From: Mobula birostris
Taxonomy: Eukaryota
Direction of reading: 5' to 3'
DNA: 64,000 nucleotides
Assembly: GCF_030028105.1 (NCBI RefSeq)
Contig: NC_092377.1
Location: 145,306,104-145,370,103 of the forward strand
Shown: positions 1 to 64,000 of the stretch, piece by piece
How positions within the stretch are numbered: the first letter of the stretch is position 1
Layout: each line of letters starts with the position of its first letter
Position numbers and translations under genes: made by a program
Notes under the pieces: model-generated
The model's input: only the letters and a program-made list of their open reading frames with translations
Databases searched by the model: none
What the model was told of the DNA's origin: nothing

Positions 1-730
1 TATTGTAGGAAATTTGGTCATGATATGGCTAACTGTTTCTTTCCGAGGAAAAAGAAGAAAAAGAACAAGTGGGCCGATCCAGAAGGCTGTGTTGAACGTG
101 TTGAATTACCCATAAACCCACAGGGTTCTGAACATTCTGAAAAAGCTCTCTGAGGTTATGAGATTGAGCAAGTGCCAGTCTGGCATTATATAAAAGACGG
201 AGTGTTAATGAGGACGTGGAAATCACCTTACATCCCTGCAAGTGAGGAATGGGCAATTGTTCACCAAGTTGTAGTTCCTAAACTCTATAGGGATGATATT
301 TTAAATTTGGCAAATAATAAGAGCTTGGGTGGCCATCTAGGGGTGAATAAATTGTGAACGAGATTTTTAAACAATTCTTCTGGCCTGGTTTGAGAAAAAG
401 ATGTTGCAACATTTTGCTGGACTTGTCATACTTGTCAGATTGTGGGTAAACCTAATCAGGTCACCCCAGTGGCCCCACTGCAGTCTTTTCCTACATTTGG
501 TGCATCCTTTTCTAAATTTATTGTGGATTATGTGGACCCATTGCCAAAGACTAAAGCTGGAAGTCAGTATTTGCTAACTATTATCTGTACCACATCCAGA
601 TTCGCAGAAGCAATACCTCTCAGAAATATAAAAGTTAAAACTGTGGCAAAGGCTCTTACAAAGTTGTGATGTTTTTTTTTTTTACTTTATCTGGTTTGCC
701 CAAAGAAATTCAGTCTGATCAACTAAGTAA

Positions 731-840
731 ATTTAAGTAAGGTTAGTCCTGACGAAGGGTTTCGGCCTGGAACGTCGACTGTACCTCTTCCTAGAGATGC
801 TGCCTGGCCTGCTGCGTTCACCAGCAACTTTGATGTGTGT
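731..840 (+). mobile_element. Short Penelope terminal-repeat (pLTR) insertion carrying a hammerhead motif, nested in the gypsy integrase
   Basis: Interrupts the SDQ-x-S-N-F motif. TAAGTAA flanks it at 724-730 and 840-846. Same repeat as at 7950, 33960 and 50384. Confidence 0.8.
745..780 (+). ncRNA. Minimal type I hammerhead ribozyme motif, copy 1 (GAAA box reads GGAA)
   Basis: AGTC-CTGACGA-AGGGTTTCGGCCT-GGAA-CGTC-GACT; helix I AGTC/GACT, short helix II, palindromic ACGT in place of helix III. Confidence 0.75.
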
Positions 841-2672
841 AAGTAATTTTATGCCAGGATTGTTTCAGCAGGTGGTTTATAAACTGGGATCTAAGCAAAT
901 TATGCCTTCTGCATATCATCCAGAAACAAATGGGGCTTTAGAAAAATTCCATTCTACCCTGAAACAATGATTAAGTCATTCTGTAGTGAAAAGCAGAAGG
1001 ATTAGGATGAGAAAGTGCATTTGTTTTTATTTGCTGCAAGGAAGTCAATACAGGAATCACTCGGCTTTAGTCCATTTTAACTTGTATTTGGTCATAAGGT
1101 CGATGATATTTGACCCTGTTAAAGGAACAGTGAATTAATGAGGTCATGCAGATCAATATGTTAGACTATGTTTTGAAATTCAAAGACAGATTACACAAAG
1201 CTTGTGGCTTAGCAGTGGGAAACTTAATGGTTTCTTAAGACAAAAGGAAATGCTGGTATGATAAACCGGCTCGTGTGAAAAAAAATTCCAGTTGGGAGTA
1301 TAAGCCATTGTGTCATTGCCAGTCCAGACAAACACACTTCAGGCGATATATGATGGTTCTTGTGAGGTTTGGCTAAGATAAATGATGTGTCAAAACTCTA
1401 AACCGACGGAAGCCAACTCAGTTACGTCATATAAACATGCTCAAACCATATTTTGATAGACAATGTGCAGTTGTGACTAGGGTGGAAAATAACAATGAGT
1501 CTGGCAACCCTGGGAACGAATAAGTTGACCCATCTGAGGTTTTCTATAAAGCAAACATTGTTTCAGCTAGATGAGCGAACTCGAGTATTTTGAATTTGAT
1601 TAATGAAAAATTGGCCCACTTACAGCCGCAGCAGCGACGGGAGATGAAACAGTTAGTTATGAAATTTAAAGATTTCCCGATGTCCTGAAACTAACGATTA
1701 TAGCCCCCCATGATGTCCACGTCGGGCATTCTAAACCGATTAAACAACATGGTTATCGCATAAATATTGAAAAATGTAAACTTGCTGAACATGAAATTGT
1801 GTATATGCTGAAAAATGGTATTAATCAGCCTTTTAACTCAGATTGGTGTTCACTTCGTGTTATTGTGCCTGAACCAGATGGTCGTGTTAGATTTTCAGCG
1901 ATCATAAAAAGGTGTATGCTGTAATAAAAAAAAAAAAACAGATGTTTATCCGAACGCCAGAGTGAATGATAGCATAGGCAAAGTTGGAAAAGCTAATTTT
2001 CTTGCAAAGATTGATCTATTAAAAGGGTACTGCTGTGTTCCATTGACGGATAAAGGTAGAGAAATTTCTGCATTTGTAACGCCTTTTGAGTTGTATGAAT
2101 ACAACGTTTTGCAGTTTGGAATGAAAAATGCCCCAGGATCATTCCAGAGAATGATTAATTCTGTATTTGAAGGGTTAAAACACACAGATGGCTATATTGA
2201 TGATTTAGTCACAGGGAGTGACATGTGGGAAATACATATCTCTGCGGTGGAGGAGGTGTTTGAAAAGCTCTCGAAGGCCAACCTTACAATTAACTTAGCT
2301 GAGAGTGAACTTGGTCATGCCACTGTGACCTACCTTGGTTATGTTGTAGGTCAGGGCTTGGTTAAGGAAAATGGTTAAGAAGACAAATTAATCTCCAATT
2401 GATCAACAAAGTTTGATTTTGCAGCAATATGATATTATGATAACTCACAGTAAAGGCAAATAATATAATATCATTGCGGATTACATTTCTAGCTGTTAAG
2501 CTTACAATGTATTTTAAGACTGAAGTGGACTTTATTTTGATGTATACGCTTCTGCAGTGTGTTATATTTGGCCGTAGTATGCTATACAACAACCGTACAT
2601 GTATTTCACATTTTGAAGTTTGTAGTTAAAATTTTGCTCTTTTAGATCACATGTTTCCTTTTTGGAGGGAAG

Positions 2673-2785
2673 TGTTAAAGCTTGAGGTCGTACTGTGAGC
2701 GTTACTTTTATATCGTCTGATTGAGGCGGAACTATGGCGTCATCACAGGCTGTGGCAGGCTGCTGTCGACTTGAACAGACAGAGG

Positions 2786-2831
<46 letters not shown>

Positions 2832-3508
2832 GAGAGAGACATTACTCTCGTAGTCTACGCAAGACTTGGATGGAACTACGAACTGCCGGGGCAAGGTTGC
2901 TCCAGAAAGGGTGAAGTCTAAAGCTTTCCCATTACCCAAAAGTTTGGGTTAATCGACGGTACTAGCAACAATGAATGTGTGACTGTCAATTCGTGTAATC
3001 CATAGGAGTAGATTTTGGTGATATCCTGTGGGACCACTTGAGTTAACCCTTGCCTGGATATGTTGTGTGGTAACCACGCAAATATGATATTCCTGGGACA
3101 GGTTTCTTTTAGTGATAATTCGTATATGGACGGATTCTACGGACAAGATCTTCGGCGACTATTACTTTGTTTAACTTACGTGGAACCTGTGGAATGCCTC
3201 GTACTTACCTTTTCTCTGCATTACTGCGTGGATTACAAAAATAAATAAATAAATAAATAAAATCTCTCTCCATCATTTGTTCCGTGACTTACTGAAACTT
3301 TCTAATTTACCATCGTAAGACTTTAATAACTATTCCTAAGCTTGATAGTTACACATATATACACATAACACTGTCAACTTTTGTTTATCTCGTTAGGTTA
3401 CTATATAATGAGTAGATACTAATAAAGTTATGGTTTTAACATTGAAACCTGACTCAGTGTATAATCTATTGCTGCTGGTTCGTTACTAAAATGTTACAAT
3501 TCGTGAGA
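2673..3508 (+). mobile_element. 3' LTR of the Gmr1-like element
   Basis: Polypurine tract GGAGGGAAG (2664-2672) directly followed by TGTTA; AATAAA at 3421; right end approximate. Confidence 0.7.
2788..2838. repeat. (GA)n microsatellite inside the LTR
   Basis: Direct dinucleotide run. Confidence 0.95.
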
Positions 3509-4365
3509 TGACATTTCTTATGTTCCGTTGCGGAAAATTCTGCTGTTAAATCCACAGAGTGTCTCGACCTAATTACATTCCTATATAATGCAGTGGAGAG
3601 ATGGCTGGGAATGTTGTGACACTCGCATTGAGGATGATTAGTTTTATTCGAACTATTATTTTGTGCCTTTCATTCTTTTTAAGTTTCTGATTTCATTTGA
3701 ATTATATTTCTGAAAATATTTCCATGTGCTTCCAGTCAATTTAGAAGTGCTTCCTGAAAAAGTTCCTTCCAACTAAAGATAAAATCGCAGCATATTTTTG
3801 TGTATTGTTCGTATGTGTTTTATTTGCACCCCTTTCTCTACTTTGTTACATTTGTAATGTGTTCCACCATGTCGTCCGTCAATAAGACGATAAGAATTGC
3901 TGCCTAACTTCCCATTGCCTCCCTCTTCAGTCACCAGCATTTGTTTGTTTCTTTTTGTGCAGCTACATCGCTAGTCATTAAGGACTCAGTGTTTAAATGC
4001 CGAAATACTTTGTAAATATGCTAAATGTCATTGCTCTGCGCCTTTGTAATTTATCAGTCTATTGATGAGGTTTTGAGAGAGCCTCTTCTTTCGGCCCTTC
4101 TGATTTGCAAATATAAGTGTTCTTAACATCCTCCTTAAGAACCCCACATTCAACACAGACATTATTGTTGACCAATGACCAATTCTACGAATATCTCACC
4201 ACCATCTTATTAAACTGCCAGTCAATTTCACATCAAAATAATATCGAACGATTCTGTCCTGAGACAACTTATTTTTTTTATGAAGCAGAATTATGGATAA
4301 CTGACCTCTGCTTTCCAAGTGCAAGAAAGGCTTGCTATTGATTTGTTCTGAAATCCGTTACTCAC

Positions 4366-4677
4366 CAGAACAGGTCAGACTGACATCGTTCTTGTGGTTG
4401 CACTGATGAGCCCTTGTGAAATATGGACAGTCGTATAGGCTCGACTCATTACCTTGACATTTAAAGATATTGTTCCATATACGTCCTTTTCCCTCCCCAA
4501 AATAAGCTCCTCCTAGCACAGAAACAGCGACTCCACATTGAAGTTGATTGCACACTACGTTGGCATCATTCATATTCCAGTGCAGGTCACACACCGTTCC
4601 CCATTTTTCACCAAACTGCACTTCCAGTCTTCCCGAGCATTCGTCATTTGCAGACACCAATCTTGCAGTTCTGTGAC
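4366..4677 (-). CDS. SRCR group B domain exon (8 Cys) of a CD163/DMBT1-like scavenger receptor
   Basis: Acceptor ttttctcttcgcatatttctcag, donor G|gtgagt, 312 nt, phase 1-1, open frame: HRTARLVSANDECSGRLEV...WGTVCD...VVCNQLQCG...FGEGKGRIW...CQGNES...C...CNHKNDVSLTCS. Confidence 0.95.
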
Positions 4678-5299
4678 CTGAGAAATATGCGAAGAGAAAA
4701 TATGAGAATGAAAATTATTACAATGTACAGTCAAATCATATTGCGTTCAGCATTTATCATATTCCGAAAGCATGGGGTTCCAATCTGATCTGCGAGAGAT
4801 GACCTGGTTATCCAACAACAGATTGCACCGTACTTATTCATTTCTGATGAATTTATTTTAATGTACATTTTTGCACAACCATGTTTTAAAGCTAATATGC
4901 GTAAGAACAAAGCAGCTAGTAAAATCTGGATCGAGAATATTCTAAAATCAATAACAGACAATCTTTATCGCAGGTGTGTTCGCCTTTTTATCGACATCAT
5001 CCAATTTGACATCAGGATATCAGAACTCAGCAAAAAAGTCCCCGTGCTCTATAATTAAGGCCAAATAAATGATCGTTCACTTAACGAGCTACTTTTCGTT
5101 CTGCACTAGCCACTGTTGTCTCCAGCTGTATTGCCTACAGGAATTGAAAGGCGTTTTGCCGAATTAACCTTCATTGACACTCATGGTCACACCGCCTCAG
5201 TAGAAATATCGCCAAACTTCTCTGACTAAGTCTTTGAAACAGAGAGTATAGAAACACCCTATCAGGACTGACTTCTCGTTGCCCATCAAGAAGTCTACC

Positions 5300-7640
5300 T
5301 GAGCTAACGAATTTCTTTTTTTCGCTCCATATCAAACCAAGCATTTCTTACTCAGGGACCTTTTCCAGTGCCTTTGAAATTATATAAATGTATCTGTTTC
5401 TATTGTTTCCACTGGCAGACCATGCTATATGCACAACATTCTCTGTGTAAAAAAAACAAGTCTCGTAAGCCTATTTCGCCGTCCCGAGTTTCGTCTGACA
5501 GCTTGCATTCTATCTGCACAATATTCCACCCTTCGAGATCGATCACTAAAATACTGTCCTACCTGCGACACTGATGATTTTACAAACCTCAATACGGTAA
5601 TCTGTCCTGCTATCTTCAACTAACATCACCGAATGTGGTCCAAAGTTTATTTTGTTTAAAGCGGTCGAGTCCTGGGAACCTGTTCCTGGTTCTTTGCTGT
5701 TCCCTCTACAGCTTAATAACACCTGTTCCATGCTGTAGCGATCAGAACTGCACATGATACCAAAAGTGCATTGGAATTAACATGGCATGGATATTCATCC
5801 TGATGTCCCCACAGCTGTATTAAAACCCTCGGCCAGTGAAGACAAATTTACCATATGCCTTCTTCACAATCCGGTCTGTTTGCATTGCCAGTTCTGCTGT
5901 AACAAATAATAGTGCTTGCTCCTTCTGTTCAACAAAACTTAACAACTATTCACTTTCTCCCTTTCTTAACTTCCCAAAATAATCTCTTCGCAAATATGTG
6001 ATTAAATTAGAACTTCTATGCCTTTATACAACCTCAAATTTGATCCAGATCCGATTTTACCGATGGACAGCCTGCTTGACTATCGACTATACTGAGTACT
6101 TGGATGTCACTGCACATTTAAAAATCATGCGATCTGCATTGTCATTCAAATACCGATAATATGACGGATAACAAGTCTCTTATCACCAATAAATGGTGAA
6201 TTACCTCACTCTTGATCTCAGGTGGTTCAACCAACATTAAAATCCAAAACATTTACACCCTTGCCAATTCACTTGATCAGCTTTATATACTGTATGGCAT
6301 AAACTATATCTTTGCACCCGATTTCCCACGGATGTAGCCAGCTCGATTATCCTAATGCAGATTTTCTTTTTTTCCGTCTTGCGATTTTCTTCCAGTAACG
6401 AACCATTGGTTGATGTCAGGGTCACCAGTCTTCAATTTTATGGCTTGTACTTGCAGGCCTTCATAAATAAAGGGAAGAGTTATCAAGCCTGCAATCATTT
6501 ACTGATTCAGACATGCCTAACAGAAGTACAGATTTCATCTCATGGATCTTCGCAGTGTTTTCCAATTGTTCAGTTGTTCCTCGTAATGCTCGATGATAGC
6601 ATACAGAACATTTAAATTTAATATTTGATCTCTGTTAGCGCATTACAGAGGTCATTCACTCTGTCAGGGCAACATCTCCGTCATATCTTATTTAATTTAA
6701 ATGTTCGGCTTTTAATTGAATGTGAATATCTGACTGCTTTTCCACCTGATAATTTATATATTTCTATTAGATCATCATTCATTTTTTACTTCCAGTTGGG
6801 TCAGAAGCACTGGGTTTGTCGAGCCTCATAAATAAAATCGAGCGTTTTAGGCACAATTTTTATTCATCTCGTCTTCTCCTCCTCGTGCAAACTCTCATGT
6901 TTCTTGCAAAATTGTGAGCAGAACTGCAGATAATGCTCTAAGTGTGGCCGACCCAGCGTTGCGTCATAACGACTCAACTCCTTAATTTTACAGTGTCACC
7001 TGGAGAGCTAAAGCCATATGCTATATTTCGTCCATTATCCACCTCCATTGTAAGATCAGGGGAGTATGGTGAAACAGCTTTCTGTACATCAAAAAATCGT
7101 CAATATGTCACCTAACACTCTTTCTTGTTGTATATGTCTTGTCGCTGTTTTCTAAAAAAAAACATTACCTCAATTGTTTCGGATCATTTTTTTTAATGTT
7201 CTAACCCACGTTCAATTTGTTCTTTATCCACGTGTAGCCAAATATAATATTTCTTTCCATCAGTATTTCCTAGATAGTTATCATACCACCAGTATTTATG
7301 TCAACTCATTGATATATAGCACACAAAACAAAGTTATCAGCACCAGTGTCTGAGGTATAGCGCTGGTCAGTTTGCTAACATGAAAATCATTCTTCAGTCT
7401 TTCTTCCGATGTGCAGTACATTGTCTAACTAATTAACTTGCTGGACTTTGAAACAATGCGCCTGACATTTCAGAGATATTACTGTGCAAAATTATGAAAA
7501 CGCATTACTAAAGTTTGCTTTTCTACCTGGATCAATATTCTCAGATACTCCACAAACACTCAAATAAATTAGTGAGAAGTGATTAACTCACACAAAGCTA
7601 TGACAAATAATCCAATCCGCAGCTGCATTTCCAGTTATGC
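5300..7640 (-). mobile_element. Old, heavily decayed CR1 LINE ORF2 fragments
   Basis: Nucleotide resemblance to younger CR1 copies in the window (e.g. gatcagaactgcaca...tgccttcttcac; ttgatgtcagggtcaccagtc); no intact ORF. Confidence 0.55.
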
Positions 7641-7949
7641 TTCATCTGGATGAATACAAATACTGTACTGTTGTTCTGAATACCAACCCTTGGGCCCACT
7701 TCGTCAGAAGCCAAGAAGTAGGCCAGACAATGGTTGCACAGCGACATGAACAATTTTAACAATATTATTAAAAAGGTATTTTCATACTTAAGAAACGCTG
7801 AAACGAATCAATTACATTTTATTGATAACAATGCACACGTTATAATTCCTGATGTCAGGGAAATATCATAACATATGTTTGTTCCGTTGTATGTCAATCA
7901 TGAGAATACATTTCCCCAGCTATGTCCTGCCCTATTGAACTAAACAGCT

Positions 7950-8048
7950 AGTCCTGACGAAGGGTCCCTGCCCGAAGCGTCGACTGTACGTCTTCCTAGA
8001 GATGCTGCCTGGCCTGCTGCGTTCTGCAACAACTTTTATGTGCGTTGC
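7950..8048 (+). ncRNA. Penelope pLTR copy 2 with hammerhead motif at 7950-7985 (GAAA box reads GAAG)
   Basis: AGTC-CTGACGA-AGGGTCCCTGCCC-GAAG-CGTC-GACT followed by the shared tail cttcctagagatgctgcctggcctgctgcgttc. Confidence 0.75.
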
Positions 8049-8136
8049 AGGTAGTTCAGGTATGCCAGCTGTGAAGCTATGAAACTGGATTGCTGCCATG
8101 GGAAATGCTGGAAAGAAACGAGGTGTGTGGGGAGGG

Positions 8137-8202
8137 GAAGAGAGAAAGAGAAAGAGAGAGAGAGAGAGAGAGAGACTGAGAGTGAGTGAGAGAGAGAGAG
8201 AG
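8137..8202. repeat. Imperfect (GA)n microsatellite
   Basis: Direct inspection. Confidence 0.9.
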
Positions 8203-8879
8203 CCAGAAAGTGTTGATGTGTCTACTCTTCGCAATATGAAACCTTTCTTTTTTGATGCAAAACAAAATCACTGAAGCTCACATATAGAGCTTGTATAGAG
8301 ATGGTTGCATTGCCTCCCTTGCAGATTCTATTCGCACTGTGCAGCAGCTATTTCTTAGCATCTTCTAAGTTACACATACTGTTGTGTCTGTTCCTATCTC
8401 TCTTCCCCTGTTCGCCGTTTTTTATAGACTTTGCTGTCTATATATCACCCTTTTTCAAAGTATGCCATAAAGGATTGTCCGCACTGATATTCGGGACACT
8501 TTGCAAATTATTAAGGCAATTTTCTTAGTACTTGCAGAATTAACGACATTTTTCTTCATTCTTGGCAAGCAGCTAAGTTGACTGATAATTTCTACAATGC
8601 TGTTTTAAGTGATATGGGGCTGAATTAGTCATCAAGTGTGAGATCATTCATGCGATCAGTATAAATGCTGCATAGTGCAAATAGTACAAATATTCTTTTG
8701 TTGTTATCCTGCTGTGACATTCTGAGCCTATCCATCATGATATCGATACCATCGCAGTCAAACTGCGCACAGCACGGACTAAAAATTCCAAATGCTGTGA
8801 CTACCACTTCAGAAGAGCCTTTCAGGGGCGCCTACACGGTAGTGCGCAATTATATTAAAGCTCGTGGTGTCAGAATTTA

Positions 8880-9010
8880 GAGACCAATTCTTGCGTCCAC
8901 AGTAAGTATTTTCGATGTCTCCCTGTGAATGCACGGGTTTCCCCCCACATCCCAAAGACCTACCGGTTCGTTGGATAATCGGGCATTGTAAATTGTCCCG
9001 GGATTAGCGA
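8880..9010 (+). mobile_element. HE1/V-SINE-like SINE fragment
   Basis: cccacatcccaaagacctaccggtt...gggcattgtaaattgtcccgggattag core; similar to 51300-51600. Confidence 0.6.
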
Positions 9011-9129
9011 CAATACTTTACAATTAATTCTACAATACCATGCTTTCACCGGCGTCAAAACGCATGATTATCTGGCAGTGCATCGGTGGATCAGCCCTGA
9101 TAATACTCAATGACGTTTAGAATATTAGG

Positions 9130-10441
9130 ACAAATTGCCTAATCTGTCTGACAAGATGGAGCCAGGATCGTTTCCCGAAACGAAAATCCTGCCCGAATAA
9201 CCTAGTGCAATTTTTGAGGACATTACAAGCAGGGTAAACAGAAGAGATGTAATATATGTTGTGTACTTGGATTTTCTGAAGGCCTTTGAAAAAGTGCCGC
9301 ACATGTGGCAGCTTAGGTCTCCATGGAATTACAAGGAACTTATTAGGGTGGGTGCAGCAATGGCTAATCGGGAGAAAACGGAGAGTGGGAATAAAGGGAT
9401 CCTATTCTGGCTGTCTGCCAGTTACCAGCGGAGTTTCACATGGGTCAGTGTTGGGACAGTTGCTTTTTACTTTGCACAGTATGTCAATGATTTGGACTAT
9501 GGGCCTAATGGATTTGTGGCTAAATTTGCCAATGATACAAAGATCGGTGGAGAAGTGAGTAGTGTTGAGGAAACAGAGAGCCTGCAGAAAGACTTCGATA
9601 GTTTAGGGGAATGGACAAAGTAGCAGATGAAATACAGTGTTGGAATGTGAATGATCATGCACTTCGATGGAAGAAATAAACGGGCATACAATTATTTAGA
9701 AGGGGAGAGAATTCAAAATGCAGGGATGCAACGGAATTGGGAGTATTTGGGTAGGATACCCTAAAGGTTAACCTCCAGGTTGAGTCGGTGGTAAAGAAGG
9801 TAAATAAAATGTTAGCATTCATTTCTAGAGATATAGAATAAAAGAACAGGGATGTGGTATTTAGGCTCTATAAAGCACCCGTGGGACCACACTTGGAGTA
9901 GTGTGTGCAGTTTGGGCTCCTTATTTTAGAAAGGATATGTTGATATTGGAGGTGGTTCAGAGAAGATTCACGAGAATGATTCCAAGAATGAAAAGGTTAC
10001 CGTATGAAGGACGTCTGCCAGCTGCTGGACTGTATCCCTGGAGTTCAGGAAAATGAGGGGGATCTCATAGAAACATTCCGAAAGTTAAAAGGCCTGGTCA
10101 GATTAGATATGCCGAAGTTATTTCCCATGGTAGGAGAGTCTATGGCAATACTTCAGGATGGCAGGACGTCCATTTAGAACAGAGATGCAGTGAAATTACT
10201 TTAGTCAGATGGTGGTAAATCTGTGGAATTTTTTGCCATAAGTGGCTGTGGAAGCTGAACCATTGGCTGCATATAAGGAAGAGATAGACACGTTCTTGAT
10301 TAGCCGGGCATCAATGGTTATGGGGACAAAGCAGGCGAGTGGGAATGACTGCAAGAATTAGATCAGCCATGATTGAATGGCGGAGCAGACTGGATGGGAC
10401 TAATAACCTACTTCTGTTCCTATATCTTATGGTCTTATGGA
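9130..10441 (+). mobile_element. 5'-truncated CR1 LINE (RT half plus 3' tail)
   Basis: YLDFLKAFEKVPH, GVSHGSVLG, VAKFANDTK motifs; ends in cctatatcttatggtcttatgg. Confidence 0.92.
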
Positions 10442-11868
10442 CTTCATATCCGCCATCTTAAGCATTCGCTCTACCTGGTTGTGAACTAATTGTCACTATT
10501 ACCATAGGATTTGAGAGCAAAAGTCAACATCGGCCAATTTCATGGTACTTACTATGCAGGGTTTTGGAAACAACTCCATTGAACTTACAGAAAATTGGTT
10601 GCTATAAGGGAGCCCGGTCAGGGAGTCACATGTCACCATTACATGCAAATATACCATTTTTTTCTTTTTTACCATCACTCTGAAGGCGTCCTGAAAATAT
10701 TTCACTAAACCATACAGTATCTAGCAACCACTGTTCAAGCAGGTAACCAGCTACTACACTGCGCGTGCGCTTGTGGTGCGAACTTGACAGAGATAATCTA
10801 GCAATGAGATGAAAGTTGCACTGAATGCATTCACGTAGGGGTCTCTCACTCGGTGACACTCAACTAGTGTCATGTCAACATGAGAATTCAAACTGCAGTT
10901 GCTATAATTTAGATGTTAAACCAAAATCTTAGACATGCTCCATATCTCAGGTGACATTTGTAGGCGTACGTATAGAATTACTGTATTTGTTCACCCGAGT
11001 CCCCCGTGTTGCAGCTGGAAATATTGAAGGAAAAATAGATTGCAGAGAAGATGGTGCAAAAGAAGCGTAAATCCTGTTTTTCAGTCCACATTTTCTTTCC
11101 GAGTTGCGGATTTATTGCAACATTTTCTGCTATTATTTCGTTTCTTGGGAGCTGATAGTTTCTCATCGTCAGCTCTATTCGCAGTTGCTGCTTAACTGAC
11201 TGTTCTTCGGTGACCGGGGAGACAAGGGATTTGTGTTCCTCTAGAGGATTGTAATAAAAGAATGGTACAAATATGGTGAATACACGCGTTATTTATATTA
11301 GAAATGATATATCAAACCCTGAACGCATATATTTCGCGGAGATAGGAAATACATCAAAAGGACTCGAAGGACAAGTTCTTCATCCAAACGGTGGTAAGTA
11401 GATGGACGACCCGCAAGAGGAAGTGATTGAGACGGGTAAAGTGACAATGTTTGAAAGCCACTTCGACAGATTAAGGACAGGATTTTTTTTTGATGGGCAT
11501 AAGGACTCACGTGATCAACTAACGCAGCTTATCATGTTGGCCGTCATGGGCTATCTGTTTTCTTTTTTTTTGGGTGGCGAGAAGGGATGAAAGTGGGAGA
11601 ACTGTCCCCGTATTGTTTCACTCTACTAACCAGCAGTTGCATGTGCTGGATCCCGGAACAATTGAAAATAAATTTTGGAGGAACTCGGAGGCAAGACTAT
11701 CATATGTCAGGGAAGAGGAATTTTCGATATTTAATAAAAAGATATCAAAACTGAAACCACAGGCTTCACGTGAGGGACTAAATAATTCAGAAGGACGTAA
11801 GAGGGAACTTTTCACCGACGTACTTGGACAGAAAATATTTGGAGGGAGATAGGGCAGGACAGTTTCTC

Positions 11869-13334
11869 TGTCATGGTCCGGTCCCTGAAGTCCATATTCC
11901 GGTTCAAGGTCCGGTCCATCGACCCATGATCCAGGTTTTCCTGTCTACCTTGTTTCTGGCTTGTTGAGCTCTAATTGAGTCAGCTGATGCTCGTAGGGGC
12001 TGGCTGCATAAATACCTTAGAGACCAGAGTGTGGCTGCTATATTGTTCTTGTCCTTACTCCTTGTATCCCTTCCTCTGCCTTCTGTTTCCTTGCCTGAAG
12101 CCCTGCCTTGTCTTCCCGAAAACTCTCGCCTTGCCCTGCATTGCCTGAAGCCTTGCCTTGTCTTGCTGGTAACTCTCGCCTCGCCTGAAGTTCTCGTCTC
12201 GCCTTGCATTGCCTGAAGCCTTGCTTTCTCTTGCCGGTAACTCTCGCCTCACCTGAAGTTCTCGTCTTGCCTTGCATTGCCTGAAGCCTTGCCTTGTCTT
12301 GCTGGTAACTCTCGCCTCGTCTCGTCTGCAGTCTTGTCCTGGAGCTACCCTGTACCTAGCTCCGTTCCTGTCCTTTGTCTCCGCCCAGGTAAGCCAGGCC
12401 GTCTTGCCGTTACGTGCGGTTGGTTCTGTCCCTTTCTGTTCCATGCCTCCGTCGGGTGGTGATCCGCGCCCTGCCCAGGTGAATCGCGCACTGCCCAGCA
12501 GAACCGCGCTCTGCCCAGGTGAACCGCGCTCTGCCCAGGAGTACTGCGCCCCGCCCAGGGGATTCGCCCCCTGCCCAGGTCATCCGCGCCCTGCCCGGGA
12601 GTACCCCACCCTGCCCAGGAGTACCGCGCCCTCCAAGGGGGAGCCTGCCTAGCCTCAAACCTGAAGACTCCAGCCTCCTGCTTAGTCTCAAGCCTGAAGA
12701 CTTCAGCCTCCTGCCTGGCCTGAAACCCGAATATTCCAGCCTCCTGCCCGGCCTCAAGCCTGGAGATTCCAGCCTCCTGCATAGCCTCAAGCCTGAAGAC
12801 TCCAGCCCCCTACCTAGTCTGAAGCCCGAGTACTCCAGCCTCCTGCCTCCTGCCGAGCTTCGCCTCATGTCTCCAGCCTCCTGCCTCCTGCCAAGCCTCG
12901 CCTCAAGTCTCTGGCCTCCCATCTCCTGCCAAGCCTCGCCTCGTCTTTGGCCTCCTGCCTACTGCCAAGCCTCGCCTCAATTCCCTGGCTTCCTGCCTCC
13001 TGCCAAGCCTCGCCTCAATTCTATGCCCTCCGGCGTCCTGCCAAGCCTCGCCTCAAGTCTGTAAGACTCCAGCCCCGCCCTGCCTGCCAGCCAAGCCTCG
13101 TCCTTACCTAGTTCTGGGGTCCGACCCAGAGGCAGGACGCAAGTGCTGGGTTCTTGTCCAGTCTCTGGCTTGGAGTCCATGCCCGGGCTCCTAGCTCTTT
13201 TGTCCAGTCCTGTTCCAGGTTCCTGGTTTTCCTGTCCATGTCCTTTTCATCGCCCTGTATCCTAGTCCTGTCCCTAGTACTTCAGTAGCTGTGTCTTACA
13301 CTTGGGTCCGTTCCGAGCCACCCTCCTTATGACA
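11869..13334 (+). mobile_element. Solo-LTR-like element, copy 1, with four internal minisatellites
   Basis: TGTCAT...ATGACA termini; TATA-like ataaata near 12008; arrays of 68 bp (12141-12325), 20 bp (12459-12635), 33 bp (12645-12845) and ~38 bp (12845-13065); ends shared with the 37159, 46484 and 48351 copies; TSD not exact (TTCTC/GTCTG). Confidence 0.8.
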
Positions 13335-13434
13335 GTCTGTGCCATGTTGCGCTGTTATTTTAGAGTTGCAAAACCCTTGCCGCTGGAACATGTACAAACA
13401 GACTATAGAGGAAATGATCTGTGGGGGGAAGAGA

Positions 13435-13525
13435 AATTCCCGACGTTTTAGGTCCAGATCTGTGCAGTCCTGACGATATCATTTTACCTGCCACCACAGA
13501 TGCTGCTCGACACTGCTCCAGTAGA
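13435..13525. mobile_element. Degraded, possibly back-to-back Penelope pLTR remnant
   Basis: cgacgttttagg (reverse 3' half) followed by cagtcCTGACGA and cacagatgctgctcga; no GAAA box retained. Confidence 0.4.
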
Positions 13526-13752
13526 TAAGCTGACTATCGAGTATATATGCACTTGCTGTTGATAATTAATTAATAACACAATAGAAGTACGATAACACGA
13601 AATTCTAATCCAACATACGGTGAAACCCGACATAAACTGTATTTAGTTCGACATAAGATGTGGAGAGCGGTCCCTACCGGGTATTAGACATCGGAGACAT
13701 CCCAGACAACAATCAAATTACGAGACCGCAGATACAAAAGTCTGACTTTTAC

Positions 13753-14064
13753 CTTCGCAAATAACGCCGACATCGCTTTTGTGTGAATTGTAGTCCAACC
13801 ATTCATCAGTTGTGCACTCCTGCTGAGAGGCCTCGATCCCGCCGCATGGATGATACTTCATCAAAACGGGTCCGGACCCTTTTCCAAAGTGAGCATTCTC
13901 CAGGGTTTTCTGCGCGGCGCCACAGTGCAGCTCCCCGCACACCATAGCCGCGAACTTCAAATCCCAAATATCACCAGCCACAGTCCACCAATCTCCCTGA
14001 TAGTGAATTTCTACTCTTCCAGCGCATGGACTGCTACCATTCACCAATCTGAACATTAGTCTTT
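13753..14064 (-). CDS. SRCR group B domain exon (6 Cys; C2 and C7 absent) of the same receptor gene
   Basis: Acceptor ttttctgtttatttttcag, donor G|gtaaaa, 312 nt, phase 1-1, open frame: RLMFRLVNGSSPCAGRVEIHYQGDWWTVAGDIWD...VCGELHCG...HFGKGSGP...HKSDVGVICE. Confidence 0.93.
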
Positions 14065-14894
14065 CTGAAAAATAAACAGAAAATAAACTATCACAGGTTA
14101 GCGACAACTTAAACCTTCCCAAACGTTCAAATTCTACATGAACAACAGGGACATCAGGCTGTGGCAAACCCCGAATGTGCTGCTTAACGTAATGAAAGCA
14201 CTCAGTGAACTAAATAACGTCTGGAGAACTGAGAGTCAGCCAGTTATTCCAGGGGAGGAATGCGTGTCTCCCTGGAAACCGAGATGATCTGCTTTAACGT
14301 TCCTTCTGATATGTTTTACAGCGTTGCGTGTCAACCATTGCTCTGATATGAAAAGTTTTACAAGTCCTCCAAGCTGTGCATCACTGTAAATGTTTAAATG
14401 TGAGGAAAATTCCAGCTGCGCGTCAACAATGGCTAAGTGCGCGAATGTTTTCAGTTACTGCCCGGCTGCACTCTCACGCAGCTGAGAGGGAACATTGACT
14501 ACTAGCTCGTTTTCACTCTTCGGAGAGCTGCTGAAGGGCTACTTTTACAGTGCCCCTACTCTACTCAGTCCGCAGCTCATCTTTCGGGTAATCGATCGAA
14601 ATCTTATTGGAGTTGTGCAAACTTTCCTGGAACTGGGCACCATTGGAAAAAAAAAAGAGTCGAAATGAGACGTCAGCTCAGCAATAAAAGGAATGAATAA
14701 TAGGAGATTGTCTTAACGTTTCGCAATAAATAAGGTCAGCAGAAATTCTTTCTCTGCTAACTGTGCTGCATGATGTTTACTGATTGACGTAGTTCCATGA
14801 GAAGAGCAATCGCCTTTTTGCCAGATCCTCGATAACAATTAGTTTCAAAAAAAAAAAAACAGCACATCGCTTATTGAAAATTTATCTAGGTTAC

Positions 14895-14927
14895 CTGACG
14901 GTTCAGACGTAGAGTCTTCCGGGCGGC
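14895..14927 (-). CDS. 33-nt phase 1-1 linker micro-exon (xRPEDSTSEPS) upstream of the first SRCR exon
   Basis: Acceptor catttctcgtttcag, donor CAG|gtaacc; length divisible by 3, same phase as the SRCR exons, P/S/T/E-rich; ~830 nt upstream of the next exon. Confidence 0.75.
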
Positions 14928-15720
14928 CTGAAACGAGAAATGTACAATTAGATTTCTCTGTGTAGCTGGTGGGGAGTGCACTTCTGGCGTTAGGAGGTAA
15001 TTGTAAGAGGGATATCAAATTATTATACAATCAGTGGTAAGAACACCCGCCCCGTCACCTCATCACACATACATGCCCCACCTTCCTCCCAGCCCAACCC
15101 ACCCCCACCAAAACCCAGCCATCTAGACTCTTTACTTTGTTATGTAGTTCTGAGAACGCAGCTGCAATTCTCACAATAAATTTCAAAAGCAAAACAATTT
15201 CAAATTATCGCTTTGACAGACTTATCCATCTAACCCCACTGCACGCTGCTACTCATTTATTTCCACATAGTACAAATGACGGGACGTTATTCTTTCCACT
15301 AAATTGCGTAACAGTCTCCTTGCTGAAATTTTTCTTCTGTGTAAAAAAAAAACAATTTGAATGCAGAATAATGACGTTATTCGTCTCATAAATAATCCTG
15401 TTTTCCACTCTTTCCACTTAGCCACAACAAAGAATGTTTGTCTGTGGATGCCGATAGAAAGACATTGTAATATCTATAAATGCTTTTGTTGGTAAACTGG
15501 GTGCGCTGCAAAAACGGATTACGGTTTTCTTCCACTCTGGGTGTTCCGATCAACTTTGCTCCTGTGACAGGGACTGGGTGATGCGTTCTTATTATCCTGT
15601 AATCAATTTCTAACAAGTGGAAGCTGCATAGTTATATTCAACGTCACTGTCATAAGTTATTGAACTGAACCACTCTCCAGCCTGGTTCCAGTTGAAACAC
15701 ATTCTTCAAATTATGCTGTC

Positions 15721-15760
15721 AATAAGGAAGTGTTGACGCTCATTACGTCAGGTTTCTTTC
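15721..15760. promoter_or_regulatory. Candidate immune-type promoter/enhancer cluster
   Basis: AGGAAGTG (ETS/PU.1-like), TGACGC and TTACGTCA (CRE/ATF-like), GGTTTCTTTC (IRF-like) within 40 bp, ~800 bp upstream of the micro-exon; motif match only. Confidence 0.3.
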
Positions 15761-15879
15761 TCATAAGTCGTAATATTTATAAATTATGGTCAACCTCCGA
15801 ACTGGAAATCATGACGACTTTTTTTTAATATATTTTTTCGGCCCCGCAGCCTGTAGCGCATCGATTTATGTTATCCGTC

Positions 15880-16095
15880 TGATCGCGTGGGGTTCCCGCC
15901 GGTTTCCTACCACATTCCAAAGATGTGACGGTTATGGTTCGTGAGTTGTGAGGGCATGCAATTATGCCTCCATAAGCGTAGTGATATTTTGCGCAGCCTA
16001 GCCATAACCTACTGATTAAGTATGACGCAACCAGCATATTTATATGTCATATGTTTCGAACTATGTATGACAAATAAATAAAGATGATCATATCT
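15880..16095 (+). mobile_element. SINE fragment
   Basis: cgcgtggggttcc...ggtttcctaccacattccaaagatgt core and acaaataaataaag tail. Confidence 0.55.
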
Positions 16096-16758
16096 TTATT
16101 TTTCCTGACATTTGAAACATTATCACCCCAGCTGGTTCTGTTGACTAAACCTCGTCATTGTTTTTGAGGAAAAACTAAACTTATAATTATTTTATGAGCT
16201 GTCGATAAGAAAGAAATCAATCAAACGCTCTAATCGACGGACATTTCCAAAGAAGAAAACAAAACAGTTTAGTTCCTCTTCTCATTATTTTCCTTCATCC
16301 TGCATTTGTTGCATCTCACGGCATCCCATCAACTGCCCTGTGCATGATAGTTTAGGTTCCACTAAGCAACAGTTCATGATCTCCAATTAAACAAACAGTC
16401 AGAAAGGTATCGCTTCTGGCAAGATCCCAGAGTACCGGGAGAAACAGTCAAGCTCACGGGAAAATATACACTGTACATCTCGCACATAGCATCGTCGGTT
16501 AGAATCATAATCACGTCTCTACAACTGCGCAGTTACAGTACGACAGATTAGAACGTAACGGATACTTCTACAACGTTGCAATAATAGGGACGTTGCACTC
16601 AGACACCGGGAATCGGTGTCCTGCTATAAACTGAAGCAATCTCTGTGTGATGTAGTACGTCTCCATCTGATAATCGGCCTTTGCCCACTTCCCAGATGGA
16701 AGCTTCATCTTATGTTAACTGGGAACTATAAATTGCTCCTGGGATATGTCCAAAAGTC

Positions 16759-18327
16759 CATAAGACATAGGAGCAGAAATAGGAGATTTGGGCCTTCGAG
16801 TCTGTATTGTCATTTCATCATGACTAGTCCAATTTTGTTCTTAGCCCCAAATTCCTACCAACTCTCCATATCACTCCCTAGGTTAAGAATATTTCAAGCT
16901 CTGCCTTAAATATTAATCAAGACTTGGCTTCCACCGCTGAATGTGGCAAAGAATTCCACAGATTGACCAATCTCCGGCAAAATAACTTTCTCTTCCTATC
17001 CATTTTAAAAAGCTGTGTCCACTGGTCTTAGAATCTCCCACCATTGGAAACATTCTCTGCAGATTTACTCTGTCAATGCCTTTCACCATTAGATAGCTTA
17101 CAATTAAGTCACGGTTCATTCTCCTGTATTGGTCCATACACGCCCAGAGCCATCGAACACTCTTCGATGTCAAGCCGTTGAATCCTGATTTTTTTTTCTC
17201 TCTTGAACCTCTTTTGAACCCTCTTCAGCTTCAGCACATCCTTTCTAAGATAAAAGGCCCAAGATGCTCACAATATTCCAAGTAAGGTCTGCCCTTTGCT
17301 ATATGAAGTCTAAGCATTACACCCTTGCTTTTAGATTCTAGTCCTATGAAATGAATGCTAATCTCACAGTTCCCTTCCTCACCACAGACTCAATATGCAA
17401 ATGGTTTCACGAAATCCTGGATTTGGACTCCTAAGCCCCTTTGCACCTCAGTTTTTTTCTTCTTCTTCTCTCAATTTAGAAAATAATCAGTCTTTTCATT
17501 TCTTCTAACACAGTGCACGACGATACATTTTTCGATACACTATTCAATTTGCCACATTTTGCCCATTCACCTCATCCGTCAAAGATATTCTATAGCCTCT
17601 CCATTCCTCCAAACCACCTGCCCCACCACCAGTATCCATATCATCTGCAAACTGCAAGAAAACTGTCAATACCATAATCGAGAGCATTGGCATGAAACAT
17701 AAAAACAAAAAAGTTTCGAACCCAGTCCCCTGTGGAATACCAAAGTCACCGGCAGCCAGCTCTAAAATGCTCCCTCAAATTCCCGGTCCTTGCCTCCTGC
17801 CAATCAGCCAATGTTTTCTCCATGCTAAATTCTTTCCTGTAAAACCATGGGCTACTAACCTGTTACGCAGCCTCATGGGTGGCACCTTAACAATGGTCTT
17901 TTGAACATCCAAGTATACAACATAAAGCGATTCACATTTGTCTACCCTGCTTGTTATTTCCGCAAATAATTCCACTAGATTTGTCAGGGAAGATTTCCCC
18001 TTCAGTAAACTTACCGACTGCTGCCAATTTTATCATGTGCTTTCAATTACCCTCCCTCCCTTAAGAATAGCCTCAAAATAATTGCTCACCACTCAGGCTA
18101 GCTAACTGTTCTATTGCTTCGTTTCTTCTGCGAAGTCCCTTCTTGAAACGCGGAGTGACTTTTCCAATGTTCCTTTCTTCCAGAATCATTACAGAAATTC
18201 GAGATGGCTGACTAATTATTAATAATGTCTCCACAATCTCTTCAAGTACATCCTTCAGAATCATGTAGTGTGCATCATTTATTCCAAGTGACCTACCTAA
18301 CATCAAACTTTTCAGGTTCTGAAGTGT
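16759..18327 (-). mobile_element. Older CR1 LINE, 3' part (host of the nested CR1)
   Basis: Tail cataagacatagg; VVYLDVQK...KVP and ILKDVLEEIVETL motifs. Confidence 0.85.
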
Positions 18328-21300
18328 CATAGAACCATAGAACCATAGAACATTACAGCACAGAAACAGGCCTTTTGGCCCTTCTTGGCTGTGCCGAACC
18401 ATTTTTCTGCCTAGTACCACCAACCTGAAACTGGACCGTATCCTTGCTACACCTCTCATCCATGTACCTGTCCAAGCTTCATTTTTAAATGTTAAAAGTG
18501 AGCCCGCATTTACCAGTTCATCTGGCAGCTCATTCCACCCTCCCACCACTCTCTGTGTGAAGAAGCCTCCCCACCCGCAATATTCCCTTTAAACTTTTCC
18601 GTCTTCACCCTTAACCTATGTCAACAGTTTCTTTTTCTCTCCCAGAGCCTCAGTGGAAAATGCCTGCTTGCATTCACTCTATCTATACCCATCATCATTT
18701 TATATACCTTTATCAAATTTCCCCTCATTATTCCACGCTCCAGTGAATAAAGTCCTATTCAACCTTTCTCTGTAACTCAGCTTCTCAATTCCCGGCACGT
18801 TCGTTGCACTTCTTCAATCTTATTAATATCCTTCCTGTACATTGCTGACGAAAACTGCACACAACAATCCAAATTCGGCCTCACCAATGCGTTATACAAC
18901 CTTACCATAACATTCTAACTCTTATATTACCATACTTTGATTTATACAGGCCGATATACCGAAAGCTGTCGTACGACCTGATCTACCTGTGACGCCATTT
19001 CTAAGGACTTTTTTTATCTGTATTCCAAGATCCCTCTGTTCTATTGCACTCCTCAGTGCCTTACCATTTACCTTGTATGTTCTGCCTCGGTTTGTCCTTC
19101 CGAAATGCAATAGCTCACACGTGTCTGTATTAAACTCCATCTGCCATTTTTCAGCCCATTTTTCCAGCTGGTCAAATCCCTCTGCAAGCTTTGAAAACCT
19201 TCCTAACTGTCCACTACACCTCCAATCTTTGTATCATCAGCAAATTTGCTGATCCAGCTTACCGCATTGTCATCCAGATCATTGATATGTATGATAACTA
19301 ACAATGGATCCTGCACTAATCCTTGTGCACACCACTAGTCACAGGCCTCCACTCAGAGAAGCAGTTCTGCACTACCACTCTCTGGCTTCGTCCATTGAGC
19401 CAATGTCTAATCTAATTTAATACCTCTCTATGAATACCTAGCGATTGAATCGTTCTAACTAACCTCCCATGCGGTACCTTGTCAAAGTTTTACTGAAGTC
19501 CATGTAGACAACATCCACCGTCTTCCCTTCCTCCACATTCCTGGTAACCTCCTCCAAAAACCCTAATCGATTATTAAACTTGACCTACCACGCACAAAGC
19601 CATGTTGACTGTCCCTAATAAGTCCCTGTCTATCCAAATACACGGAGATCCTATCTCTTAGTGCTCCTTCTATAATGTACCTAATACAGACGTCAAATCT
19701 ATCGGCCTATAATTCCCCAGATTACTTTTAGAGCCTTTTGTAAACAGCAGAACAACATGAGCTATCCTCCAACCCTCCGGCACCTCACCCGTAGATACCG
19801 ACATTTTAAATATATCTGCCAGGGCCCCATGCAATTTCAACACTAGTCGCCGAGGGATTGCACTGTCACGTCCTAGGGATTTATTTACTCTGATTTGCCT
19901 CAAGATAGCAAACACATCCTCCTCTTTAATCTATATAAATTCTAAGACCTCACTACTTGTTTTTTTTTTTCCTTTGACTCCATGCCAGTTTCCTTAGTAA
20001 ATATAGACGCAAAAAAACAAAAAAAAATCAGATCCTCCCCATTTCTTTTGGTTCCATGCATAGCCGACCACTCTGATCTTCAAGAGGACCAATTGTATCC
20101 CTTACTGTCCTTTTGTTCTTAATATTCCTGTAGAAGATCTTAGGATTATCCTTCAAATAGACTGCCAAAGCAACCTCATGTCTTCCTTTAGTTCTCCTGA
20201 TTTCTTTCTGAAGTATTTTTGCAATTTTTTACTCCTAAATACCTTATTTAATCGCTGTTTCCTATACATGTCATAAATTTCTCTCTTCTTCTTTATCACA
20301 GTTCCAATATTCCTTAAGAAACAAGTCTCCTTATTCTTATTCACTTTGCCTTTAATCCTGACAGGAACATACAAAGTCTGGACTGTCCAAATGTCTCCTT
20401 TGAAGGTCTCCAGTTACCAATCACATCCTTGTCACAGAACAACCTGTCCCAATCCACGTGTTTTAGGTCCCTTCTCATTTCTTCAAATTTGGCCTTTTTT
20501 CCAGTTTAGAACCTCATCCGAGGATCAGTTCTATCTTTATCCATGATCAAGTTGAAGCTAGAGGTGTTGTGATCACTGGAACCAAAATATTCCCTTACAA
20601 ACACTTCATTTACCTTTCCTAACTCGTTTCCTAACAGGAGAGCTAATATTGCATCATCTCAAGTTGGTACTTCTATATATTGATTTAGAAAAGTTTCCTG
20701 AACACCTTTTACAAACTCTAACCCGTCTAGACCTTTAACAGTATGGGAGTCCCAATCAATATTGGAAAATTAAAATCCCCTACTATCACAAGTTTATGTT
20801 TCCTGCAGTTACGTGCTATCGCTCTGCAGATTTGCTCCTCCAATTCTCGCCGACCGACTATTGGGTGGACTATTATACAACCCCATTAATGTGGCCATAC
20901 CTTTTCTGTTTCTGAGCTCCACCCATATGGCCTCGGTAGAAAAGCCCTCTAATCTATTCTGTCTGAGCACTGCTGTAATATTTTCCCTGACTAGCAATGC
21001 CACAACTCCCCCCCCACCCCCACGATCCTTTATTGTTCTGTCTCTATCACGTCTGAAACCCTGGAACATTAAGCTGACAGTCTTGAACCTCTGTAGCCAA
21101 TTTTCACTAATGGCTATAGTGCCGTAAATCCATGTGTCAATCCATGCCCTCCGCTCGTCAGCATTCCCCACAGTACTCCGTGCATTGAAATAGACACGCC
21201 TCAGAAGATTATTACCACCACACACAACCCTTCTTATTTGTGTCTTTGCAGGAATTTTTAAGATCATTTATTATAACCCCCGCTCTTCTCTCTGCTGTGG

Positions 21301-22600
21301 CACTCTGGTTCCCATCCCCCCCCCTGCAAATCTAATTTAAACCCTCCCCAGTAACACTAACAAACCTCCTTGCAAGGATATTGGTCCCCTTAGAGTTCTG
21401 GTGTAACCCGTCTCTCTTGTACAGGTCCCACATACCCCAGAAGAGGTCCAATGATCCTGAAATCTGAAACCCTGCCCCTATTCCAGTTCTTCAGCCACGT
21501 GTTCATCCGCCAGAGCATCCTATTCTTACCCTCACTGGCACGTGGCATAGGTAGAAATCCTGAGATTACCACGCTCGAGGTCCTGCTTTTTAACTTCCTA
21601 CCAAGCTCTGTATACTCACTCTTCATGATCTCCTCACTCTTTCTTCCTACGTTATTGGTACCGATGTGTACCATGACATCTGGCTGATCACCCTCCAATT
21701 CAGAATGCTGTGCACGCAATCAGAAACTTCCCTGACCCTGGCACCCGGAAGGCAACAAACCATACGGGAGTCTCTATCACAAACACAGAACCTCCTTTCT
21801 ATACGTCTAACTATCGAGTGCCCTATCACTACTGCTCTCCTCTTCTTCCACCCTCTCTTCTGCACTGCAGAACAAGATTCAGTGCCAGAGATACGGCTGC
21901 CGCAGCTTGTCCCGGATAAGTAATGCCCCACAACTGTATCCAAATCGGTATACTTGTTGTTTGAGGGGAATGGCCACACGGGAACCCTGCTCTGCTTGCC
22001 CATTCCCCTTCCCTCGCCTGACGGTAACCCAATTACCTGTGAGCTGCTACTTTGTCGTAATTACCTCCCTGAAGCGACTATGTATACACACCTCATTCTC
22101 CCGGTTGATCCAGAGGTCATACATTTCATGGTCCAGTTCCCTAACGCGGTTTGTTAGGAGCTGCAGCTGGATGCACCTCTTACAGGTGTCATTGTCAGGG
22201 ACACCGGAGGCCCCCCTGACTTTCCACATCTTGCAAGAGGAGCATTCCAACATTATGCCTGGCATTCTCTCTACTCTAAACAAACAAAACAAAACATATC
22301 GGAACCTACCCTCGCCTCTGCCTGTTCACGCCGAAGCCTGTTGAGCCAAAGCCATCCCCACTCTGCTCCCTCTGACTCCGCTGCCCAATGTATATGGTGG
22401 TCTTTTTTTAAAATCTTTTGGCGCTCTACGTCACACGCCTGCGCAGTATAACATCTTTTCTCCGAGCAGTGTGTGAAAAAAAAAAAAAAAAACAACAAGT
22501 GACTTCTGTCCGAGATTCATTACTCCTTCACTCTCGGCCTCTTGCTAGATTAAAAAAAAAGACCGTTGAAAATACCTCACCTTTTTAAACCTTTGGATCT
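18328..22600 (-). mobile_element. Near full-length CR1 LINE (ORF1 zinc finger + GDSL esterase; ORF2 APE endonuclease + RT), frameshifted
   Basis: (catagaac)n tail; RT (MEFNTDTCELLHFG, GNYRPI); endonuclease (YFNARS, AISENWL, GGGVVALLVR); esterase (VVIGHSIVR, VHIGTNN); CSSC...CKRC zinc finger. Confidence 0.93.
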
Positions 22601-22619
22601 CTAGTCACGCGCTTGATCT

Positions 22620-24450
22620 TTACTAGTGGCAGCTTCACACATTTCATGTCCCCTGACACAGGGAACTTCCCCCACACTGCCCTTGCCTTCCATAGTGAAG
22701 ACTGATGCAAAATGCTAAGACAGTTTGTCCGCCATTTGCTTACCAGCCATCACTACCTGTCCAGATTATTTTACCAACTGCCGAATATCAATTCTTGCTT
22801 CTCATTTACACCTTAGGTGTCTGATGAAACTGTGTATGCTCTATTATATGCTGTCTCTTTGTTTTTTTTACGCTAGCTTTAACTCCTCCTGTTAGCCACT
22901 GTTGTATCATATTTCCTTAAGAATACTTCTTCATCTTTGGGATGTATTACCCTGTGTCTTCCGATTTACTTCTAGAAATGCCGGATCTTTCTACTCTGCC
23001 TTCAGCTCTGCCAGTGTTCTTTTCCAATTAATTTTCGGCAACTCCTCTCTCATGGCTCGAGAATTCGTTTTACTCTCGTGTAATAGTAAGACATCTGACT
23101 TCTCAAATTTCAGGATGAATTCAATCATATTATGATCAATTCTCACATAGGATAATTGTAATTTCTGCCTTCTGATAAAATCTCGTTCATTGAACCGCAC
23201 TCAGTGCAGAATATCTGAGCCCCTAGTGGGCTCAATTATACCCTGCTGTATGAAGCCACTCGAAATCACTCAATAAATCTCGCTTTGTGGATTCCAGTAC
23301 AAACATAATGTTCTCAATCATCCTGCATATTGAAATGGCCCATAACTACTGTAAATGTTCCCTTTTGTCATGTATTTCGACATCCTCTGTAATTTGCAGG
23401 TTACATCCTTACAACTGTTTGAAATCTGTATGAAACTCCCAACACGGTCCTTTTACCATTGCAGCTCCTTAGCTCTACCCACAATTAATTAAAATCTTCC
23501 TACCCTATGTCAACTTTTTCTAATGTTTGCTTTCCTATTATGTCTTCATCACCAAGCCGCCCTCTCTGCCCTCCTGCCTGTCCTTTCGATACAATGTGTA
23601 GTCTTTTAAATTAATTTCCAGCTATAATCTTCATTCAGGTATGATTCCCTAATGCCTACAATATCATAATTGCTAATCAAGAAATTCTAATGCAAGTTCA
23701 TATACCTTATCCCACATGCTGAGCAGATTCAAATATAGCACGTTCAGTCCTGCATTCACTCTTTTCTATTTCGTCTGGTTTTTACGTTCCAACGCATCAA
23801 GTTGACAGAAATGTTGCTCTATCAACAGCCTCTCGTTACTGCACATACCTCTGTTTGTAAAACAGCTACTTCATAATCAGCAGTGTCATCCGTCTTTCCT
23901 ACGAATTTCTTCGCATTGAAATATACACGCTCAATAAACTGGTCGCACCATTCACAACACTTGATTCCTAATTTTGTCTGAGGTCATGCCAACAATAGCC
24001 ACCTCATATACTCCACTGAGTGTCCTGACATTCAGGTTCCCACCCCACTACGAATCTAGTTTAAGCACTACCGTCGATCATTGACAAACCTTACCGCTAG
24101 GTATTAGACTCCCTCCAGTTCAGGTGCAAACCTTTCCTCCAGTACAGGCTCCACCCTCACTGGAAGAGAGCCCAATGATCCAAAAATCGTATGTCCTTCC
24201 TCCTACACAAACTTCTTAGACACAAAATAAACTGTTCAATATTTCTTGTTCTGATCTCACTAAGACGTGACACGTGCAGCAATCTGAGATCACAACTGTC
24301 GAAGTTCGGCCCTTTAACTAAGCATCTAACTCGCTGAATTCCATATGTAGCATCTCGTAACTTGTCCTAGCTATGTCATTGATACCTACATGGACTACCA
24401 CTTGTGGCTGTTCAGCTTCCCACTCAAGGGTGCTGCGGACTCGTTCCGAC
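22620..24450 (-). mobile_element. Older CR1 LINE, 5' part (resumes after the nested CR1)
   Basis: DHNMIEF endonuclease C-terminus; esterase QPQVVVHVGINDI. Confidence 0.8.
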
Positions 24451-27400
24451 ATATCCCGGCATCTGCACATGTGGGGGCGGGAGACAACATACCTTTCGGT
24501 ATGTTGGTGGTTGTGGGAACCTATGGGTGGAGATTTGGAGAGAAGGATCACTTAAAATAGGAATCAATTACAGTTCGGTGTTTGCTGCTCCGCACAGACT
24601 CGAAGGCCGGAAGGAGCAAATGAGAGTTTTCTGTATACATGACTATATAGCTCTTCTTTCCGACAGTAAAATTAAGGCATCATTATTTCCATCGAGAAAT
24701 AACGCGGAACCATAATTTTTTTTCATTTAAAGTGTCATGATATGAGTATACTTAAATCTTAACCTATATTGATCATTATGCATAATCTATCAATATTCAG
24801 TTCGCATGACTATTAGCTTAATTAGAAATTCTAATCAAAATTTATATTTTCAATTGGAATCCAATTTTTACCACTGATTCAAGTATAAACGTTTCATATT
24901 AATATGATCTTATTTTATATAACAGAATTTACTACCCGATCGCAACTAGGATCCCAGGGAAGAGGTACTCAGGGAAACATATATCGTCAAAACCTTCAGA
25001 GTTTTCCTGCTCTTCACTGTTTCCCTCAGCTTAAAACATCTGCAAATGTAAACTGATTTATGACTTACATTCAGTGTTTTTTTGTAATTATCAGCAAACA
25101 AGTATTCAGCAAACGAGATGGAAGTCAAAAACGCGGCAGATTAGGATGTATGTGCGGCAAAAGAAACAAAGACATTTTAGTTCGTTATGCGTTCTACAAA
25201 TGCTGTGTACTCTGCCTTAATGTTCATTTTCTTTGTCGTTCATTGCATCCTGATATTCTCCTAGGGTTTTCCATTATACAGCAGTAAAGCACTAAATATT
25301 TTACAAAAGGAATTTTACGCAAAAGAATATAAGGAAAACATTTTCCCACTGAAGACTGCACTATAGATTTCACCGGGATAAGGAACACGAATGTAGGGTT
25401 AAAATTGCCAAGAACGGCGATCTCTCTTATACTTGCAATGGAACACGAAAACACACACTGAATCAGATATGGTAATGCCTTTTTCCCTCCTACCACACAA
25501 AAGTGCAAGATTTGGTATGAAATCTGATATAAGATACTACTTAACTGAAGATAATTCATAACTAATTAAAGCGGTTATATTGCAGAAGGATTTCAATAAT
25601 GTAAAATATAAAAACTTCTTTCCAAGATCTGAGACTAAATACAGTAGTCAAACTTGTTCACTTGGCTGTGCAACATAGTGTTAGAAAGAGCTGCAGTAAT
25701 AATTATCAACAATAGCAATATGCACGACCGTTCTAAAAAGCACAGCAACTGAAATTTTGGCTGCTCCTTGAATTCACTGAATGATATATTGTGCAATCCG
25801 ATTGGCTGTTTCCCCAAAATGACTACATTCCAGTTCTAATGAACACTAATTAATAATTTGTTTGTAATATAAGATGGCAACAACAGCGTATTTCGGTCCG
25901 AAACAATACTTCGAGCTTTTGGTGCAATTTTACATTGAAGTTTTTGACAAAAATTCAATGAGAAGTCGGTGTAACTACTGAAAGCACTTATACTGTCAGT
26001 GTAAGAGATAAAAATTCGCGAATACTAGGAAAACAAAGACTGTAAAGTTAATACTAAATTTCAACGCCACATTTCTGTTGTCATTTATTGGAAACAAATG
26101 TGCCTTTTTCCTGATCAATTCAACAGTATGTTCCAATTTTTGAAATACATGAAACATTGATTTCTACTGGACATTCGCAGGGCGAAAGATATGTTCCTCT
26201 TTTGTTCATACTATATTAGCATTGATTTATCACAAAGTTAGAAGACAGAGAGGAACATATGTTTATTATTTTTACTTTCTATTCCATTTAACTTCCAGTA
26301 GCAATGTTGTAAAGTTACGCAAGAGTGGACATTAATGATAATGAACATGTCAATTGATTATCTAATATTCCCAGTATTCTTAATAAACTCACAATTCCAG
26401 ATCTGCAACAACATCATTGCCAGGATAGACCACAGCATTTTCGCTGTCCCGTATGTTAAACGAGTGGGCGCAGCCATAACTTAATAACTGATCTGAAAGC
26501 AAATGCTTCAAAATATTTTTTCGAGTATTCAGTACTTCTGTCTCAGCATCCAATATATTACCACTCAATTAACGCGTGATTTGCAATTTGCTGAAACGTA
26601 CCAATGGGAAAGGACTTGCCCATTAATGGAATTGATACGTTTGTCTTCTTTCATTGGGCTTCTCCTGAGAAAGCAAATGACTGAGATGATCTGAAATTGC
26701 AATGATACAACGACGCAGCATTTACATCCTAAATGAAATCTTAAGTCATAGAAGCTTAACGTCCAGGAGTAAGTTATTCAGAACATTGCCACGAATATTT
26801 CTGATGCGGTAGGCTTTCTCTGAGACCATATTTCTTATGTCCTTCTTTCCCAACATCATTCAGTTGTCCACTTTAGCAATGTGGTTAGTAATCCTGTCCG
26901 TACTCCGACTTTCACCAAAAGAACAAAAAATAACTTCTTTTCTCTTCTATTGTATGTATCACTATCTTACATTGTCACACCAAATGTATTATGATATTTC
27001 CATCCAAACAGGCTAAATACGTAAAATAAATTTAAAAAAGATGCTTTGACTCCCGATTTCTCTCCTGTTTCTTTTTTATTTATTTATTTATTGCCTGGAA
27101 GCTATGATAGTTCCATTATTGTCCTTTTTTTTTTGTTGATTTTGCAATTTCGCAGAAATATATATTTTAATGAACTGGACCCTTTGAAACTTCCCTGGCC
27201 TTCACCTTCAACCTAGTTAAAGTTTCTCATCCTCTACACCACCCCCACATGCACAGTTCATAGAGTTCATCTTTCTTGACAATTTCGTATCTGATTCGAC
27301 AACCTGATACGTCTACGAATATTTTCCAATATTTTCTGCAGTGCTGTGAGAGAAAGCCAACTGCTAGGATGCAAAGAGCTTCCAATGCGATGTAGACTGT

Positions 27401-27689
27401 CGACTGAGATAGAAAATGCAGCATAGACGAGGAATCTGAACCGGTTGGAAGTTTGCTCGTAAGCAAGGACATATTTAAAGTGAAAAAAAAGAAAGTGCCA
27501 TCAGCCATTTTCATCGTGATAACCTGGGTGTGGATATCCGACTGGTGGGTTTAACTGAGGGCTATGAATATATCATCTTCAGGGAAAGGACGAAGAACAA
27601 CAATGCAATCCGAAGTTAAGTTGTTTGTTTTCTTCCTAATTTCAGAAACTTATTATTTCATTGGGGAGCAGTAATACTATACAATAGAA

Positions 27690-29990
27690 TGCGGTTCTCC
27701 TGTAGTGATAAAGTATCAGGATTCAGTCAATGGTTCCCGACGACTATGTCTGCAAGAGGTATGACCAGTTGCCGCTAGTCTGTGGAAGAATGATTTGCTT
27801 GGAGAATCAATTGGACCCACTGACCGGCATAAAGAGCTAGAGATTTTTTTTGGAGGGAGAAAGTCAGCAAAAGACATGGGTGACTGAAAGGAAAGGCTTA
27901 TATGTACTGCAAGAATATCCTGGAGCTACCCAGATATGAACGGTAAGTACCACATACGAGTTCAGTTGGGGCATCCCCTCAGGAAGAATAGAAGCGGCAG
28001 AATTAACGAGCAATCTTGTCTTCCCTTGTTGAATTGTGGGATGCTAGGACGATAAGAAATTCTTAAGGCAGAGCGAAATGAAACAGTTTATCTAGTCTCA
28101 AAACAGAACCAAGAATTATATGCTTCCTTACTGTTCCCAGGCTCAAGCACTCTCTGAGCAGGCACAGGACATTCTGATGGAGAGAGTGTATCGCAACTGG
28201 TCTTGCAAAATTGGCACCGAAGAAAAAGGCAGAATTTATCGGGCTTCAGATACAATTTAGTGACTCGGGCAGGAATTAAAAAGTAGGAACAGCAGGATTA
28301 AAATTGGAAGCCTACTGCTTGTGGCATGTACTGCGGAAGTATACCGTATCATCGAAGAAAAGTACAGTTCATTGAATGTGTCAGGAGCTGACGAAGTTTG
28401 GAGGCTTTAGAGATGTTTAGTATTAGGCATTCCTTTATGGCAGCTGCAACACATGTAGAAAAAAATCGATGCAGTACCACAGAAAGGGCACCGATCCCCA
28501 TATAGGGAGTTTTACAATTTGCACACGGAAGGGTTTAAACCGGATTGCAGAGGGTGGGAAGCTAAACAGTACGTCAGATAGAGAAATCGACAGAAGTGAT
28601 AAGATTCGGAGAACTATGTGTAAAAAGAAGACAGACATAGGAATTTAAAAGAACCTGATTGGACTAATATGGCGTTTATTTCAACTCAGTGAGAATTAAA
28701 GAAAAAGGCAGTTGTACGTAAAATGTCGATTAGCGCATTGAACTATGATTTTGGTCAAATGAGAGAGAAGTTGTTGCGATTGGGACGGGACTGACTGCTC
28801 ACTGGTCAAGGATTTCAGCACCCAGAAATGATATAAATGGAAGTAAAATGATGGGTGCGTTCTGTGACTAATAAAGGGAATGTCAGAGCTCTACTCAGAA
28901 CAGACAAACATTCACTGATGCAAAATAGTAAGGCTGAAAATATGACGTCACACTCGACGTATTAAGTTTACTGGCTCCCAATATCTCGGCAGAAACCAAG
29001 AACAAGTGTAGGTAACATTCAATGAAAAGAAATTGGACAGCTCCTTTTTGGAATTAATCGAGAAACTTGAACATAAAAATAGAAAGGCCAAAGGATATAT
29101 GCATGAACTTTACAACTTAGAGGGAAAGATTCAAAATTTGTTTTTATCATGTTCATAACAGAAGACTGAATATAGAGAGATAATGACTGTTCAACGATAA
29201 TAGAGGTCATGTGTGCGTGAAGCGAGATAATGGGGAAAGTTCTAAATGAGTAGTTAAGGGGAGGAGGGTCAATGTTGTTTCCTTAATTAAGAAAGAGTAG
29301 AGGGAAATTCGGAAACTTAGAGGATGTTGACTCTCATATTAGCCTTTTGAAACTATTGGAGTGGAGTGCGATTGATCGGTTTTATCACAGTTACTTTTTT
29401 TTTTAACCACCATCCACGATATTAGTAGCTATCAGGATGCTGTTCGCTTGGATAAGTCATCTTTAAAAACTGCTTAGAGGATTGTAGATTGTGACCAATA
29501 TAATTTATGGTGGTGACGCTTTGATATTGTCCACATGGAGCTTATCAATGTATTTGAAAATAACCATTTTACTGGGTTGATGAAGAAGAATATGCTGCAT
29601 GGAATGCAGAGTTATTTGACTGTTTGGATTCTGTAACGGCATATACATAAATGGCAAATATAGTGATGGAAGGGGTCTGCAGAGTGTCGGTTGCTTTTGA
29701 TATAAAATACGTTTTGTTGCTAACTTGGAGAATGATATATAAATGATTAAGGTGTATCCAGTGAACAATATAATAACTGATAAAACAGGACATAGATCAT
29801 TAACACTTCCTGGTAGAAAATAGCATAGAGTTCCACGTGGGGAAGCGTGACGTGTTGCATTCTGGGCAGGCCTGAATAACGGCAAGTATCACTTTGATGA
29901 CAGTTGGTCAGGTTCATTATCTTAAAAAGGGATCCTGGTGTTCAAATCCATCAATTCCTAAACGCGATAATGTAAGATCAGTGGATGGAA
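27690..29990 (+). mobile_element. Very decayed CR1 LINE (ORF1 to ORF2 remnants)
   Basis: gttcccgacgactatgtctgcaagagg (zinc-finger region), esterase-like and RT-like remnants; no long ORF. Confidence 0.55.
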
Positions 29991-29999
29991 TGGCTGACA

Positions 30000-30530
30000 C
30001 GTTCGTAATGGCAGCTGCTGTACGAGATCATGGTCTGGGTGGTGGGTGGCCTTGATGATGGAAGAAGGTGCATAATAATGATGAGATATTTACCAGTATC
30101 GGACTGGGCCGTATCGACTGTTTTTTTTTCTGTTTTGTTTTTTGTGGGATTTTCCGTTCAAGAGCTTTGGTCATTCCATACCAGGCCATATTGAAAAAAA
30201 AAACAAACAAACAATAGACTCCTTTCTGGACATCTATAGAAAATTGTCAAAGTTTTTGATATCATGCTTCATCGTTGCAGGTAGAGAAGCTGCTGTACTT
30301 TCACCATAATGCTCTCTATTACTGGGTCCGGGCCAGATCCGCTGAAATAATGACAGGGAAGAATTTAAGGTTGTTGGTCCTCTCAACATCTGAACCCCAG
30401 ATGAGGAAGAGCTCATGGAACGCAGGTTTCTATTTCCCGAAATCAATAGTGAGCTCCTTGTTTTTTTTTTTCTGACATTAAATATGAGGTTATTATTCTA
30501 GCACCAGTCTGGCAGATTTGTATTCCAACC
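30000..30530 (-). mobile_element. Rex1/Babar-like LINE 3' fragment
   Basis: Minus strand ccatcatcaaggccacccaccacccagacc and aacaaggagctcactattgatttcggg, typical of the C-terminal part of this RT. Confidence 0.55.
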
Positions 30531-32664
30531 TCTATATGCTCTGAAATATCCCACTTATATCGCTTCTGTATGTACTCTATATTTTCTTTGTCATCATCAT
30601 TGCCTTCTTGTTTTGGAACATGATGACAGCCATGGATGTCAAGATTGTGTCCTTTGCTTGTTAATGTGCCTCCATCCCGCCGTTAAATGATTTTGTGGAA
30701 TATAGTGAGAATGCAGTCTCTGGAAAATGAATGACTGTCAACGTTTTTCTGGAAATTAGAACTGGGTAATACATAACCACATTGCTTGCAGCAATCTCAA
30801 TTTAAACTGAAAGGAGCGATTATACAGAGCTGAAATAAAAGTCACTGCAAGGGAAAATAGAACAAGCCATGGATGAAATTGCAGTAGCACTCAACAAGCC
30901 ACGCATGGACTATTGAGCCTGTCAGAAATGTCACTAATATGAAGGTTTCCAAGTAAGTGCGCTACTGAAAAAAGAGAAGTGTAAAGGCAAGAACGAAAAA
31001 GAGTTCTGGAATGAGTAACACAACTTTTAAACTACAGAATGGGCAGCACATTATTTTACCGTTTTAAAAGTTGAGCTGTGTTAACAACCTAAACTTTCTG
31101 AATTCAATGATGATTTTTTTTTAAGGCTGACATGTTCCCTTTGAAAAGATGGAAGTATACTGATTCAGAACGAAAGGCAGTGGAGAAGAGCAATGGCAAA
31201 GAGAACAGAAATTACTTGCTCCGAAATGCAGTATCATGCCATTGGGAAATAAAATGCAGGAAATTCTAGAAAACAGGAATATGTGTGCTCAGGATGCAAG
31301 ATTAATTGATATACACCCTTGGACACTGCTTCAGACTCTTTCCATCTGCGCAATAGAACCCTGTATAATATTTCTGTCCACTCTACATCCTGTTATTCAG
31401 TTTGCTTCAATGTTTCTTGACATACGGGTGTTCTTGATGTAACTGTATGAGGAAAATCAACTGAGAATTATGCACACACAACATTTGGCAATGACCGAAG
31501 ATACATCCATCCCTTTACAAAGTACGACTACAACTTCTCATTTGCCAAATTTCAACAAAAAGACCTAAAACTGAAATGTGTGCCTGGTCACTTTATATTT
31601 GCATCAATCTTCACATCACCAATGTGAATCGGATTTTTTTTTTGTGTGTGTGTGTGTTAATTTAGTATAACATTTTGGAATATCTTATAGAATTTAGCTA
31701 TTTTGAATAAACTTTGCCTTTGTCGGATTTTACACTCGAGTTAACTCGGCTCTTCTGATCGGACATTTTTGCGATTCTAAAATTCCCCAATCTAAATAAT
31801 TTTGACAGAAATTTGACTCTCAGAGCTACTTCAAAACAAGACAAAGGTGCTGGTTTAGACCACTCATGGTTATTTAACAAGGATTTTATGAAATACATTG
31901 ATCCACACTCTTGCTTTACAGTACTAAAATGTTTTCAACATAAGATAGCTGCGTATTGTTTCCCTTACAAAGTAACAACTAAGAATTACTGTGGCAGTAA
32001 TAATTGAGCATAGTGCCTGATTTTCATTTATTTAATTCCCTGTATATAGAAACTGTTCCACCATTCTACAGCAGCATAGCAACGTCTCCGCAAAACTGTT
32101 TTTCTCTTGAGCTGGCAGGAAACACCTGCTATGGGGGATTTTTTTTTTTTTTTTAATTTTCTGCTCTGAAGTATTCAAAAGCCAAATCTATATTTGGTAG
32201 CACGCTGTATTCTAACTTTAAAAAAAAAAGTTATGGGTCAATTTTCTGGTCCAGATGCTTAACCCAATATGCTATGGTTAATATGTATATTTCCGTGAAC
32301 AAAATATTAGAATTTAGATATTGACAAGCTTCGAATAAAAAGCTGAATAGTTACCCTTATTATCCGAATCCGCCGTCCTTAATACTAATGTAAAAAACGC
32401 TTTGTATCAATTCACAGAAGGGAACAGGTATACGATATACATGATTAACATTGACATTTGATTAATATTATAAAACCATACAGAGATTTCCAGTCTTCGG
32501 TTTGGAGATTGACTGAGCTGGAAGACCTACTACCTAATTAGTACAGTCAGTCATGAACCTTAAATGCTACTATACTCTGGAAGTGTGACATTGTTGTGTT
32601 GTGTCAGTGGTTAAATGCCTCGAATTGAGTTCACGGGATTAGAAAACTGCATTATATTTCTAAT

Positions 32665-32975
32665 AGAGTAGACAGGTAACACCTCTTCCCCAGGGCACTA
32701 CTACTCTGTATAAGAGGACATAGTTTTAATGTAAGGGGTGGGAAGTTCAACGGAGATATTAGAGGAAGGTTTTTTACTCAGAAAGTGGTTGGTGCGTGGA
32801 ATGCACTGCCTGAGTCAATGGTGGAGGCAGATACACTGGTGAAATTTAAAAGACTGCTAGACAGGTACATGGAGGAATTTAAGTTGGAAGGTTATATGGG
32901 AAGTAGGGTTTAAGGGTCGGCAAAACATTGTGGCCCGAGGGCCTGTACTGTGCTGTACTATTCTATGTTCTATGT
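32665..32975 (+). mobile_element. CR1 3' end
   Basis: Near-identical (inverted) to 55112-55430; ttctatgttctatg tail. Confidence 0.9.
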
Positions 32976-33349
32976 CGTATGTTTTAACCGTGCAGCCAGC
33001 TATTTTAATACTGATTATTACTATGTGAAGGTAGACTAAAAATATATACTCTGTAATGAAAATTTCGCATCTACAGTAATGATACTAATTCCCATATGAT
33101 TCGCCGATGTCCAAAATGGACCATTTTCCGTTGTCTCTTATTTTGTATGATTTTGACCCAGGATTTTTTTCCCGGAATCTGAAAGGTAGATTTCAGAGCA
33201 ATAGCCAATAACTGTTGAGCAATGAAACTGATGAAGAAGACGCACATGCTCTGTAAATCCAGATAGAAGCATATATACAAATAATGTTTAATTTACAATC
33301 CATGCAAAGCACTTTGAAACTATACGTGAATGTACAAAAGTTGCTACAT

Positions 33350-33800
33350 AAATAAAGTTATTAGTATTCTATTATTATTGCTACTGTATATTTGTACCTT
33401 TTCTTAGCTCTCGCTGGTAAAAGCTGAGGTACCTGCACAGTCACTTCTGAACAGTTAAGAACCTTCCTACTATTTCGGTGCTATTTTGTATTGAGTCTGT
33501 CCGGAGATTCACATAGGTATTCCTGCTTTGGCTCAATTGATTAATCCTATTGTGTAATGACTTTGGGGTCATGTCAGTTGTAGATATTACTATTGGAACC
33601 ATATATTACCTGTTCATGATTTTAAACCGTTAAATTTCCTCGGGTATTACAGCATTTTGCTGGTGATTTTAATTTAATGATTTCTCTAAGCTTTGTCTGG
33701 TTCCAATGTATTGAATATGTTGATCTGAGTCAGAGGCATAACCAAGCACAGTCTTTTGTTAATTGCTAGGAACTTTCGGACTGCTCTTCGGGTGCTTAGT
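33350..33800 (-). mobile_element. Two tandem 3' fragments of R4/Dong-like (RLE) retrotransposons; the second resumes at ~34632-35140
   Basis: IVISTT motif; ILSTRRAVRKFL C-terminus; shared 3' UTR; TAA-type repeats at ~33355 and ~35140. Confidence 0.7.
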
Positions 33801-34630
33801 ATTAGATTAGATTATGCGAACACTCAGTCCTTATTTCTTGTCATTTAGAAATGTATGCATGCATTAAGAAATGATACTCTGTTCCTCGAGAGTGATATCA
33901 CAGAAAAAAAAAACAGGAAAAACCAAAGACTAATACAGATAGAACCACAAATTATAACAACGCACATGAAAGCTGCTGGTGAACGCAGCAGGCCAGGCAG
34001 CATCTCTAGGAAGAGGTACAGTCGATGTTTCAGGCCGAGACCCTTCGGCAGGACTAACTGAACGAAGGGTTAGTGAGAGATTTAGATAATTATAACATAT
34101 AGTTACAGCAGTGCAAATCAATACCATAATTTGATAAAGAACAGACCATGGGCAATATAAAAAAAAAGTCTCAAAGTCCCGAGTCGATCCACTCCTTAGT
34201 CCCCTATAGCAGGCGGCAAAGGAAGAAACTCTCTGCCAAAAGCTCTAGGCATCGACAACTGCCGATGCATTGGAAGCATCCGACCACAGCCGACAGTGAG
34301 TCCGTCCTTCCGAAAACTTCGAGCCTCCGACCAGCCCCTCTGATACAGCCTCCCGAGCGCCATCCGCAGCCGAGTGCCATCGACCTCGCCCAGCCGCCGA
34401 CACAAGTAAAGCCGAGGATTCGGAACCTTCTCCTCCGGAGATTTCGGACCACACATTAAAAGCGGCAGCGAAGCGGGCGTTTCATAAGTTTCTCCAGCTG
34501 TTCCTCCGTACTCTTACGTCTGTCTCCATCAAATCAGAATTGTGCACCGTCCCCTACTTGACAAATAACAGACATCACCACTGAAGTGGCCGCGCACGCT
34601 ACGTCGCGCCGCCATCTTCTCCTCCTCCCT
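33801..34630 (-). mobile_element. Non-autonomous retroposon with AAGATGGCGG start and (AATCT)n tail
   Basis: Minus strand starts ggagaagatggcggcgcgacg and ends cataatctaatctaat; splits an R4-like C-terminus; no credible ORF. Confidence 0.7.
33960..34087 (-). ncRNA. Penelope pLTR copy 3 with hammerhead motif (34020-34055); stand-alone insertion
   Basis: Minus strand AGTC-CTGCCGA-AGGGTCTCGGCCT-GAAA-CATC-GACT; perfect 10-bp duplication AATTATAACA at 33950-33959 and 34088-34097. Confidence 0.8.
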
Positions 34631-35159
34631 CTCTTTGTCACTTTATGCAGATATACATTGATATTACTTTGCAACTGTTGATGAGGTTTTCCCTGTATCC
34701 TGTCATATCGGTTTCACGTTCCGTTGCTCGGTATTATACATGCATTATCAATGTGGTTAACACTAATGACAACTTCATGGATGCCTTTTTTCTTTTAACT
34801 GCTTCAGTGATCTTAGTTGTAAGCGGACCACTCTGCTGAGACACTTGCAGCAGTCGTAGCCTTTGTTGCTGATGGACTACGTTCAACGTCGGCAGTAAGT
34901 TATTTGGTTTTCCCCACGCCCTACCGCCTATTCACCATCACTGGTTTGCTGACAGTCGTGACCAGCGCTATCTCCAGACAAGGCCTGGCGATATCCAGGG
35001 AGTGGCTGAATCTCTCTATTACGTAGATATCTCTCTATTTCTGAAGCGAAAGTGTCTTGCACTTTATGCCTTCAGCTGGGAAAACAAACGCAGCTCCGAG
35101 CACCGCCTAATCTGGGTACAGTCATGGCTGGATTATTGCCATTATCACTATTATTATTA

Positions 35160-36258
35160 TTATTGAATGGACTTTATTTTTTACATCCTTCACATACATG
35201 AGGAGTAAATATTTTATTTTACGTCTCCGTCTAAATGTGCAATATGCAATCATAGTAATTTATAATACCTTGTAATAAATAGAACAGTCATTGTAACATA
35301 GAAATACACTTAAATCAGCGTGAGTGAATCTGTCTGATGTCGTGGTGGAAGAAGCTGTCCCAGAGTCTTTTCGTCCTAGCCCTCATGCTGCGGTGCTGTT
35401 TACCGGATGGTAGTAGATGGAATAGATTGTGGATGGGGTAACTCAGTTCCCGAATGATCTTCGGGCCCTTTTTTCACACCTATCTTTGTAAAGACAGCTT
35501 GTGCCTACAGACTTTGCGAGGTCCTTCGTGACGTCGATGCCAGGGAACTTAACGCTGTTTACCCTCGCAACCCCGCATCCATTGATCTGAATTGGGTTAG
35601 TCTGTCTGCATTCCTCGTGTAATTCACAACAAGCTCTTCTGTTTTTGCGACATTGTGGGAAAGTTTGTTTTCTTGACACACTGTGTCAGAGGGATGATTT
35701 CTTCTCTGTGGGTCACCTCGTTAGTTTTTGAGAATAAGCCAATCAATGTAGTGTCGTGGGCAAATTTAATTAGCAGATTAGAGCTGTGGGTGGTGACACA
35801 GGGGTATACAGAGGGTAAAGGAGGGGACTTAGTACACAGCCCTGAGGGGCTCATGAGTTGAGATTCATATGCGTGTAGGTGAGGAAGCCCGCTCTTACCT
35901 CCTGCCGGCGATCTGACAGGAAGAACAGGATCCAGCTGCACAAGACAGGGTCAGGGCCGACGTCTCTAAGCTCCTTGTCGAACCTGGATCGAATTATGGT
36001 GATGAATGCTTTCTTATTTCAGCATCCTACTTCTCAAGATGTGTAAGACGGTGTGTAAGAGCAGTGGTTGTTGCGTCGTCTGTCGATTGGTTGTGTTGCT
36101 AGGCGTATTGTAGGGTGCCCAGTTTGGGTGGCAGCAAGCTGAAGATGTAATCCTTGATCAGCCTCTCAAAACAATTGCTTATTATTGAGGTGAGTGCGAC
36201 AGGACTCCAGTCGTTCAGACATGTTAACTTGGTAATTTTTGGTACAGGAACAGTGGTG
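35160..36258 (-). mobile_element. Rex1/Babar-like LINE, RT 3' half
   Basis: THSSNLLIKFAHDTTLIGL (FADD motif), VNSVKFPGI; aataaag tail next to (AAT)n. Confidence 0.8.
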
Positions 36259-36459
36259 GTTAATAATAATAATCATAATATTAATACTAATAATAACAAT
36301 TATTATTATGATTGTTGTTATTTTATTAACAGCAGCTTCATCATCATCTCAGCTGTTATATTACTCGCAATTCCGTTACCCGGTAATATAGAGCTTCTAA
36401 GAATGTCTTTACTTCCAATAATCACTTCATACATGTCTTAATTAATAATATGTATTTTT

Positions 36460-38555
36460 TTATGTATTTATTATCATCTAAATCTGGGGAAAAGCTGAGG
36501 TATGGGCATAGACAAGCACGCTAATTTGTCAAATGATCAGAGCTTTTAGACTGTTCTAGTGGTGATTAGTTATGTATCTTTCTGACGGTCTACTGTGTAA
36601 TGGTAATCTGTACTGCGTTTAGCATCATATCAGTTGTATTTATTACTATTGGGACAATGTCTACCCGGTGTGTTTTCAAACGTGCTTCAATTTCCTTTCA
36701 TAATTGAACATATTAATGGTGTTTTTTTTCACTTTTGGATTTTTGTATACGTGTATTTCAAATGGCTATATCTATTAACTTCAGAATATTATATTGTCAA
36801 GAGGGGACCCTTCTGTTTCTTAGAAGACGTCTCCTACACCGAGGCAGGCATCAAACACTTCCTTGTAGACATCTAGACTGCTCAAATCGTTGGGATGTCT
36901 ACCGTGTACGGTCATGCTCGTCCATTCATTATCTTTTTGTTCAGTGGTGATAACATTTTCTTTTTTTTTTTTCCCATTGTGCTTTCATTTAAGTTGAGTG
37001 GTGTATAGCTCTTATCAGAATTGGATTTGCTTGCACGGACTGCTGATTCATGCTTTCGTCGATGAAAGTATATAGCTCTATCTGTGTAGATTTGTAATGT
37101 CTGTTATTACTCTTTCCCTACTGGCCCAGGTCGTTTAAATCTAAGCACATTCGAAAGCTGTCACAATGGCGGGGCATTGGGGACAAGGGTGGACCCAAAT
37201 GCAAGGCACATCTTGTGAGGTTACTTAGATTTAGTTTATTGTTCGATACCATGAGAGCAAAGCTGGAGCAGGAAATAGCGAAATGGACAAAACTCAGGAC
37301 TAGGAATACACTGGGACCAAGTGTCTGGGCTTCGAATCGGAATCGGCTCCCAGAACTAGAGGAGACGTGAAGAGGCGAGGGTATGGACTCCGAGCCAGAG
37401 ACTCGGCAAGGACCCAGTTCCTGGGTCTTGTCTCGGGCTCGGACCCCAGAACCAGGCAAGGGCATGACATGGGTTAGGGAGAGCAGGGATATGGGAATAC
37501 AGAGCCTCAGTCTCGGGGAGAGGTACACAGAACTATGGACACATACACAGAAGACAGAGTCGGGACCCCTCCTTGGGTACAGGACATAGGGCCAGGACTC
37601 ATGACCCTCCGCGGGGCAACGGCAAGACTTACCCCACAGAGGCGAGGGGAAGACAAGACAGACGATGACCCCCCGCGGGGCAACGGCAAGACGGCCTGAC
37701 CTACCCCACGGAGGCGAGGACAAGACAAGACCAACACGATTGAATACCAGACAGCACCTATCTAGCTCTGGTGATGGAACTAGACCAAAGAGCAGGCGGG
37801 GTCTGCAGACGAGGGCTAGAGGCGAGAGGGGCAGAGAAGGGATTCAGACGAAGGGGTAGGACAGGAATCACAGTCCGCCAGGGCCAGGACCTGACTCAGG
37901 ACTGGGAAGCCGCCAAGACTAGGACTTGACTTGGCGCTTGAATGACGCCAGGGATAGGACTTCACTTGGTGCTTAAATGCCACCATGGCCAGGACTTGAC
38001 TTGGTGCTTGAAGGCCGCCAGGGAGAGGACTTGTCTTAGTGCTTGAAGGCCGCCGGAGCCAGGACTTGACTTGGAGCCTCCGGGTAGTGGCGAGCTCTTG
38101 ACTCGGCCCGGGAACAGTAGATAGCGGTTCTTGATTCCCTCCGGCAGGTTAACTGACGGACCCAACTCAGTGAGGAAAATTTGCAGGCTCGCTTTGGCAA
38201 GGTAACTGGACAGGATTGCTACGGTAAGGAGAGGTGAATTACCGGCACTCACTTTGGCAGAAGCTAGGCTTGCTCCGGACAGATAACATCGACACACGAT
38301 ACCTTGGATGACCTTACAGACTCTCCCGCACCCAACGGCTGAAAGCCGGAGACTATATACTACCGGTTCAGCCGAGTGTAAATTGTCTCTAATCAACAAA
38401 GTCGAGGGACACGGGAAAATAGGGAATCAGCGGTCGGATCGTAACATAAACAAGCTAAATTTAAAGGGACCCCGATCCGGACCATGACAAAAGCACGTAT
38501 TTTCTGAAATTATGTAATTTCCTTTTTTTATTTTTCTTTGTAAATGATTATTCTT
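36460..38555 (-). mobile_element. R4/Dong-like element, internally deleted, split by a solo LTR
   Basis: DACLGVGDVF*ETEG motif at ~36800-36860; C-terminus and 3' UTR as in the 38845 copy; resumes at 38490. Confidence 0.75.
37159..38489 (-). mobile_element. Solo-LTR-like element, copy 2
   Basis: Minus strand TGTCATGGTCCGG...GTGACA; perfect 5-bp TSD AAAGC (37154-37158, 38490-38494); ~35-bp array at 37875-38075; AATAAA near the 3' end. Confidence 0.9.
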
Positions 38556-38844
38556 ACCATGATTATTATTATCATCATTGTCATCATCATCATCATCATT
38601 ATCAGCATTATTATCATTTTTTACCATTTTTTTCAGCTCAAGCCGCACATGCTCATTTGTCAATAGCATGGGAACTCTCGGATTATTCTAGTAGTGTTTA
38701 TCATTATGTCTTTCGGAAAATTGATGAAGTCTGTCGCTAAATGCTGGTATATTACTCTCAAGTTCCGTTACTTGGTAATAAACACTTAATAATAATGTAT
38801 TTAATTCCAATTACTACTTCATAATTGTCTTAATTAATATTTTT

Positions 38845-41800
38845 TTTTATTTATCTATTATCATCTAAACCTGGGAAAATCTGAGGTACAGGCATAGCCG
38901 GATACGCAAATTTGTCAATTTTCTCGGAACTTTTGGACTGTTCTGTTGGTGTTTAGTATTGTAACTTTCTGAAAATTTACATAGATATTGATGTGTATCT
39001 CTAATTGTTTAACACGATTCTGTAATGCCGTTGGGCATGATACAAGTTGTAGATATTACTATCAGGAACTCTAACACCGGTTCTTGCTCCGAAGTCTTTC
39101 AATTTCCTCTTTAAATTTAGCATTTTTCTGGTGTTTATCACTTCGTGATCTCTGGCAAGAGGGTTTGGATATATCTATTAAATAATATATTATTGCTTGT
39201 TTATCCTGTATTGTTAGATCACACGGTTATTATAGATTGTCCTATTTATTACAACTGATGTGTCCTAATATATTTTGTTGTATTTTCACTCCAAAACTGG
39301 GCCAGACTTAAATTTATAGTGAGGTGTGATTCCATCAACGAGAGTGTATTATAAAGCAAAATTTCGATGAATGTATTCTGTCCATTTGATAGTACCTCTG
39401 TAAGTAATCGGATTTTGTGAAACTGCTGCGGGATTCTGTAATGTCTTGCATCGTTTCTGCTTTTCCTCATCGTTTTCTACGTTACCGACTTGTATTTGTT
39501 GGTCTTTTTTTCATGTGTTTTGATATTTTTGTGTTATCTATTAGGTCATCTATTGACACAAAGAGCCCTTCTGTTTCTAGGGAGAGGTCTCCAACACTGA
39601 GACAGGCGTTCAACGCTTATTGTCGACATGCAGCCTGCTTAGACCATAAGATCATGTGGATGTTCTAAATACACGCTCATGTACTTCGCAAGATCACAAG
39701 ACAAAGGAGCAGAAGTAGGCCATTCGGCACATCGGGTCTGCTCCGTAGCTCCCCCATGAGCTAAACTATTCACCCATCTAGTTCCAATTTCCGTTTTTTC
39801 CCCCATATCCCTTGATATCCTGACTAATTAGATGCCTGTTAATCTCCTCCTTAAGCACCCTCAATTATGGGGCCTCCACAGCTGTCTGTGACAACGAATT
39901 CCACAAATCCACAACCCTCTGGCTAACAAAAAAATCTCCTCATCTCTGTTTTAACTGGGTGTCCTCTAATTCTAAGACTATGGCCTCTTGTCCTGGACTC
40001 ACCCACCAAGGGAAACAACCTTTCAACATCGACTCTGTCCAACCCTTACGGCATTCGAAATGTTTCTATGAGATCGCTTATCATTCTTCAATACCCTGAT
40101 GAATACATTTCAAGAGCCGACAAACGCTCCTCATATGTTAGCCCCTGCATTCCAGGAATCATCCTCGTAAGTTTTCTCTGAACTCTCTCCAACATCAGTA
40201 CATCCTTTCTAAGATAGGGGACCCAAAACTGCACACAGTATTTCAAATAATGTCTCACTAATGCCCCATAGAGCCTCATTAACACCTCCTTACTCTTATA
40301 CACTATTCCTCTTGAAATGAATGCCAATATAGTTTCGCTTTCCTTACCACCGATCCAACTTGGTGGTTAACGTTTAGGGTATCCTGCACGAGGACCTCCA
40401 AGTCCCTTTGAACTTCTGATTTTTGAATTTTCTCCCCATCTAAATAATAATCTGCCCGATTATTTCTTCTTCCGAAATGTACAACCGTACACTTGTCAAA
40501 GTTGTATCTCATCTGCCATTTCTTTGCCCACTCTCCTAAACTGACTGAGTCTCTCTGCAACCTTTCCGTTTCCTCGATATTTTCTGCTCCTCCACCTACC
40601 TTGGTGTCATCCGCAAACTTAGCCACAAAACCATTTAATCCATAATCCAAATCATCGATATACATCGTAAAAAGAAGCGGTCCCAACACCGACCCCTGTG
40701 GAACACCACTAGTAACCGGAAACCAGTCAGAATAGCATCACCTTATTCCCACCCTTTGCTTTCTGCCTATCAGCCAATGCTCGACCCATTTCAATATCCT
40801 TCCTATAATTCCATGGGCTCTCATCTTATTAAGCAGCCTCATACGCGGCACCTTATCGAAGGCCGTTTGAAAATCCAAATACACAACATCCACAGCCTCT
40901 CCCTTGTCAATTTTATTCGAGATTACGTCAAACAATTCCAATCGGTTGATGAGACAGGATCTTCCCTTCATGAAACCATGCTGGCTTTGTCCTGTCTTGT
41001 CATGCACCTCGAGGTGTTGCATAACCTCGTCCTTGAGGATTGACTCCAATCTCTTACCAATTACTGATGTCAGACTAATAGGTCTGTAATTTTATTTTTG
41101 CTGCCTCCTTCCTTTCTTAAATAACGGAGCTACATTTGCGACCTTCCAGTCCTCAGGAACCATGCCAGAGTCTATTCATTCCTGGAAGATCATTTCCAAT
41201 GCTTCCACAATCTCCAAAGCGACCTTCTTTGGAACCCTTGTGTGCAGCTCATCCGGACCAGGAGACTTATCTATTCTTAGTCCATTTAGCTTCCCAAGCA
41301 CTTTCTCTCTAGTAATCTTGACTGTACCTAATTCTATTCCCTGATACCTCTGGCTATCGGGTATATTGCTCATGTCTTCCACTTTGAAGACTGATGCAAA
41401 ATACTCATTCGGTTCCTCTGCCATCTCTTTGTTATCCATTATAATTTCTCCAACATCATTTTCAATCGCTCCCGTATCTAACCTTGTCGCTCTTTTACTT
41501 TTCATATATTAAAACAAAACTCCTAGTATTTTTTATGGTAATCGCCAACTTCCGTTCATAATTCATCTTTTCTTTCCTAATGACTTTCTTAGTTTCCTTC
41601 TGTAAGTTTTTAAATGTCTTCCAGTCCATATTTTTCCCACTAATTCTTGCTTTCTTATACGCCGTTTCCTTTGCTTTTATTTTTGCCCTAAACTCTCTCG
41701 TTAGCCGCATTTGCGCCATTTTCCCATTCATGGTTTTCTTTTTACTTGGAATATATTTTTCCTGCATTTTCCTTATTTCTTGTAGGTACTTCCATGGGAT

Positions 41801-42350
41801 TTCTTTTTCTTCCATATTGACAATGTCTTCATAGATCTGAGTTGTGCTGTCATTTACGTTTAGTGGTGTATACCTTTGATTAGAATTGGATATGATTGTG
41901 AGAAATGTTGATTCCCGTTTTCGTTGACAGAAGTATATTCTTAGTTTCATCTGATGGTTGCCTATAATTTAAATGTTTGCTCTTAGTTCCACCCCCCCCC
42001 ATCCAATGTAGTGTCAAATTAAGCACATTAGAATGTACATGATGTTTCGAAAATTTATCATTGTATTTCCATTTTTTTAATAAAATTTCCAGATAGTTTT
42101 GGAACCAAGATATTATGTCAGAAAATACATAAATATAGGTGTAGCGGCATTGTTTATTGCATTTGTTATTTTTTTTTACTGTTAAACTCAGATTGGCAGA
42201 TTTTCTTAAGCCTTGAAATAAATTCTGTCAAAACTTTCTCATTTATCACACTATCTATTTTCTTTTGATTGTTGATACTCCAGATATTTATATATTTCAT
42301 ATTCATCAATCATTGTATAGTATCCTGTTTCTCTTTTTGTACACTATTAT
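38845..42350 (-). mobile_element. Longest R4/Dong-like copy (post-RT region, zinc-knuckle remnant, restriction-like endonuclease), split by a CR1
   Basis: KLRIYFCQRKR...YTPLNVN (41950-41800); NACLSVGDLSLETEGLFVSI...ETMQDIT...SDYLQRYYQ; NRTIYNNR/DLTIQDKQAIIYYLIDISKP...KFKEEIERL...IVISTT...FQKVTILNTNRTVQKF; frameshifted. Confidence 0.8.
39688..41785 (-). mobile_element. 5'-truncated CR1 LINE
   Basis: KSPGPDELH, YLDFQTAFDKVP, KFADDTK; tail caagatcacaagac; GTACTTC duplicated at 39681-39687 and 41786-41792. Confidence 0.93.
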
Positions 42351-42609
42351 GTAGTAGTACTACTAGTAGTAGTGGTTATACTTTATTGATCCCCATGGAA
42401 ATTGATTAAATTAACACTAATTAAGTGCTCTTTATGTTTAATCTTCTGCTTTTAAACAGACCAACGTTCATGTTTACGAGAATATGCCACCATAAGGTGT
42501 AAGAGCAAAATTCTTCCTTTTGTCTCATCTATTCTGCTTCGCCATTTCATCATAGGTGATCCAGTTTTCTTCTCAGCCTCAATGGACTGCTTTCTTCCCG
42601 TTTTCTTTC

Positions 42610-43145
42610 GTACACTGACAAATCTAATGTTTATCAACTCTGTTTTAAGTATACATGAAGATTTGGACTCCAGTTTGCCTGGCTCAAACAATTGCATAGA
42701 ATCACCACTCTCTGGCTGAAGATATTGTTTTTTATCTCCCATTTAATACGACGCCTTTCGGTTCTCAGGATGCGTCTTCTGGCCTTAGACACTCCCACCA
42801 TAGGAAACGTCCTATCCACAGCAACTCTGTCTAGGACTTTAACCATTCGATAATTTTGAAAGTGGACACCCATCATTCTTATGAATTATGTTGAATACTG
42901 GTCCATAACAATCAGACGCTCAATCCTGCAATTATTTTCCTGAACCTCCTTTCAACACTTTCGAGTTCCAGCACATCCTTTCTATGCTAAGAAGCACAAA
43001 ACTACTTACAATGCTGCAAGTGAGGCTCACTAGCACTTTATAAAATTTCAGCATTAATTCGTTGCTTTTATATTCTGGTAGTCTTGAAATCAATGCTAAC
43101 ATTGAATTTTCCTTCCTCACCATAAACTGAACCTGCAAGGTAACC
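42610..43145 (-). mobile_element. CR1 3' fragment
   Basis: MLALISRLPEYKSNELMLKFYKVLV; FSQRVV. Confidence 0.8.
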
Positions 43146-45379
43146 ATTATATGTTCTTGACTGCGTTATTATAATTTTAGAGAAATAAAATGGAGACAAA
43201 TCGAAAATTTGGAATGTGGTGGTACCACGTCCACAGTAGAAGATGAATTTCCATACATTTCTACAGAAGATGCAGCCAAATGATATTTTTTTTTTCTCAA
43301 ATGTACTTCCCATCGTTCTACACTCATCAATAGAACCGCGTTGATTCAAATGATGCCTTCTGACATAGCACTGCCCTACTTCGGACTATATTATTGAGAT
43401 CAACTGAGGACTTTGCCGAATAAATACTTGGAAAAGGCATAAGCCATTCTACCCATTTCGCAAACGAGACTTTCATAAGAAACTTCACCTCTGCATATGC
43501 CATAATTCAGCATCATTTCTCTTCTCCGCGCATTCCTTTCATTTCAGCACCTTCCAAAATACCGGCAGTTATGCGGCATTTATCCATTTGCTATGAGGGG
43601 ATTGTTTATTTTGTGATTTTATACCAGAGCAAACAATGAAAATGAATGTTTTAGGAAAACATTTATGCAGTGCAGTTTTTTTTTTCATTCTAAATGAGCT
43701 GCATTGTAAAAATGACCATTGGACACTACTTTTTAAATATTTTATTCAAAGTATATATAAAGTTGGTGCAACATTCTGTACCGATACCAGAATGCCTCTG
43801 CAAAAAAAAAAGTCTATCCTATTAGCTGCAGGAAACTCGTACTATCATGGCTTTTGTTAAACATATCATTTCCTCCAATATGCCGAATCTGTATTTCGCA
43901 ACTGGCTCTGCTCTGCTCAAGAAGTGAATGGGTCTAATTTCTATTCCAGACACTAAATCCAAAAAGCCAATATTATAATATTAATCTCAGTGCGAACGGA
44001 ATGGTGGAACGTAAATTGTGACAGGCTACAAATTCTAAGATCTATGAACGAACTCACCATCCTAACTCTGGACATTCTAATATTCACTTAAAACATATCT
44101 TGTGATTTAATGGAGGAACAGTATGGGTACTCAGCTGTTCAGATTAAATTGGCACATGATATATTTAATAAAATTACAGTTATTTTTTGCAACCATTCCA
44201 TGCAGAATTTATTGAGCTGGCTTCGCCTTCATGAAAGATAAACAATATCCAGACTCTGAACTTCTCCTTTCCTATGAAAGTAAATAATTTCCAACCTTAC
44301 TCTTTAAGCCGTCAACTTGCTTATTTGGCATCCACCGGCATCTAATATTGTTTTGTACCTAATCCTTGCAATTTTAATTCAAAAAAAGCATGTTAACCTG
44401 GAATGAAACGTGCACTCATCAATGGCATTTTTGAAACTACGAATCTGTTGTTGAAACCCGTCTAATTTACTTTTGTACAAAATGCACCAGCCTCACCTCT
44501 TCGTGTCGAAAACTAACTCAGGTTACTTTTATTTCACAGTTGAATGCCACCTGTGTCTTCTTTAAGGGATTTATTTAAATCCATTAAATTGCCGCTTTAA
44601 ATAGTTTGTTTCTAACTATTTTCCAGTTAAATTACAGGTTGATAACTACGTTACAGTTTAACAAAAGGAAAAATACATTGTTTATATCGCGGCACCTGAT
44701 GACTTAACCTCTAGTTCCGCCGCGTCTTGCGGGTTAACTTCCAGATCGGATAAAGGGGAAAGGTGGAAGTTCCCGCGTGAAGCATGAACATGAAAAGCTC
44801 ATATCTACCCACAATTAAACATTATAGAAGCGATGCCGTAAGTTCATATGACAGGAGACACGTTGAAGTAAAATTATTAACGCGGATTCTGTTAAAGGAA
44901 ACGACGGCTGATGAGGTTAATTTTCTTGTGCCATTGAAAGCAATGCTGGGAAAATCGTGTTGGACTCTACAGAAAACGGTTGATGGTCAATACACTGCAT
45001 AAATGCTTAAGTAGATTGTGCCTAAATGTTGTGCCTTTGATTGGACTCCTTTGTAATACAGTTTATTATAGTTTTTTTAGTTTTACAAGTATTTACGATG
45101 CAAAAGCGGTCTCAAGACTGAAAGAGACACTGTACATGTTTTGTATTATTTTATCAACAGTTTTCACCATCCGATGTTAACGTCCAAGAGTGAACAGTAA
45201 GTGGTTAACCTTACTACGAAGCTGCCTTCATTGGCTTCGGTTTAACTTGGTGTTTAGTCAGAGTTTCAGCATGCTACACAAGAACACTGCAGTACCTTTC
45301 AATGCAATAACCAATAGGGAATAAAATAAATGATAATGTTGTCTCCGTGTTAAGGATATCTCTCTCAAAGGAGTATGTT

Positions 45380-45615
45380 TTCTAGTTTTCTGAGGACAAA
45401 CATCTCATCGCCAGAATGTCATTGGAGAGAGTCTTCAGAGCGCTGCCCGAAGCCCAAAAGTTTTCATTACTCTCTCAATTTCAAGCCATTGGACTTCCAC
45501 GCAAGTCGTACAGAATTGCATTGAGACCAAACTCAAAAGGATGAACAACACCTCACACTGTCCTCAGTCTGTAAATGGATGGCGTGCAATTTGAATTTAC
45601 TGCTTCAGGTAACAC
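45380..45615 (+). mobile_element. Ancient Penelope GIY-YIG C-terminal remnant
   Basis: gagaccaaactcaaaaggatgaacaacacctca...gatggcgtgcaatttgaatttactgcttcaggtaa aligns by eye to 48125-48221. Confidence 0.45.
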
Positions 45616-46483
45616 TTTCTCACTTTCTTTCCTTCTGATCCACTCAGTTCATCCTGCACACCGCAAATCCATTTTCAAACAGATTCTTTCCCTTTACCAC
45701 ACACTCCTCCCACAGGGTCACACATCTCAACTCCCTTACGCAGCTCTGCTGAAGCATCAGATTATGCACTACATTCACTGCAAGTACATTGAAATTCAGA
45801 TGTTGCATTTAGCGTCGTGAAATATGCCAAATCAAAACAGTAACATCAAAGTACATTTTCAATAAGGTATTATGAGCAGACAACGAGTGGATAGTTTTAT
45901 AGTTAGTATCCTGGAAATATTTGATTTCCATTGTTAATAGTGAAAGGCTACAAAAGTTTCACTAAATATTTTAACTCATTCTTAACTCTACGCATGTTTC
46001 TGTAAGACCATATTGCGTCATCATCTCGCGAACTCGATCTTGAATCCGAATGCCCTGAACGATTAAGTGTTGTATTGCAAACAATACAAATAGCTGCATA
46101 TGCATTATACGATTGCCCTCCCTAAAAATACTAAATTGCCCGCCAACCCTGTCTCCTGCAAACTTGTACCAAACCTGTCTCTTGCAAACCTCTTCCCACC
46201 CTGTCTTTTACAAAAATGCCATCCCCTTCTCGCAATTCCTCCGTCTCTGCCGCATCTGCTCTCAGGATGAGGCTTTTCATTCCTGGACGAAGGAGATGTC
46301 TTCTTTTTGTTTTTTTTAAGAAAGGGGCTACCGTTCTTCCACCATCAACTCTGCTCTCAAACGGATCTCTCTGCATTTCGCTCACATCTGCTATCACCTC
46401 ATTCTCTCGCCACCCCACTAGGAATAGGGTTCCCATTGTTCTCACCTTCCAGCCCACCAGCCTCCCGGTCCAACATGTAGCTA

Positions 46484-47651
46484 TTTCATGGTCTGGTACA
46501 TGAAGTCCGCATTGCCGTTCACAGCCCGGTATGTGGACTCGGGACTCCGGGTCTTCCGGCTGTCCCTTGTTTCAGTTGGCCTAATCATAGGCACCTGATG
46601 CTCGTCTTGGGGCTGGAAATATAAGTGGCCCTGGGTTCGAGTGTGGGTGCTGGTTCGTCTCGCCAGTGTCCCGTCGTCGCCTCCGTGGGATAAGTCAGGC
46701 TGTCTATGTCGTTACCCTGCGGTTGGATCTGTCCCTTCCTGTCCTTGCCTCCGTTAGTTAGCCAGACCGTCTGTGCCGTTACGCTGAGGTTGGACTGTTC
46801 CCTTTTCTTTCCCTTCCTTCTGCAGCTTTGCCTGAAGCATTCCATGTTTTGCCGTGAAGTTCTACCGCTGGAGCGAGACCAGAGCCTTGCTGTGTCAAGA
46901 TAAGAAACTGTCTATCGTAGTTTGGAACTGTCTCCATGTGCCCTCGCCTTCGTAGGCAAGTCCGGCCGTTTGTCGCTACTGTGTGTTGGGAACCGTCTCG
47001 TCATGTTCAGCATTCTGTGTATGAATCCCGGCCCTATGTCCTGTTCCCAAGGAGGGGTCCCGGCTCTGCGTTCTGTGTATGAGCCCTGTCCCTACGTCCT
47101 GCTCCCAAGGAGAGGTCCCGGCCCTGTATTCCATGTTCCTGTCTCTCAAGTCCAACGCTCCGTGTCTCCATGCTCTAGACCAAGACTCCGAGTGTCTAGT
47201 CCTCGTCCAAGGCTCCGAGCGTCCACTCCTCGTCCAAGGCTCCGAGGTTCCTGTCACCCAAGACCACGCCATGTCTTCGCCTAGTTCTGGAGTCGGAATC
47301 CGATGCAAGACCCAGCTTCTGAGTCCTTGCCATGTCTCTGGCTCGGAGTCAATACTCAATCCTTGTCATGTCCTCGCCTAGATCCGGGGTCCGAGCCCGA
47401 GACAAGTCCCAAGTACTGTGTCCTTGTCCAGTCTCTGTCTCGAAGTCCAAGCTCAGGCTCCTAGATTCAATATCCTTGTCTCGCTATCCCAGCCAAAGTC
47501 CTAGCACAAGTCTCTGTTTCTGTCCCAGCTCCTGGTCTGTGTCCAGTCACGTCCCTATCACGTCTTTGATAGTCACGTCTTTGCCCTGTTCCTAGTACTT
47601 CAGTGTCTACGTTTTGCATTTGGGTTCGCTACCAGCCCCCCACCTATGACA
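46484..47651 (+). mobile_element. Solo-LTR-like element, copy 3
   Basis: T(T)TCATGGTC...CTATGACA; splits the Penelope ORF between caacat and aattctccgtaac; no clean TSD. Confidence 0.85.
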
Positions 47652-48350
47652 AATTCTCCGTAACTTCCAACACCTCCAAAGGGATTGCACCACCAAGCAC
47701 ATCTTTCCCTCCCCACCCCCCTTTCTGCTATCCGCGGGGATCGCTCCCTACGCGACTCCCTTGTCCATTCGTCCCCACACCATTCCTTCCCACCGATGGC
47801 TCTCCCGGTAATTATCCTTGTAAGCGGAACAAGTGCAACACATGCCCTTACACTTCCTCTCACCACCATTCAGGGCCCCAGACAGTCCTTCCAGATGAGG
47901 CGACACTTCACCTGTGAGTCAGCTGGGGTGATATACTACGTCCGGTGCTCCCGGTGCTGTCTTCTATATATTGGCAAGACCCGACGCAGGCTGGCAGATC
48001 ATTTCGGTGAACACCTTGGCTGTGTCCGCCAGAGAAAGCAGAATCTCCCAGTGGCCACACATTTTAATTCCACGTCCCATTCCCATTCTGATATGTGTAT
48101 TCACGGCCTCCTCTACTGCCTAGATGAAGCCACACTCAGGTTGGAGGAACAACACCTTATATTTCGTCTGGGTAGCTTGAAACCTGATAGCATGAACACT
48201 GACTTCTCTAACATCCGTTAATGCCCCACCTCCCATTCTTACCCCACCCCTTATTTATTTATGTTCCCCCCTTTTCTCTCTCTTTTTTTCTTCCTCTGTC
48301 CCTCTCACTATAACGCCTTGGCTGCTCTCCATCTTCCTCTGGGCTCCCTT

Positions 48351-50190
48351 TGTCATAACAGAGGGCGCTGGTGGCGGACCCAAGTGCAAGACACAGTCAC
48401 TGAAGTAGTAGGAACCGGTCTTGACTAGGGAGCTGGGATAAGAATACAGACTTGGGCTAGGACATTGGTGAGGCAAGCGGGACCAAGACAAGGAACTGTG
48501 AACTAGGAACCTGGGCTTAGATTCCGAGCGGGTGACTGGACAAAGACACAGAAACTGGGTCTTGACTAGGGCTCGGACCCGGGAACTAGGCAAGGACATG
48601 ACGTGGCTACAGGACTGGACATGGCTTGTGTTATTCGAAAGCGAGGACATGCCGAGACTTGGGTTCGAACTCCGATCCAGAGACTGGACAACGGCCCAGA
48701 ATCTGGGTCTTGACAAGAGCTCGTACTCCAGAACTAGGCGAAGACATGACATGGTCTTGGGAGACAGGGCTAGGCAATTCTACAGGACAGAACGAGAGAC
48801 TCCTGGGCAAGCCGAGGGGTCCAGTACAGGACGAGGGAAGTCCAGCACAGGACGAAGAACATGGACAGGACGATGCACTTGGACAGGACGACAAAAAGAA
48901 GCCTTGACTTGGTACTCAGGAGCAGCCGAGCCTTGGACTTGGGTTGACAAAACCACGGAACCTTGGACTTGGGACGACAGCAACGCAAAACACAGAGCCT
49001 TGTTCTTGGGAAGGACAGGAACACAGAGTCTTGGTCTAGAGCACGTGGACGCTGAGCCTTGGACTTGAGAGACAGGAACACAGGGTCACAGAACACAGAA
49101 CCAGGACTCCTCTTTGGGAATACGACTTCGGGCCGGCGTTCCACACGAAATGCTGAACACGACCAGACGGTTTCTAACACTAGGTAGCAACAAACGGACG
49201 AACCTGCCTAGTGAAGGCCTGGACATAGAGACATTTCCGACTCAACGATACACAGTTCCTTATCTTGACACAGTAAGGCTCCGGTCTCGCTCGGGTGGTT
49301 GAACTTCACAAGGTTGCGGGCAACGCTCCAGACACAGGTTGCAGGCAAGGCTCCAGACACAGGTTGCAGGCAAGGCTCCAGACACAGGTTGCAGACAAGT
49401 CTCCAGACACAGGTTGCAGGCAAGGCTCCAGACACAGGTTGCAAGCTAGGCTTCAGACACAGGTTGCAGGCAAGGCTTCAGACACAGGTTTCAGGCAATG
49501 CTCCAGACACAGGTTACCGGTAAGACTCCAGACATAGGATGCAGACAAGGCTCCAGACACAGGTTGCAGGCAAGGCTTCAGACACAGGTTTCAGGCAATG
49601 CTCCAGACACAGGTTACCGGTAAGACTCCAGACATAGGATGCAGACAAGGCTCCAGACACTGGTTGCAGACGAGGCTACATACACAGGTTGTAGGCAAGG
49701 CTCCATACACAGGTTGCAGACAAGGCTTTAGATACAGGTTACAGGCAAGGCTCCAGATACAAGTTGCAGGCAAGGCTTCAGACACAGGTTGCAGGCAAGG
49801 CTTCAGACACAGGTTGCACGCAAGGCTCCAGATACAGGTTGCATGCAAGGCTCCAGAAGGAAGGGGAAAGGAAGGGAACAGTGGAGCCTTAGGGTAACAG
49901 CAAGGACGGCCTGGCTTACCCAACGGAGGCAAGGCCAGGAAGGGGCAGATCCAACGCAGGGTAACGGCAAGACGGCTGACTTACTCCACTGAAGGGAGGA
50001 CGGGATACTGACGAGACGAACCAGCACCCACACTTGAACCCAGGGCCACTTATTTTCCCAGACCCAAGACGATCATTAGGTGCCTAGGGTTAAGCCCAAC
50101 TGAAACATGGACAGATGGAAGACCCGGAGTCCCGAGTCCACGGACCGGACCGTGAGCCGGAACGCGGATTTCATGGACCGGATCATGACA
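48351..50190 (-). mobile_element. Solo-LTR-like element, copy 4
   Basis: TGTCAT...ATGACA termini; near-TSD CCCTT/CCCCT. Confidence 0.88.
49310..49856. repeat. 25-bp minisatellite (GCTCCAGACACAGGTTGCAGGCAAG), ~22 units, with a 100-bp higher-order duplication
   Basis: Units start at 49325, 49350, 49375 and so on; variant block ~49455-49554 recurs at ~49555-49654. Confidence 0.95.
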
Positions 50191-50383
50191 CCCCTCCCCC
50201 TTTCTTTCTACCTAGGCTTCCCGTCCGGTGATCCTCTCCCTTCTGCAGCCTTTTATCCCTTTTGCCAATCAACTTTCCAGCTCTTAGCTCCATCTCCCCC
50301 CCCCCGCCCCGTCTTCTCCTACCATTTCGGATCTCCCTTCCCCTTCCCACGTTCAAATATCTTACTATCTCTTCTTTCAGTTT

Positions 50384-50418
50384 GTCCTGACAAAGGGTCT
50401 CGGCACGAAACGTCGACT
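50384..50418 (+). ncRNA. Hammerhead motif copy 4 at the 3' end of the Penelope element (CTGACGA reads CTGACAA)
   Basis: GTC-CTGACAA-AGGGTCTCGGCAC-GAAA-CGTC-GAC. Confidence 0.75.
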
Positions 50419-51299
50419 GTACCTCTTCCAATAGCTGCTCCCGGGCCTACTGCGTTCCACCAGCCCTTTGTGTGTGCTGTTAATAAAATGACATATTTAT
50501 TTTACTGCTCTTTTCTCGGATGAACCGTGTCTCGGTCACTCATTCATTGTTGAAAATTCGTTTGTATTTGGACATGATTATATCATCGAACACATAAGTC
50601 ACAGGAACAGACCGTAACTCCCACGACGTCTGCACCAAGATTACACTTGGATCTCGTTAACGCCATACAAATTGAATGCAATACAAATTAATTTTCATGA
50701 TTCCATGCATACACATAATTCTTTCCAATTGAATGTTAAGCATATCTAATTCATCGTTGTTAAAACACAGCTTGTGGCAGCATGTTGTAGCCACCTTCTA
50801 ACGTCTGTGCAAATTAGTATTGTACTGATATGTTTGCCTCATTAAACTAAGTTAAACTTTCTTTCTCTCGTTTTACTCTAGCTCTGTAGTGTTTGGAATT
50901 TCCCTTTGAACACCTACTCTTCCCAAGTTTCTCAATATGTTCATCTAGGTCACCCTTCAGCCTCCTATGCTTCAATGATACAATTTATCGTTGTACAGAT
51001 TTTCACTGGAAGTAGTGCTGTAGAACATCCTTGTGAAAGTTTTTTTTTCACTCTCTTTAATGCTTCCATATCCGTTTTGAGAAGAAGCAACCAGAAACGA
51101 AAGTGGTACTCCAATTGTAGACTACTCAAAGTTTTATACAGCTACCGGACTACTTCCAATAATTATGCACGTTGCCCCTGTGATAAAGGAACTCATGTTG
51201 TATTCCTTGGTTACCACACTGCTCATGTGTCGTTACAGATCCACTTGTATTGGACTGTATGCCCAAGAAATAAAGCACAGAGCGCAATTTTTAAAACAA

Positions 51300-51600
51300 T
51301 GGACGCAGCGTTAGCGTACTGGTTAGCGCGGCATGATTAAAGTTCGGTTCGGAGTTTAATCGCGACATGTTCTGGAAGAAATCTCCGTGCATCCTTCCCG
51401 TAGAATATGTGTGTTTTCTCGGGGTCCCCGCTTTTATCCCAAATTCCAAAGGCATATCAGACAGGTTAATTGGTCATTGCAATTTGTTCCCTGATCTGGT
51501 TAAGATAAATTCGGAGCTGTTCTGGTTTACTGGTGGTGCCGCTGGAAGAGTCGGGGCGAGGGAGTTATTCCGAGCTGCATCTCGAAGCAAAATAAATGAT
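51300..51600 (+). mobile_element. HE1/V-SINE-like SINE
   Basis: tRNA-like head remnants plus the aggttaattggtcattgcaatttgttccctgat core. Confidence 0.65.
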
Positions 51601-52559
51601 TAACTAGTACTGGAATGAAATTCTGAGTTGAATTGCTCTTCACGAAAGTGAATTGCTGACATATTCCCTCAAAGGTGAACGTAAGGGGCTGTTTGGAAAC
51701 ATATACCGCTTGCTGTTATAAAATATCGTGTATACACTTTAAGGAAATACACCGAAGTTACTCTTGCTTGAGGTATACATACTGTTTTTTGAGCAGTATT
51801 TATATTTTAGACCGTAACAACAATAAATAACAGGGCGACTTCAGGTGAAAAGAAGTCTAAAATATGCAGAACTCTTTGTCGATGCATATGGACAATAATA
51901 CCTAAAAATCATTGTCAATGACGGAAATAATGCTAATTTAAATTAATTACAATTTGCTACATGGTTTATTCCCTCTTTTCATATTGCAGTCTAAAGGCTT
52001 TTTCAAAAATTTCTATACTACCTGCATCCAGTGTCTCCAACAACACCACCTTCACAACTACCAGCACCTTGAGGTTATGCCCTGAAAATCGATACTTTCT
52101 CCCCATACCCCTCCTGATTATATCAAAATTACTTCATTGCTAGTATGTGGATTATACAGTACGTACAACATTTGATTGTAGTAGGTACTGAGCAAAAAAA
52201 AAAGGCCACAGGACAATACCATAAGAGCAAAAAAAAAATGTAGAAGACAATAGTACGAACATCCATAAGTAACCAATATTAGCAGATAGTCACATGCGCA
52301 AACATCACCAGCTAATCTTAAATAAATTTGAACATATGAACAGACTCAATAATTATCAATAGAACTCGGAGAGCATCAAAGACAATTTAACCGATGCCGT
52401 GCTGGTACACTGAGGGTATTACACTTAAATGAGTTGAGTTGAGAAGCTGGGTAGCTGCAGGAAGGACGTTTTGGAGAAGATGTTTAGTCTGGTTGTGAAT
52501 GACATATAGCGTCTCTCAAATCGCAATTTGGTGACTATCTCACCGCTGGGGCAGTTGGA

Positions 52560-53140
52560 GTCGGCAGTAATTTTTTTCATCTCTTTTCTTCGCTCAGGTG
52601 AAGAAAATTTATTTTTTGTCTGTGGCAGAGAACCAAGAAATCTATCAGCCGAGCGTACCACTCGCTGGAAGCTGAAACTGGAGAGTGAGGACGTGGCGGA
52701 AAGCAAGCGGTGATAGAGGTGGTTACAGCCCTCTAAATGATGGATGAGACCCAGTACCTTGACTTTTCAATCCATCTTGCCTGGCGGTTAAACCGTCTGA
52801 ACATCGGTATGTTCCTTGTTCTAAGGCCTGTGCTCCCTCGAATCGATACGCTCTGAGCCTGGACGGGCCACCAGATTTCGGCCTGTACCCGATCTTTCCA
52901 AGTCAACCTCGTGCTTCGACCGACCAAAACTCGACTTAGATGGATAGACCACGAATATGTCTCTCCTCCGACATGGCTTTCGTCTGCAACGCTCGCCCGA
53001 CCTTGTCTCGAATATGCCTCGACCTGGCACCAACTTTTTCGACGCTTCGACCCTCGATTCAGCATCGAACCAGTTGCTTTCGAAGTCGGTAAATATTGTC
53101 TATTAGCTTCTCCCTGCTCCTTGGGTTCAACCAGCGGTTA
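52560..53140 (+). mobile_element. Probable solo LTR of another family
   Basis: CpG-rich block ending ctccttgggttcaaccagcggttACA; left end uncertain. Confidence 0.4.
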
Positions 53141-53159
53141 CAATTTCCCATATCGAAGG

Positions 53160-54631
53160 TGTCACCAGATTCGGACACGACCCAGGTGCGGGTGAGAGAC
53201 ACTGACGCCGCTCGATAGTCCAGACTTTAATTGAACAGCAATACAGGGAAATAAAACTATAAACGCTAGGACAAACAGGGTCGTTGACCAAAACTCTCAA
53301 ATGGAAAACGAAGTTTACTCTGCGGCTGAAAAGAACAACTAAGAATTAAACGACTATATCTAGTCTTCATCTTCAATTGACTCAACAACCCAATTTATCA
53401 GGCAAGTCGGAATGCGAAGTGTTGCTGTGTCATGTCCAAATCTCGAAAAGCACAACGACTACTATTTTGGAGTTAAATAATATCAAGATTAAATAATAAT
53501 TTGCTGGCACTTGCAAATTCACAAGTACGATTGTCGTATCTACTGCGCTGAAGGATCCGCGGCTGTGCCCGGGCGCCGCTCTGTTGGCGCAGCCCCTGAG
53601 GCGTCACATATCTGTGTCCGCTGGAAGTCCCGGATCAGCGTCTTGTCAAACATGTCCTTCGCTGGATCCACGTTCGTCTTTCCGGGCCTTACTGTTCCCA
53701 GTCCACATGGTTCTGGACCTTACCACGTACCCGGCGAGATGCCAGGAGGCACCGCGCAGTATGCACACGGGATCCATCTACCAGGCGAAGAGGAGGGGAA
53801 GCTGGGAAGACTGAGGCCAGGGGAGAGGTAGTAACCGGCTTGAGCTGAGAAACATGGAATACTGAGGGAATCCTCAGTGATGCTGGTAATTGCAATCTAT
53901 AGGAGACCTTGTTAAAAGCCTTTCCCACTACAAACTGCCCTACGTAGAGCGGTGCCAATTTCTGGTTCTCGACTTTGAGAGGAAGAACCCTTGATGCCAA
54001 CCAGACCTCCTCTTTTGGCTTGAATGGCCTTACCTATCGACGGTGCCGATCAACCCGCCAGGAGTGTTGTTTTTTGGGCACGCCGCAGAGAACCCCTGTC
54101 TCGTCTCAAGTTGCGCTTGCAGCCCTAGATCAAATGTTCAACAGCAGGAACTCCAACGTCGATCTTTTGAACAGGGAAGAGGGGGTGCTGGAACTCCTTT
54201 TGGCTTTCAAAGGAAGACATGCCAGTGGAGGACGACTGGAGGCTGTTGTGAGCGATCTCTGCCCAAACCAATTGGGAGTCCAAGACGTGGGGCTGGAAGA
54301 GACAGGACTGCGCAGGGATATTTCCAACTTCTGGCTCCCTCTGTCACTCTGGCCATCTGATTGCGATGGAAGCCAGACGAGAGACTCGAAGCGGCTCCAG
54401 CAAGAGAGCAGAAAGTCTTCCAAAAGCGGGAAATGAGTTGTGGTCCTGCATCAGGCACGACGGAATGCAGGAAGCGAAGTCGTGCTGTGTCTATGTCCAA
54501 GTCTCGACAAGCACTACGACGACATGTATGGACTGAAATGCTATCAAGATTAAATAATAATTAGCTGACATGTGCAAAATCACAAACGCAATAACCGTAT
54601 CTACAGCGCTGCCAAATCCGTCGTTTTGACG
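53160..54631 (-). mobile_element. Internally deleted gypsy chromovirus (Sushi-like): 5' LTR stub, integrase core/GPY-F/chromodomain, 3' LTR
   Basis: PDAGPQLISRFWKTFC, QSDGQSDR, KLAPLYVGQF...FHVSQLKP, LLASRRVRGKVQNHVDWE; direct repeat ~54483-54631 vs ~53424-53570; flanks GAAGG/GAAGA. Confidence 0.88.
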
Positions 54632-54711
54632 GAAGATGGTACCTGCCAAGATGAACTGAAGGAAACCTGATGTTAATCCTTTTCGATTGAAACAAAAAAA
54701 AAAGAAAAATC

Positions 54712-54825
54712 GGCAGATGCTGGAAATCCAAACAACATACCCAAAATGCAGGTGGATCTCAGCAGGCCAGGCAGCATTTGTGGAAAAGTACAGCCTATCT
54801 TTCCGGACGAGCCAGGCTTTCATAA
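54712..54825 (-). mobile_element. Degraded Penelope pLTR copy
   Basis: Minus strand atgctgcctggcctgctgag...ggatttccagcatctgc; hammerhead core eroded. Confidence 0.6.
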
Positions 54826-55111
54826 ACAGAAACGATGGAGGCACTTTATGTTGAGGAAAAAAGTAATAATTCAGCTATTGTATTCGAACCACAGCACCAA
54901 AAGACAGTAAAATTACTTCACGTAATTACGTAATTACGTCATAATATCTTCTTAAAATAACTTGATGTCTGTGGTTGCCAATCATGTGGGTTTCTACCAA
55001 TTACACTACCGGACCCAGCTCTATACCTTCCCCACCCCCGACCTTACCCCCGCCACCCCAATTACGGGCCTGTCGGGAGCTCGGTCGAGCTGCCCGGCTC
55101 AGGTCCCATTT

Positions 55112-57108
55112 TAGAACATAGAACATAGAATAGTACAGCAGAATGCAGGCCCTTCGGCCCACAATGTTGTGCCGACCTTCAAACCCTGCCTGACATATAA
55201 GCCCCCACCTTAGATCCCTCTATATACCTGTCTAGTAGTCTCTTAAACTTCACTAGTGTATCTGCCTCCACCAATGACTCAGGCAGTGCATTCCACGCAC
55301 CAACCACTCTCTGAGTAAAAAAGCCTTCCTCTAATATCCCCCTTGAACTTCCCACCCCTTACTTTAAAGCCATGTCCTATTGTATCGAACAGTGGTGCCC
55401 TGGGGAAGAGGCGTTGGTTATCCACTCTATCTATTCCTCTTATTATCTTGTACACCTCTATCATGTCTCCTCTCATCCTCCTTCTCTCCAAAGAGTAAAG
55501 CCCCAGCTCCCTTAATCTCCGATCATAATGCATACTTTCTAAACCAGGTAGCATCCTGGTAAATCTCCTCTGTACCCTTTCCAATGCTTGCACATCCTCC
55601 CTATAGTGAGGTGACCAGAACTGGACACCGTACTCCAAGTGTGGCCTGACCAGAGTTTTATAGATCTGCACCATTATATCGCGGCTCTTAAACACTATCC
55701 CTCGACTAATGAAAGCTAACACCCCATAAGCTTTCTTAACTACCCTATCCACCTGTGAGGCAACTTTCAGGGATCTATGGACATGTACCCCGAAATCCCT
55801 CTGCTCCTCCACACTACCAAGTATCCTGCCATTTACTTTGTACTCTGCCTTGTAGTTTGTCCTACCAAAGTGTACCACCTCACACTTCTCCGGGTTGAAC
55901 TCCATCTGCCACTTCTCAGCCCACTTTTGCATCTTATCAATGTCTCTCTGCAATTTTTGACAATCCTCTACACAATCTACAACATCACCAACCTTTGTGT
56001 CGTCTGAAAACTTGCCAACCCTCCCCCTCTTCTACCCCCACATCCAGGTCGTTAATAAAAATCACGAGAAATAGAGGTCCCAGAACTGATTCTTGTGGGA
56101 CACCACTGGTCACAATCTTCCAATCTGAATGTACTCCCTCCACCACCACCCCCTGACTTCTGCAGGCAAGCCAATTCTGAATCCACCTGGACAAACTTCC
56201 CTGTATCCCATGTCTTCTAACTTTCTGAATAAGCCTACCGTGTGGAACCTTGTCAAATGCCTTTCTAAAATCCATATAGATCACATCCACTGCACTGCCC
56301 TCATCTATAAGCCTGGTCACCTCCTCAAAGTACTCTCTCAGGCTTGTTAGGCACGATCTGCCCTTCACAAAGCCATGCTGACTGTCCCTGATCAGACTAT
56401 GATTCTCTAAATGCCTATAAATACTATTCGCCTCCCCGCAATCCTCCGGCACTATTCCCGTTGTCAACGAGGACATAAAGATCCTAGCCAGAGGCTCAGC
56501 AATCTCTTTTCTCGCCTCGTGGAGCAGCCTGGAGAATATTTCGTCAGGTCCCTGGAACTTATCTGTCCTAATGTATTTTAACAACTCCAACACCTCCTCT
56601 CCCTTAATATCAACATTCTCCAGAACATCAACCTCACTCATATTGTCCTCACCATTATCAAATTCCCTCTCATTGGTGAATACCGAAGAGAAGTATTCAT
56701 TGAGGACCTCGCTCACTTCCACAACCTCTAGGCACATCTTCCCACCTTTATCTCTAATCGGTCCTATTTTCACTCCTTTCATCCTTTTTTTCTTGACATA
56801 ATTGAAGAATGCCTTGGGGTTTTCCTTTACCCTACTCGCAAAGGCCTTCCCATGCGCCCTTCTTGCTCTTCTCAGCCCCTTCTTAAGCTCTTTTCTTGCT
56901 TCCCTATATTCATCAATAGACCAATCTGATCCTTGCATCCTAAACCTCATGTATGCTGCCTTCTTCCACCTGCCTAGATTTTCCACTTTACTTGTCACCC
57001 ATGGTTCCTTCACTCTACCATTCTTTATCTTCCTCACCGAGACAAATTTATCCCTTACATCCCGCAAGAGATCTCTAAACATCCACCACATGTCCATAGT
57101 ACATTTCC
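55112..57108 (-). mobile_element. Young 5'-truncated CR1 LINE (ORF2 RT)
   Basis: 370-aa and 224-aa frames joined by a frameshift near FADD; in-frame deletion near 56425; (tagaaca)n tail. Confidence 0.95.
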
Positions 57109-57334
57109 ATGTGTTGACTGCGTATAGCTAAAGGGTTTTGTTAAAAGTAGATTTTATAGTGGTGTAAAGATGATTCGTACGGTGAAGTTTCCATACAAAG
57201 TTTAACTAGTATCTACAGTTGTAATGCATTTCACGGGAAGTGGGAAGATATGTGACAGGATAGTAGCCGTGTCGTCACAGAAACAATCGTTTCAACCATT
57301 CCTTCACCACAGTAAAATTTACAATGGTCAATAA

Positions 57335-57510
57335 ACAAAGCAACCAGTACGTCTTTGGATTGTTGGAGCAAAGTGGATCACCCGGAGCAGATCGATGCAC
57401 TCCACGGGGAGGACGTAAAGACTCCTGAAGGATTTAGTCGGAAATCCAACCTGAACTCCAGTGTCCGTGCTGTAATAGCGACGCGCTTTCTGCGACTGTA
57501 GCCTGGCACC
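57335..57510 (-). mobile_element. SINE
   Basis: ccagtacgtctttgga...cacccggag...acggggaggacgta, the reverse of the SINE core seen elsewhere. Confidence 0.6.
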
Positions 57511-58259
57511 GCATTTCCTGATTACGATTGATTCTTTTCTGTAGTTATCATTTTTTTTTTCCTTTTCTTTGTCATATGAGCTTCATCTTCTTAGTGTCGG
57601 CCCTGTAGTCTAGCTATTATGAGTGAGGTATAGAATGACATGCAACCCATGCATACGAATGAGATTAGTACAGATAACGATGCTGCCGGGGTAATTGTTT
57701 TTGATCAAAAATGACCTGGGTCAATCCTGCACACATTCACACCATGTAAATAAAAACGTTCTGCACAGGAAACTTCGGAAAATGCACTATAATGCTGGAT
57801 ACGTCTCAAGTTTTTTAAATCATTTTGTCAGAATACCATGAAGACCCATTCCTCTCAACTTGAAATAATACCATGATGTTCTTGATGTTCATATGAACGA
57901 GCAGAGATGATATTTGCTCAAGTGTCAGAAACATTTGAAGCATGACGCGTATTCAGTTTTACGACACTTATGTCACTGCTTCGCTGGACGTTCCAAATTA
58001 GGCATCATGGTGAGGTCATTTTTGTGAGCCATGCTGCTCTACTTAATACGGTTATACTTCGCCAAACGTTCTTCAAGCGTCTTCCTAAGAAACCTCTCCA
58101 ATACCTTTATTTTTCAGAAGCCCAGTTGAGTTTCGAAAAGGCGACAAAACAAATAAATGAAAATGGGCCAACGTTTGTAGTAGATGTGTATTTCAGAAAG
58201 TGAATTTACAAGTTTCAGTGTAGTTTAGTTTCCAACTAAGTGTTAAGTATGTCCATAAC

Positions 58260-58800
58260 GGATTCCGGTCAAAGTATGTTGACAAGCCGACCAGGGGAAA
58301 TGCCATACTAGATCTAGCTTTAGATAACTAACAGGATTAGGTCACAGATCTCTTAGTGGGTAAGTATCTGGGGGAGAGTCGCCACCGTTCCCTGGCCTTT
58401 AACATTATCATGGAGAAGGATATAATCAGAGAGGACAGGACAATTTTTAATTGGGGAAGGGCAAATTATAAGGCTATAAGTCTAGAACTTGCGGGTGTGA
58501 ATTGGGATGAAGTTTTTACAGGGAAATGTACTATGGACATGTGGTCGATGTTTAGGGTTAACTTGCAGGATATTAGAGATAAACCGGTCCCAGTGAGTAA
58601 GATAAAGAATGGTAGGGTGAAGGAATGCACTGCCTGAGTCAGTGGTGGGGCAGGTACACTAGTGAAATTTAAGAGACTACTGGACAGGTGTATGGAGGAA
58701 TTGAATGTGGAGGGTTATATGGCAGGCAGGGTTAAAGGGTCGGCAGAACACTGTGGGCCTAACGGCCTGCAGTGTGCTGTACTGTTTTATGTTCTATGTT
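58260..58800 (+). mobile_element. CR1 with a ~1.7 kb internal deletion (endonuclease end joined to 3' end)
   Basis: Matches the reverse complement of 57108-57005, then jumps to that of 55294-55112 at GGAA (58622-58625). Confidence 0.88.
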
Positions 58801-58999
58801 CCAAATGCTATACCCAAAATACACTTCACATGTCAAGTTTTGATTTCTCAAAATTATCAGGATTGTCTGCAGAAGACATGATATCATAACATGGAAAACG
58901 CTGTAGCTAAGAGCCCTTGAGTATTACATATTCCTGCCACTTCATCTGCCAGTACCTCTCAGGAAACTTTCAATCTCCTTCTCAAAAGAACAAAAAAAG

Positions 59000-60595
59000 A
59001 CTGACCCTCACGCCGCCATTAAGCTTTGGCCTCTCAGCTGAAATATGTACCTTTCTTGACCATGATTCCTAGTCTGTTCACTACCTATGGCTATCGTAAT
59101 TTTATACATTTATCAGGGGTCACTTCTGGTCTACATATTGCCAACCAATTTTGTTCATCCCTACTGAAAGCACATACTCTTCCACCCAGTCTGCTTCCAT
59201 GGAAGTCTGTACTGTAGCTTTCACGTATTTGTTACAATGGAATGAACAAAAAATGCAAGTTAATCCAAACCATTGTTTTGCACATCTGCATCCTATTTTA
59301 TTCTTAGCCTTACTGCCCTGCCTATTGAAGGCAAGCACGGTTCAGAGATTCTCGCTCAAATCATACTTTATTTACAAAATTCCCTAGCACATGAGTAAGA
59401 CCAAAAATGATGTTTCATCCACGTTCTTATTCTTTGAGAATAACCAGGAAACAAGATTTTTTTTTTACCTCGTGGCACATTCCACCTTCAAGATTATATT
59501 CTCGATCAAGTAGATATATGATTCTATGCTCTCCCTAGTTATCCACTTGCCCTCCTACTTCAATGCAAGTCTAATATCCAGAATGTTTTCTGATTTACTA
59601 TTTCCAACTAAATTGCAGGTTTTATTATCGCCTGTTGGATATACTTCTTCTGGTCCTTTATGATTTTACTTCTTTCCTAAGTGTTGTGGCAGTATGCCCC
59701 CGCTTTCCTTGCTTGTTTAACTCAATGGAACACGTCTTTCGCCATTCAAGCATCTCATGCATTGCATTCAAGTCTTTGCTCTTTACTGAAGTTCTAATCA
59801 GCTGCCCTTCAGTCAACACTCACATTTTATAAGTGGACTTATCCGATGACAGTAATACACAATTAATTTTAATTAACTTCCACTATTTTTATCTAATAAT
59901 GGACTGGTCACAAAATGAAAACGTTTGACAGTGTCCATGATATTCGTTGGGGGCTGGGTGTGGGCACGTCTCTAATTCGTGCTGCCACAATTCAGTTGAA
60001 TGACATCTCTAATGACGAAATTAATAAAAGTATTCGCACTTTACTGCAACTAAGTAATAAAGGGCAAGACTGGCTATAACTTTACCCTTAGACATTTTCT
60101 TTCGCTGATAGGATCATAGAGCATAGAACACGGAACATAGATCTTAGAACTCGACTGGACATTACAGACCGTTGGGTCAACATTGTTGTGCCGACCATGT
60201 AACCTATTCTAAAACCTGCTGAAAACTTCCCTAGCGCATTGCCCTCTATTTCCTAAGCTCCTTGTACTTATCTAAGAGCCTCTTAAAAGAACATACTTTG
60301 ACGGATTCCACCACCACCGCCGGCAGTGCATTCTACCCAAGCACCACTATCTGTTTGAAAAAAATATCAATCACATCCTCTCGGTACACATTTCCAGGAC
60401 CCTTAAAACTATGCCACCTCGTGTTAGCCACTTCAGCCCTGGGGAAAGGTCTCTGCCTATCGACACGATCAATGTCTCTCTTCATCTTATACACCACTAC
60501 CAGGTCACCTCTCATCCTCCGTCGCACCAAGGATAAAAGACCAGGTACACTCAACCTATTCTCATAAGGTACGCTCTCCAAACCTTGCAACATGC
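59000..60595 (-). mobile_element. CR1 fragments: decayed 59000-59900; 3' end 60110-60595
   Basis: GLESVPYENRL...RRRMRGDLVVVYK; catagaac-type tail. Confidence 0.7.
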
Positions 60596-60759
60596 CGGTT
60601 TCTGTTGGCAAATGAAATACGTGATCGATTTTATATACCAGGACTCAAAACGTAAATCGTCATTTTAAGTCTTTCTTATGAATCTTCACATGGAACACCT
60701 GCATCATCCGAATAGTCGCATTTGTGTTTTCCCAGCTGATGTGCCTGGCACTGTCAAAG

Positions 60760-61926
60760 GCTTAAGCGAGATCGGACTTGAGCGAGTTAAGTGCCTGCTA
60801 ACTGTCTTCTTCTTCTTTACTTTTCATTCCCTGTCTATTACGGCACAGTTAGTGCAGTGTGAATAGCTGCATGGATTGTGCTGATTTTGTGTGTGCTATA
60901 TGGGAATTCTGGAATACCCACAGTATCATAAACACATTTGCAACAAGAAGCAAATTAATACCCTTCGGCTACAGGGAAATCTGAGTAAGAATAGATAGGA
61001 GCTACAGGGAATAGCCTCCCTTAAGTTGCAAGAAGCAGGTCACTGTCAGAAGAAGGAAGGAATTCGGGCAGCCAGTGCAGAGTAACACTGTATCTGTTTT
61101 TTTCAATAATAGCTGAATCACCTTGGATACGTTTACGGGGGAATCACCTACCCGGGGAGCTGTACCGACCAGGTCTCTGGCATGGAGTCTGCTGCTCTGA
61201 CTCCGAAGAGAAGTGAAGAGGACTGCAGTAGTGATAGATGATTACATTGTCAGGTGAATAAAAACAAGATTCTATGGACGCAAATAGAACACGGATGGGA
61301 AGTTACTTCCTTGTGCTACAATCAGGTATATCCCGGATCAGGTCCACGGTTATTGTTAAATGAGAAAGTGAGCAGCCAGAATGTTTGGTACGTAATGCAT
61401 CAACCGTATACGTAGGAAAGGTAAGGGTGACCTTAAGCGATATTGTAGGCTGCTAGGTGGAACCTTGGCAGTAATCTCGAAATGGCTGATTAGCCACGCA
61501 CCCCTTGAGTGACCTTACATATGATTGCGTGACTGATAAACTAGTGCAGGTATCAGGGCTTCAGAATTACTGTTTTATTGTGATCTCCTCTAGGGAAGCT
61601 ACGATCTGTAGAAAAGGGAGTTTTTAAACCTGAACAGTAGGGGTACAATGACGTTGCGGGCAGGTTTGATAAAAAAAAAAACAGCTCAGGAGGGTTTTAA
61701 TTCATTTGGTAGCCGGATAGAAACCGGAGTGCTGGGGCTGAAAATGGGTAGTTGGTTTACAAACAGAGCAATGCCTAGTTAGACGGCAAGCAAGAAGAGG
61801 CTGACAATAGGTCAAAAATGGAAGTGAACAGAATATGTTGCAATATGCATGGAGAAAAATCCAAAAAGGTGACGGGTTAAAACTGTGTTATATTTCAATG
61901 CACACAGCATGCGAAATGAGGTAGAT
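60760..61926 (+). mobile_element. Decayed CR1 5' part (ORF1 to start of endonuclease), interrupted by the hAT
   Basis: gcagtagtgatagatgattacattgtcagg (esterase), gagcagccagaa, YFNAHS at ~61890. Confidence 0.7.
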
Positions 61927-64000
61927 CAGGGGTGTCAAACTACCGATTCACGGGCCGCATCCGGGTCCAAATCGGCCCGCGGGAGATTTGGGGAAAGTTA
62001 AAGTATATTCACGACCATTTATAATGTATCTGTAGGGCAGCCGCTCTCTCTCCCTCGCCGCGCTCTCTCTCACCACTGACTGTGCAACCTGCTGCGCCGG
62101 CAGCTTGTTGTGTGTACAGTGCTGAAAAACAATAGGCGGCAGTTAACCAACCGCTGTGCATAAGCACCTACCACCCTGCACTGAAGACCACGAGGGCCTC
62201 ACTTACGTCGTCAGACACAATATAAACACACAGAGTACTCAGGTAAGTAACACCTGTCGCAAGGCTGAAACTGTTTGTTGCTGTGGTTGAAACTGCTTTC
62301 CTGTAAAAGAAAAGTTGGCATCGAAGGTCGGATATTCAACGATAATTGGAAAAATCGTTTTTTTTTTCTCTTTCTGTGAAGTCACCGGCAAACTTGTGTG
62401 TCTGATATGCTCGCAACATGTGGCTGTGGCAAAAGAGTACAATATCAAACGACACCATGAGACGTCACACGGTGAAAAATATGCCAAGGACGCAGGACGA
62501 CTCAAAGCAAAATGTAAACGAGCTTGAAGCAGCTCTGAAAAACAAACAGCACTCAGTGTTCACCAAAAGTCGAGAGACTTATGATGGAGCTGCCAAGGCC
62601 AACTGTATTATTGCCAACAAAATAGCTGCTGCGTCGAAGCCATACTCAGAGAGGGAATATTCAAAGCATACATGCTGACGGCGGCTGAGCTGGTTTGCCC
62701 TGAGAAGAGACAGGCTTTTGGTAATATCAGCTTGTCAAGAAATACTGTGGCAGAGAGAATCAGGGACGTTGCAGGAGAGTTGAACAGTCAACTAAAAGAC
62801 AAAGTGAAGTATTTTGTTGCCTTCTCTAGTGCAATTGATGAGAGCACCGACGTGACCGGTGTAGCTCAATTAAGAATATTTATCGTGGTGTTGAAATATC
62901 TTTGACCGTCACCGAGGTGGATGTGGTGATGGTGCTCATGACAAACACCAGAACGGTGAACGAATTTTCTCCACCCTCGTCGAGGCCTTGGACAAATTGG
63001 GGGCGGGAGTGGGGGTGTCAGCGTGGCAACAGATGGTGCGCCGTCTATGGTCGGCAAAAAGGCAGGTGTTGTTGCGAAACTCAGAGAGAAAGTTCAAATA
63101 GAGAATCCAGAGCAGGAAGTCAGGAATTTTCATTGTAGTATACACCAAGGAGTCGTTATGTAGCAAGAGCCTGAAAATGGACAATGTCATGGATTTATTA
63201 ATCAAAACGGTTAATATTATTAGAGCCAAGGGACTCAATCTTCGGCAATTTTGCACTCTTTTGTGCGAAAGTAATACTGGACACGGCCTACCCTACCACA
63301 CTGAAGTCTGCCGGTTGAGCAGAGGGGTTGTGCTGAAACGTCTGTGTTTTTTTTTTTCAATTTCGTGCAGAAATTGGACTACTCATGAACGAGAAAGGGA
63401 AGCCAGTGGCAGAGGTGGATGGCCCCGACTGTCTTCATGATCTTGCATTTTTGCTGGATATAACAGAGCACTTAATTGTGCTTAATGTTAACATGGAAGG
63501 CAATGACATACTTGTGACGGAATACTACGGCAGCATTCGTGCCTTTCCTATTAAATTAGGCCTGTGGGAGATGCAACTATCCCGGAGCAAGCCAGCTCAT
63601 TCCCCTCTTTGCAGTCTGTACGTGTCGCTCATGGGAATAATGACAAATTGGACAGGTACAAGGACAAAGTATCACGGCTGAAAAGTGAGTTTCAGAATCG
63701 TTTCCAAGTCTTCACTCAGATCGAGAAGAAATTCTCACTATTTTGCTCGCCGTTTGCCATGAATGCAGCATCAGATGTGCCGGACGAGCTCCAAATGGAA
63801 CTAATTGAAATTCAGTGTAACTCGGTTTTAAAATATAAATTTGAGACTGTGGGTCTGAAATCATTCTATCAATACTGGTGACAGATGTACACCAAGATGA
63901 CACAATTTGCCTCAAAGATCCTTTGCATGTTCGGGACAACATATCTCTGTGAGCAAGCTTTCTCCAAAATGAAAATTAGCAAATCCAAACTGCACTCGAA
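61927..64000 (+). mobile_element. hAT DNA transposon, Buster/Charlie (GTF2IRD2/SPIN-like) transposase, frameshifted; runs off the window
   Basis: TIR CAGGGGTGTCAAACT; BED finger CLIC...RHH..H; AIDESTD, TDGAPSM, HCSIHQE, YHTEV, FGTTYLCEQAFS; preceding 8 bp AGGTAGAT. Confidence 0.93.

Follow-up and report, generated by a model that had tools for sequence, protein, structure and literature searches.

Minimal hammerhead ribozymes (min-HHRs) in the terminal repeats of metazoan Penelope-like elements (PLEs) were described in 2014 (Cervera and de la Pena, PMC4209133) and, with the phenomenon in print since then, the ray feature reported here is real but ordinary and expected. The closest known ribozyme is that of the Neptune element of Acropora digitifera (PMC4209133). 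The repeat family found in the 64-kb stretch of ray DNA analysed (the window) shares with the published PLE ribozymes (PMC4209133) the core boxes, the unpaired base between positions 9 and 10.1, the G10.1-C11.1 pair, the lack of a helix III loop, the palindromic 15.2-16.2, the short helix I and the U-rich 5' flank; like them, it occurs mostly as dispersed single copies from 5'-truncated PLEs. It differs from them in lineage (the part of the supplement of PMC4209133 covered contains no shark, skate or chimaera term), in the core lesions present in all the window copies, and in a 4-bp helix II, at the short end of the published range. No paper on the ray family was found in the literature searched; Repbase, Dfam or supplementary files may list it.

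The element resembles the Neptune clade of EN+ PLEs (Craig et al. 2021, PMC8557442): a C-terminal GIY-YIG endonuclease that has two Cys between its GIY and YIG motifs and also His residues, a CX2-5CXXC linker, an HHR close to the 3' end, and an optional 30-40-nt tail. Unlike that clade, its two resolved insertion sites show no microsatellite target and are merely AT-rich. The Poseidon element of Anolis carolinensis (Frangieh et al. 2024, PMC11167929) is similar in that the HHR is uncut in the insertions, reverse transcription starts 3' of the HHR, the targets are AT-rich and there are two alternative 3' ends, but it belongs to the Poseidon clade; the Poseidon ORF begins within the HHR. Non-LTR retrozymes (PMC7229834; bioRxiv 10.64898/2026.07.22.740005) also carry type I HHRs in short, dispersed, pLTR-related repeats; the retrozymes themselves are arranged in tandem and their HHRs are mostly canonical, whereas there is no tandem unit here.

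The repeat family and its hammerhead motif

The four copies reported by an earlier sequence-only reading are real and belong to one repeat family (BLASTN between them, E 1e-18 to 1e-38; pairwise identity 78-93%). A family profile matched them at E 1e-30 to 1e-36 (nhmmer); since this profile was trained on the same four copies, their relationship is judged more fairly from the BLAST comparison of pairs. The motif was present where copies of about 36 nt had been proposed, but the repeat unit is larger, about 100-130 nt (742-839 +, 7945-8047 +, 33960-34087 -, 50355-50482 +), and in all four copies it extends 63-68 nt beyond the cleavage site (Table 1). The three short copies are 88-93% alike, versus 78-83% to the copy linked to the PLE ORF, and the four fall into at least two subfamilies, at variance with the single source element supposed earlier. 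At 21 nt past the cleavage site, each short copy has an ATG, a candidate ORF start, with at least 17 open codons; the fourth copy lacks it. The short copies also look better conserved 3' of the motif (2/117), but this concerns the first 39 nt only and carries no weight.

Table 1 Features of the PLE family in the 64-kb window.
Feature	Coordinates	Strand	Details
Short PLE 3' end, 5'-truncated	742..839	+	min-HHR motif 744-781; C3 749; cleavage site after 776
Short PLE 3' end	7945..8047	+	min-HHR motif 7949-7986; C3 7954; cleavage site after 7981
Short PLE 3' end, ~27 nt more 3' UTR	33960..34087	-	min-HHR motif 34056-34019; C3 34051; H17 34024
PLE fragment 1: RT end (thumb) and linker start	46188..46483	+	frameshifted, 5'-truncated; tblastn 70-79% to P0001 residues 88-184
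Insertion 1, TG...CA ends, solo-LTR-like	46484..47651	-	splits PLE ORF; flanked by P0001 residues 184/185; left end approximate
PLE fragment 2: linker and GIY-YIG endonuclease	47652..48221	+	67-82% to Mobula/Hypanus proteins; stop 48219-48221
PLE 3' UTR, first part, pyrimidine-rich	48222..48350	+	matched by P0001/P0006 read-through tails
Insertion 2, TG...CA ends, solo-LTR-like, 25-bp tandem array	48351..50190	+	5-bp duplication, one mismatch (48346-48350, 50191-50195)
PLE 3' UTR/pLTR, second subfamily	50191..50482	+	min-HHR motif 50382-50419; C3 50387; cleavage site after 50414; 68-nt downstream end
Diverged relative	54700..54812	-	core lost, downstream end kept, ~35 nt extra extension; left end approximate

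The count of six copies in 64 kb is reduced to four, or five with the relative at ~54800, because the candidate at ~13465 is unconfirmed and the relative lacks the core. At ~13465 there is an 11-nt match with faint remnants on both strands and nothing more; neither family profile matched it, and 8 of 738 background windows scored equally high, leaving the proposed eroded copy unproven. The ~54800 candidate is a true relative (nhmmer E 1.2e-8, minus strand 54734-54812), but its tail differs from that of the four copies and the descriptor scan found no recognisable hammerhead core, even allowing two mismatches: it is a sister subfamily without core. Its extension of about 35 nt, a candidate for the PLE 'tail', matches the exonised copy in the predicted ray protein P0012 (E 1.5e-4 in a small local database). 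The very high genome-wide copy number proposed earlier is an extrapolation from this one window.

The motif comprises a 5-bp helix I, the first core box followed by an unpaired A, a helix II of 4 bp with a 4-nt loop (757-760 paired with 765-768 in the first copy), the GAAA box, and a 4-nt palindrome replacing helix III. The helix II register given earlier, which included the A after the first box, was one base out and was dropped in favour of that of the published descriptor, where this A is unpaired. The unpaired A at 9/10.1 is present in all four copies, 15.2-16.2 is palindromic in three, and the 10.1-11.1 pair is G-C in two and G-U in the other two, consistent with CpG decay. As the sequence-only reading had stated, each copy carries a different core lesion: A13G at 770 (742-839 copy); A15.1G at 7977 (7945-8047 copy); A6C at 34048, together with 16.2 G>A at 34026 (33960-34087 copy); and G8A at 50392, together with 11.2 C>A and 2.4 A>T (50355-50482 copy). 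The majority-rule sequence of the four copies has none of the 12 core positions damaged. Lesions were as frequent in the core (4/48) as in the rest of the motif (8/104) and in the first 39 nt downstream (9/156; Fisher p 0.75); the core of these copies shows no sign of selection and decays at the background rate. Given the observed lesion rate, the probability of finding no intact copy among four is 0.18. No compensatory changes were found among 9 pairs in these four closely related copies, a set too little diverged to be informative on covariation.

The published descriptor for minimal type I HHRs (helix I of 3-7 bp, first box, helix II of 3-7 bp, second box) gave no strict match on either strand of the 64 kb, and none of the four copies passed it. 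With one core mismatch allowed there were three matches over the two strands, all at the named copies, whereas 30 dinucleotide shuffles yielded 0.1 on average and never more than 1; the fourth copy (50387) was matched only when one helix II mispair also was allowed, a setting without shuffle control. The bare two-box pattern gave no match in the window (chance expectation, 0.48 per window). The Rfam search proposed earlier as a check also was negative: no hammerhead at E<=10 in the window or in 7900-8060 (10 and 2 chance-level matches only, respectively). That an ordinary repeat end resembles a hammerhead by chance, as these null results, the lack of covariation and the two-box expectation would allow, is largely refuted and scarcely credible given the matches with both helices located only at these copies, the features beyond the descriptor (unpaired 9/10.1, G10.1-C11.1, palindromic 15.2-16.2) and a motif placed where PLE ribozymes sit.

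The ORF-linked Penelope element and its ray homologues

The copy at 50384 had been described as the 3' end of a GIY-YIG Penelope element. This link holds, but an insertion of 1.84 kb (48351-50190) lies between the copy and the ORF; when it is skipped, C3 of the motif lies 326 nt past the stop. Compared by tblastn with the homologues, the element shows thumb, linker and endonuclease in order, and is continuous across both insertions. The read-through tails of P0001 and P0006 resume at 50187-50225, a short second match that is weak (E 0.06-0.9). The RT core and the 5' pLTR are absent from the 64-kb window; the element is 5'-truncated and only its 3' repeat is present. Short partial repeats at ~46140-46190 adjoin the first PLE fragment.

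The translation of 47862-48218 encodes a GIY-YIG endonuclease with two His and, between GIY and YIG, a CxxC (CCHH), preceded by a CX4CXXC linker motif (~47813-47855) that is frameshifted in the window copy and also is found in the homologues. Homologues of the ORF were found in Mobula and Hypanus (67-82% to the window ORF). The Pfam GIY-YIG matches (E 0.028 for the window copy, 5e-4 to 2e-3 for homologues, P0001-P0004 among them) and the RVT_1 match of P0008 (E 1e-4) were below the curated cut-offs, and a PDB search with six homologues returned nothing significant (sole match E 0.79, ignored). The Atlas neighbours of P0004 carry PF26215/PF00078/PF01541 (score 0.96-0.97). These comparisons support the view that a GIY-YIG PLE has this family as its 3' terminal repeat; judged by motif alone, the element would be a Neptune-type EN+ PLE.

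The repeat is exonised in predicted ray proteins as an insert of about 35 residues (4 matches). At each of the four lesion sites, the three exonised copies spanning the motif (P0009-P0011) encode the intact base; third codon positions (U4, A14, 16.2, 11.1) are unreadable from these external proteins. P0010 carries a lesion at U16.1, and P0011 shares a tail frameshift with the 50355-50482 copy. Because these three proteins encode an intact core, and with lesions private to each window copy, the earlier proposal of an intact source ribozyme stands.

Origin of the copies and their meaning

We regard the four copies as, very probably, dead 3' ends of a Neptune-type PLE family of a myliobatiform ray, whose active element bore an intact min-HHR in its terminal repeat. 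The intact source form, a putative self-cleaving ribozyme, agrees in architecture with the minimal hammerheads published for metazoan PLEs. Since 63-68 nt past the cleavage site are kept in all four, the copies were presumably transcribed back from uncleaved RNA. The GIY-YIG endonuclease would nick AT-rich DNA, and the reverse transcriptase would start 3' of the ribozyme, some 65 nt away, with the uncleaved transcript as template, mostly stopping early to leave stubs of about 100-130 nt and occasionally a longer piece; the inserted copies would then decay neutrally. The 742-839 copy is flanked by a 7-bp AT-rich duplication (734-740 and 840-846), weak alone in that 7-mers are common to 6.5% of random window pairs, and sits inside a decayed Gypsy-type integrase whose reading continues across the insert. 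The 33960-34087 copy has a perfect 10-bp AT-rich duplication (34088-34097 and 33950-33959), and the 7945-8047 copy no clean one; none was resolved for the long element, the ~54800 relative or insertion 1. In other PLEs, the ribozyme is reported to cleave weakly, only as a dimer or assisted by the element's own protein, and to be dispensable for insertion. The four genomic copies most likely have no role.

In silico, two majority-rule motifs could pair as a nested, fully canonical double-hammerhead dimer. With ViennaRNA, the favoured fold of the monomer was an inactive rod (-12.9 vs -8.9 kcal/mol), and that of the dimer was a non-catalytic duplex (-34.1 vs -16.7); in the predicted rod, core positions 5-8 pair with the cleavage-site strand (probability 0.98-1.0). 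This rod, the retention of sequence past the cleavage site in 4/4 copies, and the normal insertion of Anolis Poseidon HHR mutants, with no RNA-seq reads ending at the site (PMC11167929), would suit a vestige or a protein-binding or packaging hairpin that never cleaved at a biologically relevant rate. We consider this unlikely, though worth weighing: the family consensus is intact at every core position, and therefore selection was needed in the master lineage; moreover, the Anolis HHR cleaves once protein is added, with C3/G8 rescue (PMC11167929).

It is rather doubtful that the three short copies, instead of being truncated autonomous PLEs, represent a non-autonomous unit of the ribozyme and about 65 nt that arose from the pLTR and, like a SINE or a retrozyme, was mobilised in trans. 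Their closer mutual similarity and the starts of two of them 2-4 nt upstream of helix I would fit such a unit, and Li et al. (bioRxiv 2026) report PLE-derived retrozymes, including monomers, in vertebrates and one chondrichthyan. Nevertheless, the 5' ends differ, one copy having about 27 nt of extra UTR that match the ORF-linked copy; the ends are not at the cleavage site, unlike expected retrozyme monomers; the unit forms no tandem array, the copies lying 7-42 kb apart; and there is no tRNA head, since ARAGORN predicted no tRNA genes in the window. Exaptation by the host as regulatory ribozymes in SRCR gene introns is highly improbable: the minus strand carries two SRCR exons (4361-4663 and 13748-14059) and related copies are exonised in predicted ray proteins, but no copy is free of core lesions, the core has decayed as fast as the background, three of the four copies are antisense to the SRCR exons and one is within the Gypsy integrase.

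Returning to the Neptune-type PLE reading, a speculative extension, to which we give little credence, is that rays carry one of the largest min-HHR families known (about 60 remnants/Mb here; of the order of 10^5 per genome if typical), whose ribozyme would be locked in a self-inhibited rod (with a pyrimidine at N7, core positions 5-8 would pair with the cleavage-site strand) that the element's protein would have to open; the rod also would stall the reverse transcriptase just past helix I, giving a discrete unit of about 100 nt, ribozyme plus tail. If true, this would explain on structural grounds why PLE hammerheads depend on protein, and the family would offer a very large collection of naturally occurring mutants.

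With this finding, the range of PLE minimal hammerheads takes in a ray family. For annotators, the spurious insert of about 35 residues in predicted ray proteins is a PLE end with a ribozyme missed by Rfam. The role of the PLE hammerhead in vivo, which the four dead copies do not settle, would be easier to study in a family of high copy number that has two 3' ends and whose subfamilies are dated.

Members of the repeat family

The four sites at which the sequence-only reading had placed dispersed hammerhead copies (745, 7950, 34020 and 50384) are copies of one repeat of ~100-130 nt, with pairwise BLASTN E-values of 1e-18 to 1e-38 and identities of 78-93%. The eroded copy that it had added at ~54800 is a true relative, recovered on the minus strand by a profile of the four copies, although its ribozyme core is lost. 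The other eroded copy, at ~13465, was not matched when the window was searched with this profile, and its best local score was equalled by background windows (8/738 on the plus strand, 45/738 on the minus strand); the site may be an old remnant, but it is not evidence for another copy. Faint repeat-like traces, singly not significant, lie head to head on both strands at 13428-13520, flanking an 11-nt match, and could be an old inverted pLTR (the terminal repeat of Penelope-like elements, PLEs). There are at least two subfamilies: the 50384 copy has the tail frameshift of P0011, and the three short copies (745, 7950, 34020) resemble P0009, P0010 and P0012 (P0009-P0012 are predicted ray proteins that contain the PLE repeat).

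Features of the window, with the evidence for each
Feature	Position	Strand	Evidence or remark
Repeat copy	742-839	+	pairwise BLASTN, same family
Repeat copy	7945-8047	+	pairwise BLASTN, same family
Repeat copy	33960-34087	-	pairwise BLASTN, same family
Repeat copy	50355-50482	+	pairwise BLASTN, same family
Additional relative	54734-54812	-	profile of four copies, E 1.2e-8
Helix I, first copy	744-748 with 777-781	+	descriptor
First box, first copy	749-755	+	descriptor
Unpaired A, first copy	756	+	descriptor
Helix II, first copy	757-760 with 765-768	+	descriptor
Second box, first copy	from 769	+	descriptor
Cleavage site, first copy	after 776	+	descriptor
GIY-YIG domain	47862-48218	+	translation; two Cys between GIY and YIG, two His downstream
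SRCR-domain exon, host scavenger-receptor gene	4361-4663	-	Pfam E 2e-27
SRCR-domain exon, host scavenger-receptor gene	13748-14059	-	Pfam E 4e-22
TG...CA-ended solo-LTR-like element	~11868-13334	-	same family
TG...CA-ended solo-LTR-like element	~37100-38400		same family
TG...CA-ended solo-LTR-like element, nested in PLE	46484-47651	-	same family
TG...CA-ended solo-LTR-like element, nested in PLE	48351-50190	+	same family
Decayed Gypsy-type pol fragments	~394-2400	+	integrase-like 394-1100; RT 1908-2375, RVT_1 E 2e-20
Decayed LINE fragments, many	~9200-10150, 16900-19250, 39800-43000, 55100-57130, 60100-60650		RVT_1 at 55282-57127
GDSL/OSK esterase-like	21393-21719	-	weak match
Transposase-like fragments	~62400-63900	+	resemblance to hAT/SPIN type
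Tf2-like SH3 domain	53692-54033	-	E 1e-14

Ribozyme anatomy, ancestral core and predicted folding

Both strands were scanned with an RNAMotif descriptor implemented from Fig. S7 of Cervera and de la Pena 2014 (PMC4209133). The strict descriptor gave no match on either strand of the 64-kb window. Allowing one core mismatch gave three (C3 at 749, 7954 and 34051; shuffled sequences averaged 0.1 matches over 30 shuffles, three of which had one), and allowing one helix II mispair as well added 50387 and no other site. The hallmarks of minimal PLE hammerhead ribozymes (HHRs) in PMC4209133, namely an unpaired base after the first box, G10.1-C11.1 and a palindromic 15.2-16.2, were all found in most window copies; the palindrome proposed in place of helix III is present in the majority, and the A previously counted into helix II is left unpaired. 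At position 11.1, two copies have C and the other two T, the latter being best read as CpG decay. No compensatory changes were found among the nine helix pairs of the four copies, and the suggested Rfam search, when run, returned no hammerhead.

As had been claimed, each copy carries a different core lesion (A13G, A15.1G, A6C, G8A), none common to two. Lesion rates were similar in the core (4/48), the remaining motif (8/104) and downstream (9/156; p 0.75), thus there is no visible selection on the genomic copies; the probability of all four being broken is 0.18. When a profile built from the translations of the four copies was run against predicted proteins (8000 scored candidates), it matched four, each of them from a ray: one from Mobula hypostoma, two from M. 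birostris and one from Hemitrygon akajei. Three of them span the motif and the fourth begins downstream of the core. P-D-E-G and P-E-T are read in all three, and since these codons fix C3, G5, A6, G8, A9, G12, A13, A15.1 and 15.2, the four window lesions are absent from these external copies, upholding the intact source ribozyme that had been proposed. U4, A14, 16.2 and 11.1 are wobble positions, unreadable from the proteins, and P0010 has a change at U16.1.

Folding was predicted for a majority-rule motif made in script, with energies that ignore tertiary contacts. The double-hammerhead dimer was nested and canonical at -16.7 kcal/mol vs -34.1 for the best duplex, and the best monomer fold was a rod pairing core 5-8 with 15.2-17 (-12.9 vs -8.9). 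Predicted pair probabilities of the rod were 0.94-1.0 with C or U at N7 and at most 0.19 with A. The predicted energies argue against efficient unaided cleavage, but as a testable idea rather than a result.

Carrier element and insertion of the copies

A search among longer proteins gave eight matches among 75 candidates (P0001-P0008), only from Mobula or Hypanus, at 54-82% identity (67-82% for the six with query coverage of at least 96%). The domain scores of P0008 (RVT_1, E 1e-4) and P0001-P0004 (GIY-YIG, E 5e-4 to 2e-3) were under the Pfam cut-offs; the Atlas neighbours of P0004 have the RT/GIY-YIG/PF26215 combination. By tblastn, residues 88-184 of P0001 were placed at 46188-46485 and the remainder from 47652, with one TG...CA-ended insertion between the blocks; P0001 and P0006 have read-through tails that align to 48222-48320 and then, weakly, to 50187-50225, with the second insertion in between. 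Because the protein matches continue across both insertions, the ribozyme C3 of the unsplit element lies 326 nt past the stop of its ORF, and the assignment of the 50384 copy to the 3' end of a GIY-YIG Penelope element holds. The linker motif of this PLE and its homologues, CX4CXXC, points to Neptune under the criteria of Craig et al. 2021 (PMC8557442). On this evidence from the carrier, a myliobatiform ray is the probable source of the window. At its truncated 5' end (~46140-46200), the PLE has short, incomplete repeats, two or three in number, of one ~18-nt thumb sequence, which suggest template jumps. PLE tail or ORF is also contained in the ray gene models P0009-P0012, P0004, P0005 and P0008 (STARD3NL, SIRT3, CoA synthase, DIPK1C, mucin-2 and chitinase-domain isoforms), probably as annotation artefacts or exonisation.

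The 34020 copy has a perfect 10-bp AT-rich duplication on both flanks (10 nt are common to 0.9% of random window pairs), and the 745 copy a 7-bp one (7 nt, 6.5% of pairs); the latter copy interrupts the Gypsy-type integrase, whose reading resumes beyond the insert. The first 7 nt of the 7950 copy (7945-7951) agree with its downstream flank (8048-8054) at 6/7, which may be a target duplication that overlaps a microhomology junction. All four copies end 63-68 nt beyond the cleavage site, therefore their templates were uncut. For Anolis Poseidon, PMC11167929 describes AT-rich cleavage, an RT start downstream of the HHR, insertion of HHR mutants all the same and HHR cleavage only with protein, a picture matched by the AT-rich duplications and uncut-template ends of the window copies. 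The 54800 relative and P0012 have ~35 nt of further sequence in common, resembling the optional tail of PLEs (PMC8557442 and PMC11167929).

Neighbouring sequence and genome-wide abundance

No SRCR exons beyond the two tabulated were found by tblastn. The TG...CA-ended elements are 1.2-1.8 kb each and rich in 20-38-bp tandem arrays; the two in one PLE copy have opposite orientations. In the Gypsy-type fragments, the sequence that we take from its motifs to be integrase lies upstream of the RT, an order that two elements, or a Gmr1-like arrangement, might explain. The Tf2-like SH3 domain is a second LTR-retrotransposon pol remnant, adjoining the 54800 copy. The LINE fragments are presumably of CR1/L2 type and the transposase-like ones presumably hAT/SPIN-type, with no Pfam match at 62585-62902.

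Four copies per 64 kb correspond to 62 per Mb (Poisson 95% 17-160); extrapolated from this one repeat-rich window to an assumed genome size of a few Gb, there would tentatively be ~10^5 remnants, about a third core-intact. Published counts of minimal HHRs are ~4,000 for coelacanth and ~9,000 for Xenopus tropicalis (PMC4209133); for type I HHRs, axolotl has a published count of 126,247. Our literature search found no report of a ray or shark PLE ribozyme; retrozymes are reported in one chondrichthyan (Li et al., bioRxiv 10.64898/2026.07.22.740005). The hammerhead family of the window is a real and expected feature, and its interpretation in the sequence-only reading is correct.
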